In this document: positions 1-64,000 of the stretch, piece by piece
Position numbering within the stretch: the stretch's first letter is position 1
How the letters are laid out: each line of letters begins with the position of its first letter
Translations under genes and position numbers: made by a program
IMG/VR virus record: IMGVR_UViG_3300020202_000001
Span: 160,419-224,418 of that record
Direction: 5' to 3' (one strand)
Length of the DNA stretch: 64,000 nt
Notes under the pieces: model-generated
Told to the model about the DNA's origin: nothing
The model's input: only the letters and a program-made list of their open reading frames with translations
Databases searched by the model: none

Positions 1-15
1 GGAAGCGCTGAAATA

Positions 16-315
16 GTGGCTAGACCTGACCCCGAGGCGATCGAACAAGACCCGCGGTTCGCAAAAATCCTGGACGCCGGCCACGGCATACCGAGCAGCG
101 ACTCGGAGCTGGGGAGCCGGGCGATCGCGGACATGATCGACTGGTGGCGGCGCTGTTACGCCGGCGGCGAGCAACTCGGAAACATGCTCGACGACGTCGA
201 CCAGCTCGTTTGCATACTCAACAAGTTCAAAGCCGCCGTCGCCAAGGACCACTCCCTGGTGATCGACGACTCGCCGTTGCGGCGGCACGCCGCACTGGGA
301 CCGAACGACGGATGA
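16..315 (+). CDS. hypothetical protein
   Basis: 99-aa ORF (GTG start) whose stop overlaps the next ATG; no motif recognised. Confidence 0.55.
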   Translation: MARPDPEAIEQDPRFAKILDAGHGIPSSDSELGSRAIADMIDWWRRCYAGGEQLGNMLDDVDQLVCILNKFKAAVAKDHSLVIDDSPLRRHAALGPNDG

Positions 316-650
316 AGCTACGCATCGAGATCGACCTTGACAACGACGCCTTCGCCGGCCGCAAGCTCGCCCGCGAGGTCGAGAAGATCCTCGACCTCCT
401 CCCGTCCGACCTGGACGGGGTGGGGCGGCGGCAGCTGGCGACGTTCTCCAAGACGCTGATGGACAGCAACGGCAACTCGGTCGGAAAGGCCGTGGTCGTC
501 GACGACGAGGTCACGCCCCGTTGTGCCAAGTGCACGACGAAGCTGACGGAGTCGACCCCGACGATGACGGTCTGCTCGAACGACACCGCCCGCAGCCTGC
601 GCGTCGAGATCGGCGACGTGGTCTGCAAGGCGTGCTACGACCGGGCCTGA
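312..650 (+). CDS. hypothetical phage protein with C-terminal CxxC...CxxC zinc finger
   Basis: ATG at 312 (MKLRIEIDLDNDAF...), high GC3; CAKC and CKAC motifs. Confidence 0.7.
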   Translation: MKLRIEIDLDNDAFAGRKLAREVEKILDLLPSDLDGVGRRQLATFSKTLMDSNGNSVGKAVVVDDEVTPRCAKCTTKLTESTPTMTVCSNDTARSLRVEIGDVVCKACYDRA

Positions 651-657
651 GGTAACT

Positions 658-2829
658 ATGTGGATCAAGCGAGCGCTCTTCAGGAACATCGGCCGCCACC
701 GCGAGCTGGACATCTACTTCCAGCGCGGGCTGGTGGGGATCTTCGGCCCGAACGGGTGGGGCAAGTCCACGATCGTCGACGGGATCTACGCCTGCCTGAC
801 GAACGACTGGAGCCGGTTCGCCGGCGTGAAACTCGACAACATCCGCGACACGGCCGACCCCGATGAGGAGTCGAGCATCACGGTCTGGGGCGAGCACGGG
901 GACGTGCCGTTCGAGGTGTTCCGCCGCCTCCGCCGGGCCGAGAGCGAGAAGCGGAAGAAGGGCCTCCGCAAGGACAACGAGCTGATCGTCGACGGTAAGA
1001 CGTTCGACAAGGACGAGGACATCAGGCGTGAGCTGACGGTACGCCTCGGCGTCAACCACAAGCTGATCGGCACGCACGTCTTCGTGGCCCAGCGGGAGAT
1101 GTTCCGGTTCGTCTCCGACACCCCGGGCGACCGGGCGGCGACGTTCCAGATGCTCTGCGGGACCGAGAAGGCCAAGCAGATCGTCGACGCGATCGAGGCC
1201 CTGCTGGAGCAGGACAAGGAGCTGCTGGTCGTCGTCGACGACAACAGCGACGAGATCAACGCCCGCATCGGCGGCCGGGCGGTCGAGCTGCAGGCGGCCA
1301 AGGAGGAGCTGGCGGCCGCCACGGCGCTGCTGCTGCCCAAGAAGCGGCGGCTACTTTCAAAAACCGTTATTGAGAAGCGGCAGGCCTGGCGGCGGGCGGT
1401 CAAGGCGATCACGGCCCTGAAGCCGACGATCGTCGCGAGGAAGAAGGAGGTGTCGTCGGCGGAGCTGAAGTACACGGTGACGTCCACGGAGCTGAACGCC
1501 CTCGCCGCCGCCTTCAAGCGGGACAAGCCGCTGGCAGAGGAGGCTCGGGCCACGCTGAAGCGGATCACCGAGTACAACGAGCGACAGGAGGTGCAGGGCA
1601 ACATCGAGCGGCGGCTGGCCGACGCCCGGACGAAGGTGAAGGAGCTGGGCGACCGCCCGCCCCTCCACGCGTCGGACGACAACCGCGAGCGCCTCGTCGA
1701 GGAGCGGGGCACGCTGCGGGTGGAGTACCGGGAGAACAAGACGCTCCTGACCACGTTCGCGATCGAGGGCGTGGTGAAGTGCCCGACGTGCGGCACGAGC
1801 GTCCGGGACCTCGACGAGCACCTGCGGCTCGTGAAGGTCAAGCAGCCCAGGCTCAAGGCGCGGGGGCTGAAGCTCGCCAACTTGATCGAGGCGATCGACG
1901 CGGCCCGCGCGGCCCGGGAGGCGTACGACAAGGAGCGGCGGAAGGCGGACGCGAAGGTCTCGGAGTACGAGGCCCTGCTGAAGCACGCCAAGGTGAGCGA
2001 TCCGCCGAAGGGCGACGCCAAGGCTCTGCAGCGGGTGGTCGACGACTTCGATGCGTTGGAGAAGAAGTACGACAAGGCCCGGCAGGTGAACGGCGATGCC
2101 GTCACCGCCGTGTCCACGGCCAAGGCCCGGCACGACGCCGTGGTCCAGCAGCGGGCGGACCTCCGGGTCGAGCGCGACGGCAACGTCGTGACCGACGAGG
2201 AGCTGGAGCGTGCCAAGAAGCGGATGGCCCGCCACGAGGCGGCCAAGGTCAACGTCGCCGCCCTCAAGCAGAAGGTCGAGGGGATCGAGGCGGCCCAGGC
2301 CCAGGACGTCGAGGAGCTGGAGCGGCTCAAGGCGAAGCTGGCCAAGAACAAGAAGGCCCACCAGTTCGCGGCGAAGCTCAAGAAGATCGCCGAGGTCATG
2401 CACCGGCAGGCCCTGCCGCAGATGGTGGCCCAGTCGAACCTCCAGGACATGGAGGGCGACATCAACAAGATCCTCGACATGTTCGGCAGCCCGTTCTGGG
2501 TCGAGACGGCGGAGGACCTGACCTTCACCGTCCACTTCCCGGGCGAGCCGCCGCGCAACGCCCAGCGGCTCAGCGTCGGGCAGAAGGGCGTGCTCGCGAT
2601 GGCGTTCCGCCCCGCGATCTCCGCCCTGTTCGACGCCGAGATCGGCATGATGACGCTGGACGAGCCGACCGCCGACATGGACGAGCGGAACCGCGGGTTC
2701 ATGGCCGCGGCGCTGGCCCAGTACGCGGCCCAGGTCCGGGGCCGCCGGCAGGTGATCGTCATCACCCACGCGAACGAGCTGCGGCAGTCGTTCGACCAGG
2801 TTGTGGAGCTAGGTGCACATGGCAACTGA
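658..2829 (+). CDS. sbcC: SbcC/Rad50-like SMC-family ATPase
   Basis: Walker A GPNGWGKS, long coiled coils, zinc hook CPTCG, signature LSVGQ, Walker B MTLDEPT, H-loop VITH. Confidence 0.92.
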   Translation: MWIKRALFRNIGRHRELDIYFQRGLVGIFGPNGWGKSTIVDGIYACLTNDWSRFAGVKLDNIRDTADPDEESSITVWGEHGDVPFEVFRRLRRAESEKRKKGLRKDNELIVDGKTFDKDEDIRRELTVRLGVNHKLIGTHVFVAQREMFRFVSDTPGDRAATFQMLCGTEKAKQIVDAIEALLEQDKELLVVVDDNSDEINARIGGRAVELQAAKEELAAATALLLPKKRRLLSKTVIEKRQAWRRAVKAITALKPTIVARKKEVSSAELKYTVTSTELNALAAAFKRDKPLAEEARATLKRITEYNERQEVQGNIERRLADARTKVKELGDRPPLHASDDNRERLVEERGTLRVEYRENKTLLTTFAIEGVVKCPTCGTSVRDLDEHLRLVKVKQPRLKARGLKLANLIEAIDAARAAREAYDKERRKADAKVSEYEALLKHAKVSDPPKGDAKALQRVVDDFDALEKKYDKARQVNGDAVTAVSTAKARHDAVVQQRADLRVERDGNVVTDEELERAKKRMARHEAAKVNVAALKQKVEGIEAAQAQDVEELERLKAKLAKNKKAHQFAAKLKKIAEVMHRQALPQMVAQSNLQDMEGDINKILDMFGSPFWVETAEDLTFTVHFPGEPPRNAQRLSVGQKGVLAMAFRPAISALFDAEIGMMTLDEPTADMDERNRGFMAAALAQYAAQVRGRRQVIVITHANELRQSFDQVVELGAHGN
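1354..1377. promoter_or_regulatory. degenerate copy of the 24-bp palindrome, inside sbcC
   Basis: ctttca-aaaa-ccgt-tatt-gagaag; AT-rich island in a GC3-biased gene. Confidence 0.55.
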
Positions 2830-3778
2830 GTGTCTCCGATTGCAAGTCTCGCCCGAGGGACAGGTGTGGTTCGGCGACGACCGCGAGGTCGCCGTCAACT
2901 CACGCCTGTCCCCCGAGGCGTTCGTCGCCGGCGAGCGGTTCCACGACGCGAAGCTGGTGCGGTTCCTCGGCCGGGCGGACAACGCCGTCCTGGTCGAGGC
3001 CGTGCACCAGCACAAGGCCCGGCTGGACCCGACGCAGCGGCTGTCGCTGCCGAAGGTCCAGATCGGGAGCCCGCAGATGGCGCTGGGCAAGCGGCCCGGC
3101 GACGTGCTGCCGGGCCTGTGGCACGCCTGTGTCAGCTCCGACGTGTTCGCCAGCTGGTACGAGCTGGCGGACGCGGACTACGTCGTCTACTCGCTGGTCG
3201 CGGCCGTGCGGGCCAACGGCGGGCGGCCGGACGACAAGGCGCGGCGGATCATGTACTACCACCCGGCGTGGCCGGCGATGAGCTTCACGCCCGCCTACGA
3301 CATCGACGCGTGCTGCGTGACGCTCGCGACGATCGTGGACGTGCGGTGGTTCACGCACCCGGCCAAGCCACACCGCCCGAGCAAGCTGTGGACGTACCTC
3401 GGGCTGACGCCGGAGAACGCCCGGGCGGTCTGCGGGGGCAAGCAGTACGGCGGCCACCACTACGACCGGGCGCGGACGGCGATGCGGGCGTGGCTCGGCT
3501 TCGACCCGCTCGTCTCGCACATGCTCGAAGGGAGCCTGGCCGAGAGCGGCCCGGCGTTCCTGCGACGCATCTGCGCGACGACGGAGGAGCGGAGCAAGGG
3601 CCTCCTGCTGGCGACGCGGAAGTACGTCCAGTTCTTCCGCGACGTGTGGGCGGCGGAGCGGTCGCAGGGCCGCCAGGCGTTCGAGCCCGAGATGTTTTTC
3701 AACACGACCGACGAGGTCACGGCGTACCGCTTACACCGGCAAACGCTGCACACGCCCGCCGAGGGCGGGCCGATTTGA
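2819..3778 (+). CDS. IS110/Tas-like Nop-domain protein, probably catalytically inactive
   Basis: HPAWPAMSFTP...TLATIVDVRWF...SKLWTYLGLTP and KGLLLATRKYV resemble the IS110 C-terminal/Tas Nop domain; no DEDD tetrad and no catalytic SG serine visible. Confidence 0.6.
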   Translation: MATECLRLQVSPEGQVWFGDDREVAVNSRLSPEAFVAGERFHDAKLVRFLGRADNAVLVEAVHQHKARLDPTQRLSLPKVQIGSPQMALGKRPGDVLPGLWHACVSSDVFASWYELADADYVVYSLVAAVRANGGRPDDKARRIMYYHPAWPAMSFTPAYDIDACCVTLATIVDVRWFTHPAKPHRPSKLWTYLGLTPENARAVCGGKQYGGHHYDRARTAMRAWLGFDPLVSHMLEGSLAESGPAFLRRICATTEERSKGLLLATRKYVQFFRDVWAAERSQGRQAFEPEMFFNTTDEVTAYRLHRQTLHTPAEGGPI

Positions 3779-3803
3779 CGCCCCTCTAACACGGCTGTAA
3801 CAT
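3775..3803 (+). promoter_or_regulatory. sigma70-type promoter for the RAMP-like gene
   Basis: TTGACG-17 bp-TAACAT. Confidence 0.65.
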
Positions 3804-3866
3804 GCTGTCGCGAATGGCATCGCGCACGGAACGCGCGGTTCGGCGGCACAGCCAAGGACGGCTGGA

Positions 3867-4397
3867 GTGCGAGAACTAACTGTCAGGATCAGGTTCACGA
3901 AGCACTGCCTCGGCAGGGTGCTTGACCGGTCGGCGGCGGACGGGCGAATGGTCTTCGCCCGCACCCCGGACGCCCACGTCATGTTCCCCGCGAGCTGGCA
4001 TGCCTCGAACATGGTCCTCGCGGCGAAGTTGCTCGGGCGGCATCAGGGCTCGGTACGCAAGATCCTCTGGGACCCCGAAGTGGACTGCGTGACCCGGCCC
4101 GACCGGTGGTTCAAGCGGTACTACACCGGCAGGGACAACAAGCGACGCTTCGCGGTACACGAGGCGTTCTTCCCCGGCCAGGTGGTGGGCCTGAACTGTG
4201 CGGTCCCGTCCGAGGTGTCCGACGACGACCTCGTGCAGCTGATGAACATCGCCGGCCGGTACAAGGGCCTGAGCCCGTGGGACCCCGGCGAGTACGGACA
4301 GTTCCAGGTGGAGTCGATCGCGTTGCGACGAGGGCCGGCAATCCCTCCCGCCGCGACACAGAAGGAGAGCGAACAACAGTCAAACGTCAGCGCATAA
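3867..4397 (+). CDS. stand-alone RAMP (Cas7/Csm3-like) protein
   Basis: LTVRIRFTKHCLG (beta1), VMFPAS, HEAFFPGQ, C-terminal G-rich loop AGRYKGLSPWDPGEYGQFQV. Confidence 0.6.
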   Translation: MRELTVRIRFTKHCLGRVLDRSAADGRMVFARTPDAHVMFPASWHASNMVLAAKLLGRHQGSVRKILWDPEVDCVTRPDRWFKRYYTGRDNKRRFAVHEAFFPGQVVGLNCAVPSEVSDDDLVQLMNIAGRYKGLSPWDPGEYGQFQVESIALRRGPAIPPAATQKESEQQSNVSA

Positions 4398-4425
4398 AGA
4401 AGGCCTTCGACCGGCATCGAAGGCC
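4394..4425 (-). terminator. intrinsic terminator on the minus strand
   Basis: perfect 9-bp stem ggccttcga/tcgaaggcc (4402-4410/4417-4425) followed by ttctttat on the minus strand. Confidence 0.65.
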
Positions 4426-4482
4426 CTCTCGTTCTAGGAGGTAGCTACCCCTGCGGGCGTCCACCGAAGGTTTCCAACGCCC
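4394..4482 (-). ncRNA. candidate small RNA of about 85 nt
   Basis: bounded by a minus-strand promoter and terminator; internal hairpins; contains anti-Shine-Dalgarno ctcctag; no ORF. Confidence 0.45.
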
Positions 4483-4484
4483 AC

Positions 4485-4513
4485 ATCATAGCGCCCTCCT
4501 GAACGCAATGCAA
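4485..4513 (-). promoter_or_regulatory. sigma70-type promoter on the minus strand
   Basis: TTGCAT (4513-4508)-17 bp-TATGAT (4490-4485). Confidence 0.6.
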
Positions 4514-4585
4514 TACGAGTCAAGCCCCCGCGTGCGCGAAAAACGCCGTGCCGGGTCTCCGCGTCCAGGTTGAGGGCACTACGCA

Positions 4586-6130
4586 ATGGCAGAAAAACCG
4601 CAGATAACGCTGCTCAAGAGCGGCAACCGGCTGGTCGTCGCCCCTACCCCGACGCAGGTCAGGGAGGTGCTCGAAACGAAGCTGAGCTTCACCGCGAAGC
4701 ACATGCTCTACGGTGCCGAGCGGTTCGAGGAAGGCAACAAGGGCAAGCGGTTAGAGCTGATCGACTACCAGTGCTACTTCCTCGATCACAAGAACCGCAT
4801 CGCGACCAGCCTCGGCTTTTACCACCGCATCACCAAGGCCCTGAAGGCCCGCGGCTACCCGGTCAGGATTAAGGACCTGACGCCCCCGGCAAAGCCTGAG
4901 ATCTTCGTCCCCCGCTGGAACCGCGTTCTCGGCCCCGACTCCGGCATCAAGCTGCGGCACGGGCAGAAGGAGTTCCTGGAGTGGTTCGTCGCCCAGGTGC
5001 AGGCCGGGCTCCCCGGCCGCGCCGACGCCCCGCCCGGCTACGGCAAGAGCTTCCTGATCGGCCTCGCGGCCATGCTCTTCCCGAAGGCCAAGATCCACTA
5101 CACGTCCAAGCGGGCCAGCGTCATGCGGGACCGCATCTTCCCCGAGCTGTGCGGGATGCTCCCCGACGTCGGCCTGGTCGGCGGCGGGGTGCGGAAGGCC
5201 GGCTGTCGCGTGCAGGGGTACACGTTCGACTCGCTCCACCACAGCGACGGCAAGTGCGACATCCTCTTCACCGACGAGTGCCACGAGGCGGCGGCGGACG
5301 ACGCGGCCGAGCAGCTGGCGAAGTACGACGAGAGCCTGAACTACGGGTTCAGCGCCACGCAGGACATGCGGATCGACAACAAGGACCTCCGCGTCGAGGC
5401 CATGTTCGGGCCGGTCGGCTACAAGATGACGTACCAGACCGCCGTGAAGCACGGGCTCGTCGTGCCGCTCGAAGTGCGGTGGCGGAACGTGCGGATGGAC
5501 ATGGACCCGTGCGAGGGGATCGAGGACTCGGTCGAGCGTAAGCGGTGGGGCATCTGGCGGAACCGCCACCGCAACCAGCTGATCGCCAAGGACGCGCGGA
5601 GCCACCCGGACCAGCAGGTGCTCGTCACCTGCGAGACGATCGAGCACGCGCTGGCCCTGAAGCGCGAGATGCCCGAGTTCACGCTCGTGTACGCCGCGCG
5701 GGACATCTCGTTCGAGAAGCGACGCTACTTCCGCAAGCTGGGCCTGTGGCCGAAGAAGGGCCTCAAGCAGATGACGGAGGAGCGCAAGCAGAAGCTCACC
5801 CGCCTGTTCGAGCGGGGCAAGCTGCGGAAGGTGATCGTCACGACCGTCTGGAACGTCGGCGTGTCGATGAACCACCTCGAAGTCCTGGTGCGGGCCGACG
5901 CCGGCGGCAGCCCGATCATGGACACGCAGATCCCCGGCCGCGTCAGCCGCACGAACAAGGCGATCGGCAAGAAGCAGGGCGTCATCTACGACTACAAGGA
6001 CCAGTTCAACTCCGGCTTCAAACGGAAGAGCGGCAGCCGCCGCTCCAGCTACGTCGGCAACGGCTGGACCCAGGTCGACCCAGGCACGAAACCCGGCGAG
6101 AAACTGCAGCACCGGCTGTGGGAGGATTGA
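4586..6130 (+). CDS. superfamily 2 DNA helicase (UvsW/XPB-like)
   Basis: Walker A APPGYGKS, DECH, motif III SAT, motif VI QIPGRVSR. Confidence 0.88.
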   Translation: MAEKPQITLLKSGNRLVVAPTPTQVREVLETKLSFTAKHMLYGAERFEEGNKGKRLELIDYQCYFLDHKNRIATSLGFYHRITKALKARGYPVRIKDLTPPAKPEIFVPRWNRVLGPDSGIKLRHGQKEFLEWFVAQVQAGLPGRADAPPGYGKSFLIGLAAMLFPKAKIHYTSKRASVMRDRIFPELCGMLPDVGLVGGGVRKAGCRVQGYTFDSLHHSDGKCDILFTDECHEAAADDAAEQLAKYDESLNYGFSATQDMRIDNKDLRVEAMFGPVGYKMTYQTAVKHGLVVPLEVRWRNVRMDMDPCEGIEDSVERKRWGIWRNRHRNQLIAKDARSHPDQQVLVTCETIEHALALKREMPEFTLVYAARDISFEKRRYFRKLGLWPKKGLKQMTEERKQKLTRLFERGKLRKVIVTTVWNVGVSMNHLEVLVRADAGGSPIMDTQIPGRVSRTNKAIGKKQGVIYDYKDQFNSGFKRKSGSRRSSYVGNGWTQVDPGTKPGEKLQHRLWED

Positions 6131-6133
6131 CCC

Positions 6134-6952
6134 GTGGAGGCAACCTTGAAACGACGCAGGCGGGCCGGCGGCGCTGACCGCGGCCTGGAACAACTGGCGA
6201 CGCTGCTGCTGCGCACCTGGCAGGTGGAGCTGCAGCGTTACCTGAGCATGGGCCGCGAGCCCGACGACGTCGCCGACCCCGACGACGTCGTCCGCCACCT
6301 GACCGACACGTCGGGGGCGAGGCGGCAGCGGCGGATCGACAACCTGACGGAGAACATCGAGCTGGCCCCGGCCCGCGCCCGGGTCGACCGGTCGACGAGC
6401 CTGTGGATGGACGTCGCCCGGATCGTGGTGCGGAACCGGTTCGACCCGGAGCGGTTCGTGCGGCGGCAGTTCGCCGTGCTGTCGCCCCGGATGCCGACCG
6501 AGAAGCGCAGCCGGCTCCCGCAGCCGGAAATGCTCAAGAGCGAGCGGGCGATCAAGAACTACAAGGCCGGGCACGGCGTCTCGATCACTGAGATCCAGGC
6601 CGCCTTCAAGTCGCAGCTCTCCCGGTTCAAGGTGCAGGTCGCGGTCCTCGGGCAGTCGCGGTTCTACAACCTCGACAGCGAGGGGACGTGGATCGCGGTG
6701 CTGACCAACGAGGAGGAGCCGCTGTCGGCGCTGTTCCGGTACTGCACCGCCCGCCGCATCCTCAAGCAGGCGGGGCTCAAGCAGCGGGCGAAGTTCAAGG
6801 AGATCGCGGCCACCTACCGGACGGCGGCGGCGATCCAGTACGTCTTCGAGGCGGACGAGTACGACGAGATCTGGAAGGACCACCTGCCCGAGGGCTGGTC
6901 CGAGAAGGCCCAACGTATCTACCGCAGCTTTTACGGCTTCAACGACGAGTGA
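6134..6952 (+). CDS. hypothetical replication-module protein
   Basis: 272-aa ORF with high GC3 between the two helicases; function not recognised. Confidence 0.7.
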   Translation: MEATLKRRRRAGGADRGLEQLATLLLRTWQVELQRYLSMGREPDDVADPDDVVRHLTDTSGARRQRRIDNLTENIELAPARARVDRSTSLWMDVARIVVRNRFDPERFVRRQFAVLSPRMPTEKRSRLPQPEMLKSERAIKNYKAGHGVSITEIQAAFKSQLSRFKVQVAVLGQSRFYNLDSEGTWIAVLTNEEEPLSALFRYCTARRILKQAGLKQRAKFKEIAATYRTAAAIQYVFEADEYDEIWKDHLPEGWSEKAQRIYRSFYGFNDE

Positions 6953-6966
6953 AGGAGCACGCGACC

Positions 6967-8643
6967 ATGCCCAAGCAGAGCGACAAGAAGAAGCGGAAAG
7001 AGGGTCAGTTCGAGGACATGAAGCGGCGGCCGGCGCTCGACCAGCGGAAGAAGGAGCTGATGATGGCCGTCCTCCTCCGCAACGAGGACGCCTTCAAGGC
7101 CACCCGGGAGATCCTCAAGCCCGAGCACTTCGGGGAGTTCGACCGCGGGTACAAGGTCGCGTGGGCGTTGGCCAACGAGTTCTACGACGAGCACGAGGCC
7201 CTGCCCGGCTTCGAGTTCCTGATGGCGGAGATCGAGGGGGCCAGCGAGGCCAACCCGAACCTGTTCAACGACGCCGAGTACGACAAGCTCTCGTCGTTCA
7301 TCGAGTACGCGTTCGACAAGGACAGCTTCGAGGCGGACATCACCCAGGACCGCGCCAGCGCGGACTGGGGCATCAAGACGGCGAAGAAGTTTCTCGACGA
7401 GCGGCTCGCCGCCAAGATGAAGGAGGTCATCCAGTCCAAGGACATGCTCCCGGCGAACCTGCCGGAGTTCATGAACCAGATGGCCGCCGAGGCGGAGCAG
7501 ATCGCGTCCGTCTCTACCGAGGTCGACTTCGACCCGTTCCCCGACGACTGGCACAAGACCGCCAGCATCAAGGTCTTCTCCACCGGCATCCCGTTCTTCG
7601 ACGAGTTCCTCGGCGGCGGCCACGCGCCGGGCGAGGTGTACGGGCTGATGGGGCCGTACGGGTCGTGCAAGACGACGATCGCGTCGATGCTGATCGTCGA
7701 GGCGGCCAAGGCGTTCTACCAGGAGCACCTGCTCGACCCGAGCCAGCCGCCCAAGCTGGCCGTGATCGCCTGCTACGAGGCCCGCAAGCCGGAAATGCGG
7801 AACCGGACGCTCGGGTACGCCGCGATGATCCGCCGGGCGACGATGGAGGCGATGGCCCCGGACAAGCCGCTGGAGCTGGCCGGGTTCTCGACCTCCGACA
7901 AGCTGAAGAAGTACGAGAAGCGGATCTGGCGGGCGAAGATCAACAACGGCGAGAAGGTGGCCGGGGAGCTGGAACGCGTCATGGACGCGCTGACCTACCT
8001 CCGCCGGCACATGGTCGTGCTGGACATGACCGGCCACGAGACGAAGGGCGTGGGCAACGGCGGGATCAAGGAGGTCTCGCAGATGATCTCCAACGTCTGC
8101 CGCCAGCGGAAGGCCAAGTGCGGCCTGTTCGTGATGGACTACGTCGGCGCGATGGTGAAGCGGTACATGGGCGGCAACGACGTCGAGACGAGCGAGCTGC
8201 GGCACCTGATCGGCGGGGCTCCCCTGACGATCAAGAGCCAGATCGGCGACGTGTTCGACTGCCCCTCGTACGCCCTCCACCAGCTCGCCGGCGAGGCCAA
8301 CAGCTTCGGGTCGGCCGTCCTGGCCGACCACACGAACGCGGCGGAGTCGAAGAGCTTCGCGGAGAACCTCGACTTCAGCTTCTCGATCAGCAAGCCGCAG
8401 GACCCCGACGCGGTCGCGCTGTTCGGCTGCACGAAGCACCGCCGCCAGCCGGGGCGGATGAACACGATCATCAAGATCGACGGCGGGCTCAATCGCGTGT
8501 TGTCGGCCGACGACAAGTACATGATTAACACCCACGCCCGGAAGATCATGCTGATCGCCGACGTCAACAAGCTGCCCGAGAACTCGGCGATCAAGAAGAA
8601 CAGCGCCGCGGCCGGCGGCGGGTCGGCGTCCAGCCTGGACTAG
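6967..8643 (+). CDS. DnaB-like replicative helicase
   Basis: ATG 6967; N-terminal helical domain (LKPEHF), Walker A GPYGSCKT, Walker B FVMDYV, HQL motif, TKHR arginine-finger region. Confidence 0.8.
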   Translation: MPKQSDKKKRKEGQFEDMKRRPALDQRKKELMMAVLLRNEDAFKATREILKPEHFGEFDRGYKVAWALANEFYDEHEALPGFEFLMAEIEGASEANPNLFNDAEYDKLSSFIEYAFDKDSFEADITQDRASADWGIKTAKKFLDERLAAKMKEVIQSKDMLPANLPEFMNQMAAEAEQIASVSTEVDFDPFPDDWHKTASIKVFSTGIPFFDEFLGGGHAPGEVYGLMGPYGSCKTTIASMLIVEAAKAFYQEHLLDPSQPPKLAVIACYEARKPEMRNRTLGYAAMIRRATMEAMAPDKPLELAGFSTSDKLKKYEKRIWRAKINNGEKVAGELERVMDALTYLRRHMVVLDMTGHETKGVGNGGIKEVSQMISNVCRQRKAKCGLFVMDYVGAMVKRYMGGNDVETSELRHLIGGAPLTIKSQIGDVFDCPSYALHQLAGEANSFGSAVLADHTNAAESKSFAENLDFSFSISKPQDPDAVALFGCTKHRRQPGRMNTIIKIDGGLNRVLSADDKYMINTHARKIMLIADVNKLPENSAIKKNSAAAGGGSASSLD

Positions 8644-8648
8644 GAACT

Positions 8649-9716
8649 ATGTCGGAACCCCTGAACCCAGCGCTCTACCGCAACCTGAAGAGGGTCTTCG
8701 GCAAGGTGGTGATCTCGAACGAGGGCGTCGCCTTCGTCGGTCGCTACGTGCCGAAGATCGTCGAGGAGGGCGAGGAACTCTACATCGAGAACTCGGGCGA
8801 GTATTACCGGGTGAACTGCAACAAGTGCAGCGACACCCGGCACCGCCTGTACATCAACCACCGGTGGGCGAAGCGGGACGAGAAGGGCCGGCGGAACCTG
8901 TGGATGGCCGTCTGCTACAACGACCCCACCTGCTACTCCGACCAGGAATCCCGCGAGGAGCTGTACAACCGGCTGAGCGAGATCCGGGGCGTGCTGGAGG
9001 AGGCGAAGATCAAGCAGGGCGTCGTCCGCAAGGAGGCGTCGATCGTCGACCCGCCCGGCCCGATCATCACGCTCGACAAGCTGCCGCCGAACCACCCCGC
9101 CAACGTCTACCTCGCCGACCGGTACTTCGACCCCGAGCTGCTCGGGCGGACGTACGGCGTCGGGCTGGTGACGAACTCGATGTACTACCTCGCCCGCGAC
9201 CGCATCTACTTCCCGATCGTCCAGGACGGGAAGCTGCGGGGCTGGCAGTGCCGGTACGCCGGGGAGCTGGACTGGAAGGACAAGTCCAACCCGCCGAAGA
9301 GCTTCAACTGCCCGGACATGATGCGGGGCCACCTGCTGTACGGCCTCGACCAGGCGAAGCGCTACCAGACCGGGGTCCTCGTCGAGGGGCCGACGTCGCG
9401 GCTCAACTTCGGGCCGATGGCGATGGCCTCGCTCGGGTTCCCGATCACGAACAACCAGTCCCGCTTGGTCGTGCCGCACTTCAAGGACCACTCGATGGTC
9501 ATGCTGTTCGACCCCGACGTGCTGGAGAGCCCGTCGATGAAGCGGAAGTACGACCAGGTGTACGACGAGCTGAAGGACCAGTTTCGACACGGGCTCGCGG
9601 CGGTCGCGCTGCCCAAGCCTTACGACCCGGCCGACCTCGATCGGTACTGGGTCCGGGAGTACGTCCGCCGCGAGGCCAAGGCCCAAGGGGTCAAGGTGCG
9701 GTGGGAGAAACGGTGA
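8649..9716 (+). CDS. DnaG-type primase
   Basis: N-terminal Zn motif (CNKC...H...C), IYFPI...GWQCR, Toprim VEGP and FDPD; directly after the helicase. Confidence 0.82.
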   Translation: MSEPLNPALYRNLKRVFGKVVISNEGVAFVGRYVPKIVEEGEELYIENSGEYYRVNCNKCSDTRHRLYINHRWAKRDEKGRRNLWMAVCYNDPTCYSDQESREELYNRLSEIRGVLEEAKIKQGVVRKEASIVDPPGPIITLDKLPPNHPANVYLADRYFDPELLGRTYGVGLVTNSMYYLARDRIYFPIVQDGKLRGWQCRYAGELDWKDKSNPPKSFNCPDMMRGHLLYGLDQAKRYQTGVLVEGPTSRLNFGPMAMASLGFPITNNQSRLVVPHFKDHSMVMLFDPDVLESPSMKRKYDQVYDELKDQFRHGLAAVALPKPYDPADLDRYWVREYVRREAKAQGVKVRWEKR

Positions 9717-9723
9717 GGTCGGC

Positions 9724-10092
9724 ATGGAAGCTGAGCACGTCAAGGCAGCCGCGTTTCGCGACCCGGAGACGGGCCACGTAACCGAGGGCGACTACCACGT
9801 CGACGCAGAACTCAACAGCCCCAGAGCCGACCGGCTGCGGTCGGAGGGGTACGAGGACGGCGGGGCCGTCATCGAGAAGATGATGTTCCAGCTCGGGGAG
9901 GCGTTCCACGACGCGGAGGGGTTCGTGACCAGCACGGGCCGCTTCGTGAGCCGGCACGAGGCGCTGACGGTGGCCAAGGCCGCCGAGCAGCGCATCGGCG
10001 GCAGGGTGGACCGAAAGACCTGGCTGAACTCGGAAGATCTCGAACATGACGACCGTTACATGCCACCCGCTGAGCAACTATGCAGCGCGTGA
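9724..10092 (+). CDS. hypothetical phage protein
   Basis: GFVTSTGRFVSRHEA motif typical of a small phage protein family (recognised by eye). Confidence 0.7.
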   Translation: MEAEHVKAAAFRDPETGHVTEGDYHVDAELNSPRADRLRSEGYEDGGAVIEKMMFQLGEAFHDAEGFVTSTGRFVSRHEALTVAKAAEQRIGGRVDRKTWLNSEDLEHDDRYMPPAEQLCSA

Positions 10093-10255
10093 GGCCCGGC
10101 GACAGTGGATGCGGCACTTCCGCCGGGTCTACCTCGACCGGACGGGCCTGCACTACATCGGCCCGATCACCGAGCTGCAGATGTTCCTCAACTGCAACTA
10201 CCTGCCGGAGACGGCGGTCTACCAGCTGACCGGGGTCGGCGGGGCCTGGATCTAA
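10046..10255 (+). CDS. small hypothetical protein
   Basis: coding-like GC3 bias; stop codon lies inside a palindrome copy. Confidence 0.55.
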   Translation: MTTVTCHPLSNYAAREARRQWMRHFRRVYLDRTGLHYIGPITELQMFLNCNYLPETAVYQLTGVGGAWI

Positions 10256-10272
10256 AAACCGGTTTTGAGATC
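10249..10272. promoter_or_regulatory. 24-bp palindrome copy upstream of the DNA polymerase
   Basis: gatcta-aaaa-ccgg-tttt-gagatc. Confidence 0.85.
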
Positions 10273-10282
10273 GGTGAGTCAC

Positions 10283-13200
10283 ATGCAGACAGTGAAGAAA
10301 CGACGCAAGATCATCACCGACCTCGACGCCGACGCGAAGAAGGCGGAAGCGAGGGCGGCACACAAGGAGATCGGTGGCAGCGGGCTGTACCCGCTCGACG
10401 CCCCGGGCATGCCCCTGCCCGGCCCCGACTTCATGGAACACGCCCGCAACCTGGGCGACCTCTCGGACTTCAAGAAGGTGAAGGTCGAGGGGCAGGGCAA
10501 GAAGAAGACCGACACGGTGCTCGACTCGATCGGCGACAAGCTGGTCGAGCTGCACCGCAGGGCTCTCCGCGAGCCCGGGTTCACGATGCCGATCCAGACG
10601 AAGCCGGGCATGCGCAAGAGCGTGCCGTTCGTGCCGGGTCACATCTGGGGCCAGTACATGAAGGAGTACGAGGCGGGCGACCGGATCGCGGTCGACGGCC
10701 CCCGCCCGGCCGACGTCATGGTCCTCGGCAAGATGCCGGGCAAGACGGAGGTGCAGGAAGGCCGGAACATGGTCGGCGAGTCCGGCAAGCTGCTGATCGA
10801 CGTGATCCGCGAGCACCACATCAAGGGCTCGCCGAACTGGTACGTGACGAACGTGCTGAAGTTCCAGCCGCCGGACAGCAGCGGCACGATCAAGGCCCCG
10901 TGGCTCAAGGACTGCATGCCGCTGCTCCACCAGGAGCTGCGGATCGTGCGGCCGAAGTACATCCTCTGCCTCGGGGCCGACGCGTCCAAGGCCCTGCTCG
11001 GGCCGAAGTACGGCGTCGACTACATGGACGGCCGGGTGATGGAGCTGGAGTACCCGGTCCACATGGAGGCGACGGACGACCCGGACAAGGTGCTGATGCA
11101 CAAGGCCCTGGTCATGACGGTCGTCCACCCGGCGGCCGTCGTCCGCGCCCCCGAGCAGCGCCGCCGGCTGGAGCGGGGCATGGCCCGCTTCGCGATGCTC
11201 CAGAACGGCATCCGGTTCGACAAGGAAGAGGTCGACATCGACCACCGGACGATCCGCACGCTGGAGCAGCTCCAGGCCCTGCTGCACGAGATCGACCACG
11301 ACCCCTACAAGAAGGACGACTGGATCTCGTTCGACGCGGAGTGGAACGGCGAGCACCCGCAGAACAAGGGCAGCTACGTCCGCACGATGCAGCTGGCGTG
11401 GCGGCCGAAGCACGCGGCCGCGATCATCTGGTCCGACACGACCGGCAAGTTCGTCTTCTGCGACGAGGACGGCAAGCCGGCCAAGAAGCGGGCGATCAAG
11501 CTGCTGAACGAGTGGTTCGCGACCAAGCGGATCACGATGCACTTCGGGGTGGCCGACCTGGAGTGGATGCAGTTCATCGGCCTGACCGAGCTGGCGAAGC
11601 GGTACCGGGTCCCGCTGTACGACAAGTTCTTCGGCGAGTTCGAGAAGCCACAGCGGAAGAAGCTGCGGAAGATGGGCTTCGCCCCCGGCGACCTCGTGCC
11701 GGCCTGGGTCCGCACCCACTTCGAGGGCGGGCACGACACCGGCCTCGCCGGCCACGCGATCGAGGAGACCGCCCAGCTCGGCCTCGAAGTGCTGGCGATG
11801 CGGTACACGACGTGCCCCCGGTACGACATCCCGCTCCACAACTGGAAGGAGGCGTTCTGCAAGGAGAAGGGGTACAAGGCCAAGGACCTCGAAGGGTACG
11901 GCCCCTGCCCCGACGAGATCATCGTGCCGTACGGCTGCTACGACGCGGACGCGACCCTGCGGCTGATGTACGAGCAGCTCCCGCTGATCGACAACGACTA
12001 CGAGGGCAACTGCTGCCGGGAGAGCTTCTGGGAGTCGATGCTCACCGTGGGGCCGATCCTGGAGATGCACTGCACGGGCATCCCGGTCGACCGCAAGCGG
12101 ATCGACTTCCTGACGGCCGCGTTCATGAAGGCCCGGGCCGAGCAGGAGGAGAAGATCCGCAAGTGGGCGAGGTGGCCGGAGTTCAACATCCGGTCCGTCA
12201 CCCAGGTGCGGGAGTTCCTGTTCGGCGAGAAGTACAACGGCAAGAAGACCCCGACCGGCGACATCGTCAGCGTCCGCCCCCGCAAGGGCGTGGACGGGGC
12301 GAAGCACACCGCCAAGAGCCTCTACCTCGAACCGATCCTCGACACGTCCAAGCCGCCCAAGGCGTGGTTCGACATCAAGGACAAGGGGCTCGAACACGAG
12401 CACACGCCCGGGACCGGCAAGACGATCCTCGGCGTGCTCGCGCAGGAGAACCAGGAGCAGAGCGAGTACGTCCAGTGGATTCGCGACTACCGGTTCCTCG
12501 ACCAGGTCCTCAAGAGCGTGCTCCGGCCGCCCGTGGTGGACAAGGACGGAGAGGTCGTGCGGGACGAGACGGCCGAGGCGGCCAGCAGCATCGACGCCTC
12601 GACCGGGCAGGAGGCCAGCCCGTACAGCTTCGGGCGGGACAACCTCGGCGGCGTGGTCTACGACGCCGGGCTCGCGGCCGTGATCTGCGGCGACGGCCGG
12701 GTGCGGACGCACCTGTACCCGACCACCGAGACCAAGCGGTGGCGGTCGGCCCGGCCGAACCTGCAGAACATGTCGAAGCGGCGGGACCCCGACTACACCC
12801 GCCTGCTGGGCGGCACGAAGAACGAGAAGGGCAAGTGGGTCGGCGGCGACTACAAGTACAAGCTGCGGTCGCTGCTGCACGCCATCCCCGGGCACGTCCT
12901 GGTCGAGGCGGACTTCATCGGCGCGGAGCTGTACCTGATGGCGGTCATGTCGGGCGACCCGACGATGATCGAGCACGCCACGCGGAACCAGCTGCCCGAG
13001 GACGACCCGCTCTACTACGACATCCACTCCAACGTCGCCGTGCTCGCCTTCAACCTGAAGTGCGAGCCGACGAAGAAGGGGCTGGAGTCGATCGGGAAGG
13101 TGTCCCTCCGCATCGCGGCGAAGAACGTGATCTTCGGCGTCGCCTACGGGCGGCAGGCGAAGGCGATCGCGCTGCAGTGCAAGGAGGAGGGCAACCCGAT

Positions 13201-13756
13201 CACGGTGCAGCAGGCGCAGATCATCATCGACATCGTGTTCCAGCTGTACCCGGGGCTCAAGCCGTTCTTCACCGAGGCCCAGCAGCGGTCGAAGGACCCC
13301 CGCTGGATCTGCTCGTGCTTCGGGGCGTTCCGCCGGTTCCCGCAGACCGACGACTTCTCGCTGCAGGGCGAGTTCGAGCGGCAGGCGATGAACTTCGGGA
13401 TTCAGTCGGGCATCGCCTCGGCCATGGACCGGGCGCTGGCCTACATGGAGGACTATCGCAACAACACGATCGGGGACCCGGACTTCTTCAAGTTCGCCCT
13501 CCAGATCCACGACGCCGTCCTGCTGCACGTCCCCTACGCCAACGTCGAGCGGGTCGTCGAGGACGTGCTGCCGTACAACCTGACCAAGCGGGTCGAGATC
13601 TACCCGACCACGCTCGACGGGGTGCCCACCGGCGAGGGTCCGTACCACCTGGGCATCGACACCGAGATCTTCGACCACTGGGGCGAGCCGCTCACGCCGA
13701 ACTTCTGCGAGGAGCACGGCATCCCCCTCAAGTACGCCAAAGGAAAGGCAGCGTGA
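10283..13756 (+). CDS. family A DNA polymerase with N-terminal uracil-DNA glycosylase-like domain
   Basis: UDG-4-like VMVLGKMPG..E..G..VGESG, YVTNVLK, HPA; exonuclease FDAE and YDAD; motif A EADFIGAEL, motif B RIAAKNVIFGVAYG, motif C QIHDA. Confidence 0.92.
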   Translation: MQTVKKRRKIITDLDADAKKAEARAAHKEIGGSGLYPLDAPGMPLPGPDFMEHARNLGDLSDFKKVKVEGQGKKKTDTVLDSIGDKLVELHRRALREPGFTMPIQTKPGMRKSVPFVPGHIWGQYMKEYEAGDRIAVDGPRPADVMVLGKMPGKTEVQEGRNMVGESGKLLIDVIREHHIKGSPNWYVTNVLKFQPPDSSGTIKAPWLKDCMPLLHQELRIVRPKYILCLGADASKALLGPKYGVDYMDGRVMELEYPVHMEATDDPDKVLMHKALVMTVVHPAAVVRAPEQRRRLERGMARFAMLQNGIRFDKEEVDIDHRTIRTLEQLQALLHEIDHDPYKKDDWISFDAEWNGEHPQNKGSYVRTMQLAWRPKHAAAIIWSDTTGKFVFCDEDGKPAKKRAIKLLNEWFATKRITMHFGVADLEWMQFIGLTELAKRYRVPLYDKFFGEFEKPQRKKLRKMGFAPGDLVPAWVRTHFEGGHDTGLAGHAIEETAQLGLEVLAMRYTTCPRYDIPLHNWKEAFCKEKGYKAKDLEGYGPCPDEIIVPYGCYDADATLRLMYEQLPLIDNDYEGNCCRESFWESMLTVGPILEMHCTGIPVDRKRIDFLTAAFMKARAEQEEKIRKWARWPEFNIRSVTQVREFLFGEKYNGKKTPTGDIVSVRPRKGVDGAKHTAKSLYLEPILDTSKPPKAWFDIKDKGLEHEHTPGTGKTILGVLAQENQEQSEYVQWIRDYRFLDQVLKSVLRPPVVDKDGEVVRDETAEAASSIDASTGQEASPYSFGRDNLGGVVYDAGLAAVICGDGRVRTHLYPTTETKRWRSARPNLQNMSKRRDPDYTRLLGGTKNEKGKWVGGDYKYKLRSLLHAIPGHVLVEADFIGAELYLMAVMSGDPTMIEHATRNQLPEDDPLYYDIHSNVAVLAFNLKCEPTKKGLESIGKVSLRIAAKNVIFGVAYGRQAKAIALQCKEEGNPITVQQAQIIIDIVFQLYPGLKPFFTEAQQRSKDPRWICSCFGAFRRFPQTDDFSLQGEFERQAMNFGIQSGIASAMDRALAYMEDYRNNTIGDPDFFKFALQIHDAVLLHVPYANVERVVEDVLPYNLTKRVEIYPTTLDGVPTGEGPYHLGIDTEIFDHWGEPLTPNFCEEHGIPLKYAKGKAA

Positions 13757-14487
13757 TGAACCGAGAGACCATCTCATTCCCGCCCCTGTCGCCGCGACTG
13801 TTGGAACGGCTCAAAGGAGCCTTCATCGTCGTGGACGGCATGAACGGGTCCGGCAAGACGACCGTCTCGACCCTGCTCGTAGACGTCATCCGCGACGCGC
13901 GGCGGCGGGCGGACCCGTCGTGCGACAACGTGACCTACCCGGACTGGGTCGCCCACTTCCGAGAGCCGGGCGGCACCGCGTACGGCGAGAAGCTCCGCGA
14001 GCTGCTGATCGCCCCCGGCGTGGGGGACGTGTGCCCGGAGACCCAGGCCCTGATGTTCATGGCCGCCCGGGCGCAACTCGTGCGGGAGAAGACCCACCCG
14101 CTGCGTCGCGCCGGCTTCACCGTCGTGTGCGACCGCTGGGCCTCGACGACGTTCGCCTACCAGGGCGGGGGCGGCGGGATGGACTACATCGTGATCGACG
14201 ACATCTACGACGCGGCCGTGCCGGACGACCTACGGCCGGACCTCGTCCTGATCCTCGACGTCCCCGTCGAGTCGGCGGTGAAGCGGCTGCAGGCCGCCGA
14301 CCCGACCAACAACCGGTGGCGGGAGATGTCCGAGTCGTTCTACCGCAACGTCCGCACGGGGTACGCCAAGTGGCAGGACATGTACCCGGCCGTGACCCGG
14401 GTCGTGGACGCCAACGCGAGGCTCCAGACGGTCCTCGACCGGGTCGTCGAGGCCGCCGAGGAGTTCTTCCAACCGAAGGAGCTGTGA
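13756..14487 (+). CDS. tmk: thymidylate kinase
   Basis: VVDGMNGSGKTT, REPGG, CDRWASTTFAYQG, PDLVLILDV; TGATG overlap with the polymerase stop. Confidence 0.9.
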   Translation: MNRETISFPPLSPRLLERLKGAFIVVDGMNGSGKTTVSTLLVDVIRDARRRADPSCDNVTYPDWVAHFREPGGTAYGEKLRELLIAPGVGDVCPETQALMFMAARAQLVREKTHPLRRAGFTVVCDRWASTTFAYQGGGGGMDYIVIDDIYDAAVPDDLRPDLVLILDVPVESAVKRLQAADPTNNRWREMSESFYRNVRTGYAKWQDMYPAVTRVVDANARLQTVLDRVVEAAEEFFQPKEL

Positions 14488-14519
14488 CCCCCCGTTAGGG
14501 TGGTATCCGGCTCGCCTTC

Positions 14520-14528
14520 TGCTACAAT
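14520..14528 (+). promoter_or_regulatory. extended -10 promoter
   Basis: TGC-TACAAT followed by a leader hairpin cgaccact/agtggtcg and RBS taggag. Confidence 0.5.
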
Positions 14529-14599
14529 GCGACCACTCAATCCGGGTCCCCGAAGGTTCCCCAGTGGTCGAGAGAAACCAGTTCTAGGAGACAGATCCC

Positions 14600-16753
14600 A
14601 TGGCTCGAAACCGAGGCCTCAAGCCCCGCTCCAGCGGGCAGTACGACAACCGTTCCCACGGCCGGCGCGAGGGCGGCGGCCCGCCGGACGACCGGACGAT
14701 CAACACCCAGGTGGCCCGCGTGAACCTGGTGCGTGCGCGGTGGAAGGAGGGGCCGCTGATCGCCCGCCCGTGGCCGGCGCTGGGGTACGAGGACCCGACG
14801 CAGCTCGTGCCGGGCCGCAAGCACATCGACAGCCACGGCCAGAACCACTGGATCGTGCGTGCCCCGGTGGCGAAGTACATCGGCATCCACGAGCACTTCA
14901 CCTTCATCCTCTACAAGCCGTGGGAGGTGGAGACGAACCCGGAGGTCAAGAAGAACAACCCGTACCTCGTGCTCTACCGCGCGGCGAAGGCGGCCCTCAA
15001 GGCCGGCAACTTCGGCCCCGGGCGGAAGTGGGACGCGGACTGGAACAAGCTGATGCCGACGATCGGCGGCGACGACACGGGCGGTGCCCCGATGTCCAAC
15101 CCGAACGCGGTCGGCTTCTTCCAGGGCGAGATCTACGCCAACGGCGACAAGGACTACATCGGCAACGACCGCACCCTGCCGCTCGGCGCGGCGGACGGCG
15201 ACGACCTGCAGGTGGTCCAGATCGCCGGGGCCGCGTTCGACCGGCTGCTCGATCTGCTCGACACGCCCAAGCCGGACGCGGAGGGTGACGAGGAGAAGGA
15301 GCCCTGGAAGTTCTTCAAGTTCGGCGACCCGACCGGCGTCCCGCAGGAGGACGGCAGCGTCGAGGGCGGCAAGTTCATCTACGTCTTCAACCCCAAGCGG
15401 GCGAAGGTGAAGGACGGCGACAAGGGCAAGATCGTCACCGTGGGCGGGCAGAGCTTCATGCTCAGCCGGTCCAGCTGGGAGGGCAAGATCAGCCAGACCC
15501 AGGGGTACGAGACGGCCCTGGCCAGCGTGTTCAAGAGCGAGGACGGGACGAAGTTCACGCCCGACCTCGACAACGACCGGGCCGAGCGCGTCCGCGACAC
15601 GTTCCAGTTCTGGTGGGACGACGAGGAGAGCGGGCAGAAGGGCCTGCTCAAGGTCCCCTCGATCGAGGAGCAGTGCGTGCTGATCGCCCGCGCGTTCCAG
15701 GACGTCCCCAAGCTGCTGACGTATGCCTGGGGCGACCACGACGAGTTCCTGTCCGGCGAGGTGCAGGACATCCTCAAGCAGAAGCGCACGGCGGCCATGC
15801 CGGGCGACGACGACGAGCGTGACGCCGCCCGCGGCGACGACGACGACGATGACGTGGAGGGCGACGACGACGACGACGCGCCGAAGGCGGGCAAGAAGGT
15901 CCGCACCGACCCCACGCAGAAGACCGGCAAGAAGAAGCCGGCCGACGACGAGGACGACGACACGGACGGCGACGACGATGACGACGCCGACGAGAAGCCG
16001 GCCGCCGGCAAGAAGGGCGACAAGAAGAAGCCCGCCAAGAAGGACGATGACGAGGACGACGACGCCGACGACGACACGGACGCGGAGAACGCGGACGATG
16101 ACGACGCCGGCGACGACGACGATGACGCCGACGACACGGACGACACCGGCGACGACGAGGACGAGGCCGAGGGCGAAGCCGAGGCGGGCGACGACGACGA
16201 TGACGCCGACGACTCGGACGACGACGAGGCCGGTGACGATGACGACGACACCGACGAGGACGCTGGCGACGACGACGACGCTGACGACACCGACGACGAT
16301 GACGCCGGTGACGACGACGACGACGACGCGGACGCGCCCAAGCCCGGCAAGAAGGGCGACAAGAAGCCGGCGGGCAAGGCCGACAAGAAGCCGGCCGGCA
16401 AGAAGGACGACGACGACGAGAACGCCGGCTACTTCGCCGAGGGCGACGACGACAAGAAGCCCGCGGGCAAGAAGGGCGACAAGAAGCCGGCCGCGAAGAA
16501 GGACGACGACGACGACGCGGACGATGACGACGCCGGCGACGACGCCGACGACGACAAGACCGCGTCGATGAAGAAGTCCACGGACGCCGCCCGCGACCGC
16601 GCGGGCAAGCGTGCCAACCTGCCGCCCGACAAGAAGGGCGACGGGAAGAAGCCCGCCGCCGACAAGAAGCCGGCCGACAAGCCGGCGGACAAGAAGGCGG
16701 ACAAGAAGCCGGCGGATAAGCCCGCCGCCGGCAAGACCGGCAAGAAGAAGTAG
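14600..16753 (+). CDS. probable ssDNA-binding protein with very long Asp-rich and Lys-rich tail
   Basis: about 400-aa aromatic-rich globular N-terminus followed by about 300 aa of D-rich and KKPA repeats; sits between tmk and recA. SSB call is inference. Confidence 0.5.
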   Translation: MARNRGLKPRSSGQYDNRSHGRREGGGPPDDRTINTQVARVNLVRARWKEGPLIARPWPALGYEDPTQLVPGRKHIDSHGQNHWIVRAPVAKYIGIHEHFTFILYKPWEVETNPEVKKNNPYLVLYRAAKAALKAGNFGPGRKWDADWNKLMPTIGGDDTGGAPMSNPNAVGFFQGEIYANGDKDYIGNDRTLPLGAADGDDLQVVQIAGAAFDRLLDLLDTPKPDAEGDEEKEPWKFFKFGDPTGVPQEDGSVEGGKFIYVFNPKRAKVKDGDKGKIVTVGGQSFMLSRSSWEGKISQTQGYETALASVFKSEDGTKFTPDLDNDRAERVRDTFQFWWDDEESGQKGLLKVPSIEEQCVLIARAFQDVPKLLTYAWGDHDEFLSGEVQDILKQKRTAAMPGDDDERDAARGDDDDDDVEGDDDDDAPKAGKKVRTDPTQKTGKKKPADDEDDDTDGDDDDDADEKPAAGKKGDKKKPAKKDDDEDDDADDDTDAENADDDDAGDDDDDADDTDDTGDDEDEAEGEAEAGDDDDDADDSDDDEAGDDDDDTDEDAGDDDDADDTDDDDAGDDDDDDADAPKPGKKGDKKPAGKADKKPAGKKDDDDENAGYFAEGDDDKKPAGKKGDKKPAAKKDDDDDADDDDAGDDADDDKTASMKKSTDAARDRAGKRANLPPDKKGDGKKPAADKKPADKPADKKADKKPADKPAAGKTGKKK
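15826..16753 (+). repeat. low-complexity gac/gat and aagaagccg(gcc) coding repeats
   Basis: poly-Asp runs and recurring GKKGDKKPA / DKKPA units. Confidence 0.85.
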
Positions 16754-16848
16754 CCCGCCGGCGCTACACCTGATCCGACGCCCGGAACGGGGGCGGGTGC
16801 CACTAGGACCCGCCCCCGCTCCTGCGTACACCCCTGAGGAACCTCGAC

Positions 16849-18384
16849 ATGCCGAAACAGGAACGCAAGGCACGGAAGCCGGTCCCCGTCGCGAAGCGAC
16901 AGCCCCGCGACGAGGACGACGGCGAGGAGACGAAGGCCGCGAAGCCGGCCGCCAAGCCGGCAGCCTCGGAGAAGGCCACCGGGTCCGCCCCCGGCACGCT
17001 CAAGCGCCGCTTGAAGCCCCGGGAGGACCCCACCGGCGCGAGCACCGGTCCGAACGACCGTGTTCACGCCCCGCGGCCCGTCCACAGCCTCGACAACCGG
17101 GACCTCTCCAAGATCCCCAAGAAGGGCAAGCAGCGCCTCGCCGAGTGGCGGGGCCAGAACCACGGCAAGAAGCTCGACAAGTACATGCAGGGCATGATGA
17201 GTGCCTCGCGTCGAAAGTTCGGCCACAACGCCGTGTTCGCGGGGCACACCGACGAGAACATGATCGTCGGCATCCCGTGCCCGCTCGCCTTCGAGTACCT
17301 GCTCTGCCAGGACGTCTTCCCCCTCGGCCTCATCTACCAGATCGTCGGTCTGGCGGGCTCGCTCAAGAGTTCGCTGATCTACGAGATCATGCGCTGGTTC
17401 CGCAACGCCGGCGGCGGCTCGCACCTTGAGGAGGTGGAGACGAAGTTCTCCCCAGAACTCATGCGGTCGATCGTCGGGTACGCGGAGGACGAGACGAACG
17501 TCATCGTCGACCGGTGCGACTCGGTCGAGGACTGGCAGCGGAAACTGCTCTACAACATCGACCAGCAGAAGGAGCTGCTGACCTGGGAGGACAAGGCCAA
17601 CAAGATCCCGGGTCCGGGTCGAACGGTGCCCATCTGCTTCGCGGTCGACAGCGTCAGCGGCAAGCTGAGCATGGAGACGCAGGAGAAGGTCAACGACCAG
17701 GGCTTCCACGGCCGGTCGTTCCCGATCGAGGCGATGAGCATCACCGGGTTCATGAAGACCGTGCCCCAGATGATCGACGGGTGGCCGTTCGCGCTGGTGC
17801 TGAACAACCACCTGAAGATGGGCAAGGACGACCAGGGCCACGACGTCCGGCGGATCACCGGCGGCGCGGGCCTGAACTTCCAGGAGTCGTTCGAGCTGGA
17901 GACGAAGGTCCGCAAGTCGAAGATCGAGTGCTCCGAGTGGGAGGGCATCCAGATCGGCATCCGCTGCACGAAGAACTCGTTCGGCCCCACGCACCGCCGC
18001 ATCGACGCACGCATGCTGTGGTGGGAGGAGATGAACGAGGAGACGGGCGACTACGACCAGATCACCCGCTGGGACTGGCACTGGTCCACCGTGCAGCTGC
18101 TGACCGGCGAGAACATGCTGAGCGCCATGATCCGGGCTCGGCTGAAGGAAGCCGGCGTCCACGTCGACGCGCCGAAGAAGGCCGACGTGGAGAACCTCGC
18201 GTGGAGCAAGAACCTCGGCATGAAGAAGGAAGACGCCGTGCCGTGGAGCGAACTCGGCGCGATGATCGCCAAGGACACCGTTCTGTTGAACACCATCAGG
18301 CAGTGCCTCGGCATCAAGCGCCGCCCGCTCCTGCAGGGCGACTACCTCCAGCAACTGGAAGGGCTGCGAGAGCAGCTCCCGTGA
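16849..18384 (+). CDS. RecA/UvsX-like recombinase
   Basis: variant Walker A GLAGSLKSS, Walker B VDSV, LNNHL, ITGGAGLNF, CTKNSFG. Confidence 0.8.
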   Translation: MPKQERKARKPVPVAKRQPRDEDDGEETKAAKPAAKPAASEKATGSAPGTLKRRLKPREDPTGASTGPNDRVHAPRPVHSLDNRDLSKIPKKGKQRLAEWRGQNHGKKLDKYMQGMMSASRRKFGHNAVFAGHTDENMIVGIPCPLAFEYLLCQDVFPLGLIYQIVGLAGSLKSSLIYEIMRWFRNAGGGSHLEEVETKFSPELMRSIVGYAEDETNVIVDRCDSVEDWQRKLLYNIDQQKELLTWEDKANKIPGPGRTVPICFAVDSVSGKLSMETQEKVNDQGFHGRSFPIEAMSITGFMKTVPQMIDGWPFALVLNNHLKMGKDDQGHDVRRITGGAGLNFQESFELETKVRKSKIECSEWEGIQIGIRCTKNSFGPTHRRIDARMLWWEEMNEETGDYDQITRWDWHWSTVQLLTGENMLSAMIRARLKEAGVHVDAPKKADVENLAWSKNLGMKKEDAVPWSELGAMIAKDTVLLNTIRQCLGIKRRPLLQGDYLQQLEGLREQLP

Positions 18385-18388
18385 CACG

Positions 18389-18802
18389 ATGACCCTTCCC
18401 GCAAAGCCCGCCTCGGCGGGCACCAGGACATCCACACTCCCCGAGCTGCCGGTCGTGCCGGCGGTTCGGGGAGAGGTGTTCCCGGACGGCTTCAAACCCC
18501 TCGACGACGTCATCACGCTCGAACGGACGATCACTGTCTCGAAACGGATCAAGGTCGTCGGTAAGCTGACCACGAAGGGCGGCAACGCGGCGATCAAGGT
18601 CGAGCCCTGGTCGACCGACCGGCACCGCCGGATCGCCGACGACGCCGTGCCGTTCGACGACCTCGACGCCACCGTGGTCGCGATGAACTTCCTCAAGTCC
18701 TGGCTGAAGACGGAGGGCGAGCGGCTGGTGATCGCCGAGGCCCCCGCCGTGAAGGAACCGCCCGAGCGGCGGCCCGATGACGACGATGACGACGGCGAAT
18801 AA
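18389..18802 (+). CDS. hypothetical protein
   Basis: 137-aa ORF, high GC3, acidic C-terminus. Confidence 0.7.
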   Translation: MTLPAKPASAGTRTSTLPELPVVPAVRGEVFPDGFKPLDDVITLERTITVSKRIKVVGKLTTKGGNAAIKVEPWSTDRHRRIADDAVPFDDLDATVVAMNFLKSWLKTEGERLVIAEAPAVKEPPERRPDDDDDDGE

Positions 18803-18829
18803 CCCACGCGTTCGGACACCCGACACATC

Positions 18830-19477
18830 ATGAGCGACGACGCACCACGCAAGAACTGGTTCAGCGAGCGGATGAAGGGGCAGAACGCCCAAGGCCGCCT
18901 GGACCACGAGCTGTTGCAGTTCGAGGCCGAGCGGCTGAAGTGGCTGCTCCAGCGATTCGGGCTGAAGAAACGGATGCACCAGGTGATCCGCCGCTACCAC
19001 GCGGACACCGGCCGTTCGGAGCTTCGGTTCGAGGCGTTCAACGAAGTGTTCCCCACCTTCCCCTTCCTGATCGGGTGCACGAAGCTCCAGGGCGTACCGA
19101 TGCCCGGCCGCGTGTCCAAGAGCGGGCAGCAGAAGGTGACGCCGGTCGACTACCACATCTACCTCGACCCGGCCTCGACCGAGCCGGCGCGGTTCAAGAA
19201 CTTCACGAAGGTCCCGTTCGTCGGGGCCTACAAGGACTTCTACGCCGCGTCGGCCGGTCGGGCCAACGGTCGGAAGGTGGCACTGATCTTCCCGCGCAAG
19301 GGGTTCCTGCACGGGATGGTCATGCACAACGACTCCTCCGAGCAGTTCTGGACGGAGGGACTGTCGTGGGTGTACAAGGTGCCCGGGACGGAGAACCGCC
19401 TGTACGTCCAGCCCCTGTCGGCCCTCGTGGAGGCGATCTACGAGGGAGGCAGGGGGTGGCGTCCGCCCGGGGAGTAG
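18830..19477 (+). CDS. hypothetical protein
   Basis: 215-aa ORF, high GC3. Confidence 0.75.
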   Translation: MSDDAPRKNWFSERMKGQNAQGRLDHELLQFEAERLKWLLQRFGLKKRMHQVIRRYHADTGRSELRFEAFNEVFPTFPFLIGCTKLQGVPMPGRVSKSGQQKVTPVDYHIYLDPASTEPARFKNFTKVPFVGAYKDFYAASAGRANGRKVALIFPRKGFLHGMVMHNDSSEQFWTEGLSWVYKVPGTENRLYVQPLSALVEAIYEGGRGWRPPGE

Positions 19478-19500
19478 ATCTCAAAACCGGTTTTTAGATC
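19477..19500. promoter_or_regulatory. 24-bp palindrome copy
   Basis: gatctc-aaaa-ccgg-tttt-tagatc, ending 3 bp upstream of a -35 box. Confidence 0.85.
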
Positions 19501-19503
19501 CCC

Positions 19504-19532
19504 TAGACATTCCCCCTGACGGGGGATAGACT
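19504..19532 (+). promoter_or_regulatory. sigma70-type promoter for the ParB-like gene
   Basis: TAGACA-17 bp-TAGACT. Confidence 0.55.
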
Positions 19533-19590
19533 CCGGCCACGTCGCCGGAACGACTGAACACCACTCACAGAAGAAGGAGACCCCAAGACC

Positions 19591-20484
19591 ATGAGCAAGA
19601 ACGAATCCACGCTTCTCCCCGAAGAGCAGAAGCGCGCGGCGATCTACGAAGAGATGTCCCCGGCCCTCAAGAAGGTCGCGGACGACTTCCGCAAGAAGGA
19701 GGCCGTCGCCTCCAAGGGCAACCTCACCCTCCGCTACGACATGGGCGTGAAGGTGAAGCAGGTGATCGAGGAGGAGGCCGAGTACGGCGCGAACGCCGTC
19801 AAGCAGCTCGCCGCCTTCCTCGGCCGCTCGGAGACGGACCTGTACGACCTGCGGAACGTCGTGACCACCTACGACAAGGACGAGATCATCGCCCTGTCGG
19901 AGCGCGAGATGGCCAACGGCGGGCACATCACGATGGGCCACGTCATGGCCATCGTCCGCGTGAAGAAGCAGGCCGACCGGAAGAAGCTGTGGGACCGCGT
20001 GTTCGCCGAGTCCCTCACCGTGGGCCAGCTCGCCGGCGAGGTGTCGGCCGGGTACGAGAAGGCCAACAAGCGCTCGGGCGGCCGCAAGCCGTCCAAGCCG
20101 ACGAGCCCCGTGGCGGGCATCGCCCAGATCGCGGAGCGGACGCAGGAGCTGAACAACCGCTTCGAGGGCTGGGACGAGACCGTGTTCACGGCCATCGCCG
20201 ACCTCCCCCCGGACAAGATCGACAAGATCGTCCTGGAGAAGGCCGAGAAGGCCAGCGCGGAGCTGCACAAGCTGGAGGAGAACCTCACCCAGTACGTCGG
20301 CAAGTACGACAAGGGCGTCGAGCACATCCGCAAGGTCGTGGCGGCGAAGGCGAAGGAAGAGGCCGACGCCAAGGCCGAGCACAAGAAGGAAGAGAAGCAG
20401 CTCGAAGGCAAGGGCGCGAAGAAGGCAGTCGGCAAGAAGGCCGACGCGAAGGCCGGCAAGAGCCGCCGGCCCGCTGCCGCCTAA
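19591..20484 (+). CDS. ParB/Spo0J-type HTH DNA-binding protein lacking the CTPase domain
   Basis: LGRSETDLYDLRNVV and ITMGHVMAIVRV...LWDRVFAESLTVGQL resemble the Spo0J DNA-binding domain; coiled-coil and basic tail; strong RBS aaggag. Confidence 0.6.
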   Translation: MSKNESTLLPEEQKRAAIYEEMSPALKKVADDFRKKEAVASKGNLTLRYDMGVKVKQVIEEEAEYGANAVKQLAAFLGRSETDLYDLRNVVTTYDKDEIIALSEREMANGGHITMGHVMAIVRVKKQADRKKLWDRVFAESLTVGQLAGEVSAGYEKANKRSGGRKPSKPTSPVAGIAQIAERTQELNNRFEGWDETVFTAIADLPPDKIDKIVLEKAEKASAELHKLEENLTQYVGKYDKGVEHIRKVVAAKAKEEADAKAEHKKEEKQLEGKGAKKAVGKKADAKAGKSRRPAAA

Positions 20485-20525
20485 GCGCTCCCGCCTGAGA
20501 GCGGCGACGGTTGTCTGACGACGTG

Positions 20526-20578
20526 ACGCCCCGGGCGGTTTGCGGAGAGTACCGCGGCCGCCCGGGGCGTTCTCTTTG
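20526..20578 (+). terminator. probable terminator hairpin
   Basis: acgccccgggcgg/ccgcccggggcgt stem followed by tctcttt. Confidence 0.55.
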
Positions 20579-20588
20579 GGCTTTAGCT

Positions 20589-21506
20589 ATGAGTCACCCC
20601 ACGGGCGACGAGATGAACGGCTTCACCGTCTTCGTGCTCCTCTACGGGGACCACCTGGAGCTGGCCAGGCGTTCACTCGGGTCGATCGCGTACAACTGTG
20701 ACCCCGCCCTATGCCGGTCGATCAGGGTGGGCATGAACGCGGTCAGCGACCGCTCCCGGGCCGCGGCCCTGGAGCTGCTGACCACGATCGTGCCCGCCGG
20801 CGTCGAGACGCTGGTCTACGACGCCGGACCCCACAACCGGCTCAAGTACCCCATGATGCGGAAGATGTTCAACGACCCGAAGCACCGGGTCGTGACGCCG
20901 CACACCATGTGGTTCGACGACGACTCGTGCATCGACCCCGACACCGACTACACCTGGTGGCGGCGGGTCTACGACCGGATGCAGCAGGCCGACATGATCG
21001 GCAAGCTGTACACGTTCCCCGTCGCCCCCCGGCAGCGACAGGCGATCGAGGCCCAGCCCTGGTACACGGGCAAGCTGGTGCCGGGCAAGTTCACGTTCGC
21101 CACCGGCGGGTGGTGGGCGTGCCGGACGAAACACCTGCAGCGGTGGGACTACCCGTTCCGCCAGCTGACGCACAACGGGGGCGACACGGTCCTCGGGGAG
21201 CTGATGCGGCAGCAGGGGCTGTCGCTCAGAAACTTCTCGGAGGGCGTGTGGATCAACGCGGACGAACACGGCAACGCGAGCAAGGCCCCCCGAAGGGGTG
21301 AAAGTCGCAAGCCGCTCTGGTACAACTACCCGGCCGACGAGGACACCGCCGCCTACCACGCGTTCAAGATCGAGGCGGTAGACCCGAACGCGGGCGAGTG
21401 GTGGGTGGGGCGGCCGAAGTCGGAGGTCATCGGACAGGTGCAGCGGACCGTCGACCAGCTCGGCAGGCAGTACCGCAGGCGACCCCCACAGGTACCAGGA
21501 CTATGA
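20589..21506 (+). CDS. GT-A fold glycosyltransferase-like protein
   Basis: VFVLLYG, KYPMMR, WFDDDS (DxD), FATGGWW, GDTVLGE. Confidence 0.65.
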   Translation: MSHPTGDEMNGFTVFVLLYGDHLELARRSLGSIAYNCDPALCRSIRVGMNAVSDRSRAAALELLTTIVPAGVETLVYDAGPHNRLKYPMMRKMFNDPKHRVVTPHTMWFDDDSCIDPDTDYTWWRRVYDRMQQADMIGKLYTFPVAPRQRQAIEAQPWYTGKLVPGKFTFATGGWWACRTKHLQRWDYPFRQLTHNGGDTVLGELMRQQGLSLRNFSEGVWINADEHGNASKAPRRGESRKPLWYNYPADEDTAAYHAFKIEAVDPNAGEWWVGRPKSEVIGQVQRTVDQLGRQYRRRPPQVPGL

Positions 21507-21937
21507 ACTTCAACCTCCACTGGATCGACGTCAGCGAGGCACTCCAAAAGCAGGTGCAGCCCCGGGCCATCCTCGAACGCCCGCAGGTGGGCGGGAAGAA
21601 CCGGGCGGCCAACGCCGGGATCTTCGGGACGGCCCGGGTCGGCCGGCAGGGCGAGTTCTGGGTGCCGAGCAACGCGATCACCGAGCCGGCGATCAAGTGG
21701 GAGGTCACGAACCAGGGCGACCACGTCTCGATCCCGCTCAACGCGTACCGCACCCCGGAGCAGGCCAAGGGCTGGCTGGTGGCGGCGGCGATGGAGCACG
21801 GGCTCCGGGCCGGGTTCGACCTGGGCCGACGATGTCACAAGCAACCGGTCGAGATCACCCTCGTGCTCGGGCACAAGGTCGACGCGGTCGAGGAAGGTTA
21901 TCGCTTCTACCTGGGCCTCTCGGTCCAGGTCGAATGA
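21503..21937 (+). CDS. hypothetical protein
   Basis: aggact-ATG start, high GC3. Confidence 0.7.
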   Translation: MNFNLHWIDVSEALQKQVQPRAILERPQVGGKNRAANAGIFGTARVGRQGEFWVPSNAITEPAIKWEVTNQGDHVSIPLNAYRTPEQAKGWLVAAAMEHGLRAGFDLGRRCHKQPVEITLVLGHKVDAVEEGYRFYLGLSVQVE

Positions 21938-21950
21938 AGGAGTTCACGCA

Positions 21951-22538
21951 ATGGCCAAGGCAGCACAGATCGCGCAGTCCCGCAGGGCGGCCCCGGCGGC
22001 CCCCGCAGCGGCCCCGCAGAGGGCCGCCAGGCCCCCGAAGGCACCCGCACCGCCCCCGAGCCCCACGCAGCTGCTCGCGGACGCGTACGACGCCCTGCGG
22101 CTCTGCGAGGACGGCATGGCGGCGTACTCGACGCTGCAGAACATGATGGCCGGCGACAAGCCGGGGGCGCAAACGGGCGTCCCGGCCCCCCGGTTCGCTT
22201 GGGAGGCCGCCCCTCCGGGCGGGACGCCCCGGCAGATCGTGTCCAACCTCGCCAAGCTGCCGCCGGAGGACCGCCCGGCCGTGCTCGGGCCGCTCGTCAA
22301 CCTCCACTTCGACCAGATGCTGGCCGGAGCGGAGAAGGCGAAGGCCATGGTCGACCGGCTGGTGGCGATCCTGACCGCCAGCGCTCAGGCGGCGGCCCCG
22401 GCCGACGAGGAGGCGGGCGACGACCAGCCCGAGGACGACCAGCCCGTCGAGGACGGCGACGACATGGAGGCCGCCGACGAGGACCAGGACGACCAGGACG
22501 ACGACGAAGAGACCGACGACGACCAGCAAGGCGGATGA
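21951..22538 (+). CDS. hypothetical protein with acidic C-terminus
   Basis: RBS aaggag, P/A-rich N-terminus, D/E-rich tail. Confidence 0.75.
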   Translation: MAKAAQIAQSRRAAPAAPAAAPQRAARPPKAPAPPPSPTQLLADAYDALRLCEDGMAAYSTLQNMMAGDKPGAQTGVPAPRFAWEAAPPGGTPRQIVSNLAKLPPEDRPAVLGPLVNLHFDQMLAGAEKAKAMVDRLVAILTASAQAAAPADEEAGDDQPEDDQPVEDGDDMEAADEDQDDQDDDEETDDDQQGG

Positions 22539-23191
22539 CCATGAGCTTCGTGCGAAAAGAGGACGTGGAGGCGATCGTCGCGGAGGCCGACCCGCACGAC
22601 GGCTTCCGGGTGAAGGACGTGGTGGTAGGGGGCGAGCACTCCCTCCACCTCGTCTTTCGCCGGGGCGGCGTGCCGGTGGCCCCGCCGTGGCGGATCGGCG
22701 GCGGCATGAGCAAGCAGGTGTGGGCGCGAAAGGACCCCACGCCCGAGCAGATTGGCGAGAAGCGCCGGCTCATCATGCTGCTCGAAGCGGTCTGCCGCTT
22801 CATGAACACCTGCGGCGACTGGAACCAACTGGAGGACGTGCTGAGCGGGTTCAGCACGATGATCGGCGGCGACCTGCAGCTCGCGCTGTGCGGGTCGTTC
22901 CAGCTGATCGACTCGTGCGTGACCACCGAGGGCATGTACGAGCACGTCTTCTACTCGCCCGAGAGCCCGTGGGCGATCCGGTGGGCCGACGAGCAGTTCT
23001 TCGACGTCGTCTCGCTGAACGAGATCAACCGGGAGCTACAAGAACAGGAAGCGAGCGAACCAGATGTCCTCCCCGGAGGAACCGATCAAGGGTTCGGAGA
23101 GGACCTACCCCGTCAACCAGATCATCGACAACTGGAAGCGGTGGAGGGCGACGCTGGCGAAGACGTACCTGGACCAGACCCCGAGGGGTGA
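22535..23191 (+). CDS. hypothetical protein
   Basis: ATGA overlap with the upstream stop; high GC3. Confidence 0.7.
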   Translation: MTMSFVRKEDVEAIVAEADPHDGFRVKDVVVGGEHSLHLVFRRGGVPVAPPWRIGGGMSKQVWARKDPTPEQIGEKRRLIMLLEAVCRFMNTCGDWNQLEDVLSGFSTMIGGDLQLALCGSFQLIDSCVTTEGMYEHVFYSPESPWAIRWADEQFFDVVSLNEINRELQEQEASEPDVLPGGTDQGFGEDLPRQPDHRQLEAVEGDAGEDVPGPDPEG

Positions 23192-23981
23192 CACGTTCGA
23201 CATCTTCGTCAACGATCTCTACGAGCTACTGCCCAAGACGATCAACTACGACACCGTGTACGCCTCGGTCGAGGACCTGGCGGGCACCAAGCTGACCTCG
23301 GACGTGCTCCGGCAGGTGTGCTGGCGGCTGGCCGGCAACCTCGGGCGGATGGCCGAGCAGACGCCCGTGCCGACCTGGACCCGCCAGCCGTTCCCGGAGT
23401 GGGTGCCCGCGCAGATCGCGTCCGCCAAGCGGCGGCTGAGCGGCAAGGGCGACCTCGGGTACGTCTACACGATCCAGGTGCTGGCCGGGCTCTCCGCCGG
23501 CCTGAAGACGACGAAGTTCTGGACCGACAAACAGGTCCGCTACATGGCCGGCGACTTCGGGTTCGCACGCCGCCGGCCGAGCGAGCGGTCGACGCAGCTG
23601 CCCCGCAACCAGTTCCAGAGCCCGATGGAGCTGGTCACGTTACGCCTCACGCTCCTGATCGACCCCAAGCTGTGCACGCCGGCCGAGCCCGGGTTCGAGA
23701 AGACGAAGATCTCCTCGGCCAACCTGGACTGGAACCGGGAGCAGATGAAGTACCGCGACCGGTACGACCCGGGCTACCAGTGCCCGCAGGGCGTCACCCA
23801 CCAGGTGCCGTGCTGCCGGTGCCCGTTCGGGATCAGCACCTGCCGGGCGGCCGTGCACCCGACCGACTACGAGTTCGACTACTGCGAGCAATGTGGCCGC
23901 GACCGCGCCCCCTACGACACGTCCGTGTCGAAGGAGATGTGCGTCGAGTGCTACGAGCGAAAGATCCTCCAGAGGAGGTAG
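23064..23981 (+). CDS. hypothetical protein with Cys-rich (Zn-binding) C-terminus
   Basis: CP...CCRCP...C...CEQC...CVEC. Confidence 0.75.
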   Translation: MSSPEEPIKGSERTYPVNQIIDNWKRWRATLAKTYLDQTPRGDTFDIFVNDLYELLPKTINYDTVYASVEDLAGTKLTSDVLRQVCWRLAGNLGRMAEQTPVPTWTRQPFPEWVPAQIASAKRRLSGKGDLGYVYTIQVLAGLSAGLKTTKFWTDKQVRYMAGDFGFARRRPSERSTQLPRNQFQSPMELVTLRLTLLIDPKLCTPAEPGFEKTKISSANLDWNREQMKYRDRYDPGYQCPQGVTHQVPCCRCPFGISTCRAAVHPTDYEFDYCEQCGRDRAPYDTSVSKEMCVECYERKILQRR

Positions 23982-23983
23982 CG

Positions 23984-24388
23984 TTGCCGGAAGACTTGAG
24001 CTGGATGAGCCGGCCGCTGGAAGAGGGCGAGTTCGAGACGGGTTGCCACACCCACCAGGGTAACGACCTGATCCTGTTCGCCCAGACGACGAGAGAGCTG
24101 CACGACCGCCGGTACACGATCTTCGGGACCGTGTACGGCAGGCACCGCACCGAGCCCGACTTCGACTGGGTGGAGGCGCTGCGAGCACCGATCAAGGAGC
24201 TGTTCCGTGAAACGACACGCAAGTACCGCCGCGAGGTCCGGGAAGACCCCGGCGGCGACGTCTACACCTACCCCGACTTCTTCAACTGCTGCATCCGCGA
24301 CTACCTCCGGTGGATCGAGGACTACGGCCACGACGCCGGCCCAGCCCCAGCCGGACACGAGCATCCCCGACTCCGCCACGCCTGCTGA
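23984..24388 (+). CDS. hypothetical protein
   Basis: TTG start after RBS gaggagg; high GC3. Confidence 0.65.
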   Translation: MPEDLSWMSRPLEEGEFETGCHTHQGNDLILFAQTTRELHDRRYTIFGTVYGRHRTEPDFDWVEALRAPIKELFRETTRKYRREVREDPGGDVYTYPDFFNCCIRDYLRWIEDYGHDAGPAPAGHEHPRLRHAC

Positions 24389-24830
24389 GCGCCGGCGCTA
24401 CCAGGCGTACCTCCGCGAGGCCCACCCGTTCCCCGGCGTGAGCTTCCGCAAGTTCATCGACGGCGAGCGGTCGCAGGAGCCGACGCCGAAGGAGGACCCC
24501 AACGGCCCGCCGGCCCCGCTGCGGGACTGGACGAGCCTTACCGAGGACGTGAAGCTGCCGGGCGACCTGACGCCCGGGTTCATGTCCGCCCGCCCCGAGC
24601 TGATCCGCGTCCGCGAGGGCCGCACGTTCAACGAGGAGGAGACGCAGGCGGTCGTGCACGCGCTGCGGGTCCTGGTCGAGACGAACGTGCTGCTGCAGGG
24701 TCGCAGCCGGGAGATCGCCAAGCGGGTAAAGAACGTCCTCGGGGCCGTCGAGAACGTCCGGGTCACGCTCAGCAACCTCGACGACGAGGCGAACTACCGC
24801 ACGCCGCACCCGAGGACCGACGAGTCATGA
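24324..24830 (+). CDS. hypothetical protein (possible ACG start)
   Basis: GC3 bias in this frame begins at gaggact-ACG; nearest upstream canonical start is GTG 24207. Confidence 0.6.
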   Translation, partial: TATTPAQPQPDTSIPDSATPAERRRYQAYLREAHPFPGVSFRKFIDGERSQEPTPKEDPNGPPAPLRDWTSLTEDVKLPGDLTPGFMSARPELIRVREGRTFNEEETQAVVHALRVLVETNVLLQGRSREIAKRVKNVLGAVENVRVTLSNLDDEANYRTPHPRTDES

Positions 24831-25009
24831 CCTGTCCGTTCTGCCACCGCGACGTGCCGAAGGAGCAGCTGAAGTCGGGGCGGTGTCCGCACTGCGGCAC
24901 GTCCGTCCCGACCGTGCACCTCCAGCGGCGGTGGCAGCCCGTGCCGATGATCGACCACAGCCAACGACGCGGCCGCGAGGGCCGCCTCAAGCGACGAAGG
25001 GACGACTGA
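24827..25009 (+). CDS. small zinc-ribbon protein
   Basis: CPFC and CPHC motifs. Confidence 0.65.
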   Translation: MTCPFCHRDVPKEQLKSGRCPHCGTSVPTVHLQRRWQPVPMIDHSQRRGREGRLKRRRDD

Positions 25010-25010
25010 C

Positions 25011-25202
25011 GTGACGGAGCACCCCCAGCAAGGCCAGGACCGACTGGACGACATCCTGAACCACCTGGCCGAGCTGGGGGTGCCGCACGCGGCCATCCGC
25101 GTCACCCGCGACCCCGCGGGCGACCGCGTCGCCGTCGCCCCGCCCTACGACACGTCCGAGGTGAGGGTGTACCTCGCCTCCGCCTCGCAGCGGCCCAACT
25201 GA
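25011..25202 (+). CDS. small hypothetical protein
   Basis: GTG start, high GC3. Confidence 0.6.
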   Translation: MTEHPQQGQDRLDDILNHLAELGVPHAAIRVTRDPAGDRVAVAPPYDTSEVRVYLASASQRPN

Positions 25203-25207
25203 GGGCC

Positions 25208-25231
25208 GATCCAAAAACCGGTTTTGAGAAG
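25208..25231. promoter_or_regulatory. 24-bp palindrome copy fused to the thyX RBS
   Basis: gatcca-aaaa-ccgg-tttt-gagaag then gag; ATG at 25240. Confidence 0.85.
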
Positions 25232-25239
25232 GAGCGTGC

Positions 25240-26313
25240 ATGAGTTTCGTACTCCCCAAGGTCTTCCGCGTCGGCTACACGAAGGTCGACTTCGAGCAGG
25301 TGTCCGAGTACCTGCGGTACACCAAGCAGGAGCTGTTCGCCGGCGAGCTGCAGGCCGCCAAGGAGGACGGCATCAGCCCGGCCGAGGCCCTGTGCTCGAT
25401 GTTCGGCAAGATGTGCTACAAGAGCCTCGTGCTCGGGCAGAACGCGAACGTGAAGAAGGTGCGGGCCGTCCGCGAGAACCTGGCCGGCACGTTCGCCAGC
25501 GGGCACGGGTCCGTGTTCGAGCACGTCGGGTTCAACTTCATCGTCACCGACTGCAGCCGCGTGTTCACGCACGAGCTGGTGCGGCACCGCGTCGGCACGG
25601 CGTTCAGCCAGACGAGCGGCCGGTACGTCCGCCCGGTCCCGAACGAGCAGGGCGAGCTGGACATCGCGTTCGTCCACGACCCGATCCTCGACCCCGTCCG
25701 CGAGAACATCGAGAACGTCCTCTCCTACCTGGCGATGAACTACCAGGACATGGAGATCAAGCTGGGCATCGCCGACCCGGAGGTCGTGGCCAAGCGGCTC
25801 AAGCAGGTCCGCGAGGACATGGTCGGGGCGCAGGGCTCCCTCCTGGCCGAGCTGCAGGCCGAGGCGGACGAGCTGGCGGCGTACAAGGTGACCGTCGACA
25901 ACTTCGAGCTGAAGAAGAAGCTGACGTCGGCGCTGCGTCGCATCCTGCCGAACGGGCAGGCGAACGAGATCGCGTTCAGCGTGAACATCCGCACGCTCCG
26001 CCACTGCGTCCAGATCCGCACGCAGCGGTTCGCCGAGTGGGAGATCCGGGCGGTCTTCGCCCAGATCTACCAGCTCATCAAGGACAAGTTCCCCATGGTC
26101 TTCCACGGGGCCAAGGAGCGGATCGTCGACGGCCTGCCCGAGGTGTACGGCATGAAGCTCCAGCCGTACGACGTGACGGTCGAGGGCCTGCCCGACGTCG
26201 AGCTGCTGAACGAGGCCGCCTTCCGCAACTTCAAACGGCTTTCCCCCGCGACGGAGAAGCTGCTCAAGGACGGCGCGACCGCCGCCCTCAACGAGCTGCT
26301 GCCCGCCGCATAA
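25240..26313 (+). CDS. thyX: flavin-dependent thymidylate synthase
   Basis: GHGSVFEH, signature RHR-x5-SQTSGRY, NIRTLRH, WEIR. Confidence 0.92.
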   Translation: MSFVLPKVFRVGYTKVDFEQVSEYLRYTKQELFAGELQAAKEDGISPAEALCSMFGKMCYKSLVLGQNANVKKVRAVRENLAGTFASGHGSVFEHVGFNFIVTDCSRVFTHELVRHRVGTAFSQTSGRYVRPVPNEQGELDIAFVHDPILDPVRENIENVLSYLAMNYQDMEIKLGIADPEVVAKRLKQVREDMVGAQGSLLAELQAEADELAAYKVTVDNFELKKKLTSALRRILPNGQANEIAFSVNIRTLRHCVQIRTQRFAEWEIRAVFAQIYQLIKDKFPMVFHGAKERIVDGLPEVYGMKLQPYDVTVEGLPDVELLNEAAFRNFKRLSPATEKLLKDGATAALNELLPAA

Positions 26314-26383
26314 CACCTACGGCGACCGGGGCGGGCTAGGCGGCCCGCCCCGCGTCGCCCTCACATCTGCAGCGGAGGACAAC

Positions 26384-27043
26384 ATGAGTCGCGAGGCGTT
26401 CTTCTCGGAGGTGTACGCGAAGTGTCACTGGTCCGGCGGCGGGTCCGGGTCCGGCAGCTCGCCGGCGAACTCCGCCCGGTACCGCGAGCTGCTCGACCGG
26501 CTGCTGCGGGCCGTCCCGTTCGGCCTGGTCGTCGACGTCGGGTGCGGCGACTGGCGGGTGGGCGGGCTGATGAACTACCACGAGCGACCGCTCCGGTACG
26601 TCGGCCTGGAGATCGTGCCCGCCGTGTGCGCCAAGCTGGTCGAGACGCACAAGCACCGGAACGTCGAGTTCCGCCGGGCCGACGTGCTGGTCGACCCGCT
26701 GCCGCCGGTGAACCCGGTGGTCGCCTCGCTGCTCGTCGTCAAGGACGTCATGCAGCACTGGCTGCCCGAGGAGGTGCAGTCGTTCCTCCCCAAGATGGTC
26801 CCGTTCGACTACGCGCTGCTGACGAACGACGTGGCGACGCCGGGGGCGGAGAAGAGCTGGCACAGCAAGACGCGGGACCGCTACCGGCCCTGCGACGTGC
26901 GGCTGCTCGGGCTCCAGGCGGTCGAGGTCCTGTCGCAGGACTCGCCCAAGCCGAACCACCCCCGCAAGGTCACACTGCTGCTCCGGCGGGGCGGGACGGA
27001 ACCCGTGCCCGCGGAACTGGCGGCGAGGCTCGCCGTCCGCTAA
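26384..27043 (+). CDS. class I SAM-dependent methyltransferase
   Basis: SGSGS N-motif, VVDVGCGDW, KDVMQHW. Confidence 0.82.
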   Translation: MSREAFFSEVYAKCHWSGGGSGSGSSPANSARYRELLDRLLRAVPFGLVVDVGCGDWRVGGLMNYHERPLRYVGLEIVPAVCAKLVETHKHRNVEFRRADVLVDPLPPVNPVVASLLVVKDVMQHWLPEEVQSFLPKMVPFDYALLTNDVATPGAEKSWHSKTRDRYRPCDVRLLGLQAVEVLSQDSPKPNHPRKVTLLLRRGGTEPVPAELAARLAVR

Positions 27044-27095
27044 GATCTCCCCCGTTCGGGTAAACCCCTGTCATCCAACCGAAGGAGCGACCGCG

Positions 27096-27605
27096 ATGAG
27101 CATGCAGCTTCGTAACCCCAACGGCGGCGACAACCGGGCCTACGCACCCTACCGGGACGTGGCCCACAACTTCCGCTTCGTCGTCACCGAGGTGGCGGAG
27201 CGGCTGACCGACCACCGTTGGAAGGAGCTGCACGCCGTCGTGCTCCCCGAGCCCACCCCGGAGCAGCTCGGCCAGGCCTCGCAGGCGTTCATCACGTTCG
27301 TCGTGTCCGCCACGCAGGACAAGAACGAGAAGATGTACGACGCCCTGAAGCGGTCGGGCTGGTTCGACTGCCACCCCAGCGCCCAGGCGATCTACATGGC
27401 CACCCTCGGGGCGGTCATGAGCGGCATCTACTTCAACGGAGCCCGCGAGGCCACCCTCGGCGGCGAAGGCCCGTGCAGCGACGTCGCAGGCGTCGTCCGC
27501 GCGGGCCGTGAGTTCCACCAGCTGATCTCCGCCCCACGGTGGAAGCGCCCGTGGCTCAAGCTGAAGAACAAGCTGGCGAAAGCCCGCGATGCCTTTAAGC
27601 AGTAA
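27096..27605 (+). CDS. hypothetical protein
   Basis: RBS aaggag, high GC3. Confidence 0.75.
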   Translation: MSMQLRNPNGGDNRAYAPYRDVAHNFRFVVTEVAERLTDHRWKELHAVVLPEPTPEQLGQASQAFITFVVSATQDKNEKMYDALKRSGWFDCHPSAQAIYMATLGAVMSGIYFNGAREATLGGEGPCSDVAGVVRAGREFHQLISAPRWKRPWLKLKNKLAKARDAFKQ

Positions 27606-28578
27606 GACGCCCCGTGAGATCCAGCGCGAACGAGAGCAGGCCGGCATGATTATCACCCGGTGGCAGCCGTGGTTCACCAAGCAGTACGGCGGGGCCTTCC
27701 CCGTCGACCGCTTCCACTACGACGTCGAATCCTCCGGCTTCAGCCGGAAGGACGACGTGATCGTCGAGTGGGGCCACTGCATGGTCCGCGACGGCAAGGT
27801 CGTCGACCGTAACAACATCGTCATCAACTGGTACAAGTGCCCCGAGGCGATCCCGCCGTCGCGGCTGACCAACCAGCTCGAACGCATCCGCCGGGAGATG
27901 CGGAACCAGGGCCGCTCGTGGCGGCTGACCGAGGAGGTGCTGCGGGACGAGGGCGTCCACCCGGACAAGGCCATCCCGTGGATCTACGAGCTGCTGACCG
28001 AGGTCCAGCAGCAGGGCATGATGCTCGTGAGCCACAACGGGTGGAACTTCGACAACCCGATGCTCGTCGAGCACTTCAGGCAGGACCTGAACAAAGAGTT
28101 CGCGTTCAACCCCAACCAGATCTTCGACACGGGCTGCATCGAGAAGGCCAGCCAGCTGATGAGCGAGCACCCGGAGCGTGCCCTGCCCAAGGAGGGCGAG
28201 ACGCTGCTGGACTACTTCAAGCGGATCAGCGGCTGGCGGGCCTCGGGCGTCTACAGCAACCTCGATACGCACTGCCTCAAGAAGTACAAGCTGGTCGAGA
28301 AGTACGGGCTCGACCCGACGAAGATGCACACCGCCGGCGAGGACGCCTACGCCCTCCACTGCCTGATGGAGGAGTTCAAGGTCCTGTGCGAGGCGTGCAA
28401 GACGCCGCCGGCCGCCGCCCCCGTCGCCGCCGCCGCCCCCATCGGCCTGCCGCCCCGGCCGGCGAAGGCGGTCGTCCGTCCCCAAACCCCGATCGTGGTC
28501 GCGAGCGACGCCGCCGTGCGTGCCGTGGCCTCGTCACAACCCGCGGCACCGATCCGCCGCAAGCAGAGGAACCGATAA
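27589..28578 (+). CDS. DEDDh 3'-5' exonuclease (Pol III epsilon-like)
   Basis: YDVESSG, SHNGWNFD, HTAGED. Confidence 0.85.
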   Translation: MPLSSKTPREIQREREQAGMIITRWQPWFTKQYGGAFPVDRFHYDVESSGFSRKDDVIVEWGHCMVRDGKVVDRNNIVINWYKCPEAIPPSRLTNQLERIRREMRNQGRSWRLTEEVLRDEGVHPDKAIPWIYELLTEVQQQGMMLVSHNGWNFDNPMLVEHFRQDLNKEFAFNPNQIFDTGCIEKASQLMSEHPERALPKEGETLLDYFKRISGWRASGVYSNLDTHCLKKYKLVEKYGLDPTKMHTAGEDAYALHCLMEEFKVLCEACKTPPAAAPVAAAAPIGLPPRPAKAVVRPQTPIVVASDAAVRAVASSQPAAPIRRKQRNR

Positions 28579-28580
28579 CC

Positions 28581-29015
28581 ATGGCCAAGAAGATCCCCAC
28601 CGCAGCCGAAGCCTCCGCCAAGCGGGCCGCCGACAAGGCCGCCCAGCCCACACCGCCGACGCCGCCCGACCCGACGTGCAACCTCCGCCCGCTGGGCAAC
28701 AAGGTGATCGTGAAGCGGGACGAGGCCGCCAAGATGACCCCGTCCGGCATCCACCTCGTCGAGGGTCAGTCGAAGGAGACGCCCCGCCGAGGCACGGTGC
28801 TCGCGATCGGCCCCGAGGTGCAGTCTGCCCGCAGCCTGGCCCGGAAGGCCGGCATGGACCCGATGCTCGCGGCCAAGCAGGACGACGCGGCCCTCGCCGT
28901 GGGCGACCTCGTGTACTTCAACGCGTACGCCGGCTCGGACCTGAAGGTGGGCGAGCAGACGCTGCTCATCCTCACCGAGGACGACATCCTCGCCGTCGAG
29001 ACCCTGAAGAAGTGA
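28581..29015 (+). CDS. groES: GroES-like co-chaperonin
   Basis: LRPLGNKVIVKR, TPSGI, GTVLAIGP, VGDLVYF, EDDILAV. Confidence 0.9.
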   Translation: MAKKIPTAAEASAKRAADKAAQPTPPTPPDPTCNLRPLGNKVIVKRDEAAKMTPSGIHLVEGQSKETPRRGTVLAIGPEVQSARSLARKAGMDPMLAAKQDDAALAVGDLVYFNAYAGSDLKVGEQTLLILTEDDILAVETLKK

Positions 29016-29025
29016 GGCGACCCGC

Positions 29026-29826
29026 GTGGCACGCTCGCTCAAGATGCGGTTCCACCTGCCGGACCCCGCCAGCGACCTTAGGTGGACGCTCAAGCGGCTC
29101 CGGCCGGAGGACAAACTGTACGTCGGCATCGACCCCGGCATGACCGGGGCGATCGCCTTTGTGCCCACGCGGCGGAAGCTCGACCCGGTGATCGTCGACA
29201 TCCCGACCAAGACGTCGAGGGTGAAGACGACCCGCAAGGGCAAGGCCGTGATGGGGAACCGCAACGAGTACGACCACGCGAAGATCGTCGCCATCCTCGA
29301 CCCGCTGATCGACTACCGGGAGAAGGTCGTCATCTGCCTCGAACGCGGCCAGCCGTACCAGGAGGACACGCCCAAGACGGCGTTCCAGGTCGGCGTCGGG
29401 TTCGGCATGTGGGGGCTGTACTTCGCGGCGTTCGGCCTGCGGGTCGAGGAGATCAAGCCGGCGGTGTGGAAGCGACGCATGGGCCTGAGCGGCGGGTCCG
29501 AGAACAAGGACTACAGCCGCTCGCTGACCATGCGGCTCTACCCCGGGGCGTGCCACTTCGTGGAGTTCGTCGGGGACCACAACCGGGCCGAGGCCGTGCT
29601 GCTGGCCGAGTACCAGCGGCGGCTCGACGCGAACGACCACAAGTGGCCGAAGCCGAAGCCCAGGCCCCGCAAGGTCGGCCCGCCCCCGAAGGGCGGCAAG
29701 GGCCTCGGGAACCTGAAGCGGACGCGGAAGGTCAAGCTGAAGACGGACCCGACGATCGCCCGCATGATGAAGGGACTCAAACCCAAACGGAGCCGGCGGA
29801 AGCGCGGGCCTGTACCACTCACATGA
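29026..29826 (+). CDS. RuvC-like Holliday junction resolvase
   Basis: YVGIDPGMTGAIA, CLER, GVGFGMW, HNRAEAVLLA. Confidence 0.8.
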   Translation: MARSLKMRFHLPDPASDLRWTLKRLRPEDKLYVGIDPGMTGAIAFVPTRRKLDPVIVDIPTKTSRVKTTRKGKAVMGNRNEYDHAKIVAILDPLIDYREKVVICLERGQPYQEDTPKTAFQVGVGFGMWGLYFAAFGLRVEEIKPAVWKRRMGLSGGSENKDYSRSLTMRLYPGACHFVEFVGDHNRAEAVLLAEYQRRLDANDHKWPKPKPRPRKVGPPPKGGKGLGNLKRTRKVKLKTDPTIARMMKGLKPKRSRRKRGPVPLT

Positions 29827-30719
29827 GCACCAAGACCGACAAACCCATCACCCTCGCCGGCCCGTCGTGGAAGCTGTACCAGGCCGACTGCCTGACCGGG
29901 ACCTCCCGGTTCATCAAGTCCGGCCTGCCCACGCTGGGCGTCGAGGACCCGCCGTACAACATCGGCCAAGGCTACGCGAGCCACGTCGACCGCATGCGCA
30001 AGGAGGAGTTCCTCTACGAGTTCATGCAGCCGCGGATCGTCCGGGCCTACGAGGCCCTGCACGATCTCGGGTCGTACTGGATCGCGATGAACGACGACAA
30101 CGTCGCCGAGATCAAGCTGATCTGCGAGAAGGCCGGCTTCTTCCTGCGCAAGTGGGTGATCTGGCACTACAGCTTCGGCCAGCACAACTCGAAGAACTTC
30201 ACCGCGTCGCACACGCACTGGCTGTACTTCAGCAAGCACCGCACGCGGTACACGTTCAACGCCCTGGACCCGGGCGTCCGCATCCCCTCGAACCGGGCGA
30301 CGGTGTACAAGGACAAGCGGGCCGACCCGCGCGGCCGGCTGCCCGACGACGTGTGGGTGCTCCGCCCGCAGTTCGTCGAGCCCGCCCCGGCCGAGTGCCT
30401 CGACACCTGGTTCTTCAGCCGGATCTGCGGCACGTTCAGGGCCAAGGCCAAGAGCGACGACGGGACGCCGATCCCGAACCAGATCCCGGTGCCGATGCTG
30501 GAGCGGATCATCCGCGTGTGCTCGAACCCGGGCGACACGGTGATGGACCGGTTCAACGGCAGCGGCTCGACCGGCGAGGCGTGCCTGCTCACCGGGCGGA
30601 ACTACATCGGCATGGACATCAGCAAGGGCTGCCTGACCTTCACGCAGAAGCGTCTGACCGAGACGCTCGGGCGTGCGGCGACGGAGCCCGTGACGAAGAA
30701 GGGCAAGAAGAGCAAATGA
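29823..30719 (+). CDS. orphan N6-adenine/N4-cytosine DNA methyltransferase (beta class)
   Basis: motif IV DPPY precedes motif I DRFNGSGSTG; PDDVW. Confidence 0.88.
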   Translation: MSTKTDKPITLAGPSWKLYQADCLTGTSRFIKSGLPTLGVEDPPYNIGQGYASHVDRMRKEEFLYEFMQPRIVRAYEALHDLGSYWIAMNDDNVAEIKLICEKAGFFLRKWVIWHYSFGQHNSKNFTASHTHWLYFSKHRTRYTFNALDPGVRIPSNRATVYKDKRADPRGRLPDDVWVLRPQFVEPAPAECLDTWFFSRICGTFRAKAKSDDGTPIPNQIPVPMLERIIRVCSNPGDTVMDRFNGSGSTGEACLLTGRNYIGMDISKGCLTFTQKRLTETLGRAATEPVTKKGKKSK

Positions 30720-32059
30720 AGATTCAGTTCGCAATCCACAAGCGTGAGGAGAACGGCGACATCGGCGTGCGGTGGGCGTTCGCCCCCGGAGCGCCGGCCG
30801 AGCACCAGCGGGAGTTCTACGACGACAAGGAGGCGGCCGAGGTCGCGATCCTCGAAAGCCTGCGGCTGAAGAAGGTCCCGGGCGAGTTCAAGGACTACGT
30901 GATCGTCCCCTACGACGAGCACAAGAACCAGCTGGAGCTGGTCGACGACAAGGACCAGAAGGCGGCCGCCGCCGACGCCACGCACCTCGCCAAGACCAAC
31001 AACGACGTCCGCCTCGCCGTCAGCACGATGCTCGCCGCCCGGCAGCTCTACCAGATGGGCGCGGCCGAGCTGGGCAACCTGCTGGCCGACATCGAGATGG
31101 AGGTCGAGGAGCCGGCGGAGGGCGAGGCGAAGTTCCGCCCCGTCCACCCGCTGACGATCGAGGTGATGACGCAGGCGGCCAGCGACCAGGGCCAGCAGCC
31201 GTTCAGCCAGGTCGACGTGTTCGAGGGGCTGACGCACTCCGTGCTGCCGTGGGTGAAGAAGCGGATCGAGATCAATGCCAAGCAGGACATCGTCGACCGC
31301 CAGGTGATGAAGATGGAGGACGAGAAGGCCCGCGCGGGCACGCTCGTGCCGGTCGGCATCAAGTGGACCGGGTCGAAGGACGAGCCCGAGCAGGCGGGCA
31401 AGCTCCCCCGCGACAAGGCCCTGGTGCTGGTCGGGTACGCCCCGGCCGTGCAGTACCTGCTCGACCAGGCGACCAACGTCGTGCTGGCCGCCACGGACGA
31501 TAAGAACCCGAACCGCGTCTTCTCGGTCATCCGCTTCGCCGACGACCCCGAGGTGCGGCCGAGCGAGAACGAGCGGCTCGTGCTGGTGGGCCGCAAGGCG
31601 TGGCAGGGCTGCACGCGGACCATGAAGACCCTGAACGTCATGGTCGCCAACAACGTCGAGCCGTCGCTCACGCTGGCCCCCGACCTGTTGGTGGTCGACG
31701 ACCTCGGTGCCGTGGACCCGAGCGGGATCATCACCGCCGGCGCTCCCCAGCGGGTCGGCGGCCCCGCCCCGTTCCGCTGCGCCGAGGCCCACAAGAAGCT
31801 CATGGCGTGGGCGAAGCTCAACCACACGGCCGGGCTGTTCGGCGTCCCCGTGCACGACGAGCGGGTCGTGCCGCTGAACGGTTCGGAGTGGGAGCGGCTC
31901 CGCACGCACGCGATCCTTCGCCCGGTCACCGTCGTCAAGGAGGCGGAGGACCTGGAGAAGGGCAAGGTCCGCATCGTCGTCGGCCTCGACGCCTACCACG
32001 TCGACGTCGACCCGGCGCTGTTGGAGCCGAAGAGCCAGATCATCGTGCCCGGCAAATGA
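30716..32059 (+). CDS. hypothetical protein, possibly degenerate RecA-fold C-terminal domain
   Basis: 447-aa ORF; Walker-B-like LLVVDDL but no intact Walker A. Confidence 0.65.
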   Translation: MKIQFAIHKREENGDIGVRWAFAPGAPAEHQREFYDDKEAAEVAILESLRLKKVPGEFKDYVIVPYDEHKNQLELVDDKDQKAAAADATHLAKTNNDVRLAVSTMLAARQLYQMGAAELGNLLADIEMEVEEPAEGEAKFRPVHPLTIEVMTQAASDQGQQPFSQVDVFEGLTHSVLPWVKKRIEINAKQDIVDRQVMKMEDEKARAGTLVPVGIKWTGSKDEPEQAGKLPRDKALVLVGYAPAVQYLLDQATNVVLAATDDKNPNRVFSVIRFADDPEVRPSENERLVLVGRKAWQGCTRTMKTLNVMVANNVEPSLTLAPDLLVVDDLGAVDPSGIITAGAPQRVGGPAPFRCAEAHKKLMAWAKLNHTAGLFGVPVHDERVVPLNGSEWERLRTHAILRPVTVVKEAEDLEKGKVRIVVGLDAYHVDVDPALLEPKSQIIVPGK

Positions 32060-32583
32060 TGCGTCGCGTCTACCAGCGTCACACCGACCTGAGCGAGCCC
32101 CACAAGGGCGATTGCTTCGCCGCGTGCGTGGCGACCGTCCTCGGCCTGACGCTCGACGAGGTGCCGAACTTCTGCAGCTCGTCGGGCGACTGGTGGGCCG
32201 AGCTGCAGGCGTGGCTGTGCGACCGGGGGCTGCAGGCGATCGAGATCCAGATCCCGTTCGAGGAGATCATCCGCGAGGGGCGGAAGCTCCCGATCGGGCG
32301 GCTGGTGGTGGACACGCCGGTCATCCTCTCGGGCAAGAGCCCGCGCGGGGACTGGAACCACTCGATCGTCGGGCTGTACGACGAGCAGCCGACCGACACG
32401 CCCGGCGAGTTCAAGGCCGGCTTCGTCTACTACCACGACCCCAACCCCGACGCCGGCGAGGACCCCACGAAGTGGCTCGTCGGCATGCCGATCCAAATAC
32501 TGGTTTTTGGATTGGCGAACCCGAAGAGGGGCTACCGGCTCCTCAACCCGAAGAAGGAAACATGCCAGCAAAGCTCATCGTAG
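32056..32583 (+). CDS. papain-like (C39-type) peptidase-like protein
   Basis: Q...GDCFAACVATVLGL (Cys) and WNHSIVG (His). Confidence 0.55.
   Translation: MMRRVYQRHTDLSEPHKGDCFAACVATVLGLTLDEVPNFCSSSGDWWAELQAWLCDRGLQAIEIQIPFEEIIREGRKLPIGRLVVDTPVILSGKSPRGDWNHSIVGLYDEQPTDTPGEFKAGFVYYHDPNPDAGEDPTKWLVGMPIQILVFGLANPKRGYRLLNPKKETCQQSSS
32490..32513. promoter_or_regulatory. degenerate palindrome copy inside a CDS
   Basis: gatcca-aata-ctgg-tttt-tggatt; AT-rich codons in a GC3-rich gene. Confidence 0.65.
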
Positions 32584-33260
32584 CGTATAAGACCCAACTG
32601 GTGCCGGACCTCGTGCCGGCCGCCGACGAGTTCGACCCGCCATCGAACTACAAGAGCGAGGACGCCATCGCGAAGTGGCGGGGCGAGCTGGAGGAGAAGC
32701 TCAAGGAGGAGTGCCTGTACCAGCCGTACACGGCGACGTTCGCCGAGGTGCAGGTGGCCGACCTGGTGAACGAGCGGAAGGGCAAGTGGGTGTACCGGGC
32801 ACCGGGCAACAAGGAGGGCAAGCAGGCCGCCTGCCTCGCCGTGCGGGCGTGGCTGCTGAAGGAGTTCCCCAACGCCTGGCCGCACACGACGCACACGGAC
32901 CGCCGCGTCCCGACCGCGATCTTCGTCGGGTTCAACCCGCGGCTGTTCCTCAAGATCCTCGGCGAGGAGTGCTCGTACCCTGACAACCAGCCGAAGGACG
33001 CCGCCGGGAAGCCCGACCCGAAGAAGATGAACGTGCTCCCGCTGTCGATGTGGTACCCTAACTCGGACCACCGCGACATCGAGGAGGCGGTGAAGCCCCG
33101 GGATTATAAGTACCTCACCTGGAACTCGGTCCTGAAGGCACGCGGCTTGCGGGACGAGTTCAAGGATTGGAAAGGTCCGGGAATTGACGTAGGATTGGAT
33201 CTGAAGTTGGCTACCCGGTTGGCGTCGCAGCTGGGGATGCTGAACGAGACGGACGGGTGA
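32562..33260 (+). CDS. PolB-related 3'-5' exonuclease-like protein, probably inactive
   Basis: PPSNYKSEDAIAKW and FVGFNPRLFL resemble the family; first acidic motif replaced by AYKTQ. Confidence 0.5.
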   Translation: MPAKLIVAYKTQLVPDLVPAADEFDPPSNYKSEDAIAKWRGELEEKLKEECLYQPYTATFAEVQVADLVNERKGKWVYRAPGNKEGKQAACLAVRAWLLKEFPNAWPHTTHTDRRVPTAIFVGFNPRLFLKILGEECSYPDNQPKDAAGKPDPKKMNVLPLSMWYPNSDHRDIEEAVKPRDYKYLTWNSVLKARGLRDEFKDWKGPGIDVGLDLKLATRLASQLGMLNETDG

Positions 33261-33309
33261 CGGCGGAGCGTGGTAACGACGCGGCGACGCCGTCAGCCTA
33301 GTGAGAGGG

Positions 33310-33345
33310 AAGCCCCGGCCGGTGGCCGGTCCGGGGCTTTTCTTT
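33310..33345 (+). terminator. intrinsic terminator
   Basis: aagccccgg/ccggggctt stem followed by ttcttt. Confidence 0.7.
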
Positions 33346-33381
33346 AGCCATCGGAGGGGCGTCGGTTTTTGGAGGCCTGTA

Positions 33382-33684
33382 ATGGCAGCGATCTGCTCGT
33401 GCCGCTACTGCAACGTGACCATCTGCGACGCCACCCGGTGCGACGACTGCACCGCCGTCCTCGCCGACGCCCAGGAGCGGGGCGAGACGCTGACGACCGC
33501 CGAGGTCGCCGCCCGCGCGATGTCCAGGCGTGCCACCCGCGTAACGTGCCAGACGTCCGCCAACGTCCGCAAGCTCTCCTCGATCGCGATCAAGCTGCCG
33601 TCGCTGCCGCCCGCCCCTCAACCATCGTTCGGCATGAGGCCGAACTTCTTGACCCAAGGACGGGTTCGTCATGCAGTCACCTGA
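33382..33684 (+). CDS. small Cys-rich hypothetical protein
   Basis: RBS ggagg; CSCRYC...C...CDDC. Confidence 0.6.
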   Translation: MAAICSCRYCNVTICDATRCDDCTAVLADAQERGETLTTAEVAARAMSRRATRVTCQTSANVRKLSSIAIKLPSLPPAPQPSFGMRPNFLTQGRVRHAVT

Positions 33685-34396
33685 GATCGCGCCCAAGTAC
33701 GAGATGACGTTCGGCCGGGCCGAGCGTCTCGGCGTGTTCGAGCAGTACCGGTTCTTCACCCCGGCGCTGCTGTACCTCCACGGCCGGCTGACCGACGCCC
33801 ACCTGCTCGACTTCCTCCGCGACGTGGCCGGCAGCTGCCGGCTGATGTTCCACAAGTTCGACCGCCCGATCTTCCGCGGGCTGCAGACCCCGGACGGCGA
33901 CAAGGACTGGAACCACGGGCTGTGGGCCGTCGAGGCCGACGCGTACCCGCACCTGGAGAGCTTCCTCCTCTCGCTGACCCTCGTCGACCAGCGGGCCAAG
34001 CGCGTCTACCGGGCCGGAGCCCAGGACGTGCTGGTCGCCGACCCGCTGCACGTCGACCGCCGCCCGGCCCTCTCGGCCGCGTGCCCGCTGCTGCCGATCG
34101 TGGCGTTCGGGGTCAACGCCAGCCACCGCCGCGTGAGCCTGTACTGGGACGACAAGGCCCCGGCGGCGTCGCTCCCGATCCTCCGGTACAACCCGCCCGA
34201 CCCGGACATGGTCGCGTTTGCCAAGGACGTGCTCGTCGAGGAGAATCTCGACGCGGCGCTGGGCACGCCGGACCCGATGGCCACGGCCGCGGACGAGGGC
34301 GACCTCCAGCTGATCGACATCCAATCTCTACCGCAGGCGGAGCAGGCGAACCTGATCCGCGACATCGAGGCGTACAAACAGAAGGATCGACGATGA
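33671..34396 (+). CDS. hypothetical protein
   Basis: 241-aa ORF, high GC3. Confidence 0.75.
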   Translation: MQSPEIAPKYEMTFGRAERLGVFEQYRFFTPALLYLHGRLTDAHLLDFLRDVAGSCRLMFHKFDRPIFRGLQTPDGDKDWNHGLWAVEADAYPHLESFLLSLTLVDQRAKRVYRAGAQDVLVADPLHVDRRPALSAACPLLPIVAFGVNASHRRVSLYWDDKAPAASLPILRYNPPDPDMVAFAKDVLVEENLDAALGTPDPMATAADEGDLQLIDIQSLPQAEQANLIRDIEAYKQKDRR

Positions 34397-34767
34397 AGGT
34401 GACACTCAAGCCGGCCGCAGGGTCCGTGCTCAAGATCACGACCAAGGATGGGACCGTCCTCACGAACGACGACGTCAAGGCGATCGAGGTGACGCCGTTC
34501 TTCTCGCTGGCCAACGGCCCGGGCGAGGTCGTGCGGGGCGAGGCGCTGACCGAGGGCGGCGAGTCGCTCGACACGTTCACGCTCACGGCGAGCGGGTCGA
34601 ACGGGAAGGTCAAGCGGACCGACGTGATCGAGCGCGTCGTGCCGCTGGTGGACAAGAAGAAGGCCGAGCCCAAGGCCGTCCCCAAGGCCACGCCCCCGGC
34701 GGCCGCGACCACCCCCGGCGTCAGCTCACAGCCGGTCGGCCGGCGGGAAGGTAACGACCGCCGATGA
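34393..34767 (+). CDS. hypothetical protein
   Basis: ATGA overlap, high GC3. Confidence 0.7.
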   Translation: MKVTLKPAAGSVLKITTKDGTVLTNDDVKAIEVTPFFSLANGPGEVVRGEALTEGGESLDTFTLTASGSNGKVKRTDVIERVVPLVDKKKAEPKAVPKATPPAAATTPGVSSQPVGRREGNDRR

Positions 34768-35180
34768 ACACGATCATCCCCACCCGGCTACACCGGGTGA
34801 AGACGTTCGAGTGCCGCGAGCACTTCCAGTCCGAGAACGGCGGCCGCACGCGGATCGACACGCTCTCGCAGGAGGCTTCGATCGAGGTGCAGATCGACGC
34901 CTGGGTGAACGAGACCAAGAACCTGATCGTCGCCACCGGGCCGCTCCACGTTCAGCAGAGCTACCCGAGCGGCGGCGTCGTGCAGGAGACGCGTACGCTG
35001 GCCGTGACCTACGTGCCCGCCGTGGAGCAGTCCAATGTCAAATACCCCGGAGAGCCCGGAGCGGGACCGATTCAACCAGTGGCTCAGCTCCGTGAGCCCG
35101 TCCGCCCGGCACCAGTTGAAGGGGACGGCGGAGCTGGTGGTCGAGCCCGAGGACCGCTCCGCCTTCCGCCAGTTTCATGA
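34764..35180 (+). CDS. hypothetical protein
   Basis: ATGA overlap, high GC3 in the first 90 codons. Confidence 0.7.
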   Translation: MNTIIPTRLHRVKTFECREHFQSENGGRTRIDTLSQEASIEVQIDAWVNETKNLIVATGPLHVQQSYPSGGVVQETRTLAVTYVPAVEQSNVKYPGEPGAGPIQPVAQLREPVRPAPVEGDGGAGGRARGPLRLPPVS

Positions 35181-35667
35181 CGACCTCGACCCGGCGGCCC
35201 AGCAGGCGGCCAGGGACGAGGCGGCGACGAAGAGCGAGTGGCCGCAGGGCCGCAAGCCGAAGTATTGCCTCGCCCTCCAGAAGGACGGGGAGTGGCTGGC
35301 CCTCAAGATCTTCCCGGACCTCGACACGATGGTCGCCCGGCTGAAGGAGCTTGAGGGCACGGACACCGTCGCGATCCCGTTCCTCGGCATCCCGCTCCCG
35401 CTCACCAAGGGGCCGGAACGCCTCGTCATGCTGCCGGACAACTCGGCCGTGCGGGCGCGGGACGGCAAGGTGATCGAGGAGATCCACGACGAGGTCACGC
35501 TGCAGGACGACTGGTTCCTCGGGCCGCCCGAGCTGTCGATCGTGACCAGCCGGCCGGACGACGAGGACGAGGACTCGAAGAAGGCGAAGAAGGGCAAGAT
35601 CCCCGGCCCGCCCGAGGACGACGACGAGGACGACGAGCCCGACGAGGCCGGGGAGGACGGCGACTAA
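35035..35667 (+). CDS. hypothetical protein with acidic tail
   Basis: RBS ggag, high GC3, D/E-rich end. Confidence 0.7.
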   Translation: MSNTPESPERDRFNQWLSSVSPSARHQLKGTAELVVEPEDRSAFRQFHDDLDPAAQQAARDEAATKSEWPQGRKPKYCLALQKDGEWLALKIFPDLDTMVARLKELEGTDTVAIPFLGIPLPLTKGPERLVMLPDNSAVRARDGKVIEEIHDEVTLQDDWFLGPPELSIVTSRPDDEDEDSKKAKKGKIPGPPEDDDEDDEPDEAGEDGD

Positions 35668-35736
35668 ATCCCCGGCCGAAACGCGGCATAATAGGTGAGC
35701 AGACGCTTACAGCTTCCGCTCGGCTCCCCCTAGCTA

Positions 35737-35773
35737 ACCGGGACGTGCCCCACGGGCGTCCCGGTTTTCTATT
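35737..35773 (+). terminator. intrinsic terminator
   Basis: aaccgggacg/cgtcccggtt 10-bp stem followed by ttct. Confidence 0.65.
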
Positions 35774-35869
35774 GCGCCGTTGCGTTGACGGCGTTCGGAG
35801 CTAACGTGCTCGTCGCGCGGCCGACGTTACCCGGCCGACGAGCGAAGGTCTCTCACTAGGAGTTTGGCC

Positions 35870-37528
35870 ATGAGCCAACAGAATCACCCCGCGTCGTTCA
35901 CGTCCTTCGATGCGTTCAAGCAGGCCGGCGAGAGCCCCCTGCACGCACAGTGGCGGCAGGACCGGACGGTCCGCCACCGCGTCCCCCTCACCGAGGCGTG
36001 GCGCGGCTGCGTCGGCCTCGCGGCGTTGTTCCGCAACGCGGAGCACGCGCTGAACCACGGCGACCTGATGCTGATGCCGAACAGCCACATGCAGTGGCTG
36101 GTCCTGCGGGACGTGCCGATCGGGCACTTCCCCGGCAGCCAGCCGATGAACCGCCGGGACGTGAACCTCGCCTCCCTGGCCCAGGCGGAGTTCCGCTACG
36201 GCATGCCGGTGATCGACTTCACCCGCGACCCGCGTAACAGCTGGGACTTCAAGTTCGAGCCGTCGACGGGGCTGGTCCCGCCGAGCCCGGCCGAACTCGA
36301 CACCCTGGCCAAGCTGGGCTTCAAGCCCGAGGAGATGACGAAGCTCCTGTCCGCCGAGCTGCCCGTGCCGGGCGACACGCTCCACGCGGTCAAGGACGCC
36401 CGCGAGTTCGGCGTGCTGAACAAGCTCAGCGCCGAGATGACCCGGTTCGCGTTCGCGGCCAAGGACCACCAGGGCCGCCCCGTGCGGCCCAGCTGGCACA
36501 AGGCCAAGCCCGAGGGCGTCGGCACCGTCGAGGTGGAGCCGCCGTACAAGTGGTTCCCGTCCTCGTACCTCGGCTTCCCGATCGCCAAGGCCGACCAGAT
36601 CTACTGGGAGGCGACCGAGTCGAAGCCGGAGGGCCACGCGATCATGTGCTCCAAGTGCAAGGAGCACGTCGACGCGAAGGTGTTCCGGTTCCGGGCGAAG
36701 AGCTTGCACGTCCAGACGTTCGAGAGCGGCGACTTCGTGGCCGACTGCCCGGCCTGCCGCCAGCGTCACAAGTGGCACCTGGAGGACATGGTGCCGGCGA
36801 AGATCGTGCGTCACTTCCCGATCGCGTTCAAGGACCGGTTCACCCGGGACCTGGGGGAGGGGCTCCCGCTGCGGAGCGTCGGGAAGAGCGTGTACTGCGG
36901 CCCGCTGCAGTACGCCCGCGAGCGGGACAACGCCAACCTGCCCGACGCGGTCACGCGGTGCGCGGCCGACCTGGTGCCGCACCGGTTCCGGTCCGAGGTG
37001 ACGGGCGACAAGTACCTCGTGTACCTGCCGGCCTTCTCGCGGATCGTGGCCAAGCAGGGCCAGGTGCTCGACGCCGGCGAGGTCTGGGCGTACGGGCTGC
37101 ACGAGAACCCGAGCCCGAGCTGGTCGTCGCAGGACCGGCTGGCGAAGTGGCAGCAGCTCGAAGGCGTCTGCGGCGGGCACGACTACGTCGGCCTGTTCCA
37201 GCAGGCGTGGTTCGAGCACCAGGCCGTCGTCGACGCCGACGCGCCCGGCCAGATCCTGTGGCCGTCCGACCTCGTCGGGCTGGCGGCCAAGGGCATCGAG
37301 CCCACGGGCATCTGGTGGGACATCTGCCCCGCCGGCCGCTTCACGGACTCGGACCTGGACGCGATCGTGTTCCCGCCCCTGCGGGTGCACGAGTGGGACA
37401 AGCTGCGGTTCAGCCTCCCCGGCGACGTCGCCTTGGACGCCGGGATCAACGACGACCGGTTCGACCGCCGGGTCGGACGCGGTGAGCTGAAGAAGCACAA
37501 GGCGCGTCGGGCTACCGTCAAGGCCTGA
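35870..37528 (+). CDS. hypothetical protein with zinc ribbon and possible barrel-sandwich hybrid motif
   Basis: RBS taggag; CSKC...CPAC; LPAFSRIVAKQGQVLDAGEVW. Confidence 0.75.
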   Translation: MSQQNHPASFTSFDAFKQAGESPLHAQWRQDRTVRHRVPLTEAWRGCVGLAALFRNAEHALNHGDLMLMPNSHMQWLVLRDVPIGHFPGSQPMNRRDVNLASLAQAEFRYGMPVIDFTRDPRNSWDFKFEPSTGLVPPSPAELDTLAKLGFKPEEMTKLLSAELPVPGDTLHAVKDAREFGVLNKLSAEMTRFAFAAKDHQGRPVRPSWHKAKPEGVGTVEVEPPYKWFPSSYLGFPIAKADQIYWEATESKPEGHAIMCSKCKEHVDAKVFRFRAKSLHVQTFESGDFVADCPACRQRHKWHLEDMVPAKIVRHFPIAFKDRFTRDLGEGLPLRSVGKSVYCGPLQYARERDNANLPDAVTRCAADLVPHRFRSEVTGDKYLVYLPAFSRIVAKQGQVLDAGEVWAYGLHENPSPSWSSQDRLAKWQQLEGVCGGHDYVGLFQQAWFEHQAVVDADAPGQILWPSDLVGLAAKGIEPTGIWWDICPAGRFTDSDLDAIVFPPLRVHEWDKLRFSLPGDVALDAGINDDRFDRRVGRGELKKHKARRATVKA

Positions 37529-37583
37529 CGCTGTCCTGGGGCCGCCGCCCGTGCGGGGCGGCCCCGCAACAGCCAACGCAAGG

Positions 37584-37624
37584 AAGGCAGGGTGGCCCCG
37601 CGAGGGGCCGCCTTGCTTTTCTTT
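37584..37624 (+). terminator. intrinsic terminator
   Basis: GC-rich stem (tggcccc-gcga-ggggccg core) followed by ttttcttt. Confidence 0.7.
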
Positions 37625-37700
37625 ACCTATCAGCGGAACCTACCCCTTTGTGGGGGAGGGCTCGCGTTGCTAAGATGCCCGGGGCATCGAGGTCAAGGAC

Positions 37701-37724
37701 GATCTAAAAACCGGTTTTGAGAAG
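37701..37724. promoter_or_regulatory. 24-bp palindrome copy between a candidate promoter and the RBS
   Basis: gatcta-aaaa-ccgg-tttt-gagaag; TGC-TAAGAT at 37668-37676 upstream; ATG 37733. Confidence 0.85.
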
Positions 37725-37732
37725 GAACTCCA

Positions 37733-39424
37733 ATGTCCCGAGCAGGCATGCGAAGCTCAGCGGCCGGCGGCCACGTCGCACCGTGGTGGCAGGCGAACAA
37801 CCAGGGCGGCGACAACGACGTCGTCGCCCACACGCCCGACCCGACCAAGTACCACTCGACCAGCTCGGACGGCGACCAGGCGAACAAGCTCGGGCACGGC
37901 CCCCGCGGCCTGATGGGTGCCGTGATCCCCCGGGCACGCAACGACGGCAGCTCCCGCGGCTTCGACCACAACCGCGCGGGCGTCGTCGTCGTCGACCCCA
38001 ACGCCCCGGACGGCGGCGTCGTGCTCGACCTCGACAACCTCCAGAACGCCGAGACGCAGGACGCGCTCGAACAGGTCGGCTACAACGTCGGCTACGGCCG
38101 CGAGACGGACCAGGAGACGTACGCCGCGATCGCGATGCTCAGCAAGCCGATCAGCGAGGCGACGCTGGAGGACGTGACGCCCGAGTACCTGATCGACTCG
38201 GTGGCGTCCGGCCCCGTCAAGCGTGCCGCCGACCAGGCCGTCAACCAGATGCGGTCGAACCGGTACGCCCCCAACTCGTACGTCACCCCGCGGGGCGACA
38301 GCGAGGGCCGCCAGCGTCACGACCTCGGCACCTCGGCCAACCGGCCCGTCCGCCGCCGCGTCGAGCCCGTGCGGGACGAGCCCGTCGCCCGCCCCGCCCC
38401 GCAGCGGCGGGCACCGGCGCACGCCAAGCCCGCGCCGCAGCCCCAGCGCCGGGCGGTCACCCGCCCGCAACCGACAGCCCCGGTGCTCGACGTCGAGCCC
38501 GAGTACGAAGAGAAACTCCCCTACGAAGAGGAAGCACCAGTCATGGCCAAGCAAGGAAGCGCCCGCCCCGCCCAACGCCCCGCCCCGCAGCAGCCGGCCC
38601 GCCGGCCAGCCGCCCGCCCGCAGCCCGTCGCCGAGGAGGTCGAGGTCGACCCGCTGGAGCTGCTGACCAAGCTGGCCGCGTCGCAGGGCATGAAGCTCGC
38701 CCCCGCCCGCCCGCAGCCCCGCCGCCGCGTGGCCGAGCTGCCGCCCGAGGAGGAGGCGTACGACGAGCAGCCGGAGGCGTTCGTCGACGAGGACGAGGAG
38801 ATCCTCGACGAGCAGGAGGTCGACTTCCCGCCCCAGGCCCAGGCCCCTCGCCGGGCTCAGCAGCCGGCCCACCGCCACCCGCCCACGTCGGCGATCCACC
38901 GCCCCGGGACGCCCACGCCCCGCCAGGGCCGCGCCCAGGCCCCGCAGCGTCGCCCGGTGCCCCGCCAGCGGCCGCAGGAGCAGTTCTACGAGGAGGACGC
39001 CCCCGAGGCCGCGCAGCGTGGCCCGGACATGGGCGAGCTGTTCTCCGCCCTGGCCCTGTCGTTCGTCTCGGGCGTCGAGGCGGAGAAGCCGAAGAAGACC
39101 GCCGTGTTCGACCTCGGGCCGGGCGGCATCCTCCGCAAGCGGTACCACGAGATCATCCAAGGTGCGGACTGCGTGGTTCTGGTGTACGATACTCGTTACG
39201 AGGACGGCGAGCAGTGGGTGCCGCCCCAGACCGACGAGGCGTTCACCGTCGCGATCCCGGACGCCAAGAAGGCCGGGAAGCCGGGCGACCCGATCGCCGT
39301 CCGGTCGTTCGGGCTGCAGTTCAGCCTCGGCTGCATGGACGTGATCGTCCTCGTCAACGCCGAGGACGCCGCCCCCGAACACGCCCTGATGGGCGACGCC
39401 GACGAGGAGGACCTGAACGGCTGA
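37733..39424 (+). CDS. hypothetical protein with P/Q/R-rich disordered centre
   Basis: 563-aa ORF; globular ends flank a low-complexity core; precedes the portal-like gene. Confidence 0.8.
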   Translation: MSRAGMRSSAAGGHVAPWWQANNQGGDNDVVAHTPDPTKYHSTSSDGDQANKLGHGPRGLMGAVIPRARNDGSSRGFDHNRAGVVVVDPNAPDGGVVLDLDNLQNAETQDALEQVGYNVGYGRETDQETYAAIAMLSKPISEATLEDVTPEYLIDSVASGPVKRAADQAVNQMRSNRYAPNSYVTPRGDSEGRQRHDLGTSANRPVRRRVEPVRDEPVARPAPQRRAPAHAKPAPQPQRRAVTRPQPTAPVLDVEPEYEEKLPYEEEAPVMAKQGSARPAQRPAPQQPARRPAARPQPVAEEVEVDPLELLTKLAASQGMKLAPARPQPRRRVAELPPEEEAYDEQPEAFVDEDEEILDEQEVDFPPQAQAPRRAQQPAHRHPPTSAIHRPGTPTPRQGRAQAPQRRPVPRQRPQEQFYEEDAPEAAQRGPDMGELFSALALSFVSGVEAEKPKKTAVFDLGPGGILRKRYHEIIQGADCVVLVYDTRYEDGEQWVPPQTDEAFTVAIPDAKKAGKPGDPIAVRSFGLQFSLGCMDVIVLVNAEDAAPEHALMGDADEEDLNG

Positions 39425-39484
39425 GCCGCCGGGTCCGTACTGACAACTGAAGCCTGACCCTTAGCCGACACGGAGGTCGCTACC

Positions 39485-39697
39485 ATGATCGAGAAGAACG
39501 GCGCTATCACGGACGAGACGCCCGAGGAGATCACGCCCGTCAAGGGCACGCCCGGCGGCCGGTTCTACGGCTCGCCCAGCGGGTGTGCCAAGCCCAACTG
39601 CTGCCGCACGAAGGCCGCGAACGACGCCAACAGCTCGCGGACCGACCACGCCGCCACCCGGGCGGCCGACGCGGTGGCCAACGCCGCCCGCAAGTGA
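39485..39697 (+). CDS. small hypothetical protein
   Basis: RBS ggagg, 70 aa. Confidence 0.65.
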   Translation: MIEKNGAITDETPEEITPVKGTPGGRFYGSPSGCAKPNCCRTKAANDANSSRTDHAATRAADAVANAARK

Positions 39698-39753
39698 CTG
39701 AGTAGGACCGGCACGGACTCGCCGGTCACCGCACTCGTTCAAGGACGAACACG

Positions 39754-41682
39754 ATGAGCGCTGGCATCATGCGCGGGATCGGTCGGGGCAGTGGTGGTCT
39801 CGACAACTTCCCCGACCCCTTCCTCGACGTCGCCTCACTCAGCATGCCGCAGTCGATGCGGAACGCGCTGCAGTGGTGCGAGTACATTTACATGTCCCAC
39901 GGGACGTACCGGATGGCCCTTGAGCGGATCATCTCGTACTTCCTCACGGACATCGAGTTCGTCGACGACGAGGCCAGCGACGACGAGAAGGACAAGTGGG
40001 AAGAGTTCATGCGTGACACGCTCGACGTGTTCACGAACCTGCAGTGCTGCTACCGCAACCGGATGTGCTACGGCAACGGCTTCACGAGCGTGCTCGTGCC
40101 GTTCAAGCGGTTTCTGGTGTGCCCGAAGTGCGGCAGCTCCTACCCGCTCAAGGTCGTCTACAACAACAAGGTCTTCAACTTCGCCTGGCAGGAGATGAAG
40201 TTCACGGCCACCTGCCCCGTGTGCAAGGTGGGCCGCGGGTACCGGGGGCCGTGGAAGGTCGACGACAAGCCGGACGACGAGGAGCGGAAGATCCGCATCA
40301 AGCACTGGAACCCGCACGAGATCGAGATCCTCGAAGACTACTACACGAACGAGACCGCCTACCTCTGGCGCATCCCCGAGGACTACAAGCAACAGGTCCG
40401 CAAGGGCAACCTGTACCACCTGGAGCGGGCGAGCGTCCCGGTCCTCGACGCGATCAAGAAGAACCAGATGTTCCGCTTCAACGCGGACGTCATCCACCAC
40501 ATGAAGGAGCCGACGCTCGCCGGCATCCGCAACCGCGGGTGGGGCATCCCCCGCACGCTGTCGAACTTCAGGCAGATCTACTACGTGCAGGTGCTGCGTC
40601 GCTACAACGAAGCGATCGCCCTCGACTACGTCATCCCCTTCCGCCTCATCACGCCCGCACCCCGGCCCGGGGCCGGCGGCGCTGGCGGCGGTGCCCAGAC
40701 GATGGACCCGATGATGGCGTTCAACATGGGCGACTTCCGCTCGTCGGTGCAGTCGATGCTCCGCAAGCGGCGGCGTGACCCGGCGAGCTGGAACGTGCTG
40801 CCCTTTCCGGTGCAGTACCAGATGCTCGGCGGCGACGCCTCGAACCTCGCCCCGGTCGACCTGATCGCCAACGGCACCGAGCAGCTCCTGAACGACGTCG
40901 GCACGCCCGTCGAGCTGTACAAGGGCACGCTCCAGCTCCAGACCGCCCCGGTCGCCCTCCGCCTGTTCGAGGCGACGTGGCACCCGCTCGTGCACGACGG
41001 GAACAACTGGCTGCGGTGGCTGGCCCGCCAGGTCGGCCAGATCATGAGCTGGGAGGTCGTCAAGCCGACCCTGCAGCGCGTGACGATCGCCGACGACATC
41101 CAGAAGCAGATGATGCGGCTGCAGCTCATGATGGGCCAGCAGGTGTCGGGCACGGACGGCCTCAAGAGCGTCGGCCTCGACTGGAAGCAGCAGCAGAAGC
41201 GGATGTCCGAGGAGGCACGCTTCCAGGCCGAGCAGCAGGCCCGCATGCAGGAGGAGATGGACCAGGCGGGCTTCGCCGCACAGATGGCCAAGGGCAACGT
41301 CAGCCCGGGGCCGGGCGGCGGGCCGCAGCAGAGCGGGCCGGGCGGGGCACCTCCGGGACAAGGCGGCGGGGCTCAGGGGGGAGCCCCTGCCGCCGCCCCG
41401 GGCATGATGCCGGGCGGCGGTCCCGTGGACCAGTGGCTGGCGAACATGGGGCCGAACACGCCCGTGCAGCCGCAGGAGATGGTGGCGGCGGCCGACAGCC
41501 TCGCCCAGCAGCTCCTCGGCCAGCCCGAGGGCGTCAAGGACAGCCAGCTCCGGCTGCTCAAGCAGAAGAACGAGGTCATGCACGCGATCGTGCGGTCGCG
41601 ACTCGACACGATCCGCAACCAGGCCAAGACGCAGGGCGGGGCTCAGGTGCTCGCCCAGGCGGGGGGACAAGCCCCGGCGTAA
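39754..41682 (+). CDS. probable portal protein with zinc-ribbon insertion
   Basis: 642 aa, helical core (YRMALERIISYF, GWGIPRTL), CPKC/CPVC insert, Q/G/P-rich tail typical of portals; call is by overall pattern. Confidence 0.5.
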   Translation: MSAGIMRGIGRGSGGLDNFPDPFLDVASLSMPQSMRNALQWCEYIYMSHGTYRMALERIISYFLTDIEFVDDEASDDEKDKWEEFMRDTLDVFTNLQCCYRNRMCYGNGFTSVLVPFKRFLVCPKCGSSYPLKVVYNNKVFNFAWQEMKFTATCPVCKVGRGYRGPWKVDDKPDDEERKIRIKHWNPHEIEILEDYYTNETAYLWRIPEDYKQQVRKGNLYHLERASVPVLDAIKKNQMFRFNADVIHHMKEPTLAGIRNRGWGIPRTLSNFRQIYYVQVLRRYNEAIALDYVIPFRLITPAPRPGAGGAGGGAQTMDPMMAFNMGDFRSSVQSMLRKRRRDPASWNVLPFPVQYQMLGGDASNLAPVDLIANGTEQLLNDVGTPVELYKGTLQLQTAPVALRLFEATWHPLVHDGNNWLRWLARQVGQIMSWEVVKPTLQRVTIADDIQKQMMRLQLMMGQQVSGTDGLKSVGLDWKQQQKRMSEEARFQAEQQARMQEEMDQAGFAAQMAKGNVSPGPGGGPQQSGPGGAPPGQGGGAQGGAPAAAPGMMPGGGPVDQWLANMGPNTPVQPQEMVAAADSLAQQLLGQPEGVKDSQLRLLKQKNEVMHAIVRSRLDTIRNQAKTQGGAQVLAQAGGQAPA

Positions 41683-41688
41683 TTCGAT

Positions 41689-41716
41689 TTGATACGGGCT
41701 CGGCCGAGGGTATGAT
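41689..41716 (+). promoter_or_regulatory. sigma70-type promoter for the glycosyltransferase cluster
   Basis: TTGATA-16 bp-TATGAT. Confidence 0.6.
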
Positions 41717-41791
41717 TGCCCGCCGATCCAGGGCCAATTCAAGGAAGAGGTCACGCCGCGTCCGCCGCTGGCCGGTGTGCCGTCTGCACCG

Positions 41792-42598
41792 ATGCGAGAC
41801 GACGACTGCCCGAACATCCTGGTGATCGTCCCGACCTACGGGGCGTTCGATTACGCACGCAAGACGCTCCAGTCCATGTTCGAGCACTCGAACAAGGAGC
41901 GGGTGGCCGCCGTGGTCGTCGACGACGGCAGCCCCGACTGGCACGACCAGTGGTACAAGGACGTGGGCGGCGGCTCGATCGGGATCATCAACTACTTGAA
42001 CAACGGCGGGCTGACCAAGGCGTGGAACGTCGGGTTCCACTTCGCCTTCGACCAGTGCGCGGAGGCGGCGGACTTCGTCGTCGCCACGAACAGCGACGTG
42101 ATCTTCACCGCCGGCTGGTGGCGGCCGATGGTCCACGCCCTCGAACACGGGTGGGACCTCGTCGGCCCGCTGTCCAACGCCCCGGGTGCCAGCTCCAAGG
42201 GCGTGCAGGACATCAAGCGGTGGGCGAGGGGCGTGGGCACCACCGACACGCGGACCTCGCTCGCCAACGTCCCCCGCATCGTCCAGAAGGCGTACGGCAA
42301 CAACGTCGCCCCGTGCGACGTCAACGGCTTCTTCATGATGGCGAAGAAGTCGACGTGGCTCGCCCACGCCCACGACGCCCCGCTGCACATGTTCCCGCCC
42401 TCGATCGACGTCATGCCCAGCGGCCGGCGGAACCCCACGCCCCTGATGACGGGGCAGGAGGACTGGCTCAACCACAGGATCAAGAAGGCGGGCGGCCGCA
42501 CCGGGGCGTGCACCGGCTCGTACATCTTCCACTACCGCTCGGTCACCCGCGGCGAGCAACACGCGCAGGGGGACTGGCACAGGATGAAGGCAGGATGA
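41792..42598 (+). CDS. family 2 glycosyltransferase
   Basis: ILVIVPTY, VVVDDGSPD, GLTKAWNVG, TNSDV. Confidence 0.85.
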   Translation: MRDDDCPNILVIVPTYGAFDYARKTLQSMFEHSNKERVAAVVVDDGSPDWHDQWYKDVGGGSIGIINYLNNGGLTKAWNVGFHFAFDQCAEAADFVVATNSDVIFTAGWWRPMVHALEHGWDLVGPLSNAPGASSKGVQDIKRWARGVGTTDTRTSLANVPRIVQKAYGNNVAPCDVNGFFMMAKKSTWLAHAHDAPLHMFPPSIDVMPSGRRNPTPLMTGQEDWLNHRIKKAGGRTGACTGSYIFHYRSVTRGEQHAQGDWHRMKAG

Positions 42599-42599
42599 G

Positions 42600-43301
42600 A
42601 TGCTCGTCGTGTACACCGCCATCATCGGCGGCAAAGGACCAGACCGGCTCCGGCCGCTGCCGGTAGCCCGCGACCCGATGGGCCGCCCGGTGAAGTACGT
42701 GTGCTTCACGGACGGCTTCAGCTTCAACTTCACCGACCCGCCCAACCCGCCCGGTGCCCCCGACTGGGAACTCCGCCTCCCGGCGTGGGAGCACGAGGAC
42801 TCGCCCCGCCGCACCGCCCGCTGGCACAAGGTCATGGCCCACCAGGCCCTGGCCGCCGACGCCCCGCACTACAGCCTCTGGCTCGACGGGTCGCACCAGC
42901 TCGACGTCGAGCCGTGGTCGCTCGTCGACCGCTACCTCTCCAGGACGGCGGCGATCGCCACGTTCAAGCACTGCCAACGGGACTGCGTGTACGAGGAGGG
43001 CAAGGCGTGCGTACAGCTCCGCAAGGACGACCCGGCCGTGATCGCCCGGCAGCTCGACCGCTACCGCAAGGAAGGCGTGAAGCCGCACGCCGGGCTGTTC
43101 GAGACCAGCGTGTTCCTCCGCCGCCACCACCAACGGCCCGAGGTCGACCGGTTCAACGAACTGTGGTGGGCCGAGATGACGGCCGACAGCCTGAGGGACC
43201 AGCTCAGCGTGAACTACGCCGCGCGCAAGGTCGGGCTGCCGTACAACCACGTCGCCGGCACCAGGTACAAGAGCCCCTACTTCACCTTCTACCCCCACTG
43301 A
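42600..43301 (+). CDS. DUF616/TOD1-MUCI70-like glycosyltransferase
   Basis: VVYTAIIGG, YVCFTD, SLWLDGS, RDCVYEE, RDQLS. Confidence 0.75.
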   Translation: MLVVYTAIIGGKGPDRLRPLPVARDPMGRPVKYVCFTDGFSFNFTDPPNPPGAPDWELRLPAWEHEDSPRRTARWHKVMAHQALAADAPHYSLWLDGSHQLDVEPWSLVDRYLSRTAAIATFKHCQRDCVYEEGKACVQLRKDDPAVIARQLDRYRKEGVKPHAGLFETSVFLRRHHQRPEVDRFNELWWAEMTADSLRDQLSVNYAARKVGLPYNHVAGTRYKSPYFTFYPH

Positions 43302-43311
43302 GGTGAACCAC

Positions 43312-44382
43312 ATGCGTCTGGGCATCTTCGCACCCTACAACCGTGGCGAGGCGACGGCGATGGCCGTCCGCCTGGCCTTCGCGGCCATGCGCGGCGGCTG
43401 GACCGTCCGCTGGCTCGCCCCCTGCAAGACGGACCGCATCCACCCGTACTGGGACGACAACGTCCGCCTCGCCACCCGCGGCCGCGTGCCCGAGTGGTCG
43501 AGGAAGACGGACTGCCGCGTGTGGTTCGGCCTCGACAACAAGATCCTCCGCCTCGCCCAGTCGGCCAACCACCGGGCCAAGGACATCCTCGTGCCGCCCT
43601 GGCACTCGATCGTCGCCGCCGACCACGCGACGATCGCCGCGTTCAACACGATCGTGTGCCCCAACCGCCCGATGATGCGAGCCCTTGAGGCGGCCTTCGG
43701 CAACCAGGGGGCCTTCCGGGTGTGCGAGTGGCCCAGCGGCATCAAGCCCACGCTCCGCCACGGCTTCCTCCGCCACGGCAGCCCCAAGGCGATCCTCGTC
43801 GCCGACTCGCACACCTGCCGGCACCACGGGCTCGACGTGCTGACGGCCGCCGGCCGCCTGCTGGCCGACATGCCCACGCTCCGGCTCGCCCTCGCCCTCG
43901 ACCTCGCCCCCGACCGCCGGGAGCACGCCGCCCTCCGCCGGCTCATGGCCGACAACGAGGACCGCCTCTCCGCCGGCCTGCGGGTCGGAGTCGACACGCT
44001 GATGTCCGAGATCAACCAGGCCGACTGGCTGGTGGACGCGAGCCTGCGGCACGGGAGCGGGCTGCTCGTCAGCCAGGCCCGGGCGATGGGCGTGGCCCCG
44101 GTGGCGTGGCGGGTCAACCCGATGGACGGCGTGATCTGCGACGACCTGTTGCGGGGCCGCGACGGCCTGCTGGTCGACTGCGGGCACACGACGAGCATGT
44201 GCGGGGCCGAGACGGCCGAGTGGGACACGGACGCCCTGGTGGCGGCCTGCGACGACACGCTGTGCGACCCGCACAAGCTGATCCGCAAGCAGACGTACAG
44301 CTTCCGCCGGGCCGAGATGACGCACGACGAGATCTTCCGGTCCTTCTGGCAGGAGGCCCTGGAAGTGCAGACGGTCCGCTGA
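43312..44382 (+). CDS. GT-B fold glycosyltransferase-like protein (divergent)
   Basis: two Rossmann-like halves; ADWLVDAS...GLLVSQARAMGVAPV resembles the GT4 acceptor loop but lacks the E-x7-E motif. Confidence 0.55.
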   Translation: MRLGIFAPYNRGEATAMAVRLAFAAMRGGWTVRWLAPCKTDRIHPYWDDNVRLATRGRVPEWSRKTDCRVWFGLDNKILRLAQSANHRAKDILVPPWHSIVAADHATIAAFNTIVCPNRPMMRALEAAFGNQGAFRVCEWPSGIKPTLRHGFLRHGSPKAILVADSHTCRHHGLDVLTAAGRLLADMPTLRLALALDLAPDRREHAALRRLMADNEDRLSAGLRVGVDTLMSEINQADWLVDASLRHGSGLLVSQARAMGVAPVAWRVNPMDGVICDDLLRGRDGLLVDCGHTTSMCGAETAEWDTDALVAACDDTLCDPHKLIRKQTYSFRRAEMTHDEIFRSFWQEALEVQTVR

Positions 44383-44410
44383 CTCGCTATTGTCACCCTT
44401 TTGTGGGATA

Positions 44411-44434
44411 GTTTTCAAAACCGGTTTTTAGAAG
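44411..44434. promoter_or_regulatory. palindrome copy upstream of the tubulin gene
   Basis: gttttc-aaaa-ccgg-tttt-tagaag followed by RBS aaggag. Confidence 0.8.
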
Positions 44435-44450
44435 AAGGAGCTTCGCACCG

Positions 44451-45722
44451 ATGTCCAACGACGCAGAACAACGCATGGCCGCCAGCACCGACGCCGCCGC
44501 CCGCAAGCCCGCCGCCGTGGCCGTCTCGGCCCCGCGGCCCCGCCCCGGGATCGCGAACGTGGCCGCCCAGGTCGCCAACGCAAACCGCTCGACCGCCACC
44601 AAGCCCCAGAAGATCGAGGACGCGTTCGACCACGAGGTCGCGTTCCGCTTCGCCTTCCTCGGTGCCGGGCAGGGCGGCGGCCGGATCGCCAACGCGTTCT
44701 ACGAGCTGGGCTACCGCCGGGTGGGCGTGTTCAACACGACCGACTCCGACTTCAACGGGCTGAACGAGGACATCGTCAAGCTGAACCTGAAGACGGGCGG
44801 GTCGGCCAAGGACACCGAGCTGGCCCGCCGCTCGCTCTCGGGCCGGGAAGAGGAGGTCCGCGACCTCCTGACCAAGGCGTGGGGCCAGGACGTCGACGTC
44901 GCCATGATCTCGGCCAGCCTCGGCGGCGGCACGGGCAGCGGCACGGCCCCCGAGCTGGTGAAGATCGCCCGCCAGTACCTCAAGGACCAGGGCAAGCCCG
45001 CCCGCGTCGGCGCGATCGTCAGCCTGCCCAACCGGGCCGAGGGCTTCCAGGTCTGCCGCAACGCCGTGAACGGGTTCAAGGCCCTGCAGGAGATGGGGGT
45101 CAGCCCGCTGATCGTCATCGACAACGCCCGGGTCGAACAGGTCTACCAGCCGTCGTTCACGAAGGTGTTCGCCACGGCCAACCAGACGGCCAGCACCTAC
45201 CTGCACCTGTTCAACCAGCTCGCCGCCGTCCACTCCGAGTTCATCACGTTCGACAAGAGCGAGTTCGCCCAGCTGCTCGACAGCGGGCTCGTCGTGATGG
45301 GCACGAGCGACATCCAGCAGATCGACAGCCCGGCCGACATCAGCTCGGCCATCCGCGACCAGATCGCCGGCAGCGTGCTCGCCCAGGTCGACCTGACCAC
45401 GGGCAACACGGCCGCCTGCCTGTTCGTCGGGTCGCAGGACGTGCTCGACCGCTTCACCACGGCGTACTTCGACGCCGGGTTCACCCAGCTCAACCGTACG
45501 CTCGCCACGAACAAGCCCGAGGGCACGCGGACCGTCGTGCACCGGGGCGTGTACCTCGGGGCCGACCCGGGGCTGCAGGCGTACGTCATGGTCGGCGGGC
45601 TCGCCCTGCCGTTCGCGTTGCTCGCCGATCTGGCCAAGGAGGGCGGTATCCCCGCCGGCGGGGGCGGCAACAGCCGTCTCGCCTCGTACCTGGGAGTGGA
45701 AGACGCACAGGCCCCGAAGTAG
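44451..45722 (+). CDS. tubulin/FtsZ-family GTPase (TubZ/PhuZ/CetZ-like)
   Basis: FLGAGQGGGRIA, signature SLGGGTGSG, VIDN, T7-like FDKSEF. Confidence 0.88.
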   Translation: MSNDAEQRMAASTDAAARKPAAVAVSAPRPRPGIANVAAQVANANRSTATKPQKIEDAFDHEVAFRFAFLGAGQGGGRIANAFYELGYRRVGVFNTTDSDFNGLNEDIVKLNLKTGGSAKDTELARRSLSGREEEVRDLLTKAWGQDVDVAMISASLGGGTGSGTAPELVKIARQYLKDQGKPARVGAIVSLPNRAEGFQVCRNAVNGFKALQEMGVSPLIVIDNARVEQVYQPSFTKVFATANQTASTYLHLFNQLAAVHSEFITFDKSEFAQLLDSGLVVMGTSDIQQIDSPADISSAIRDQIAGSVLAQVDLTTGNTAACLFVGSQDVLDRFTTAYFDAGFTQLNRTLATNKPEGTRTVVHRGVYLGADPGLQAYVMVGGLALPFALLADLAKEGGIPAGGGGNSRLASYLGVEDAQAPK

Positions 45723-45784
45723 GGTTTCCCGGTCGCGCCTAACATCCCGGGCCGTCTGACGTGTCATGGTCATGGAGGACCGAG

Positions 45785-46132
45785 ATGCGACTGCTGCTCG
45801 TGGAGGATACGCCGTGCATCGGTAGGGCGTTCCAACGCCTACTCCAGTCTCTCGGCCACGAGGTCGAGTGGGCGCAGACGTTCTCGGCCGGCGTGGCGCT
45901 GTGCAGGGAGTGCGAGTACGACCTCGTGCTCACGGACATCGGGTTGCCGGACGGCGACGGCATGGACCTGATCCCCACCGTGGGGCGGGTCCGTGCCGTC
46001 GTCATTTCCGCCTACTCCGACCCCGAGCGCATCGCGGCGGCCCGAGCCCTCGGCTACCTCGACTACATCGTGAAGCCGTGCGACTTCGACATGCTCAAAG
46101 CGGTCGTCGAGCGGTGTGCCCTCGCCTCTTGA
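45785..46132 (+). CDS. single-domain response regulator (receiver)
   Basis: LLLVED, LVLTDIGLPDGDG (phosphoacceptor Asp), SA, YIVKP. Confidence 0.9.
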   Translation: MRLLLVEDTPCIGRAFQRLLQSLGHEVEWAQTFSAGVALCRECEYDLVLTDIGLPDGDGMDLIPTVGRVRAVVISAYSDPERIAAARALGYLDYIVKPCDFDMLKAVVERCALAS

Positions 46133-46165
46133 CTTCCACCCGTTCGGGGGAGAGACTCCTCCCCC

Positions 46166-46561
46166 ATGCCACCTCCGAACAAACCCATCCCGACCCTGAT
46201 GCAGCACCTGCGTCGGGCGTACGGCGAGCGTGTGCTGGAGCTTCGCAAGGCCTCCGACGCGTCTCGCTCCCCGGCCCCGGAAGGGACCAAGCACGCCTCG
46301 GCCTACCCGGACACGCCCGAGGGCAAGGCGTACCAGGCCGCGATCAGCCTCGACGGGTTCGTCGGCTTCTGCGAGGACTACCTCAACGAGCACCGCGTCA
46401 CGGCCCCGTGGTACGCCGACGACGGGCTCGGGCTCATCTTCGCCGACAACACCCGGGTCACGATCAACGTGCAGGGCGAGAACGCCAACAGCGGGCAGAT
46501 GCAGCCCAGCGGGGCGGTCGACGTGATGGAAGGCAAGGGGTTCGGCTCCCACCCGATCTGA
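46166..46561 (+). CDS. hypothetical protein
   Basis: 131 aa, RBS ggag; contains KHAS motif. Confidence 0.7.
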   Translation: MPPPNKPIPTLMQHLRRAYGERVLELRKASDASRSPAPEGTKHASAYPDTPEGKAYQAAISLDGFVGFCEDYLNEHRVTAPWYADDGLGLIFADNTRVTINVQGENANSGQMQPSGAVDVMEGKGFGSHPI

Positions 46562-46565
46562 CGCC

Positions 46566-46880
46566 ATGGTCGACTCCACCGACACCGACGTGGTCTACTT
46601 CGCCAGCATGTACGGCGGCGGGGACCTCATCCGCGTCGACGCCTGCACGCTGGAGAAGTTCGAGGCGTTCGCTCGCCGCAAGTACGGCACGCCCGAGGAT
46701 CACAAGGACTGGTTCTCGAAGCTGTTCGTCGACGAGCGGCCCATGCAGATGCTGGAGCTGCTCAAGGCCGGCAAGCCGGTCGAGGCGTGGGAGAGCAAGC
46801 AGGGCTGGATCGCCGCCGCACGGTCGAGGATCGAGGCCGTCCGGCAGCTGATCGGCGTGATGGAGCGGCTGAAACTATGA
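46566..46880 (+). CDS. hypothetical protein
   Basis: 104 aa, high GC3. Confidence 0.7.
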   Translation: MVDSTDTDVVYFASMYGGGDLIRVDACTLEKFEAFARRKYGTPEDHKDWFSKLFVDERPMQMLELLKAGKPVEAWESKQGWIAAARSRIEAVRQLIGVMERLKL

Positions 46881-47596
46881 AGAACCACGGATACTTCAAG
46901 ACGCCCGAGCACGGCCTCCAGCTGGAGGAGACGATCACGGCCAACGACGCCGAGGGCGTGCGTCACCTGTTCCGCTACTGGTGGGCGTTCGACGTCGGCC
47001 GGCTGATGAACACGGCCCGCGTCCACGACCTCGGGTGCGGCGGCGGGTACGGCTCCCGCATCCTGCTGGAAATCCCCGAGGTCAAGCGGGTCGTCGGCGT
47101 GGACCTGCAGCCCGCCGCCCTGAACATGGCCCGGGGCGACTACGCCGATCCGCGGCTGGCGTGGGCCGAGTTCCACCTGGAGAACCACTGGGAGGACCAC
47201 AAGGAGACGGCGGAGCCGGCCGACCTGATCGCCGCCTTCGAGGTCTTCGAGATGCTCAAGCACCGGGAGTTCTTCCTGGAGCAGGCGGCGGCCAAGCTCG
47301 CCAACGACGGCGTCCTGCTGCTGTCGGCGAACTTCGTCGGCCGGCAGAAGTGCCACTCGGCCCCGACCGACGCGTACTTCCATTACAACCGCCCGGTCCT
47401 CGAACGGCTGCTGAAGCGGTACTTCGGCGTCGTGAAGTTCGCCCAGGACTCCAAGCCCGAGGACGGCGACGTCCTGTTCAAGCTGAAGCACCACTACGAC
47501 GCGGTCGTCCGCAAGGCGGCCGTGAACACCACGAAGAAGTTCGAGCCCTACCCCGTGGGCGACAACGCGATCTTCTGTGCCCAGCCGCTGCGGTAA
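46877..47596 (+). CDS. class I SAM-dependent methyltransferase
   Basis: VHDLGCGGGYG, VVGVD, AAFEVFEML. Confidence 0.85.
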   Translation: MKNHGYFKTPEHGLQLEETITANDAEGVRHLFRYWWAFDVGRLMNTARVHDLGCGGGYGSRILLEIPEVKRVVGVDLQPAALNMARGDYADPRLAWAEFHLENHWEDHKETAEPADLIAAFEVFEMLKHREFFLEQAAAKLANDGVLLLSANFVGRQKCHSAPTDAYFHYNRPVLERLLKRYFGVVKFAQDSKPEDGDVLFKLKHHYDAVVRKAAVNTTKKFEPYPVGDNAIFCAQPLR

Positions 47597-47648
47597 GGTC
47601 CGCACGCGGCACGTTCCCCTGACCCGTAAAGAAGAGAAGGAGCCCACC

Positions 47649-48506
47649 ATGGGCGGTAGCAACCACGCCTCCGAGCCCGAGCAGAAGCCCGAGCCCGTCG
47701 AGTCGAAGCAGATGGGCAAGATCCCTCGGCCCGACATCCGCGACGAGCACCTGAAGGCGATCGGCGGCCTGTTCTTCGACAACTTCTGCGCCGAGCACAA
47801 CGTGCCCGACCAGATGCGGCCGAGCGTCGACCCCAAGCCGTTCATGAACTGGCTGCCGACGCAGGTGGCGAAGTACACGTACGAGACCCTGCAGGCGGCG
47901 CTGGAGCCGGTGAAGATCACGCCCGACTCCGCCCGGTTCATGCTGGAGCTGCCGTTCAAGGGCTACGGGCCGAACCACATCATCGCCCTGTGGCCGTTCC
48001 TGACGCTCAAGGACCGCCCCCGCAGGCACCAGGTCCACAGCGTGAACATGATGGTGGCGATCCAGTTCGTCGACGGCACGGTCGTGCCGATCAACATGCT
48101 GGCCCACAAGGACGTCAGCAGCGAGCCGCTCGACGACGCCCACGTCGTGCACCTGGTCATCACCCGCACGCCGGACATCGCCACCCAGATCAGCCTCGCC
48201 GGCCTCGACGTGCTGCACGACAAGCACGCCCCCAAGATGCAGGGCTTCGTCTCGCCGAAGATCGTGGGCCTGGTCAGGCAGCTGATCGCCAAGGCACCCA
48301 CGGCCGCGGGGCACAGCGGCGAGGGCGTCGTGGACGTCGCCGACCCGACCGCGATCCGCCTCACCGACGAGGACCGGCACAAGGCCAACATGCTGATCTC
48401 GTTCGTCGAGCAGCTCTTCCCGGGCGAGATCCCGGACAACGTGAAGGCCAAGATCACCGGCCAGCACCTGAAGCAGGAGACGCCGGGCGGGTTCGACGAG
48501 GGTTGA
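47649..48506 (+). CDS. hypothetical protein
   Basis: RBS aaggag, high GC3. Confidence 0.75.
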   Translation: MGGSNHASEPEQKPEPVESKQMGKIPRPDIRDEHLKAIGGLFFDNFCAEHNVPDQMRPSVDPKPFMNWLPTQVAKYTYETLQAALEPVKITPDSARFMLELPFKGYGPNHIIALWPFLTLKDRPRRHQVHSVNMMVAIQFVDGTVVPINMLAHKDVSSEPLDDAHVVHLVITRTPDIATQISLAGLDVLHDKHAPKMQGFVSPKIVGLVRQLIAKAPTAAGHSGEGVVDVADPTAIRLTDEDRHKANMLISFVEQLFPGEIPDNVKAKITGQHLKQETPGGFDEG

Positions 48507-48656
48507 GCCCCCGAAACGAGTTGCACGCCTCCGTGCGATGTGAGGAAGCGGGCCGTCCCGGTCGGGGCGGCTCGTCTTCGTTGACGCTAAACGTGCGGGC
48601 GGCGATGATGGGTTCTGTCAAGGATGACAACGCCCCCGAAGTCAAAGGAGTGACAG

Positions 48657-49256
48657 ATGCCCGCCAAGAGTAAGAGCCAGCAGCGGTTCTTCGGTATGGT
48701 CCACGCCGCGCAGAAGGGCGGGAAGGGGACCAAGAACCCCGCCGTCGCCTCCGCCGCCAAGAAGATGAGCCCCGACAGCGTCGGGCACTTCGCCAAGACG
48801 AAGCACAAGGGCCTGCCGGACAAGAAGGCCGCCGCCAAGTTCGCCGCCGACGCCGCCACCGTGCTCGCCGTCGAGGAGCCCGCGTTCTCGAAGGTGGCCG
48901 CGGACGTGCTCCGCTCCCACGACCTCCACTGGGCGATCTTCAACGCCTTCCCCACCCGGACCAAGCAGGCCCGGGAGCGGATCTTCTCCGTCATCGTCAA
49001 GGCCGCCTCCGCCCTCCAGAAGCGGGCGAACGGCATGGGCATGGGCGGGGCCGCCCCGATGCCGGCCGGTGCCGACGCCGGCGGGGCGGGCGGGGACATG
49101 ATGGGCATGGGGGCCGCCCTCGGCGGCATGGGCGCTGCCCCGGGCGGGATGGCCAGCGCCGGCAGCGGCATGGGCTCGCCGCCCGCCCAGAACGTCCCGA
49201 CCACGAGCCCGATGAGCTTCAACGGCAGCCCCACCCAGGGCTTCGCAGGCTTCTAA
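48657..49256 (+). CDS. phage protein with DUF3008-like N-terminus, probable virion-associated
   Basis: MPAKSKSQQRFFGMVHA...FAKTKHKGLP; K-x-A motifs; G/M-rich tail. Confidence 0.6.
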   Translation: MPAKSKSQQRFFGMVHAAQKGGKGTKNPAVASAAKKMSPDSVGHFAKTKHKGLPDKKAAAKFAADAATVLAVEEPAFSKVAADVLRSHDLHWAIFNAFPTRTKQARERIFSVIVKAASALQKRANGMGMGGAAPMPAGADAGGAGGDMMGMGAALGGMGAAPGGMASAGSGMGSPPAQNVPTTSPMSFNGSPTQGFAGF

Positions 49257-49344
49257 CCACCTCGTCGTGATCTGTCCGAGACGGCTTTACCTTAGGACCG
49301 GCGGGCGGGGCCTGGTAATCCCGCCCGCCGCCTGAGGTGACCGC

Positions 49345-49368
49345 GATCTCAAAACCGGTTTTTGGATC
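49345..49368. promoter_or_regulatory. 24-bp palindrome copy
   Basis: gatctc-aaaa-ccgg-tttt-tggatc. Confidence 0.85.
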
Positions 49369-49391
49369 TCCTCAAGGAAGAGGGTATTCGC

Positions 49392-50429
49392 ATGCAACAC
49401 AACGCCCGCATGGACGCGAACAAGCTGTACGTCGTCACCGCGATCTCGAACCCGGTGAGGTACGCCAGCCGCTACAAGCTGTACTTCGAGTTCGAGAAGC
49501 GGATGCGGGACGCCGGCGTCACGCTCATCACGGTCGAGGTGCAGCTGGGCGACCGCCCGTTCTGCGTCACCGAGCGTGACAACGTGAACCACGTCCAGCT
49601 CCGCACCTGGTCCGAGATCTGGCACAAGGAGAACGCCCTCAACATCGGCGTGCAGCACCTGTCGCAGATCCACCCGGACTGGGAGTACGTCGGCTGGTTC
49701 GACGCGGACATCAGCTTCGCCAACCCGGCCTGGGCCACGGAGACGATCCAGGCCCTCCAGCACCACATGCTCGTGCAGCCGTGGTCGCACACGCTCGACC
49801 TGAAGCCGGACTTCGCCCCGTGCGAGTGGTTCTACAAGACGGGGAAGGAGACGCTGAAGCCCGCGAGCTGGGGCTACTGCCACGTCAACGGCGTGCCGAT
49901 GGCCAACACGGACCTGGGCAAGAGCCTGGCCAACGGCGGGAAGATGGACCGCAGCTGTGACGGGTACGGCGAGCAGGGCGGCACGTACTACTGGCACCCG
50001 GGCTTCGCCTGGGCCGCGCGGCGTGAGGCGTGGGACCACCTGGGCGGGCTGATCGACTACAGCATCCTCGGGGCCGCGGACTACATCATGGGGGCGGCGC
50101 TCACGGGGAAGGGAGAGGTCGGCCTCGCCTCGTGGATGCACCCGAACTACGTCCGGTGGATCAAGCAGTGGAAGGACCGGGCCGACAAGTACATCCAGGG
50201 CGACGTCGGGTACGTGCCCGGCCTGCTCCTGCACTACTGGCACGGGAAGAAGGCCCAGCGGGGCTACAAGGACCGGTGGCGGATCTTCCACGACCACGGC
50301 TTCGACCCCGAGCTGGACCTGAAGCGTGACAGCCAGGGCCTGTACCAGCTGACCGACCGCAGCCCCGGCCTCCGCGACGGGTGCCGGGCGTACTTCCGCC
50401 AGCGGAACGAGGACAGCGTCGACTGCTAG
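49392..50429 (+). CDS. GT-A fold glycosyltransferase-like protein
   Basis: WHKENALNIG, WFDADI (DxD), HPGFAWA, HYWHG. Confidence 0.65.
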   Translation: MQHNARMDANKLYVVTAISNPVRYASRYKLYFEFEKRMRDAGVTLITVEVQLGDRPFCVTERDNVNHVQLRTWSEIWHKENALNIGVQHLSQIHPDWEYVGWFDADISFANPAWATETIQALQHHMLVQPWSHTLDLKPDFAPCEWFYKTGKETLKPASWGYCHVNGVPMANTDLGKSLANGGKMDRSCDGYGEQGGTYYWHPGFAWAARREAWDHLGGLIDYSILGAADYIMGAALTGKGEVGLASWMHPNYVRWIKQWKDRADKYIQGDVGYVPGLLLHYWHGKKAQRGYKDRWRIFHDHGFDPELDLKRDSQGLYQLTDRSPGLRDGCRAYFRQRNEDSVDC

Positions 50430-50514
50430 GGGCGACCGTCCCCGCAAACGACCCTCGGCGGTTTTCAGACCCCGTTAGACCAGTAGCATCACCAGCACAG
50501 AGGAGACCAGACAG

Positions 50515-53500
50515 ATGAGCATGATCCCCGGACAGCAGATGGGCGGACCGATGGGTAGCCCCGGCATGGGCATGGCCCCGAGCATGAGCGGCAGCATGGC
50601 GTTCCCCCGCAGCCTGTTCGGTGGCATGGGGCGAGGCATGAAGGCACCGCCCAACCCGGCCGCACACCCCCAGGCACCCCAGAGCCAGCCCGCCACCGCA
50701 GACGTGGTCGGGCAGATGGCACAGCAGGCCCACCAGCAGAACGCCCAGGCCAAGATCGCCGGTTTCGAGGCGCGCCGTAACGAGCCCGGTCTGCAGCAGC
50801 CCAGCAGCGTCGACCCGGTGAAGACGGCCTACGAGCAGTATCAGGCCCAGCTAGGCCAGAGCCAGAGCACGGGGAGCACCGTTGCCCAGGCCCAAACCGG
50901 GGTGGACGGCCTCCCCAAGGGCCAGAAGACGGCGGCGGCTGCCGTAACTGCTGCTGCCTCGACGGCGGCGGCGGATTTCCACGGCAATCCGTCCACATGG
51001 GCCGCCCTTCGAGCCCTGCCACTAACGAACAAGCGCGCCAGCGCCGTGCCGCCCCCCGCCCAGGCCCTCCCCGCCGACCCGGGCATGGGGCCGATGAGCA
51101 CGGCCATCTCCGCACCGCCCGCAGCACCGGCAGCGGCGGCTCCGGCACCCGTTGGAGGGACGCCCCCAGCGCAGCCGGACCCCGCCATGGGCGGACAGGC
51201 GGGCGGGATGGCCCAGGCTCCGGCCCCTGCCCCGGCGGCGGGCGGGATGGCGGCACCGGCACCGGCACCGGGCATGCCGCCCGTCCCCGGTCAGGCACCG
51301 GCCCAGATGCCCCCGGGCACGATGCAGCAGGACGCCGGCGTGCAGCAGTCCATGGGGGAACTCTTTCAGGAAGCGAACGCTCCCGACTCCGCAGGTGACG
51401 ACATGAAGTTCCAGAACATCGTGCAGGCCTCCGACCACTGGGGGCTCGAACGCTTCGCGAAGACCGCCGCGCCGGGCGACCTGTTCGACGTCGAGGGCGA
51501 CCTCGCCGCGATGGACGCCGAGCAGCAGCCCGCCGTGAAGCAGAAGCCCGCCCTCCCGCCCGTGGCCGCCAAGCCGCCCGCGACGCGTCCGGCGGCCCCC
51601 GCCACGCAGCCCGCAGGAGCCCCGCAGGGCGTTCGACCCCCTCAGGGCACACCCCAGGCCCCGAAAATCGCTCCTGGGCCGTCTGGTAGCCTCCCCGGGG
51701 CATCCCGGCCGCCCGTCCAGCCGCGTCCCGTGCCGGTTCAGCCCGGTGCGGGGCGGGCTCAGCCGCTGCCGACCGCCCCGCCGGCCGCCAAGCCCGTGCC
51801 CGTGCGTCCGCCCGCCACCCGTCCGGCCCCGGTCGCCCCCGGCTCGGGGATGATTAACGGGAAGCCGGCGAGCCAGGTGCTCAAGGGCATCCCGAAGCAG
51901 GGCTCGACCGTGCAGGACGACGCGGCCGAGGCGGCCCTCCGCACGTTCGTGTTCGGCAAGCAGGCGTGGCAGGACAACGGCGTGAAGGACCGCACCTCGG
52001 CGAGCGGCGAGAGCACGAACGTCGGGTTCGCCCACCGCAACGACGACTACGACCGCGGCCCGGCCGCGTGGGAGAACAGCGCGAAGTACCTGAAGCACGG
52101 GGCCAAGGGCGGCGACCGCCGCATCCCGTCGAGCAGCACCACGAAGCTCGCCAAGGCCCGCCAGGGCGAGACGACGTTCGGGCAGGACAGCAAGCCGGGC
52201 GACAAGCTCGCCCAGCTCGTGAAGAAGATCCTGTCCAAGCGGGGCGTGAAGCCCGCCCCGGGGACCAAGCAGGCGGCCAACCTCGCCAACGAGGCCAAGC
52301 GGCAGGGCATCTACCAGGGGGCGACGCAGGCCCCGGCACCGGCCCCCGCCGGCCGCCCCGCCGCCGCGACCAAGCTCCCGCCGATGGTGACGGGTGCCGC
52401 CCCGGCCATGCCGAAGGCGGCCGGGTACGGCGCGTTGGCCGGTGTCGGGGCCGCCCTCGGCGGCCTGCTCGGCGGCGGGGCGTACGTGGCTGCGAACCCG
52501 ACCGCCCCCTCGCGGCTGGCGGCGATGGGCACGGACTCCACCGCCTTCCCCGGGGCGGTCAACAGCGTCGGCGGCGGGGCGTTGCTCGGCGGGGCCGGCG
52601 GTGCCCTCGTCGAATACCTCCGCCGCCGCAAGGCCGAGGCGGAACAGCCGGCGACGCTCCCGGGCACGGCCAAGGCGGCCGCCGCGGTCGCCGCCAAGAA
52701 GCCGTTCCCCGCCACGGCCGGGCTCCTGCAGACGGAGAACGACCTGCGGGAGGACGAGGAGGCCGAGAAGGTGGCCCTGACCGTCGAGGACGGCGGGCTG
52801 CCGAGCCGCGCCCTGGCGAACACGGTCGGGCACGTCGGCAACACGCTCGGGCTGGCCGGGCCGATCATGTCCCTGCGGTCGTACGTGAACCCGCAGGGCA
52901 CGCCGCAGCGGCGGCAGAAGCACGAGGAGTCGGCCGGGCTGCTGGAGGCGGCCGAGCCGGACGCCCTCTCGGGCACGAAGCTCCGCCTCGGCGGGTCGGA
53001 CCTGGTCGACGACCTCCTGTGGAAGCGGGAGGAGCCCGGGCAGGACCTCCCGTGGACGCAGCAGATCGGCGGGCGGAACTTCCAGAACCCCCGCACCGGG
53101 CCGCTCGGCAAGGCGCTGGGACTGATCTCGACCCCGCTGGCCGCCCTGCAGGGCAACCTGCTGCGTGCGCCGCACTACAACCCCGAGACCGACGTCGCCA
53201 CGAACTACTGGGACGAGCGGGGCGTGACCGAGCACGAGCTGGGCCACGCGATCGACTTCAACACCGTGTCGAGCGAGAAGGGCAAGGGCAAGGTCAGCGA
53301 CTCGTGGCTCGGCCGCCAGGGCCGCGGGACGGTGCGGGACCTGTACCGCCTCGCCTACGGCATCCCGGGCGTCAACCTGTGGCACGAGGCCCAGGCGAAC
53401 CGCAAGAGCTGGAAGGCCCTCGAATCGCAGCTCGGCAAGGGGAGCGACAAGCTCCTGGAGCACGAGTACGACCGGGCGAAGGTCCTGCCGGCCGGGTACG

Positions 53501-54159
53501 GCTCGTACATCGGCAACACGCTGTCCCCGCTCCTCGGCCCGGCCGGGGCGATCGGCGGCATGGTCGGCGGCAAGGTGGTCGGCACCGCCCGCCGCGACGC
53601 GATCGAGAGCGAGCAGCGAGCCCGGGCCGCCGAGAAGCGCCGGGGGTGGAGCGAGCGTGACGGCGACAACGACGGGCACGTCAACGACGGCCGCCCGGAC
53701 GAGCGGGACTACCGCAAGGCCGCCGGCTTCCTCGACAACGTCAAGAACACGGACTGGAAGGCCGCCCTCCCGGGCGTCGCCGGCCGGGCCGGGGTCGGGG
53801 CGGCGCTGGGCGGCGGCGTGGCCGGGATCGCCCACCTGATGAAGGGCGACGAGGAGAAGAAGCGGAAGGGCAACGGTGCCCTGGCCACGGTCGGCAAGGG
53901 AGCCCTGCTCGGCGGCGGGATCGGGACGGGCATCGGCCTGTCCCGCGAGGTGGTCGGCCCGGCCCTGAAGAAGGGGTCGGCCGTCGACCGGCTCGTCAAG
54001 CGTGCCGCCCTCCGCGCGTTCGTGAAGAAGGCGGCCGTCACGCCGGGCCTGGCCCAGCGGCTGCGGAAGATGAAGGCGGAGAAGACCGTCCGCCAGTACC
54101 AGCCCGCCACGGACTCGATCCGCAGCGGGGACAGCGACAACGACGTGAAGGCGGCCTGA
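50515..54159 (+). CDS. large modular low-complexity protein (putative virion polyprotein) with HExxH metallopeptidase module
   Basis: 1214 aa; P/A/G/Q-rich; recurrent K-x-A motifs; TEHELGH plus downstream LWHEAQAN; glycine-zipper segments. Confidence 0.8.
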   Translation: MSMIPGQQMGGPMGSPGMGMAPSMSGSMAFPRSLFGGMGRGMKAPPNPAAHPQAPQSQPATADVVGQMAQQAHQQNAQAKIAGFEARRNEPGLQQPSSVDPVKTAYEQYQAQLGQSQSTGSTVAQAQTGVDGLPKGQKTAAAAVTAAASTAAADFHGNPSTWAALRALPLTNKRASAVPPPAQALPADPGMGPMSTAISAPPAAPAAAAPAPVGGTPPAQPDPAMGGQAGGMAQAPAPAPAAGGMAAPAPAPGMPPVPGQAPAQMPPGTMQQDAGVQQSMGELFQEANAPDSAGDDMKFQNIVQASDHWGLERFAKTAAPGDLFDVEGDLAAMDAEQQPAVKQKPALPPVAAKPPATRPAAPATQPAGAPQGVRPPQGTPQAPKIAPGPSGSLPGASRPPVQPRPVPVQPGAGRAQPLPTAPPAAKPVPVRPPATRPAPVAPGSGMINGKPASQVLKGIPKQGSTVQDDAAEAALRTFVFGKQAWQDNGVKDRTSASGESTNVGFAHRNDDYDRGPAAWENSAKYLKHGAKGGDRRIPSSSTTKLAKARQGETTFGQDSKPGDKLAQLVKKILSKRGVKPAPGTKQAANLANEAKRQGIYQGATQAPAPAPAGRPAAATKLPPMVTGAAPAMPKAAGYGALAGVGAALGGLLGGGAYVAANPTAPSRLAAMGTDSTAFPGAVNSVGGGALLGGAGGALVEYLRRRKAEAEQPATLPGTAKAAAAVAAKKPFPATAGLLQTENDLREDEEAEKVALTVEDGGLPSRALANTVGHVGNTLGLAGPIMSLRSYVNPQGTPQRRQKHEESAGLLEAAEPDALSGTKLRLGGSDLVDDLLWKREEPGQDLPWTQQIGGRNFQNPRTGPLGKALGLISTPLAALQGNLLRAPHYNPETDVATNYWDERGVTEHELGHAIDFNTVSSEKGKGKVSDSWLGRQGRGTVRDLYRLAYGIPGVNLWHEAQANRKSWKALESQLGKGSDKLLEHEYDRAKVLPAGYGSYIGNTLSPLLGPAGAIGGMVGGKVVGTARRDAIESEQRARAAEKRRGWSERDGDNDGHVNDGRPDERDYRKAAGFLDNVKNTDWKAALPGVAGRAGVGAALGGGVAGIAHLMKGDEEKKRKGNGALATVGKGALLGGGIGTGIGLSREVVGPALKKGSAVDRLVKRAALRAFVKKAAVTPGLAQRLRKMKAEKTVRQYQPATDSIRSGDSDNDVKAA

Positions 54160-54181
54160 TCTCAAAACCGGTTTTGGGATC
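54158..54181. promoter_or_regulatory. 24-bp palindrome copy
   Basis: gatctc-aaaa-ccgg-tttt-gggatc. Confidence 0.85.
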
Positions 54182-54216
54182 GCTCGCCGCCCGGGGCTCG
54201 GACAAGGAGGTCCACC

Positions 54217-54792
54217 GTGCGTAGGCGAACAGCCCTTAGCGTTGCAGCGTTCATCCTCGCCCTCCTGACCGGGTGCATCGCCCGGCAGGAGGCGAGGATG
54301 CACGACCCCGAGCCGATCCGGCTTGAGGTCACGCTGCCGGTCCCGAAGCCGCAGGCCCCCCGGCCGTCGTACGCCGCGAGCACGCAGCCCACGACCAGGC
54401 CCGGCCCGCCCGTCTGGTCGAAGCACACGCAGTGGGTGACCCTGAACGGGGACATCAGCGGCGGCGAGCAGATGTGGGCCGACGAGTTCCGCTACCACCT
54501 GACCGAGGCCCCGATCGTCCTCGTCTGCCACGGGGACACGGTCACGCACAAGGGCCAGTGGTGGCTGATCCCCGACGTCGGCCCCTCGATCAGGGCGGAC
54601 GGCGAGGACGGGGCGATCGCCAGGCTGCAGCGGAAGTACCCGGGGCAGCCGGTCGTCCTGATCTCGTGCAACGAGGCGGGCATGGAGCTGCGGATGCCCG
54701 GCGTCTGGTACGCCCGCCAGAAGGTCTGGAGCCGCCCCACCACCAAGCCCGAGCACGCAAAGCGGTGGAGCGACTTTGAGGTCGGCCGCTGA
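54217..54792 (+). CDS. lipoprotein with caspase-fold-like His/Cys motifs
   Basis: signal peptide ending LLTGC (lipobox); IVLVCHG and VVLISCN. Confidence 0.6.
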   Translation: MRRRTALSVAAFILALLTGCIARQEARMHDPEPIRLEVTLPVPKPQAPRPSYAASTQPTTRPGPPVWSKHTQWVTLNGDISGGEQMWADEFRYHLTEAPIVLVCHGDTVTHKGQWWLIPDVGPSIRADGEDGAIARLQRKYPGQPVVLISCNEAGMELRMPGVWYARQKVWSRPTTKPEHAKRWSDFEVGR

Positions 54793-54851
54793 CCGGGTAC
54801 GATGAACGGGTGCCACGGACGGCACGGGACGCTAGGCAAGGACGCCCACGC

Positions 54852-57104
54852 ATGACCCTCGACTTCAGCACGCTCGCCAGGGAAGCCGCCGTCAGCCTGA
54901 CCAAGCAGGCCAAGGGTCCGGGCTTCGGCATGGCCGCCGTCAGCGCCGCCACGACCGCCGACGAGCCCCGCCGCCGCCGTGCCCCCGCGATCGAGCCCGA
55001 CCCGATCGTCGCCCCCGACGACGTCCGCCGCCTCGGCGAGGTGCTCACCCCGCCCCGCCGCCGCCCCCGCCCCCGCCAGACGATCCGCCGCCGGCCCGCC
55101 GCCCCGGTGAAGGCCGCCGGGCTGGTCAACCTCCCGCAGTTCGACCTGGACATCAGCCAGCCGACCATCGACGCCGCGATCGACGCGAGCTACCCCCGCA
55201 CCACGCTGACCGACAAGGGGCTGTGGGAGTCGCTCAAGGGCATGTTCCGCGGCCCCGACGAAGAGGAGGACGACAAGCAGGCCCTGGACCTCCGCTGGCT
55301 GGCCAAGCAGGCGGCCGGCGGCGGTGCCGTGGCGGACGACGTGGCCCGCGTCGCCGGCCCGGTCGCCCAGAAGGTCGCCCCCAAGGCCACGCAGGCCCTG
55401 ACGGCCGCCGCCGCCAAGGCCGCCCCCGCCGTCGCCCAGCCCGTGGCCGGTGCGGCCGGCGGTGCGATGAAGCTCAACCTGGGCGGGCTCGCCGACGAGG
55501 CGGCCGGCGCTGCCAACGCCGTGCGTCCCCCGACGCCCGGCGGCACGTTCTCCCTGCCCGCGGGCGGCCCCAAGCCCGTCACGCCCCCGCCGGCGGCCCC
55601 CGCGGCCCCTGCCGTCGCCCCTGCGGCCCAGCAGGCGGCACAGGCGGCCACCACGGGCATGCGGGGCCAGACCGCCCTGAACATGGCCGCCCGCACGCCC
55701 GGTGCCGTGGGCTCCGGCGCGTCCGCCTACTTCGACCCCAACTGGGACCGGAACAACGTCGGGTACGCCGACCCCCGCCGGCTCGCGACGGCGGCCGGTG
55801 CGACGGCGGCCGGGTACACCGGAGCGGGCCAGCGGATGGCGGTCGGGCACTCGGTCGGGTTCGGCGGCGACATGGTCCGCGGGATGGCCGGTGCCGAGGG
55901 CGACGCGGGCCTGCGGTACTTCGGTGCCATGGCGGGCCTCGGGACGAACGCCCCGGGCCTCCGCCAGCGGACCGGCAACATGTTCGCCCCCGGCACGGTG
56001 GGCGGGACGCTCGGCCCCAAGGCCCTGATGGCCGGCGGGATGGCCGCGACCGGCGTGGGCGGCGTGCAGCTCGCCCGGGACGTCGTCGGGCGGGAGATCA
56101 CGACCCGGGCCACGCAGGAGACGGACAAGGCGTTCCGCCAGGCCGGGATCGGCGACGCGGCCCGCCAGCGGTTCGCCCAGATCACGGACGCCGAGAACGC
56201 GATCTTCCACGGGGCGAACGACGGGTACGCGAAGCTCAAGCAGCTCCGCCCCGACCTGTACGAGGCGAGCATCGACCCGCAGACCGGCCAGTTCAACCCC
56301 GAGCTGGCCGCCAACGCCCTCCGCACGGAGAAGCTGGGCGTCGGGATGCAGAACTACGGCGTCCCGATCAACCCCCAGCAGGCGGCGGGGCTGATGGACA
56401 CGGTCAGCCAGTTCCGGGAGAACCCCTCGGCCCTGATCGACCACGCGGTCAAGAGCGTCACGCCCGAGCAGAAGACGCAGTGGCTCGCCCAGCTCGTGCG
56501 GGGCACGCCCGTCGAGGGCCTGCTCGGCGGGGCCGGCGGCGGGCTGCTCGGGCTCCTGAGCGGCGGGGGCGGCGCTGCGGCGGGGATCATGGGCGTGCTC
56601 GACGGCGTCGCCAACAAGATGCTCGGGCTCTTCGGCATGGACGGCTCGAAGATGAGCGGCGTGCAGAAGGTCCTGGTCATGCTGGGCGGGATCGGCGTGG
56701 TCGCCGGCGGCGTGTCGGCCCTGCTGGGCGGCAAGGGCCTCGGGGCCGGGCTGGCCGTCGTCGGCGGGCTCGGGATGGCCGCCGGGCTGTTCGGGGACAA
56801 GCTGGGCATCGGCAAGGAACAACCGGCGGCCGGCGGCGGGGGCGGCGACGCCAACCCGACCGCCGCCGCCCCCAAGCAACAGCAGGGCGACCAGGGCTTC
56901 GAGTCCGCCCTGCAGTCCGAGGTCGTCAGCCTGCTGCAGGGCAACGGCCTGCCCCCGGACGCGTTCACGAGCCAGGACCCGGCCGTGAAGCAGCTGCTGG
57001 AGGTGAAGATGCAGGACCCGCAGTTCCGCCAGCAGCTCGAACAGCTGCAGCAGGCGGGCGAGGCGGGCGTTCTACCGCCGCGGGAGACGGGGAACATGAT
57101 GTGA
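54852..57104 (+). CDS. large Ala/Gly-rich protein with hydrophobic segments (putative virion/ejection protein)
   Basis: 750 aa; K-x-A motifs in the N-terminal third; glycine-rich TM-like stretches near the C-terminus. Confidence 0.8.
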   Translation: MTLDFSTLAREAAVSLTKQAKGPGFGMAAVSAATTADEPRRRRAPAIEPDPIVAPDDVRRLGEVLTPPRRRPRPRQTIRRRPAAPVKAAGLVNLPQFDLDISQPTIDAAIDASYPRTTLTDKGLWESLKGMFRGPDEEEDDKQALDLRWLAKQAAGGGAVADDVARVAGPVAQKVAPKATQALTAAAAKAAPAVAQPVAGAAGGAMKLNLGGLADEAAGAANAVRPPTPGGTFSLPAGGPKPVTPPPAAPAAPAVAPAAQQAAQAATTGMRGQTALNMAARTPGAVGSGASAYFDPNWDRNNVGYADPRRLATAAGATAAGYTGAGQRMAVGHSVGFGGDMVRGMAGAEGDAGLRYFGAMAGLGTNAPGLRQRTGNMFAPGTVGGTLGPKALMAGGMAATGVGGVQLARDVVGREITTRATQETDKAFRQAGIGDAARQRFAQITDAENAIFHGANDGYAKLKQLRPDLYEASIDPQTGQFNPELAANALRTEKLGVGMQNYGVPINPQQAAGLMDTVSQFRENPSALIDHAVKSVTPEQKTQWLAQLVRGTPVEGLLGGAGGGLLGLLSGGGGAAAGIMGVLDGVANKMLGLFGMDGSKMSGVQKVLVMLGGIGVVAGGVSALLGGKGLGAGLAVVGGLGMAAGLFGDKLGIGKEQPAAGGGGGDANPTAAAPKQQQGDQGFESALQSEVVSLLQGNGLPPDAFTSQDPAVKQLLEVKMQDPQFRQQLEQLQQAGEAGVLPPRETGNMM

Positions 57105-57146
57105 TCGAGCTGTAGCGTGCGGGGTCCACCGAACGTGGAGGCGGTC

Positions 57147-57356
57147 ATGGAGGACCGAGGCCCGTGTCTCTGGTGGTTCATGTGCGAGGTCACGATGGTG
57201 GCGACGGCCTGCCAGGCCCTCGGCGTGACCCCCGCGGACGTGCTGTACAGGCGTCACCAGATCGGCGTGGTCGACGACCCGCTGCGGCTGGCGACCGAGA
57301 CCGAACTGCGTGCGGAGGGCTGGCAAGTCGTGCTGCCCCTCCAGCACCGAATGTAA
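57147..57356 (+). CDS. small hypothetical protein
   Basis: RBS ggagg, 69 aa. Confidence 0.5.
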   Translation: MEDRGPCLWWFMCEVTMVATACQALGVTPADVLYRRHQIGVVDDPLRLATETELRAEGWQVVLPLQHRM

Positions 57357-57358
57357 GT

Positions 57359-57636
57359 GTGCGAGGCACGAGGCCTCTCCGCCGGCTGGGCAGGGCGACT
57401 AACGGGACGCCCGAGACCATGGCGGCGGGGCCTTAGCGGCGGCGGGTGGCGGGAAACCGCCCGCCGTCGCAGGTGCCCTCCCCGGGAGGAAGCCCCAGCC
57501 AGCAGGGGCACCCGGCACGGACGTGGCGTGGCGGGGCGAGGGTTATCACCCCGCCCCGGGCGGACCCTTCGCCCTTCGACCCCCGCCCGCGCGAACGTAC
57601 GGTGAAAGCCCTGCGTGCGTCCGTGTCGCCTCGCAC
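57359..57636 (+). ncRNA. candidate structured non-coding RNA (about 280 nt)
   Basis: 9-bp closing stem gtgcgaggc/gcctcgcac, several nested stems, two GAAA tetraloops; no credible ORF. Confidence 0.5.
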
Positions 57637-57638
57637 CC

Positions 57639-57662
57639 GATCCAAAAGCCGGTTTTTGAAAG
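57639..57662. promoter_or_regulatory. palindrome copy
   Basis: gatcca-aaag-ccgg-tttt-tgaaag. Confidence 0.75.
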
Positions 57663-57674
57663 GACTCATCCACC

Positions 57675-58367
57675 GTGCAAGCCACCACCTTCGAGACGTA
57701 CACCCCGCCGCTCACCCCCGACCTCGGCCTCCGCGTCGGCGACCAGGCCCTGTTCGGCGTGTTCCTCGCCACCGACCAGGACCTCGACCGCCCGGTGCGG
57801 GTGTGGGTCAAGCCGAGCGACGGCCTCCAGGTCACGCCCCGCCTGCTCCAGCTCTCCCCGCAGGCCCGCTCGGCCACGTTCGGCGTGACCGCCGCGGCCG
57901 TGGGGCGGAACACGCTGCGGTTCGAGAACGACGGGGACCTGCGGAACCCGCCGCCGGTCGAGTTCGGGTCGTACCGCCTGCGGGAGGACGGCCAGCCGCT
58001 GGTCCTGCCGCCCGCCGTCGAGCCCGAGCCCAAGGCCGAGGAGCGGAAGCCCGAGCCGACGCCGCCGGCCGTGGACGCGCAGCCGGCCAGCCCGCCGCCC
58101 CCGCCGGACGACGGCTCGGCCCCGATGCCCCCGGAGATCGTCCCGAACGGCGGGCCGTTCACCCACCCGGTCACGGTCGAGCTGCGGTGCGAGATCCCGG
58201 CCTGCGAGATCTGGTACACGCTCAACGGGGCGGACCCCGGCGTGAACGAGGGCTACCCGTACGTCGAGCCGTTCGTCGTGCACAAGAACACCATGGTGCG
58301 CGCCGTGGCCGTCCGCAACGGGCTGGCCAGCCAGCACGCGGTCGCCCGGTTCGTGAAGCGAGGCTGA
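57675..58367 (+). CDS. protein with Fn3-associated (chitobiase C-terminal-like) Ig domain
   Basis: PNGGPF...VTVEL...IWYTLNGADP...YVEPF....VRAVA; Pro-rich linker. Confidence 0.75.
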   Translation: MQATTFETYTPPLTPDLGLRVGDQALFGVFLATDQDLDRPVRVWVKPSDGLQVTPRLLQLSPQARSATFGVTAAAVGRNTLRFENDGDLRNPPPVEFGSYRLREDGQPLVLPPAVEPEPKAEERKPEPTPPAVDAQPASPPPPPDDGSAPMPPEIVPNGGPFTHPVTVELRCEIPACEIWYTLNGADPGVNEGYPYVEPFVVHKNTMVRAVAVRNGLASQHAVARFVKRG

Positions 58368-58370
58368 GCC

Positions 58371-59081
58371 GTGGCCGACGAGACGATCGTGCTGTTCGGC
58401 ACCCACGCGTGGGACGACCTGGCCCGCCACCACTGGGCGCTGCTGACGCGGCACAACCCGGGCCTGCGGTGCGTGCCCGTGGCGTGGGCGGGCCGCAACC
58501 TGCCGGCCGAGGTGCGGACGGTGCGGCACCCGCCGTTCCGCACCAGGGAGCCCGACTGGGAGTGGGCGAGCCCCGACAAGCTGCTCGTCGGGGCCGTCCG
58601 CCAGCTCGACCTGCGGGCGGACCGCTACCTGTGGCTGGAGTACGACACCGAGGTCACCGGGGACCTGTCCGTCGCCCTCGCCGCCGCCTGGCACGCGGAG
58701 CTGGGCTGCAGCCGGTTCTTCACCCGCAAGGACGTCCCGGTGTGGAACCACTGGCACCGGTGCCCGAGCTTCCACCGCGGGTGGACCGACCCGGCGAGCT
58801 ACGCGGTCTGCCACCCGTTCAACGGCCTGCTGTTCGACCGCCGCACGATGGAGCGGTTCTGCCACCACGGCGACGAGCTTGACTACTGCGAGGCCCGCGT
58901 CGGGACGTTCGCCCTCCGCCACGGTATTGTGCCCGTCCAATACGACCCGCAGATGCGGTTCAACCACTGGATGGAGTCGCGGCTCGACCCGAAGGTCAGC
59001 TGCGGCATGCGGCACCCCACGAAGACGATCCGAGGAGAGACGCCCCGTGCTCATGTTCACCTACGTCTACCGGGATGCTGA
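58371..59081 (+). CDS. hypothetical glycosyltransferase-like protein
   Basis: YLWLEYDT resembles a GT-A DxD region; context among glycan genes. Confidence 0.5.
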   Translation: MADETIVLFGTHAWDDLARHHWALLTRHNPGLRCVPVAWAGRNLPAEVRTVRHPPFRTREPDWEWASPDKLLVGAVRQLDLRADRYLWLEYDTEVTGDLSVALAAAWHAELGCSRFFTRKDVPVWNHWHRCPSFHRGWTDPASYAVCHPFNGLLFDRRTMERFCHHGDELDYCEARVGTFALRHGIVPVQYDPQMRFNHWMESRLDPKVSCGMRHPTKTIRGETPRAHVHLRLPGC

Positions 59082-61038
59082 CCTCCTCCCGCACTTCGTC
59101 GACCACTACGCCGCCCGGGGCTGCCGGGTCGTCGCGATCGTCAACCTGAACACCGCCCCGCCCGGCCTCCGCGAGAAGGTCGAGGCCGTCCTCGCCTCCC
59201 GCCCGGCCGAGTTCCAGGTGCTGGCGTGGGAGGACGTGCCGTACGACGTCCGCACCGCCACCGACGTGCGGCTGGAGGCCCACCGCCGGCGGCTCGTGCC
59301 CGAGGGCGGCTGGTGGGCCAAGGCGGACGTGGACGAGCTGGTCGAGCTGCCGGCCGGGCACGCGTCGTTCCCCGCCCTCGCCGGGGCCGCCGATGCCTCG
59401 GGGGCGAACTGCGTGCACGGCTACTGGGTCGACCGCGTGGCCGCCGGCGGCGAGATGCCCGCCGTGCTGCCGGGCGTCCCGCTCGACTGGCAGTTCCCGC
59501 TCGGCGGGGACGTGACCCGCCGCCTGTGCCCCCGGGTGAACCACCGCAAGCTCGTCCTGTTCAAGGCCGTGCCGGGCATGACGATGATCGGCGGCTGCCA
59601 CGGCTGCCCCGGCGTCGAGCAGCGGCTGCGGGGCGTCGACCTACGCGTCCACCACTTCAAGTGGACGGCGACGCTCGGGGACCGCCTGCGGGACCGGTGG
59701 GAGCGGTACCGCGACCTGGACGTGCCGTGGTGGCGGGAGAGCAAGGACATCTGCGAGGCGCTGGAGCGGAACGGGTGGCGGGTGCCGACCGACCGGCTCC
59801 GCGAGGTCAAGCCGGCCCCCAGGCACTCGCACAAGGGCTGGTCGGTCGATGCCCAGGACGTGGCGGCCATGCGGGAGGTGGCGACGACGCACGGGGCCAG
59901 GACGGTGCTGGAGTTCGGCCCCGGGGCGAGCACGGCCGCCTTCCTCGACCTCGGGCTCGACGTGACCTCGTACGAGCACGACCCGGCGTGGCTGGCGAAG
60001 CTGCGGGCCGAGCTGCCGGCGGGGGCCAAGCTGCACGGGTACGCCAACGCCGAGCGGCTGTCGCTGCCGGAGATCGAGGGGCGGGCGTTCGACCTCGCCC
60101 TCGTCGACGGCCCGCCCGGCATCCCCGAGGCCCCGCCGTACAACCGGTTCAACGCCGCCGCCGTCTGCGCCGCCGCCTCGCCGCTGGTGCTCGTGCACGA
60201 CGCCCGCCGCGACCGCGAGCGCGCCCTGGTCGCCGGGTACGCCGCCAGGGGCTGGGGCGTGCGGGCGTGGGACACGCACCGGGGGCTCGCCCTGCTGACC
60301 CGCCCCGTGCGGATCTCGTACTGCACGACGTGCGGCAACCGCCTCGACGACCTGAAGGCCACGCTGCCGGTCAACCTGTCCCTGCTCGGCCCCGGCGAGG
60401 AGCTGGTGCTCGTCGTGTACGCCGACCGCAGCGGCACGGCCGAGTGGGTCACGGCCGCGTTCCCCCGCGAGCTGGCCGCCGGCCGCCTCCGCCTTTACAC
60501 GGCCAGCGCCGACCGCTTCCTCCGATCGCACGCCAAGAACGTCTGCCACCTGCTCGGGCGGGGCTCGGTGCTGGTCAACGTCGACGCCGACAACCGCCTG
60601 GACCCCCGCTACCTGTACAAGCTCCGCCGCCACGACTTCCGGCACGCCGCCGTCCTGTACGCCGGCTACGGCGCGGGCGGGCACAAGGGGCGGGTGGCGA
60701 TCACGTCGGCCCTCTTCCGCCAGATGGGCGGGCACAACGAGCAGCTGCGGGGGTACGGGCAGGAGGAGGTCGACCTGATCCGCCGCGTGTGGGCCGTGGG
60801 CGTGAACACCGTGCCGCTCTGGGTCGACCCGGCGACGGCCATCCCGACCAGCGACGAGGTGCGGGCCGAGGCGAACGACCCGGGCCTCTCCGCCCAGGAC
60901 TCCGACCGCCTCCACGCCGAGCTGACGCAGGCCGACGTGGACGCCGGCCGGCTCGTGGCGAACGCCGGCCAGCCGTGGGGCGTCGCCGACCTCGTCGACC
61001 ACGCCGGCAGGGCTCGGGCGGCGGGTTGTTTTCCCTGA
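59047..61038 (+). CDS. fusion of GT2-like, SAM-methyltransferase and GT2/GT7-like domains
   Basis: KADVDEL; VLEFGPGAST...LALVDGP...VHD; ISYCTTC, NVDADN, GHNEQLRGYGQEE. Confidence 0.75.
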   Translation: MLMFTYVYRDADLLPHFVDHYAARGCRVVAIVNLNTAPPGLREKVEAVLASRPAEFQVLAWEDVPYDVRTATDVRLEAHRRRLVPEGGWWAKADVDELVELPAGHASFPALAGAADASGANCVHGYWVDRVAAGGEMPAVLPGVPLDWQFPLGGDVTRRLCPRVNHRKLVLFKAVPGMTMIGGCHGCPGVEQRLRGVDLRVHHFKWTATLGDRLRDRWERYRDLDVPWWRESKDICEALERNGWRVPTDRLREVKPAPRHSHKGWSVDAQDVAAMREVATTHGARTVLEFGPGASTAAFLDLGLDVTSYEHDPAWLAKLRAELPAGAKLHGYANAERLSLPEIEGRAFDLALVDGPPGIPEAPPYNRFNAAAVCAAASPLVLVHDARRDRERALVAGYAARGWGVRAWDTHRGLALLTRPVRISYCTTCGNRLDDLKATLPVNLSLLGPGEELVLVVYADRSGTAEWVTAAFPRELAAGRLRLYTASADRFLRSHAKNVCHLLGRGSVLVNVDADNRLDPRYLYKLRRHDFRHAAVLYAGYGAGGHKGRVAITSALFRQMGGHNEQLRGYGQEEVDLIRRVWAVGVNTVPLWVDPATAIPTSDEVRAEANDPGLSAQDSDRLHAELTQADVDAGRLVANAGQPWGVADLVDHAGRARAAGCFP

Positions 61039-61081
61039 GGCACCGGAGTAACCTATCCCCCGAAAGGGTGAGAGGTCTCCT

Positions 61082-62236
61082 ATGCCGAAGATCCGCTACC
61101 AGAAGATCACGATCCGCGACGCCGACAAGCTCGACGCCATCGAGAAGGCGAACGTGCTGATCGAGTCCTACCAGTCGCAGGGGTACATGCTCACCCTGCG
61201 GCAGCTCTACTACCGGTTCGTCGCCGGCGACCTCTTCCCCGCCAGCCGCAAGTGGTCCAAGATCCCGGGCACGGACAAGTGGGTCCGCGACCCGAACGGG
61301 ACGATCAACGCCGAGCCGAACTACAAGTGGCTCGGGGACGTCGTCAGCGACGCGCGGATGGGCGGGTTCATGGACTGGGAGGCGATCGAGGACCGCACCC
61401 GCGAGGTCGACGAGGTCCCGCACTGGGAGACGCCGGCCGCGATCCTCTCGGCCTGCCACAACAGCTTCCGCGTCGACAAGTGGCTGACCCAGCGGAACCG
61501 GATCGAGGTCTGGGTCGAGAAGGACGCCGTCGAGGGCATCGCCAAGCAGGCCGCCCACGCCCACGACGTGCCGATCTTCTCGTGCCGCGGGTACAGCAGC
61601 CTGTCGAGCCTGTGGGAGTCGGCCAACCGCCTGAAGAAGCACATCAAGAACCGCCAGCGGGTCGTAATTCTCCACCTGGGCGACCACGACCCCTCGGGCA
61701 TCGACATGAGCCGGGACATCGAGGACCGGCTGAACACGTTCATCCACACCGACCTCCTGCACGAGACGATGGAGGACATCAAGGACTCGGGGCTGACGTT
61801 CCGCGACGACAAGGGCAAGGTGAAGGTCGACATGGTCTGCGCCCGGGCCGAGGACCTGTTCGGCATCCCCGCCGGCCGCTTCCTCGAAGGCAAGATGATC
61901 GAGGTCCGCCGCATCGCCCTGACCATGGAGCAGGTGGAGCAGTACAATCCCCCGCCCAACCCGGCGAAGACGACCGACGCCCGGTACAAGAAGTACCAGG
62001 AGGAGCACGGCGACGAGAGCTGGGAGCTGGACGCGCTGGAGCCCTCGGTGCTGGACCAGCTGATCCAGGACTCGATCGAGGGGATCAAGGACGCCGACCT
62101 GTACGCCGACCGCGAGGAGCTGGAGAACAAGCACCGGAAGAACCTCAAGATCTGCTGCGACAACTGGGACAACGGGCTGGCCGAGGTCGTGGCGAACTAC
62201 AAACCCAAGCCCGCCAAGAAGGGTAAGAAGAAATGA
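61082..62236 (+). CDS. Topo VI-A/Spo11-like protein (WHD tyrosine plus Toprim)
   Basis: TLRQLYY, EVWVEKDA, CRGYSS, LGDHDPSG, ELDAL. Confidence 0.7.
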   Translation: MPKIRYQKITIRDADKLDAIEKANVLIESYQSQGYMLTLRQLYYRFVAGDLFPASRKWSKIPGTDKWVRDPNGTINAEPNYKWLGDVVSDARMGGFMDWEAIEDRTREVDEVPHWETPAAILSACHNSFRVDKWLTQRNRIEVWVEKDAVEGIAKQAAHAHDVPIFSCRGYSSLSSLWESANRLKKHIKNRQRVVILHLGDHDPSGIDMSRDIEDRLNTFIHTDLLHETMEDIKDSGLTFRDDKGKVKVDMVCARAEDLFGIPAGRFLEGKMIEVRRIALTMEQVEQYNPPPNPAKTTDARYKKYQEEHGDESWELDALEPSVLDQLIQDSIEGIKDADLYADREELENKHRKNLKICCDNWDNGLAEVVANYKPKPAKKGKKK

Positions 62237-62448
62237 CGATCACCGGCACCGTGAAGTCCGTCCAGATCATCAGCTACACCAACGGCGGCCCGAACAAGGA
62301 GCCCACGCCGGGCACCGTGGAGGTCGGCGTCGTGCTGGGCGAGTGGCACAACGACGGGGAGCTGAAGTTCCGCGTCCCGCACGGCAAGGCGGCCCCGTAC
62401 CAGGTCGGCCGCGAGGTCACCCTCACCATCAAGCCGAAGGGCAAGTGA
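62233..62448 (+). CDS. small hypothetical protein
   Basis: ATGA overlap, high GC3. Confidence 0.7.
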   Translation: MTITGTVKSVQIISYTNGGPNKEPTPGTVEVGVVLGEWHNDGELKFRVPHGKAAPYQVGREVTLTIKPKGK

Positions 62449-62452
62449 CGCC

Positions 62453-62710
62453 ATGGCAGACGAGGTCGAGTTCGTCGAGATCACGATCGAGAAGGCCCCG
62501 CGGTGCCACTGGCACTCGAACTGCACGACCCCGAGGGCGGGGAGCGGCGTCATGAAGATCGTGCGGGAGGACGCCGAGGCCCAGCGCACGGTCTTCGAGT
62601 GCCTGGGCTGCGGCAAGTGGGGCTACGTTCCCTACGGCCACTCCTTCGGCGTCCCGTTCCGCTCGCCCCCTCTACCGCCGGAGGCCGTCGCATGTGCACC
62701 GGAACCCTGA
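62453..62710 (+). CDS. small zinc-binding hypothetical protein
   Basis: CHWHSNC and CLGCG. Confidence 0.65.
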   Translation: MADEVEFVEITIEKAPRCHWHSNCTTPRAGSGVMKIVREDAEAQRTVFECLGCGKWGYVPYGHSFGVPFRSPPLPPEAVACAPEP

Positions 62711-62919
62711 TCGAGATCCGACGTGACGCGGAGCTGATCCACGCCGAGCTTGTCGCCGGCGGGATGCAGGACTTCGACGTCTTCCTCTACCGGTACGCCA
62801 ACGCCTGCTGTGCCCTCGAACTCCTCCGGGAGGAGGGACGGGTGACCCGCAGCGCGTTCATGGTGTTGGCGGCCGATCCAAAAACCAGTTTTGAGAAGGA
62901 GCAACAGCCATGTGGATGA
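62692..62919 (+). CDS. small hypothetical protein
   Basis: RBS ggagg, ATG 62692; its C-terminal codons carry a palindrome copy. Confidence 0.55.
   Translation: MCTGTLIEIRRDAELIHAELVAGGMQDFDVFLYRYANACCALELLREEGRVTRSAFMVLAADPKTSFEKEQQPCG
62875..62898. promoter_or_regulatory. palindrome copy fused to an RBS
   Basis: gatcca-aaaa-ccag-tttt-gagaag then gag; ATG 62910. Confidence 0.8.
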
Positions 62920-63575
62920 TCGAGTTCTTCGCCGGCGTTCACCTCGTGACCAAGGGCGTCAAGAAGCCGGGCCGGACGCTGACCCCGCGGATCAACGCCG
63001 ACGTCGGCGAGTGGTCGAGCCCCCGAGCCTTCGTCGACCAGGTCGGCGAGATGTGCGGGGCCGTGGTCGCCGAGGTCCACGCCAAGATGCAGCACGTCGC
63101 CCAGACGGCCGGCGACAAGGAGTTCCTCCCGTTCACGGCCGAGCCGTTCATCTACTTCGTGTTCGGCGGCCGCCCGCTGACGTTCCGGTCGTGGACGCCG
63201 ACGTCGTTCATCGACCCGCGCGCCGACTTGGAGGCCGGGCTCGAAGGCGGGCACCTGCTCGTGCTCCGCAAGCGGTTCGGAGCCCTGCTCGGCGAGCTGC
63301 ACGAGGAGATCCGCAAGGCGGGCGGCCTGCAGTTCATGTGCCCGACGATCCGCAACGACGGCATGGGCATCCCGGTGCCGGTCACCAACCTGCCCCGCGC
63401 CGTGTCCGTGCCGTTCGCCACGCACCCGACCGCCCTGTACATGAAGCCGAGGGACAAGCATGAAGACCAGACTGGCGATCCTGCGGGAGTACCGGCGGGC
63501 GAACCTGGCGGTGGCGCAGAGCAGCCTGCGGCTCCGGGGCCTGCGGCTCCGGGGCCTGCGGCTCCTGTCGCCTGA
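62910..63575 (+). CDS. hypothetical protein
   Basis: 221 aa, strong RBS, high GC3. Confidence 0.75.
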   Translation: MWMIEFFAGVHLVTKGVKKPGRTLTPRINADVGEWSSPRAFVDQVGEMCGAVVAEVHAKMQHVAQTAGDKEFLPFTAEPFIYFVFGGRPLTFRSWTPTSFIDPRADLEAGLEGGHLLVLRKRFGALLGELHEEIRKAGGLQFMCPTIRNDGMGIPVPVTNLPRAVSVPFATHPTALYMKPRDKHEDQTGDPAGVPAGEPGGGAEQPAAPGPAAPGPAAPVA

Positions 63576-63789
63576 CGCCAAGCAGCAGCTCGAACGTCAC
63601 GCCCAGCTCCAGGCGATCCAACAGTCGCTCGCCTGGGTGCTGGGGGACAACGCGATGGCCCCACTGAGGTCCCTATGCAGCCACAGCTCGTCCCAGCCGA
63701 CCGGAGCACCGTCAGGGCGAACCCGCACGCCGGCCGCACCGCGTACCCGATCGCCGGCCGCCCGCGGACGCACCAGATCGGGGACATGA
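63460..63789 (+). CDS. hypothetical protein overlapping both neighbours
   Basis: high GC3 for about 70 codons from ATG 63460. Confidence 0.5.
   Translation: MKTRLAILREYRRANLAVAQSSLRLRGLRLRGLRLLSPDAKQQLERHAQLQAIQQSLAWVLGDNAMAPLRSLCSHSSSQPTGAPSGRTRTPAAPRTRSPAARGRTRSGT
63525..63565. repeat. 15-bp tandem repeat (about 2.7 copies)
   Basis: cctgcggctccgggg twice plus cctgcggctcc. Confidence 0.9.
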
Positions 63790-64000
63790 CGCTGGTCGTC
63801 AACGAGATCCAGTACGTCTACAGCCTCTCCCCGGAGCCGGCGTACTTCTACGAGCACGTCCCGACCCGGCTGGCGTGCGGGTGCGAGGTCGGGCCGCTGC
63901 ACACGGACGTCGAGCACGACGAGGTGGGCGACGGGGAGGGCGGCGAGATCCCGATCGTCGTCTGCCCCGTGTGCCGCGAGGTCGTGGCGTTTACACTGGA
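63675..64000 (+). CDS. hypothetical protein, truncated by the window end
   Basis: RBS gaggt, ATG 63675, open to the end; CGC and CPVC motifs. Confidence 0.6.
   Translation, partial: MQPQLVPADRSTVRANPHAGRTAYPIAGRPRTHQIGDMTLVVNEIQYVYSLSPEPAYFYEHVPTRLACGCEVGPLHTDVEHDEVGDGEGGEIPIVVCPVCREVVAFTL

Follow-up and report, generated by a model that had tools for sequence, protein, structure and literature searches.

The locus analysed here raises the question of whether two neighbouring phage genes, one coding for a RAMP and the other for a protein remotely like the guide-RNA-binding proteins of TIGR-Tas, form an RNA-guided system with a small RNA encoded beside them. It lies on a 224-kb IMG/VR contig from a giant environmental phage, of which a 64-kb stretch (the window) was analysed. 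The genes g1 (2819-3778, + strand) and g2 (3867-4397, + strand) and a non-coding unit (4394-4513) are found between sbcC and an SF2 helicase gene, and the original prediction read them as a dead IS110/Tas-like Nop protein, a Cas7-like RAMP and a small RNA of one candidate RNA-guided module.

A conserved gene pair in the replication block

Pfam and PHROG matches of the flanking genes confirm the placement inside a replication block. Upstream lies an sbcC/Rad50-like ATPase gene (658-2829, + strand; Pfam SMC_N and AAA_23; phrog_77, E 1e-39), and the first gene 3' of the module is the SF2 helicase (4586-6130, + strand; Helicase_C and ResIII; phrog_16, E 1e-28), followed by genes for a DnaB-like helicase, primase and PolA. 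The ATG of g1 overlaps the sbcC stop codon (2827-2829), an overlap or abutment also seen in relatives, where the pair is usually translationally coupled to sbcC. In the window, g2 has 88 nt of non-coding DNA upstream and 188 nt downstream. The upstream spacer contains a sigma-70-like promoter match (3775-3803, + strand; TTGACG, 17 nt, TAACAT), which is not conserved, since the g1-g2 spacer of relatives ranges from -13 (overlap) to 135 nt and is mostly 1-60 nt, often 1-11 nt or overlapping.

The two genes had been described as adjacent orphans. Their adjacency is upheld by a synteny comparison, as g1 and g2 are neighbours in all but one of ~29 distinct related loci, the exception among those retrieved through g2 being L022; their orphan status is not, as g1 has homologues in 622 representative clusters (E<=1e-3) and g2 in at least 99. 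A fixed, syntenic position is kept in more than 40 loci. In relatives 1-188 nt separate g2 from the helicase, and in one clade the pair lies only 1-4 nt away from it. Long non-coding stretches that appeared to follow g2 in L034-L043 proved to be an artefact of ORF filtering, as the helicase follows directly. Each gene is also found without the other, g2 in L022 and g1 in L053, where g1 is accompanied by the RNA unit and still adjoins the helicase in the absence of sbcC. Median identity to the window is 45% for g2, 45% for the helicase and 34% for sbcC. Searches of GenBank phages with megablast and tblastn returned no match to the locus, and a scan of bacterial genomes found a single locus, on a 36-kb MAG contig. 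The pair is best explained as a conserved, co-expressed unit that closes the sbcD...sbcC operon in a lineage of jumbo phages.

Folds and relatives of g2 and g1

The 176-residue g2 product, translated from a GTG start, is by its modelled structure a minimal RAMP with the fold of the Cas7/Csm3 backbone subunits. Its AF2 model (pLDDT 92.7) comprises a single RRM, a β-hairpin and a G-loop, and a Foldseek search of the PDB places Csm3 and type VII Cas7 on top, matched at full length with E-values of 9e-7 to 5e-5, probability 1.0 and TM-scores of 0.5-0.6 over ~185-200 columns. The proposed Cas7-like RAMP is thus borne out (E ~1e-6 to Csm3/Cas7). While the class 1 CRISPR proteins Csm3, Cmr4 and type VII Cas7 are its best structural matches, g2 differs from them in its identity of only 9-15%, in having no second RRM and in lying at a locus with no CRISPR array and no cas genes. 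Pfam returned no match for g2, and a scan of family members gave no consistent family and no Pfam RAMP model. The N-terminus MRELTVRIRF is kept in homologues, for none of which an NR or UniRef source is given, and H98-E99 of g2 are invariant.

Among described systems a close parallel is VIPR, a system of a Vipr RAMP, a vrRNA and a Vap, exemplified by Escherichia phage SUSP1 (10.64898/2026.04.26.720920, 10.64898/2026.04.26.720927), in which Vipr with its vrRNA silences DNA (10.64898/2026.04.26.720920). By profile comparison, the C-terminal helix and glycine-rich loop of g2 are homologous to Vipr, the homology being confined to the G-loop region (hhalign against the SUSP1 Vipr family: 90.7%, E 1.2e-6, 39 columns). 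That family, phrog_4652, which SUSP1 Vipr itself matches at 1.4e-96, is matched by 26/39 g2 members. The proteins also share a size of ~20 kDa, a single RRM, a thumb, the absence of cas genes and a place in a two-gene unit with an accessory. The residues with which SUSP1 Vipr reads GGY (H17, R138, D177, W178 and R179) are only partly kept: the tryptophan stacking against the second G (W178 of Vipr, W138 of g2) is retained in most members, whereas D177, which reads the first G, aligns to the invariant P137 and R179 to a variable column, and H17 and R138 fall outside the 39 aligned columns.

The assignment of g1 (319 aa) is more tentative. Weak profile matches suggest that residues ~125-218 are a distant relative of the Nop-type region with which TIGR-Tas and IS110 proteins bind guide RNA. 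The NCBIfam model TIGR_Tas_endo (NF052498) matches g1 of the window at E 0.041 and, weakly, 40/58 family members (best 3.8e-6), in each case over one shared stretch of ~70 residues that corresponds to model positions 43-113 of 215; at 14-22 bits, all of these scores fall far short of the family cut-off of 100 bits. Sub-threshold matches to phrog_4285, a PHROG 'transposase', occur in 30/58 members, and an IS110 model is weakly matched by 2/58; in one of these, from L003, the match covers model positions 183-279 of 343, the place expected in a RuvC+Nop layout.

Structural comparison did not add to these matches. The g1 model (pLDDT 93.6) found nothing in the PDB or BFVD with Foldseek (best E 0.18-0.59), including TasR, TasH and IS621, which are presumed to be present in the PDB library searched, and profiles of the whole protein and of its C-terminal half, compared with PDB sequences, returned only a chance match to CsgG and no Tas or IS110 protein. 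Pfam likewise gave no match for g1 and no consistent family for its members. As neither Foldseek nor the PDB profiles gave a match, an RNase-H-like reading of the N-terminal domain would follow from strand order alone. The family alignment and conserved-residue table show neither an invariant set of acidic residues nor a conserved serine, and g1 of the window lacks three of the four residues conserved in the N-terminal alpha/beta domain of the family. What was proposed as a dead IS110/Tas-like Nop protein is therefore weakly supported, by sub-threshold profile matches and not by fold, and the structure searches recovered the anticipated RAMP fold in g2 but no Nop/IS110 fold in g1.

In overall design, g1 resembles Tas proteins in its length of ~300 aa and in the order of its domains, alpha/beta at the N-terminus and then helical, and, like the array-less TasR proteins, the copy of the window is missing catalytic-type residues and sits in a dense viral genome with no array in the regions searched. 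It differs in that no box C/D stem-loop units are found at g1/g2. As for a Tas-type coiled-coil dimerisation scaffold, no pair of long helices is seen in the secondary structure of the model, whose longest helix spans 24 residues. The TIGR-Tas study (10.64898/2026.09.09.750476) makes no mention of a neighbouring RAMP. With IS110 proteins g1 shares the domain order and a local motif similarity before the catalytic serine, but the DEDD set and the conserved serine are both missing, and it is fixed and syntenic rather than a mobile element. Neither g1 nor g2 shows every hallmark of a known system, and any mechanism for them is putative. The original prediction knew of no described system with this pairing; the pairing was indeed not found in the literature searched, although each half has relatives, in VIPR (2026) and TIGR-Tas (2025).

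A predicted minus-strand small RNA and the search for guide arrays

The non-coding segment after g2 had been described as bounded by a promoter and a terminator. Both bounds are supported, and the transcription unit they delimit is predicted on the minus strand. A sigma-70-type promoter (4485-4513, minus strand; -35 TTGCAT at 4513-4508, 17-nt spacer, -10 TATGAT at 4490-4485) would drive a small RNA of ~84 nt (4394-4478, minus strand), whose first nucleotide is placed ~7 nt past the -10 box. The RNA has a simple layout of one hairpin, a linker and a terminator, the last formed by a hairpin at 4398-4429 and a U-rich tail ending near 4394. In relatives an A-tract precedes this hairpin on the + strand, and it probably acts in both directions, ending the sbcC-g1-g2 transcript as well as the minus-strand RNA.

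Comparison among relatives suggests that this unit is a genuine bacterial-type small RNA gene with its own promoter and intrinsic terminator. The terminator stem carries compensatory changes at 9/11 and 10/13 pairs, and the promoter pattern occurs on the minus strand in 23/26 distinct spacers and on the plus strand in 0/26 (shuffled spacers: mean 1.8, maximum 7). In the 8.5-kb locus L008, the small RNA is the only promoter-to-terminator unit found. A stricter consensus scan missed both its promoter and its terminator, and no Rfam family matches it. Two other readings of the segment were set aside. The conserved CATCATAGCG does not recur in the window as a + strand phage promoter would and reads as the minus-strand -10 box, and a stem-loop tigRNA formed by the + strand hairpin at 4430-4505 (internal-loop sides of 11 and 13 nt) is rejected on the grounds that the hairpins of relatives are compact and free of such loops.

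The original prediction grouped the small RNA with g1 and g2, but the relatives show it to be no obligatory partner, since it is absent beside g2 in the whole clade with 1-4 nt spacing and present without g2 in L053. The chances are even that it has no connection with g1 and g2 and regulates the helicase genes on its own, by antisense or seed pairing, or that the segment is a spacer with a + strand control element. Such a role would fit the distribution just described, a -35 box that in most loci is separated from the start of the helicase by 11-33 nt, a sequence that is constant among close relatives and, in several lineages, a second site ~2.3 kb downstream, immediately ahead of the DnaB-like gene, that repeats the complement of the single-stranded linker of the RNA. 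Against it, the RNA adjoins g2 in most lineages and shares its terminator, L053 retains g1, and the second linker-complement site was not found in the window. A search of the 64 kb for trans targets of the window RNA gave none with at least 12 nt of complementarity.

A changing guide library was sought in several ways. A vrRNA is built of four or more tandem units of the form YNNGG (or NNNGG/YNNNG) and is encoded in the intergenic DNA that flanks vipr (VIPR, 2026). A pentanucleotide scan that recovered all four SUSP1 vrRNAs as a control gave, for the 64-kb window and for 48 related loci, no more YNNGG or NNNGG runs than expected by chance. Neither the window nor the ±4 kb around the loci of relatives yielded a YNNGG, TIGR or CRISPR array, the larger gaps of the window contained no tandem or direct-repeat arrays, and neighbouring genes and DNA gave no Rfam CRISPR families, CRISPR repeats or cas Pfam matches. 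A collection-wide scan for eight GGYNN units placed none of the matches listed on a contig of the g1/g2 family. The absence of cas1 and of CRISPR and TIGR arrays noted in the original prediction is borne out in the regions searched, and no sign of transposon-like mobility was seen.

Possible functions of the pair

The best explanation, to which we give slightly less than an even chance, is that g1 and g2 form a non-cutting ribonucleoprotein that binds DNA by base pairing through a constant RNA. Here g2 would coat part of an RNA where it is single-stranded, and g1 would hold a structured part of the same molecule. The complex would pair with DNA in the manner of gene-silencing Vipr and of the dead TasR and TasA proteins, which repress transcription (10.64898/2026.09.09.750476). 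One constant RNA, or a few, would be expected instead of a changing guide library, because the pair is fixed in a replication/recombination block and no array is found in the regions searched. The adjacent minus-strand RNA would be the best local candidate for this partner without being required everywhere. In favour of this account are the RAMP fold and Vipr-like loop of g2, the Tas-like segment of g1, the nearly constant adjacency of the genes and the conservation of g2; against it stand the lack of vrRNA-type runs and of arrays in the regions searched, the invariant proline in place of D177, the missing structural match of g1 to TasR, TasH or IS621, and the loci in which g1, g2 or the small RNA occur apart.

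It is possible, if on balance rather unlikely, that the pair is instead a housekeeping accessory of replication or recombination that uses no guide RNA, with g2 coating single-stranded DNA or RNA-DNA hybrids from SbcCD or the helicases, g1 binding branched DNA, and the folds borrowed from RNA-guided ancestors, or the reverse. The strict synteny, the coupling of g1 to sbcC, the conservation of g2 at the level of the helicase and the absence of arrays in the regions searched fit this account, as do a clade whose 1-4 nt spacers leave no room for an RNA gene and the persistence of g1 beside the helicase of L053; there is also no canonical SSB among the replication genes annotated in these 64 kb of a 224-kb genome. 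However, the G-loop common to g2 and Vipr is an RNA-contacting element, and an SSB or RNA gene may lie outside the 64 kb covered. To our knowledge, moreover, RNA is the ligand of every RAMP and Nop-domain protein characterised so far, which counts against a housekeeping function.

We consider it improbable that g1 and g2 make up an ordinary VIPR system, if one of unclassified type, in which g1 would serve as the accessory (vap) and vrRNAs from elsewhere in the 224-kb genome would be directed against competing phages or satellites: the Vipr-like size, fold and G-loop of g2 are compatible with this, a pair of genes is typical of VIPR loci, solo vrRNAs have been reported at a distance from vipr and an NR-based census could have missed a family for which no NR or UniRef source is listed, but pentanucleotide-repeat RNA is missing from the 64 kb and from around 48 loci, the flanks are short or absent where those of VIPR loci are long and intergenic, the GGY-reading residues are incomplete, the accessory precedes the RAMP and is Tas-like rather than a described Vap, and the core, fixed position in the replication block is unlike that of a warfare module.

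Returning to the non-cutting ribonucleoprotein, its most unusual form, which we regard as a long shot, would be a third class of RNA-guided DNA binder, a Vipr-like RAMP filament joined to an array-less, catalytically dead Tas-like protein on one constant phage RNA and acting on the phage's own DNA metabolism. Rather than fighting rivals, such a complex might, for instance, open or stabilise an R-loop and so assist in loading the neighbouring helicases or in starting replication, or it might steer SbcCD. If true, a single RAMP and Nop effector on a constant RNA would account for the array-less Tas clade and tie both lineages together.

Separate descriptions from 2025-2026 present VIPR and TIGR-Tas as compact phage systems that bind DNA under RNA guidance, and relatives of the two stand side by side here as a fixed, well-conserved pair, array-less in the regions searched. 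The array-less compact TasR clade of dense viral genomes was left as an open question (10.64898/2026.09.09.750476), and a RAMP partner offers a concrete, testable answer to where its guides come from. The g2 family extends Vipr-like RAMPs to jumbo phages known only from metagenomes, beyond the NR-based census. If RNA guides the pair, its two proteins would make up a minimal effector uniting two guide-binding folds; if it does not, these phages would have reused guide-binding folds for DNA replication or recombination.

Gene order and linkage of g1 and g2

Every gene between 658 and 13756 of the window lies on the plus strand, beginning with an SbcC-like ATPase gene (658-2829) whose stop is overlapped by the start of g1 (2819-3778, +), the candidate Tas/IS110-like Nop-type protein gene. 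The RAMP gene g2 follows (3867-4397, +), its GTG start at 3867 set by an N-terminus conserved in 38 homologues, and a 188-nt spacer separates it from an SF2 helicase gene (4586-6130, +). Beyond this helicase are an unknown gene and genes for a DnaB-like helicase, primase and PolA, all on the plus strand, with a UvsX-like recombinase gene farther downstream. Between the last two lies a 717-aa ORF (14600-16753) with long GAC/AAG-type repeats, whose product has Asp-rich and Lys/Pro/Ala-rich stretches and no match in Pfam or PHROG. Window GC is ~67%; third-position GC is 0.86 in g2 vs 0.95-0.96 in its neighbours. No close relative of the window was found among GenBank phages.

The order sbcC, g1, g2, helicase recurs around g2 homologues in four lookups and in 42 loci from IMG/VR. 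The contigs reach 235 kb, many exceeding 150 kb (224,418 bp for the window's own contig, IMGVR_UViG_3300020202_000001, locus L008), and their g2-helicase spacers range from ~40 to 61% GC. Synteny in these relatives bears out the predicted co-occurrence of the two genes, as g1, detected by profile or tblastn, is immediately upstream of g2 everywhere but in locus L022, where sbcC (1849-3981) abuts g2 (4001-4492). In locus L053, g1 (1367-2362), a spacer and the helicase gene (2564-4090) occur with no adjacent sbcC, and g2 was not found within 7.3 kb of locus sequence, so neither gene strictly requires the other. Identity to the window has a median of 45% for g2 and for the helicase, 34% for SbcC and 28% for g1. 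Among 185,579 species genomes of bacteria and archaea, a single locus was found, on a 36-kb MAG contig. The pair behaves as a phage-lineage core gene pair, not as a patchy defence island.

The spacer between g1 and g2 is often 1-11 nt in relatives, or the genes overlap; an 88-nt spacer, in which 3775-3803 resembles a sigma-70 promoter, is particular to the window. Elsewhere in these loci, the SF2 helicase frame of L041 and L042 (~4500-7055) spans ~887 codons vs ~500, with similarity to the window helicase resuming past a ~1-kb insertion that is possibly an intein or homing-endonuclease insertion. PolA carries an N-terminal uracil-DNA-glycosylase domain in L002 (11905 onward), L003, L005 and L006, according to precomputed Pfam assignments (UDG and DNA_pol_A).

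The g2 protein and its kinship with Vipr

The product of g2 has no Pfam match, and its homologues form at least 99 clusters, all of metagenome or MAG origin, with no NR or UniRef source among the clusters listed. An AlphaFold2 model built from 39 sequences (pLDDT 92.7, pTM 0.81) has a single RRM-type core and a beta-hairpin, with a glycine-rich loop ahead of the last strand. The predicted RAMP fold was recovered by Foldseek, in that the top PDB matches listed are exclusively Csm3 and type VII Cas7 subunits, with probability 1.0, E values of 9e-7 to 5e-5 and TM 0.5-0.6 over ~185-200 aligned columns at 9-15% identity. Against PDB sequences, the g2 profile gave one weak match, "SUSP1 Vipr protein" (36pp_D, E 1.3). 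The Vipr of Escherichia phage SUSP1 (locus L007) is the core of phrog_4652 (E 1.4e-96), a family matched by 26 of 39 g2-family members (best 3.7e-5), and the g2 and Vipr families align profile to profile with 90.7% probability (E 1.2e-6) over 39 columns restricted to the last helix, G-loop and last strand. We therefore take g2 to be a Vipr-like minimal RAMP.

Within this profile alignment, g2 shares with Vipr the tryptophan stacked on the vrRNA's second guanine, whereas an invariant proline takes the place of the aspartate with which Vipr reads the first, so the RNA motif read by g2 probably differs from that of Vipr. In the beta-hairpin of g2, the pair H98-E99 (4158-4163) is invariant in 39/39 aligned homologues and has no equivalent in the stretch of Vipr that aligns; it is a possible site of RNA processing or RNA contact.

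Remote similarity of g1 to Tas and IS110 proteins

An exhaustive HMMER search collected 622 representative clusters of the g1 family, nearly all of 290-335 aa. The structure model, built from 58 sequences (pLDDT 93.6, pTM 0.91), has an N-terminal beta-beta-beta-alpha-beta-alpha-beta-alpha domain followed by a helical C-terminal half. When the 58 members were scanned singly against NCBIfam and PHROG models, 40 matched NF052498, the TIGR-Tas RNA-guided endonuclease (best 3.8e-6, window copy 0.041), 30 matched phrog_4285 ("transposase", best 8e-6) and two matched the IS110 model; the remaining NCBIfam families were hit by one member each. The matches always fall at residues ~125-218, corresponding to 43-113 of 215 in the Tas model and 183-279 of 343 in the IS110 model, the place where Tas and IS110 proteins have their guide-binding domain, after RuvC, but every score is far under the curated cut-offs. 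The Nop/Tas assignment made for g1 in the original prediction is supported only at the level of consistent sub-threshold profile matches. Foldseek gave no match in PDB or BFVD, and neither Tas nor IS110 proteins were recovered from PDB sequences with profiles of whole g1 or its C-terminal half. The relationship is one of remote similarity, not membership.

In the N-terminal domain, positions 9, 11, 114 and 120 are H, D, H and an acidic residue in most members, but Q, S, Y and D in the window copy. Judged from these residues, "dead" is a fair description of the window copy, while the site is a putative catalytic one in the family. A recent preprint (September 2026; 10.64898/2026.09.09.750476) reports on a divergent TasR clade, compact and array-less, whose proteins lack the coiled coil and occur in densely packed viral genomes and whose guide source its authors left open; compared by description only, g1 agrees with this clade. 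TIGR systems are reported in the TIGR-Tas paper to be associated with parB-like genes. A 297-aa ORF 15 kb from g1 (19591-20484) weakly matches a ParB HTH (E 4e-4, under cut-off).

A probable small RNA beside g2 and the possible role of the pair

On either strand, the g2-helicase spacer folds better than its shuffled counterparts (z -2.8 for plus, -4.5 for minus), and its first hairpin covaries across relatives (9/11 and 10/13 pairs). In relatives, a plus-strand A-tract 5' of this hairpin would read as a U-tract in a minus-strand transcript, and a minus-strand TTGnnn, 16-18 nt, TAnnnT arrangement occurs in 23 of 26 distinct spacers, against 0/26 on the plus strand and a shuffled mean of 1.8. 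In the window, the -35 (4513-4508) and -10 (4490-4485) boxes precede a predicted minus-strand RNA of ~84 nt (~4478 to 4394), comprising a 5' hairpin, a short single-stranded C-rich linker and a terminator, and this is the sole promoter-to-terminator unit found in loci L008, L024 and L005. The small RNA is probably real, its originally predicted coordinates essentially hold, and it may be tied to the two proteins. It is present without g2 in L053 and absent beside g2 in the tight-spacer clade, where the g2-helicase distance of 1-4 nt leaves no room for an RNA gene. Its sequence is almost constant among close relatives and is therefore not a variable guide.

The complement of the linker, a plus-strand G/T-rich motif of 9-13 nt (GTGTAGCGG or GGTGTG-type) in the spacer, is found again ~2.3-2.4 kb downstream, just 5' of the DnaB-like helicase gene, in several lineages (~4540 and ~6830-6910 in L019, L021, L023, L024, L025 and L027; 4583 and 6981 in L013; also L017, L033, L022 and L001), and a second site was not found in the window. 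The motif is a possible sRNA target or else a control element of the plus strand present in repeated copies, and its recurrence before the DnaB-like gene points to a possible regulatory role of the small RNA at the helicase genes.

Array-type guides were sought with a scanner for period-5 YNNGG/NNNGG runs, which recovered all four published SUSP1 vrRNAs as a control; no runs above chance were detected in the 64-kb window and none in 48 related loci. Tandem- and direct-repeat searches yielded coding repeats only, and Rfam gave no match. The pair does not qualify as a VIPR (10.64898/2026.04.26.720920 and.720927) or a TIGR-Tas system, since the regions searched yielded no array. No paper linking a RAMP with a Nop-domain protein was found in the literature searched, in keeping with the originally claimed novelty. 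The main rival reading, a guide-free housekeeping role for g1-g2, we regard as rather unlikely. Under the reading that we tentatively prefer, at just short of an even chance, g1 and g2 would form a non-cutting RNP that employs a constant RNA and has DNA as its substrate in a replication/recombination setting.

Follow-up and report, generated by a model that had tools for sequence, protein, structure and literature searches.

Several systems are known in which one protein recognizes many dispersed copies of a single short site. On the IncP plasmid RK2, the regulator KorB recognizes through its ParB-family DNA-binding domain one AT-rich palindrome, the OB operator, and acts as a CTP-dependent sliding clamp that needs KorA or TrbA to lock at promoters (PMC11790492). 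OB sites are scattered over the whole mobile genome at kilobase intervals, with some copies at the −35 edge of promoters, some further away and some far from any promoter; the korB gene is under the same control, and KorB also serves partition with IncC. The stoperators of Cluster A mycobacteriophages such as L5 and Bxb1 are asymmetric 13-mers bound by a monomer of the immunity repressor of these temperate phages, more than twenty of which are spread through a genome, in promoters and in short intergenic spaces next to start and stop codons, in an orientation that must match transcription, and they are proposed to stop both initiation and elongation (PMC9283540). In Streptomyces, the repressor of the 41-kb temperate phage phiC31 binds highly conserved inverted repeats (CIRs) in many intergenic regions of a high-GC phage genome, including its own promoter. 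The chromosome-organizing sets MatP-matS, Noc-NBS and SlmA-SBS comprise dozens of dispersed short palindromes bound by a dimeric protein, which mark or avoid one chromosome region without being tied to gene starts; Noc is a ParB-fold protein with a CTPase domain and a membrane-targeting helix whose site has a CCCGGG centre between A/T arms, while MatP uses a coiled coil to bridge sites. Dispersed operator sets of this kind have not been described in jumbo phages, and none is known to be evenly spaced.

Here we describe an AT-rich 24-bp palindrome in an uncultivated soil jumbo phage with a circularly assembled genome of 224,291 bp, of which the analyzed window is the last 64 kb (64,000 nucleotides). 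We read 95% of the genome and found 35 copies, corresponding to about 38 in the whole. As with KorB, a predicted ParB-family DNA-binding domain is the candidate partner of a palindrome scattered over a mobile genome, at promoter-like elements (consensus matches only) and at a distance from them, including upstream of the candidate regulator's own gene, and the OB core (TTTAGCSGCTAAA) is the same kind of site, with A/T-rich arms around a GC centre. Unlike KorB, the phage protein has only the DNA-binding domain plus a coiled coil, without the N-terminal CTPase domain, and OB sites are not reported to be evenly spaced. The copies share with stoperators their number and their position next to start and stop codons, but are palindromes whose slight internal asymmetry occurs in both orientations on a genome with all genes on one strand. 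The phiC31 repressor belongs to a different family, and no even spacing is reported for the CIRs; in contrast to the Noc, SlmA and MatP sites, the copies are uniformly distributed and strongly tied to gene heads.

A sequence-only reading of the window had listed eleven copies at quasi-regular spacing, and this observation is confirmed: all eleven start coordinates carry the element, nine as strong and two as degenerate copies. The features of the window are as follows, the palindromes being given without strand.

1354..1377, no strand: degenerate copy (24 bits) inside the SMC/Rad50-like gene at 658-2829, splitting what would otherwise be an 11.5-kb gap between strong copies.
10249..10272, no strand: strong copy (45.5 bits) overlapping the stop codon of a small ORF and ending 10 nt before the DNA polymerase start at 10283.
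19477..19500, no strand: strong, nearly perfect copy abutting the upstream stop codon, 3 nt before a −35-like box and 90 nt before the ParB-like gene; probable autoregulatory operator, with the same arrangement in the related phage L034.
19504..19532, + strand: sigma-70-like promoter candidate (TAGACA, 17 nt, TAGACT) between that copy and the ParB-like gene, conserved almost base for base in L034; its function is inferred from consensus match and conservation only.
19591..20484, + strand: candidate binder of 297 aa with a predicted ParB/Noc-type HTH DNA-binding domain.
25208..25231, no strand: strong copy 5 nt after a stop codon, whose right arm supplies part of the ribosome-binding site of thyX, which starts at 25240; same position in L034.
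32490..32513, no strand: degenerate copy (30 bits) at a gene junction, in the last 31 codons of the upstream ORF and 48 nt before the start at 32562, splitting a 12.5-kb gap.
37671..37676, + strand: −10-like hexamer TAAGAT with TTGTGG 17 nt upstream, following two terminator-like hairpins and lying 24 nt before the next copy; inferred from the sequence.
37701..37724, no strand: strong copy at the 3' end of a 204-nt non-coding gap, with the right arm running into the ribosome-binding site of a gene that starts at 37733.
44411..44434, no strand: strong copy 16 nt before the tubulin/FtsZ-like gene that starts at 44451.
49345..49368, no strand: strong copy preceded by a GC-rich hairpin, 23 nt before the start at 49392.
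54158..54181, no strand: strong copy overlapping the stop codon of the 1214-aa ORF, 35 nt before the start at 54217.
57639..57662, no strand: strong copy at the 3' end of a 318-nt non-coding gap, 12 nt before the start at 57675.
62875..62898, no strand: strong copy at the 3' end of a 199-nt gap, with the right arm merging with the ribosome-binding site of a gene that starts at 62910.

A weight matrix built from the nine strong copies scores the eleven sites at 23.8-45.6 bits, while nothing else in the window exceeds 12 bits and twenty shuffles gave at most 12.6 bits. With up to 3 mismatches to the consensus of the sequence-only reading there are 5 matches, against 0 in 100 shuffles. That exact 24-mer consensus never occurs, as the best copies have 1 mismatch, and of the two copies said to lie deep inside coding sequences only 1354 does. 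The merging of the right arm with the ribosome-binding site holds at 25208, 37701, 44411 and 62875. Of the downstream genes that had been named, we confirmed the DNA polymerase, the ParB-like gene, thyX and the tubulin gene, but could not confirm a glycosyltransferase or a lipoprotein for the genes directly downstream. Genome-wide the scores are cleanly bimodal, with sites at 24 bits or more and the next best position at 11.8 bits.

The even spacing, whose comparison with random placement had been proposed beforehand as a test, is statistically real. In the window the coefficient of variation (CV) is 0.30, with P about 3e-4 against uniform or gene-start nulls, and genome-wide the copies are about 6 kb apart, with 33 gaps that run from 2.3 to 10.4 kb and a CV of 0.36 that was matched by 0 of 20,000 random placements. 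The weak copies, including those inside genes, split the largest gaps (P = 0.003), density is uniform (0.17 per kb in the window and 0.16 per kb elsewhere), and relatives show the same 4-11 kb scale. The sites are also tied to gene heads: 28 of 35 lie in the 6.9% of the genome that is non-coding (P about 1e-26), usually between a stop codon and the next ribosome-binding site, with 23 within 40 nt of the next start codon and 12 within 8 nt of the upstream stop codon. Two sites (window 19477 and contig position 4057) abut a −35-like box, an arrangement also found in L034, and others lie 3-30 nt downstream of −10-like hexamers or of a second promoter-like motif. In another relative, L036, two tandem copies precede the ParB-like gene.

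The candidate binder has a recognition helix at about residues 81-93, an invariant R-S-G-G-R-K-P loop, a C-terminal coiled coil of about 100 residues and a basic tail. Its AlphaFold model (pLDDT 80) is all-helical, all the best Foldseek matches are ParB/Spo0J/Noc DNA-binding domains and cover about 100-125 columns of that domain only, and Pfam finds only a partial HTH_ParB match at residues 105-148, with no ParB N-terminal CTPase domain. An AT-rich palindrome of 20-24 bp lies just upstream of the homologous gene in 7 of 8 related phages; one relative, L037, has the protein but no detectable site. Genomes whose recognition helix reads ET.LY.LRN or LYDLRN keep a CCGG-type centre (CYGT in L034), those with A/K..LYA.(R/K)D have a GTAC-type centre, and one with a different helix has a different palindrome, although this co-variation rests on eight genomes that are not phylogenetically independent, and the relative L035 keeps the same site although its protein is only 31-33% identical overall. 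The genes next to the binder gene, the only ones examined for a ParA-type partner, gave no Pfam match in the window or in five relatives. Nothing seen here points to lysogeny: no relative of the protein was found in 185,579 species genomes, and no integrase was seen in the annotated parts of this incompletely annotated genome.

The interpretation offered with the original observation, namely a global phage operator or else a genome-organizing or centromere-like site set, with the 19591 protein as the binder, is partly supported. The choice of binder gains real comparative support, and the operator reading fits where the sites lie. The genome-organizing reading is not excluded, and is the only one that directly accounts for the even spacing and for the weak copies that fill large gaps. 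The centromere-like (parS) version is not supported, since the protein has no CTPase domain and the sites are spread uniformly rather than clustered in one region.

With moderate confidence at most, we favor the view that the palindromes are double-stranded-DNA sites for a dimer of the phage's own ParB/Noc-fold protein. In this view the protein is made from a host-type promoter with one site at its −35 edge, so that it probably sets its own level, and would then occupy about 38 sites, most at the head of a block of genes, either between a promoter-like element and the ribosome-binding site or directly between one gene's stop codon and the next gene's ribosome-binding site. The most likely effect would be to gate transcription into each block by blocking initiation or elongation, as KorB operators and mycobacteriophage stoperators do, although an activating or polymerase-recruiting role is possible. 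The spacing and the weak copies suggest that the bound protein acts over a limited distance, and it may also bridge sites through its coiled coil; however, it lacks the CTPase domain that lets KorB and ParB act at a distance, so that distance-limited action has no demonstrated mechanism. About 12 sites follow a stop codon with no recognizable promoter nearby, which fits a roadblock but fits an internal promoter equally well, and the systematic A..G or C..T asymmetry at positions 6/19 is not explained. The sites, their placement, spacing and conservation in relatives and the predicted fold of the protein are what our analysis establishes, whereas binding by this protein and the consequences of binding are inferred from sequence and comparison alone.

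There is statistical evidence that the spacing itself is under selection, in a phage with its own RNA polymerase and a tubulin. A more far-reaching possibility, which we regard as doubtful but not excluded, is that a CTPase-less ParB-fold protein with a coiled coil uses landing sites kept by selection no more than about 10 kb apart, with weak copies even written into coding sequence, to divide a jumbo-phage chromosome into regular domains of about 6 kb that would be both transcription units and physical loops. This would be a phage-encoded chromatin-like organization, shared by a large, unnamed and uncharacterized family related to ParB that has lost the CTPase domain, of about 2,400 clusters at 50% identity. 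If the link between protein and site holds, it would provide a simple system of one protein and one 24-bp site, with natural specificity variants, for studying how very large phage genomes are regulated or folded, and a way to read transcription-unit structure directly from the sequence of uncultivated relatives.

Two alternatives seem unlikely but remain possible. The palindrome may instead be the promoter, or promoter-specificity element, of the phage-encoded multisubunit RNA polymerase (a beta-like protein of 1501 aa is encoded), with transcription starting in or just after the right arm and internal promoters every 6 kb or so keeping expression even along a one-strand genome. The element is the dominant conserved motif at gene heads, precedes replication, nucleotide-metabolism and structural genes alike, and is an easily melted AT-rich island in 68% GC DNA, regular spacing would be natural for a polymerase of limited processivity, and the copies that follow a stop codon with no other promoter in sight fit as well. 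However, a promoter needs direction, whereas the element is symmetric and occurs in both A5/T4 orientations; in many copies the overlapping ribosome-binding site leaves almost no room for a start site, two copies and the L034 orthologue lie upstream of a conserved −35/−10-like pair rather than replacing it, other copies lie downstream of separate promoter-like motifs, copies occur in tandem in L036, and the centre co-varies with the helix of a DNA-binding protein. Slightly less likely still is a primarily architectural role for the same protein at the same sites, in which coiled-coil-mediated bridging would fold the chromosome into loops of about 6 kb in the manner of MatP or Noc, perhaps for compaction, positioning by the phage tubulin or packaging, with secondary effects on transcription. 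The spacing, far more even than chance or gene structure predicts, the weak intragenic copies in the largest gaps, the uniform density, the coiled coil and basic tail and the tubulin homologue are consistent with this, while bridging itself is conjectural. In larger non-coding gaps, moreover, the sites are not placed freely but sit against the ribosome-binding site or a promoter, several long non-coding gaps have no site, and the positions before the ParB-like gene and before thyX are conserved.

Binding by a host protein, for example a LacI- or other HTH-type regulator recognizing an AAACCGGTTT core that the phage would exploit to time its gene expression, is very unlikely, although a core of this kind is a known LacI-family operator type (PtxS), one perfect 24-bp copy lies upstream of a deaD helicase gene in a soil Pirellulaceae genome, and L035 keeps the identical site despite its very divergent ParB-like protein. 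The centre differs between related phages while staying uniform within each genome, which points to a factor that travels with the phage; relatives span 48-71% GC, and so presumably different hosts, yet keep the same architecture; and no bacterial genome among 185,579 species held more than one strict copy per fetched stretch. The least likely reading is that the element acts as RNA or as a single-strand hairpin (an intercistronic terminator, an RNase processing site or a translational operator), as might be suggested by a palindrome transcribed in most contexts immediately 5' of the ribosome-binding site. This is largely refuted by the pair counts, since the arms do not co-vary to keep pairing: pair 6/19 is complementary in 6 of 27 sites against 12 expected (P = 0.012), and pairs 1/24, 2/23 and 5/20 are broken in about half of the copies. 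The mean RNA folding energy is −2.7 kcal/mol, with 16 of 27 sites folding no more stably than −3 and one at 0.0, there is no U-tract after a GC stem, and two copies lie upstream of the putative promoter that serves the next gene.

The 24-mer proposed in the sequence-only reading never occurs exactly, but the observation itself held, as the element is real and a recognizable copy is found at each of the eleven positions where it had been described. Allowing three mismatches gives five matches in the window, against none in 100 dinucleotide-preserving shuffles, and a weight matrix built from the nine best copies scores the eleven sites at 23.8–45.6 bits, while nothing else in the 64 kb, on either strand, exceeds 12 bits and the best of 20 shuffles reached 12.6 bits. 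Nine copies are strong, while those at 1354 and 32490 are degenerate. The working consensus is GATC-YM-AAAACCGGTTTT-KR-GAWS, in DNA of 68% G+C.

An exact-pattern scan of IMG/VR hit a single contig, IMGVR_UViG_3300020202_000001 (224,418 bp), in which window position 1 corresponds to contig position 160419 and the window forms the last 64 kb. The same contig appears in the metagenome collection in a rotated form, which shows a circular assembly of 224,291 bp with a 127-bp end overlap (window 63874–64000 and contig 1–127), so that the right end of the window continues into contig position 128. Two soil-metagenome DNA runs contain it, and no RNA run was listed. Megablast and tblastn searches against 50,697 records of isolated phages returned no match, and a Pfam search of 30 window proteins left most of them as orphans, so that functional modules could not be defined. 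By retrieving the flanks around proteins we read 212.6 kb, or 95% of the genome, with no conflicts between pieces (contig positions 67282–74409 and 137077–141688 are not covered). Over these stretches the matrix finds 35 sites with bimodal scores, sites scoring at least 24 bits and the next independent position 11.8 bits. Every gene seen lies on the + strand. Apart from the palindromes themselves, the features considered in this part of the analysis are the following.

Window 10283–13756: family-A DNA polymerase fused to a family-4 uracil-DNA-glycosylase-like domain.
Window 14490–14510, 27050–27070 and 50470–50490, and contig positions 5224, 47550, 96282 and 122805: second conserved intergenic motif.
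Window 14600–16753: 717-aa protein in the DNA-polymerase gene block.
Window 19504–19560: promoter-like stretch following the palindrome copy at 19477.
Window 19591–20484, + strand: 297-aa ParB-like protein, the candidate binder.
Contig 21647–26152 (positions 4045–8550 of the retrieved stretch L041), outside the window: 1501-aa RNA polymerase beta-like protein.
Contig 113560–115056 (positions 6613–8109 of the retrieved stretch L039): adenylosuccinate-synthase-like gene.

To place the sites relative to genes we used a simple third-position-GC gene call, which is a rough one and gave 254 genes and 6.9% non-coding DNA. Of the 35 sites, 28 lie in non-coding DNA (binomial P about 1e-26), 23 end within 40 nt of the next start codon, and 12 begin within 8 nt of the upstream stop codon and often share its bases. 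Where the gap to the start codon is short, the right arm ends GAGAAG and runs into GAG to form the ribosome-binding site, whereas it keeps GATC where the gap is longer. Of the copies inside ORFs, window 1354 is deep in the SMC/Rad50-like gene, while window 32490 is in the last 31 codons of an ORF and 48 nt before the next start codon.

Three contexts recur, with the reservation that promoters are identified here by consensus match only. In the first, the site lies immediately upstream of a −35-like box, as at window 19477 before TAGACA-17 nt-TAGACT and at contig position 4057. In the second, the site lies 3–30 nt downstream of a −10-like hexamer or of a second conserved intergenic motif, TCCCCCGWTCGGGTA, examples being window 37701 and contig positions 47587, 122836, 144691 and 155408. 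In the third, the site is wedged between a stop codon and the next ribosome-binding site, with no promoter-like sequence nearby. The motif TCCCCCGWTCGGGTA (with variants) lies 45–110 nt upstream of start codons, ends in a −10-like TAnnnn and looks like a promoter class of its own; in two cases it lies 20–30 nt upstream of a palindrome.

Across 27 sites the two arms do not co-vary to preserve pairing. Pairs 1/24, 2/23 and 5/20 are complementary in about half of the copies, as random pairing predicts, while pair 6/19 is complementary in only 6 of 27 copies, against 12 expected (P = 0.012). The copies are nearly always A..G (14 copies, e.g., window 25208) or C..T (6 copies, e.g., window 19477) at these two positions, so that nearly every copy has five A in one arm and four T in the other, in either orientation. 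This asymmetry is unexplained, and gene orientation offers no contrast against which to compare it since every gene seen lies on one strand. As RNA, the 24-mers fold with a mean of −2.7 kcal/mol and 16 of 27 are no more stable than −3. This rules out a terminator, a processing hairpin or a cruciform as the selected form, and points to a dimeric protein that reads each half-site separately. A Dam/SeqA-type explanation based on the terminal GATC was also considered and rejected, because GATC is common in this genome (1,600 copies).

The evenness of the spacing, for which the sequence-only reading had proposed a comparison with random placement, is borne out. In the window the ten gaps have a CV of 0.30 (P about 3e-4 against uniform placement or random gene starts), and over the whole census the 33 gaps that lie within read stretches average 5.9 kb, range from 2.27 to 10.37 kb and have a CV of 0.36, with none of 20,000 random placements as even. 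The only two intervals above 14 kb both span stretches that were not read. Density is the same inside and outside the window. Four weak copies in or at the end of ORFs (contig positions 25450, 92356, 161772 and 192908) fall in four of the five largest gaps between the remaining copies, and four random insertions reduce the largest gap as far in 0.3% of trials. Spacing therefore seems to be constrained in itself, with an upper limit near 10 kb.

The 297-aa product of 19591–20484 has a weak partial HTH_ParB match. An AlphaFold model built on ten homologues has a mean pLDDT of 80 and is all-helical, with an N-terminal helical region, a helix-turn-helix (helices 69–77 and 81–93), a conserved loop, a long C-terminal coiled coil and a disordered basic tail. 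A sequence search of the PDB gave nothing significant, but in the fold search all the top Foldseek matches are DNA-binding domains of ParB, Spo0J and Noc (probability about 1, TM up to 0.68 on the target), and the ESM Atlas structure search agrees. There is no ParB N-terminal CTPase domain. The family is large and unnamed, comprising 2,404 clusters at 50% identity with E no greater than 1e-3, and it was not found in 185,579 GTDB species genomes.

Contigs for seven homologues (L034–L037 and L042–L044) are syntenic, with the ParB-like gene followed by thyX some kilobases downstream. L034 (protein 79% identical; 59% GC) has the element before the ParB-like gene, followed by the same TAGACA/TAGACT pair, and also before thyX, with G14 changed to T in both copies. 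The promoter-like stretch after the 19477 copy (window 19504–19560; L034 positions 3276–3330) is conserved almost base for base in this relative, including a CCCCC-TGNC-GGGGG inverted repeat in the spacer and a CCGNCCACGTCGNCGG element after the −10 box, which suggests further regulatory sites at the ParB-like gene. L035 (31–33% identical) has three copies with the same CCGG core, 3.9–6.5 kb apart. L036 and L042 have TCTAAAAAGT..-type palindromes with a GTAC-like centre, L036 having two tandem copies before the ParB-like gene and one before thyX. L044 keeps a CCGG centre, L043 has a different palindrome at two gene heads, and in L037 none was found. In the alignment, the recognition helix reads ET.LY.LRN or LYDLRN in the genomes with a CCGG-type centre and A/K..LYA.(R/K)D in the two genomes with a GTAC-type centre, and it differs again in L043 and L037. 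Sites are uniform within each genome, diverge between genomes and track the helix, which is what a phage-encoded binder predicts, although the sample is small and the genomes are not independent.

We commit, with moderate confidence, to a genome-wide operator array for this protein. The sites, their placement, spacing and conservation, and the predicted fold of the protein follow from the analysis itself, while it is inferred that the protein binds the sites, that it regulates its own gene at 19477 and that it gates transcription elsewhere. Sites abutting a −35-like box or lying downstream of a promoter-like element occupy classical repressor positions, and those wedged between a stop codon and a ribosome-binding site match the roadblock logic of stoperators. 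The interpretation in the sequence-only reading, of either a global phage operator or a genome-organizing or centromere-like site set, is partly supported.

The main rival is a promoter for the phage's own RNA polymerase, whose 1501-aa beta-like subunit matches jumbo-phage RNA polymerase beta-subunit families in PHROGs and whose gene contains one of the weak intragenic copies, at contig position 25450. That the element stands before genes of all classes, and that about 12 copies have no other promoter nearby, would fit such a role, but its symmetry, its use in both orientations on a one-strand genome, the overlap with the ribosome-binding site, the tandem copies, and its position upstream or downstream of separate promoter-like motifs all speak against it. 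A primarily architectural role, with the coiled coil bridging sites into loops of about 6 kb, best explains the spacing but not the fine placement, and the two roles may coexist, as they do for KorB. A host factor is unlikely, because the centre of the site changes between related phages. A parS centromere is not supported, since the candidate binder has no CTPase domain, the sites are not clustered and no adjacent ParA was recognized.

The nearest systems are KorB-OB of RK2 (PMC11790492), the Cluster A stoperators (PMC9283540), the phiC31 CIRs and, as organizers, MatP-matS and Noc-NBS. In the view taken here the element works like the first two but belongs to neither family, as the candidate binder lacks the CTPase clamp domain of KorB and the site is a palindrome bound presumably by a dimer, not an oriented 13-mer bound by a monomer. 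No sign of lysogeny was seen in the parts annotated. What is new is the setting, a jumbo phage with its own polymerase and a tubulin, together with the truncated ParB-fold family of the candidate binder and the even spacing with gap-filling copies.

The motif was also sought outside the phage. A scan of metagenomes found dozens of tandem units with a 21–22 bp period containing almost the same core (GATCTCAAAACCGGTTTT...) in four contigs of 37–42% GC (L022, L025, L027 and L033). These were considered as iteron or centromere arrays, but the contigs have no long ORFs and no similarity to the phage, so they are probably an unrelated, likely eukaryotic, satellite, although the sequence coincidence is striking. 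Single metagenome hits on a further six contigs (L014–L016, L020, L021 and L031) show no protein similarity and are near the chance expectation in number. In GTDB genomes the motif occurs as five single copies, of which the perfect one (24 bp, A5/T5 form) lies in ordinary Pirellulaceae chromosomal DNA (L051 positions 4072–4095, MAG DASYHJ010000016.1), about 350 nt upstream of a DeaD-box helicase gene. One of the ESM Atlas clusters nearest to the candidate binder is mostly Planctomycetota, and both observations hint at the host phylum, as a lead only.

The adenylosuccinate-synthase-like gene at contig 113560–115056 hits the PHROG family annotated as PurZ, which raised the possibility of a 2-aminoadenine (Z-base) genome. 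In NCBIfam, however, it scores higher as PurA (186 bits against 58) and falls below all cut-offs, so such a genome is not established; if real, it would alter recognition of the A-tracts. The 717-aa protein at window 14600–16753 has an extreme low-complexity C-terminal half in which long poly-aspartate runs alternate with GKKGDKKPA-type basic repeats. Acidic repeat proteins occupy the same region in relatives L035 and L037, and the protein could be a DNA mimic or a chromatin-like protein. Over the whole readable genome GCGC is strongly under-represented (778 copies against about 1,880 expected from its trinucleotides) and CTAG is also rare, while GATC and CCGG occur at the expected level. The GCGC deficit suggests avoidance of a GCGC-specific restriction system.

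Follow-up and report, generated by a model that had tools for sequence, protein, structure and literature searches.

Near the start of the window, the 64,000-nt stretch of jumbo-phage DNA analyzed here (positions 160,419 to 224,418 of IMG/VR record IMGVR_UViG_3300020202_000001), a Rad50/SbcC-like ATPase gene (658..2829, +), recognized by the SMC_N, AAA_23, phrog_77 and Rad50 NCBIfam models, is followed by the gene referred to here as X (2819..3778, +). From its open reading frame (ORF), translation and fold matches, X appears to encode a nuclease-dead protein of the TasR/IS110 superfamily with a RuvC-like and a Nop-like part. The X ORF spans 2813..3778 (+), and a GTG start at 2813 would yield 321 aa. 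The ATG at 2819 is the more likely start; its 319-aa product is identical to database protein P0001 and agrees with the coordinates of the preliminary description. Residue numbers below nevertheless count from the codon at 2813. The ATPase gene ends at the stop codon 2827-2829 and shares 11 nt with the beginning of X. X always lies downstream of Mre11/Rad50-like sbcDC genes, with start and stop codons that abut or overlap, and is translationally coupled to the Rad50-like gene.

Downstream of X is a second small gene, Y. The spacer between them holds a putative promoter found by a consensus scan (3775..3803, +; TTGACG and TAACAT, 17 nt apart), and a -10-like box is also present there in L002, L006 and L010 (TAAAAT, TAAAAT and TAAGAT). 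Directly 3′ to Y is a strong hairpin (4398..4429, +; from folding of 4398-4585, z -2.24) that is probably an operon boundary or terminator; the equivalent spacers in other loci also form a strong hairpin, but share no common sequence. As candidate conserved RNA elements, the spacers after X and Y were rejected, since they are unconserved between lineages and resemble a promoter and terminators. An SF2 helicase (ResIII and Helicase_C; 4586..6130, +) is conserved in synteny directly downstream of X and Y. The replication module continues with a DnaB-like replicative helicase (6988-8643, +) and a primase (8649-9716, +), a pair (6988..9716) matched by phrog_19 and phrog_47, and with a family A DNA polymerase of 1,163 aa (10265..13756, +; phrog_17), for which Pfam labels place a UDG domain in the equivalents from related loci. 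A UvsX-like recombinase (16849..18384, +; phrog_97, E 2e-12) closes the replication and recombination block.

The X family comprises 956 cluster representatives at E<=1e-3 and 537 at E<=1e-30, all seen only in environmental phage contigs. Neither X nor the neighboring helicase was found in any cultured phage, and a scan with one peptide pattern did not find X in prokaryote genomes. X evolves slowly, like replication genes. Vertically inherited, it belongs to the core of an Mre11/Rad50-helicase-primase-PolA module in a large environmental phage lineage made up mostly of jumbo phages, and is not a stand-alone defense gene. The idea of a mobile element was likewise rejected, because X, unlike IS110, occurs once per genome and at the same syntenic place in all loci.

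The predicted structure of X is confident (pLDDT 85.3, pTM 0.85). The N-terminal RuvC/RNase-H-like domain (2822..3142, +; residues about 4-110) is beta-rich, as the preliminary description had supposed, with model strands at residues 5-12, 18-21, 46-52 and 81-85. Next is a short helical linker (3149..3253, +), which stands where TasR, IS110 and Nop5 have a long coiled-coil dimerization hairpin; its predicted helices span residues 120-134 and 141-147, as opposed to two helices of about 28 residues in TaTasR (K109-D138 and A142-H168, the limits given in the methods of Xu et al., 2026; 10.64898/2026.09.09.750476). Family remnants persist in this linker at position 116 (Y here, H in 86%) and position 122 (D). 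The Nop-like C-terminal domain (3254..3748, +; residues about 148-312) is all-helical and carries the conserved blocks HPAWPA..F, IVDxRWF, LGLTP, R219, W227, FLxR, GLL, W279, FxPxxFF and [YF]xxH308, its Nop-core blocks being the best conserved part of X. The sequence words originally singled out (KVQIGSP, HPAWPAMSFTP, TLATIVDVRWF, SKLWTYLGLTP and KGLLLATRKYV) are all present in the translation, and they are not due to chance, since they fall within the most conserved blocks of a large family.

Relationship to known proteins is visible mainly at the level of fold. TasR or IS110 proteins ranked first in three independent structure searches (VIA-align, Atlas shape search and Foldseek against Swiss-Prot models), the only methods to detect the fold, and the best structural match is 9MTY chain B. 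The structural likeness to Nop and IS110 domains on which the preliminary description hinged is thus present, and X has the order, RuvC-like N-domain then Nop-type helical domain, that characterizes the IS110/TasR/Nop5 superfamily. Foldseek searches against PDB, AFDB clusters and BFVD gave no significant match, and Atlas language-model features were uninformative. Sequence signals linking X to known families are weak: no Pfam family, including the suggested PF02371, PF01548 and PF01798, was matched at E<=1 by X, 12 relatives or 4 further relatives, and PADLOC and PDB sequence searches (single sequence and profile) found nothing. The NCBIfam model TIGR_Tas_endo (NF052498) scores 13.8 bits with X and at most 22.3 bits with its relatives, relative to a curated cut-off of 100 bits, and also matches weakly in 7 of 14 control genomes. 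One relative matches transpos_IS110 (E 0.03).

An alignment of 152 relatives and the structural model both bear out the earlier remark that X shows no DEDD tetrad and no SG serine. The N-domain (residues 1-110) of these relatives has no conserved acidic residue. The canonical RuvC Glu site is occupied by Ser86-Pro87, with Pro in 151 of the 152, and position 13 is Asp in only 59%. In the window copy, three family-typical polar residues are lost as well, Q11, S13 and Y116 standing in their place. The catalytic Ser-Gly of IS110 was not found in the stretch after LGLTP, and the beta-sheet bearing that serine is absent from the predicted model, which has no strand after residue 117. Judged by its sequence, X has lost its catalytic residues and is nuclease-dead, and there is good support for binding without cutting. 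The proposal that X is an RNA-guided binder and not a recombinase or nuclease is partly supported: the second half stands, and RNA guidance is a plausible hypothesis.

Y (3867..4397, +; 176 aa) has the fold of a minimal single-RRM RAMP of the Cas7/Csm3 type and is Vipr-like. A conserved G-rich loop resides between helix 119-132 and strand 146-153, and G130, G134, S136, P137, Y143 and G144 are invariant in an alignment of 8 sequences. Y thus combines the two features expected of a VIPR protein, a minimal RAMP fold and a G-rich loop; a profile search against PDB returned the SUSP1 Vipr 36pp_D as a weak match (E 1.4) restricted to the G-loop. Y is the next gene after X in 10 of 11 lineages, and is absent from one (L008/L009).

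Guide RNAs were sought in two complete genomes (G000 and G003) and in a 90%-complete relative (G001). TIGR arrays, whether of dual-repeat 36-nt units (the period that the preliminary description proposed to look for) or of stem-loop units, were found neither in the window nor in G000 or G003, which also have no VIPR or CRISPR array. G001 has no TIGR-like array either; its sole array is a type V CRISPR, which was rejected as a guide source for X, being located beside a 589-aa TnpB/Cas12-like gene and absent from G000. A 36-nt-period repeat at genome position 88497-90742 proved to be a collagen-like coding repeat, and the repeats of G003 lie within ORFs of 1,981 and 2,984 aa. Motif-specific and motif-free scans of all three genomes for period-5 repeat RNA gave nothing above shuffled controls. 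An Rfam search had no match, no intergenic element was conserved between lineages in the compared spacers, and blastn between genomes detected no conserved non-coding islands. Apparent intergenic gaps, considered as RNA sites, all arose from rough gene calling and are coding. A low-GC3 island hiding an RNA within X was rejected as well, GC3 being uniform at 0.95 along the window copy. Single stem-loop units hidden in the genome would be compatible with these array searches.

TIGR-Tas (2025) and VIPR (2026) are newly recognized phage-borne RNA-guided systems, and X can be compared with both. Like TasR, X joins a RuvC-like N-domain to a Nop-type helical C-domain in about 320 aa; unlike TasR, it has no tigRNA and no coiled coil, and stays far below the family cut-off. 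To our knowledge, all characterized Tas, IS110 and Nop5 proteins dimerize via a coiled coil on a two-fold-symmetric RNA. X also differs from Tas in being a core gene coupled to Mre11/Rad50 and in having a Cas7-like RAMP as neighbor. Compared by description only, X matches the divergent, arrayless, compact TasR clade from dense viral genomes, the guide-RNA source of which was left open (Xu et al., 2026): it is compact, its model shows no coiled coil, its RuvC site is inactivated, and it is phage-encoded in a densely packed genome with no array. The words RAMP, Cas7, Rad50, SbcC and replication do not occur in that preprint.

With the IS110 recombinases (IS621, ISCro4, IS1111A, Piv), X shares the two-domain order and fold, and its RWF...LGLTP pattern recalls the Transposase_20 core, but the DEDD tetrad and the serine with its sheet are missing. 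There is also no upstream non-coding region for a bridge RNA, because X overlaps sbcC. Relative to Nop5/Nop56/Nop58 of box C/D RNPs, X has neither a PF01798 match nor the coiled coil, none of the searches made here pointed to a fibrillarin or L7Ae partner, and its host is a bacterial virus. VIPR consists of the Vipr RAMP, a vap accessory gene and a GGY/NN vrRNA. The X-Y pair is similar in its small single-RRM phage RAMP with a G-rich loop, in the adjoining predicted nucleic-acid-binding accessory gene and in the nuclease and helicase genes nearby; in contrast, no period-5 repeat RNA of any motif accompanies it, and its genes lie in a replication module that leaves hardly any space between genes. 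This core status sets X apart from known Tas and VIPR loci alike.

The favored interpretation, to which we would give a probability of roughly 0.4, is that X belongs to the RuvC-plus-Nop superfamily (TasR, IS110 recombinases, Nop5), is catalytically dead, lacks the coiled coil and, probably together with Y, forms a non-cutting, RNA-holding module for nucleic-acid recognition. We know of no characterized Nop-domain protein or Cas7-type RAMP that does not bind RNA, and the Cas7-like RAMP is the ancestral protein by which CRISPR and VIPR hold RNA. By analogy, X would hold RNA through its Nop-like domain, as its characterized relatives do, and Y would contact the RNA along its backbone in the manner of Cas7 and Vipr. 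The two proteins may cooperate, and a link to Mre11/Rad50 is likewise an inference. The module could use RNA to bind DNA or RNA-DNA hybrids, regulating or directing the neighboring DNA-processing enzymes instead of cleaving. Such an RNA, if it exists, would not come from an array but may be single-copy, embedded in coding sequence or made elsewhere. Counted against this interpretation are the missing candidate RNA, the missing coiled coil, a core-gene status not seen in known Tas or VIPR loci, the absence of Y in L008/L009 and the sub-cut-off Tas signal.

Some of the same observations would also be expected if X were a guide-independent accessory factor, a tentative but real possibility. X would then be a scaffold exapted to work free of RNA, recognizing the structure of DNA ends, of branched DNA or of primer RNA-DNA hybrids and serving the phage Mre11/Rad50 nuclease or replisome as a subunit or regulator, and Y would be a single-strand nucleic-acid-coating protein, SSB-like or mediator-like. 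The strictly syntenic position beside the Rad50-like gene, with coupled start and stop codons, the core-gene rate of evolution, the lack of arrays and of spare intergenic space, the loss of the coiled coil, and the UvsX-like recombinase and SF2 helicase in the same block all point this way. The complete genome also has no detectable canonical SSB (PF00436), although this is weak evidence, as phage SSBs are diverse. However, universal RNA binding among characterized relatives of both proteins speaks against it, and since two such proteins adjoin, loss of RNA binding in both is less likely; that the Nop core is what X conserves best is a further difficulty.

It seems unlikely that X acts as a transcriptional repressor of the dead-TasR type, using one or a few stem-loop tigRNAs hidden in coding sequence, possibly its own gene or a neighbor, to time the expression of phage or competitor genes. 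This is a narrow form of the original idea, under which X would be a true, if divergent, TIGR-Tas system. Dead TasR and TasA do repress transcription, and stem-loop tigRNAs may sit inside coding sequence (Xu et al., 2026); the resemblance to the arrayless clade in that preprint and the promoter-like site 3′ of X fit as well. Against this, no repeated unit was detected, GC3 shows no local dip, the Tas model reaches at most 22 bits, and the coiled coil required for a 2:1 protein-to-tigRNA complex is absent from the predicted model. Very improbable is a non-canonical nuclease site at H11, D13, H116 and D122 that would make X a structure-specific endonuclease (a junction resolvase or flap nuclease, for example). 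Each of these residues is found in 59-95% of relatives, at the places expected for the first, third and fourth RuvC residues; the full H-D-H-D/E set is present in 60 of the 152, and the recombination context would suit such an enzyme. However, nearly all members have Ser-Pro in place of the Glu, Asp13 is missing in about 40%, and the window copy keeps one of the four.

Conceivably, the RNA-holding module favored here goes further, although we consider this extension doubtful: X and Y could be the protein components of a so far undescribed RNA-dependent system, arrayless and at the core of phage DNA metabolism. Jointly they might hold an RNA by which DNA is marked for the Mre11/Rad50 nuclease and SF2 helicase encoded next to them, or is opened for recombination-dependent or R-loop-primed replication. 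Nop5 recruits fibrillarin, and by analogy the marking route would have its effector recruited in trans. If true, this would join the separately discovered phage lineages of Tas and Vipr in one machine. The X locus gives a concrete, testable context to the question of where the arrayless TasR clade obtains its guide. In one outcome, two RNA-guided scaffolds have merged into a new kind of system linked to replication and repair; in the other, both have been exapted for DNA metabolism free of RNA, a domestication opposite to the usual direction. Given the size of the X family, whichever outcome is right would hold for an entire lineage of environmental jumbo phages.

The open frame of gene X occupies positions 2813 to 3778 on the plus strand (321 aa). 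Translation probably starts at the ATG at 2819; this codon lies 3′ of a GGAG-like site, gives an 11-nt overlap with the upstream gene through its stop (2827-2829), and yields a 319-aa protein identical to database protein P0001, in agreement with the coordinates proposed in the preliminary description; residues are numbered here from 2813. A single copy of X is present in the window. Its family is large and unannotated: an exhaustive profile search recovered 956 cluster representatives at E≤1e-3, of which 537 reach E≤1e-30, and almost all of them are 300-330 aa long. The sequence words on which an IS110/Tas-like identity had been proposed all occur in the translation, within the most conserved family blocks. 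The suggested Pfam search gave no match at E≤1 for X or 16 relatives, and PDB sequence searches with X returned no relevant match. Weak signals are confined to a single segment, at about residues 141-222. X is matched there by phrog_4285 (“transposase”, E 0.0023) and, at 13.8 bits, by NCBIfam TIGR_Tas_endo, which also matches 10 of 13 relatives (best E 2.4e-4) and further relatives at ~1e-4, and one relative matches transpos_IS110 (E 0.03). X-family scores are far below the 100-bit cut-off of TIGR_Tas_endo and 7 of 14 control genomes also contain weak matches, so that the sequence by itself is only a lead.

From the family alignment, AlphaFold2 produced a confident model of X (pLDDT 85.3, pTM 0.85), and three independent structure searches agree on its fold. 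By shape, the top match in the ESM Atlas is a CPR “IS110 family transposase” cluster (TM 0.64 over 263 residues), and Foldseek against Swiss-Prot models gives full-length matches to the IS1111A transposase (probability 1.00), a “family 20 transposase” (0.99), and IS1328 and the Piv invertases (0.91). Homology of X to TasR and IS110 at the level of the fold is well supported. Tas, IS110 and Nop5 have been linked in the work that defined TasA, TasH and TasR, in which some TasR proteins have an inactive RuvC domain (Faure et al., 2025; PMC12045711). The inter-domain helices in the predicted model of X are only 15 and 7 residues long, whereas the coiled-coil hairpin at this place in TaTasR consists of two ~28-residue helices.

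Residue conservation was scored on an alignment of 152 diverse relatives, among which the N-domain retains no conserved acidic residue. Where strand 81-85 ends, at the canonical RuvC Glu site, X has Ser86-Pro87 (Pro in 151 of 152). The first strand ends at position 13, where 59% of relatives have Asp and most of the others Ala, Gly or Ser. Polar remnants are kept by the family at H11 (83%), H116 (86%) and D/E122 (95%); the window's X carries Q11, S13 and Y116 and is therefore degenerate even within its family. Its C-domain is modeled without a beta strand, and LGLTP is not followed by Ser-Gly; the IS110 serine site is therefore missing. Both the missing DEDD tetrad and the missing SG serine of the preliminary description are borne out, and it is well supported that the window's X is unable to cut by a RuvC or serine mechanism.

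Immediately 3′ to X is gene Y (3867-4397), whose 176-aa product has no profile match but a good model (pLDDT 80.4, pTM 0.74). Foldseek with this model returns 60 PDB chains at E≤1e-3; each of the 50 matches listed is a Csm3, type VII Cas7, Cmr4 or Cas7-11 chain with probability 1.00. An Atlas search finds Y's own viral clusters first, then RAMPs, Csm4 and Cas7. As modeled, Y is plainly a Cas7-type RAMP. A G-rich loop between its last helix and last strand contains Gly, Ser, Pro and Tyr that are invariant in an alignment of eight sequences, and on this loop the profile weakly matches SUSP1 Vipr, a protein of solved structure (E 1.4). In the VIPR paper (10.64898/2026.04.26.720920), small RAMPs of phages are described together with accessory genes and GGY/NN RNAs; a literature search found no publication mentioning both Vipr and TasR or a Nop domain.

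The source record is a complete viral sequence of 224,418 bp bearing terminal repeats, and the window makes up its last 64 kb. An Mre11/SbcD-like gene lies just 5′ of the window, and a Rad50/SbcC-like gene (658-2829), X, Y, an SF2 helicase directly after Y, a 272-aa protein without functional assignment (6134-6952), a DnaB-like helicase, a primase, a family A polymerase, a 717-aa acidic repeat protein (14600-16753) and a UvsX-like recombinase follow in that order. The core order SbcD-SbcC-X-Y-helicase-...-primase-polymerase is shared by all related contigs examined, even those at 24-27% identity, with an sbcC-X gap of -26 to +33 nt; Y occurs in 10 of 11 lineages, the exception being that of loci L008/L009. 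Between genomes, X identity (27-37%) is on par with that of Rad50, DnaB and primase; within the block, conservation is highest for Y (37-57%). A scan of 185,579 prokaryote genomes with one conserved peptide pattern found no member of the X family, nor was one found in cultured phage records, and the public sequencing runs listed as containing X locus sequence are soil-metagenome DNA, with no RNA run among them.

Several other features of these loci can be described. Between sbcD and sbcC, this phage alone carries a 641-nt coding insert (17-657) with one or two small ORFs, one having Cys-x-x-Cys pairs; in every other locus sbcC abuts sbcD or overlaps it. The 272-aa protein, which has no match in Pfam, PHROGs, NCBIfam or PADLOC, is kept between both helicases in all loci, with the lowest conservation in the module (22-32% identity). 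The 717-aa protein, lacking a PHROG match, contains long acidic (Asp-rich) and Lys-Pro-Ala-rich tandem coding repeats, similar to repeats in the related phages G001 (90% complete) and G003 (complete). A few genes 5′ of sbcD, related phages encode a PfkB-type sugar kinase and a cytidylyltransferase-like protein (L002:1975-3486; L006:2248-3967; L017:421-2288), fused in L017, where a CsrA homolog resides on the opposite strand; this set may serve nucleotide-sugar or DNA-modification chemistry. A minus-strand tRNA-Pro (anticodon TGG; 50841-50925) is located exactly at a rise in G+C from about 0.67 to 0.73-0.75, and blastn finds nothing in the otherwise collinear G001 that matches the last ~18 kb of the window. 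The high-G+C end block (50000-60000 region) looks foreign or lineage-specific; a host junction at this step was rejected because the record's classification is that of a complete phage carrying terminal repeats.

Scans for a guide RNA covered arrays, other repeats and conserved islands, a single-copy or coding-embedded RNA being beyond their reach, and the window contains no tandem array and no Rfam family. Throughout the window's own genome (G000), repeats of period ≥25 all lie in coding sequence, and apparent gene gaps are all coding by frame-specific GC3. The proposed search for 36-nt-period TIGR arrays yielded a repeat in G000 (G000:C1:88497-90749), which was rejected as such an array: it is a collagen-like Gly-X-Y coding repeat of ~2.2 kb that produces a spurious, easily mistaken 36-nt period in Tandem Repeats Finder. 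G003 contains coding repeats only; giant ORFs of 2,984 and 1,981 aa there carry 26-aa and 14-aa tandem repeats (L025-L026, G003:134681-143635; L023, G003:88651-94596). VIPR-type period-5 tracts did not exceed shuffled controls in canonical, degenerate or motif-free scans of G000, G001 and G003, no short conserved DNA island stands out between collinear genomes, and the spacers 3′ of X and of Y are not conserved between lineages. These spacers look like a promoter and terminator hairpins. In four lineages the X-Y spacer has a -10-like box (TAACAT, TAAAAT, TAAAAT and TAAGAT; window 3775-3803, L002:8913-8975, L006:8964-9017 and L010:6925-6973), a sequence feature suggesting that Y has its own promoter despite belonging to the same gene string.

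The one real array of the 202-kb phage G001 belongs to a compact type V CRISPR-Cas locus (L038:9596-12247; G001:149596-152247), in which a 589-aa TnpB/Cas12-like gene (NF040570, 1.9e-13; Cas12f2, 3e-6) precedes a TATAAT promoter and an array of eleven repeats. The repeats are 36 nt long, carry a 3′ hairpin and are separated by spacers of ~36 nt, and their shape resembles that of Cas12j/CasPhi arrays of huge phages. As a guide source for X this array was rejected, since it adjoins a Cas12-like gene, lies 10 kb from X, and is absent from G000.

RNA dependence of X and Y is favored because every characterised member of both families holds RNA and because the RNA-binding cores are the best conserved parts of the two proteins. 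The preliminary description of an RNA-guided binder, rather than a recombinase or nuclease, stands as regards catalytic loss; its RNA dependence is something that we infer, and no candidate RNA accompanies it. The complete lack of a candidate RNA, the missing coiled coil in X and its core-gene behavior instead point to the main rival, which is possible if somewhat less probable: that X and Y were exapted as guide-free DNA or hybrid binders within the Mre11/Rad50-replisome machinery. Dead TasR and TasA are RNA-guided repressors (Xu et al., 2026; 10.64898/2026.09.09.750476), and X, compared by description only, matches feature for feature the arrayless compact TasR clade of that study, in which the words RAMP, Cas7, Rad50, SbcC and replication are absent. 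It is unlikely that X is a repressor with a hidden stem-loop tigRNA, and a residual non-canonical nuclease is very improbable. Overall, the favored reading, to which we give a probability of roughly 0.4, is that X, probably with Y, constitutes an RNA-dependent, non-cutting recognition module that would act together with the neighboring DNA enzymes.
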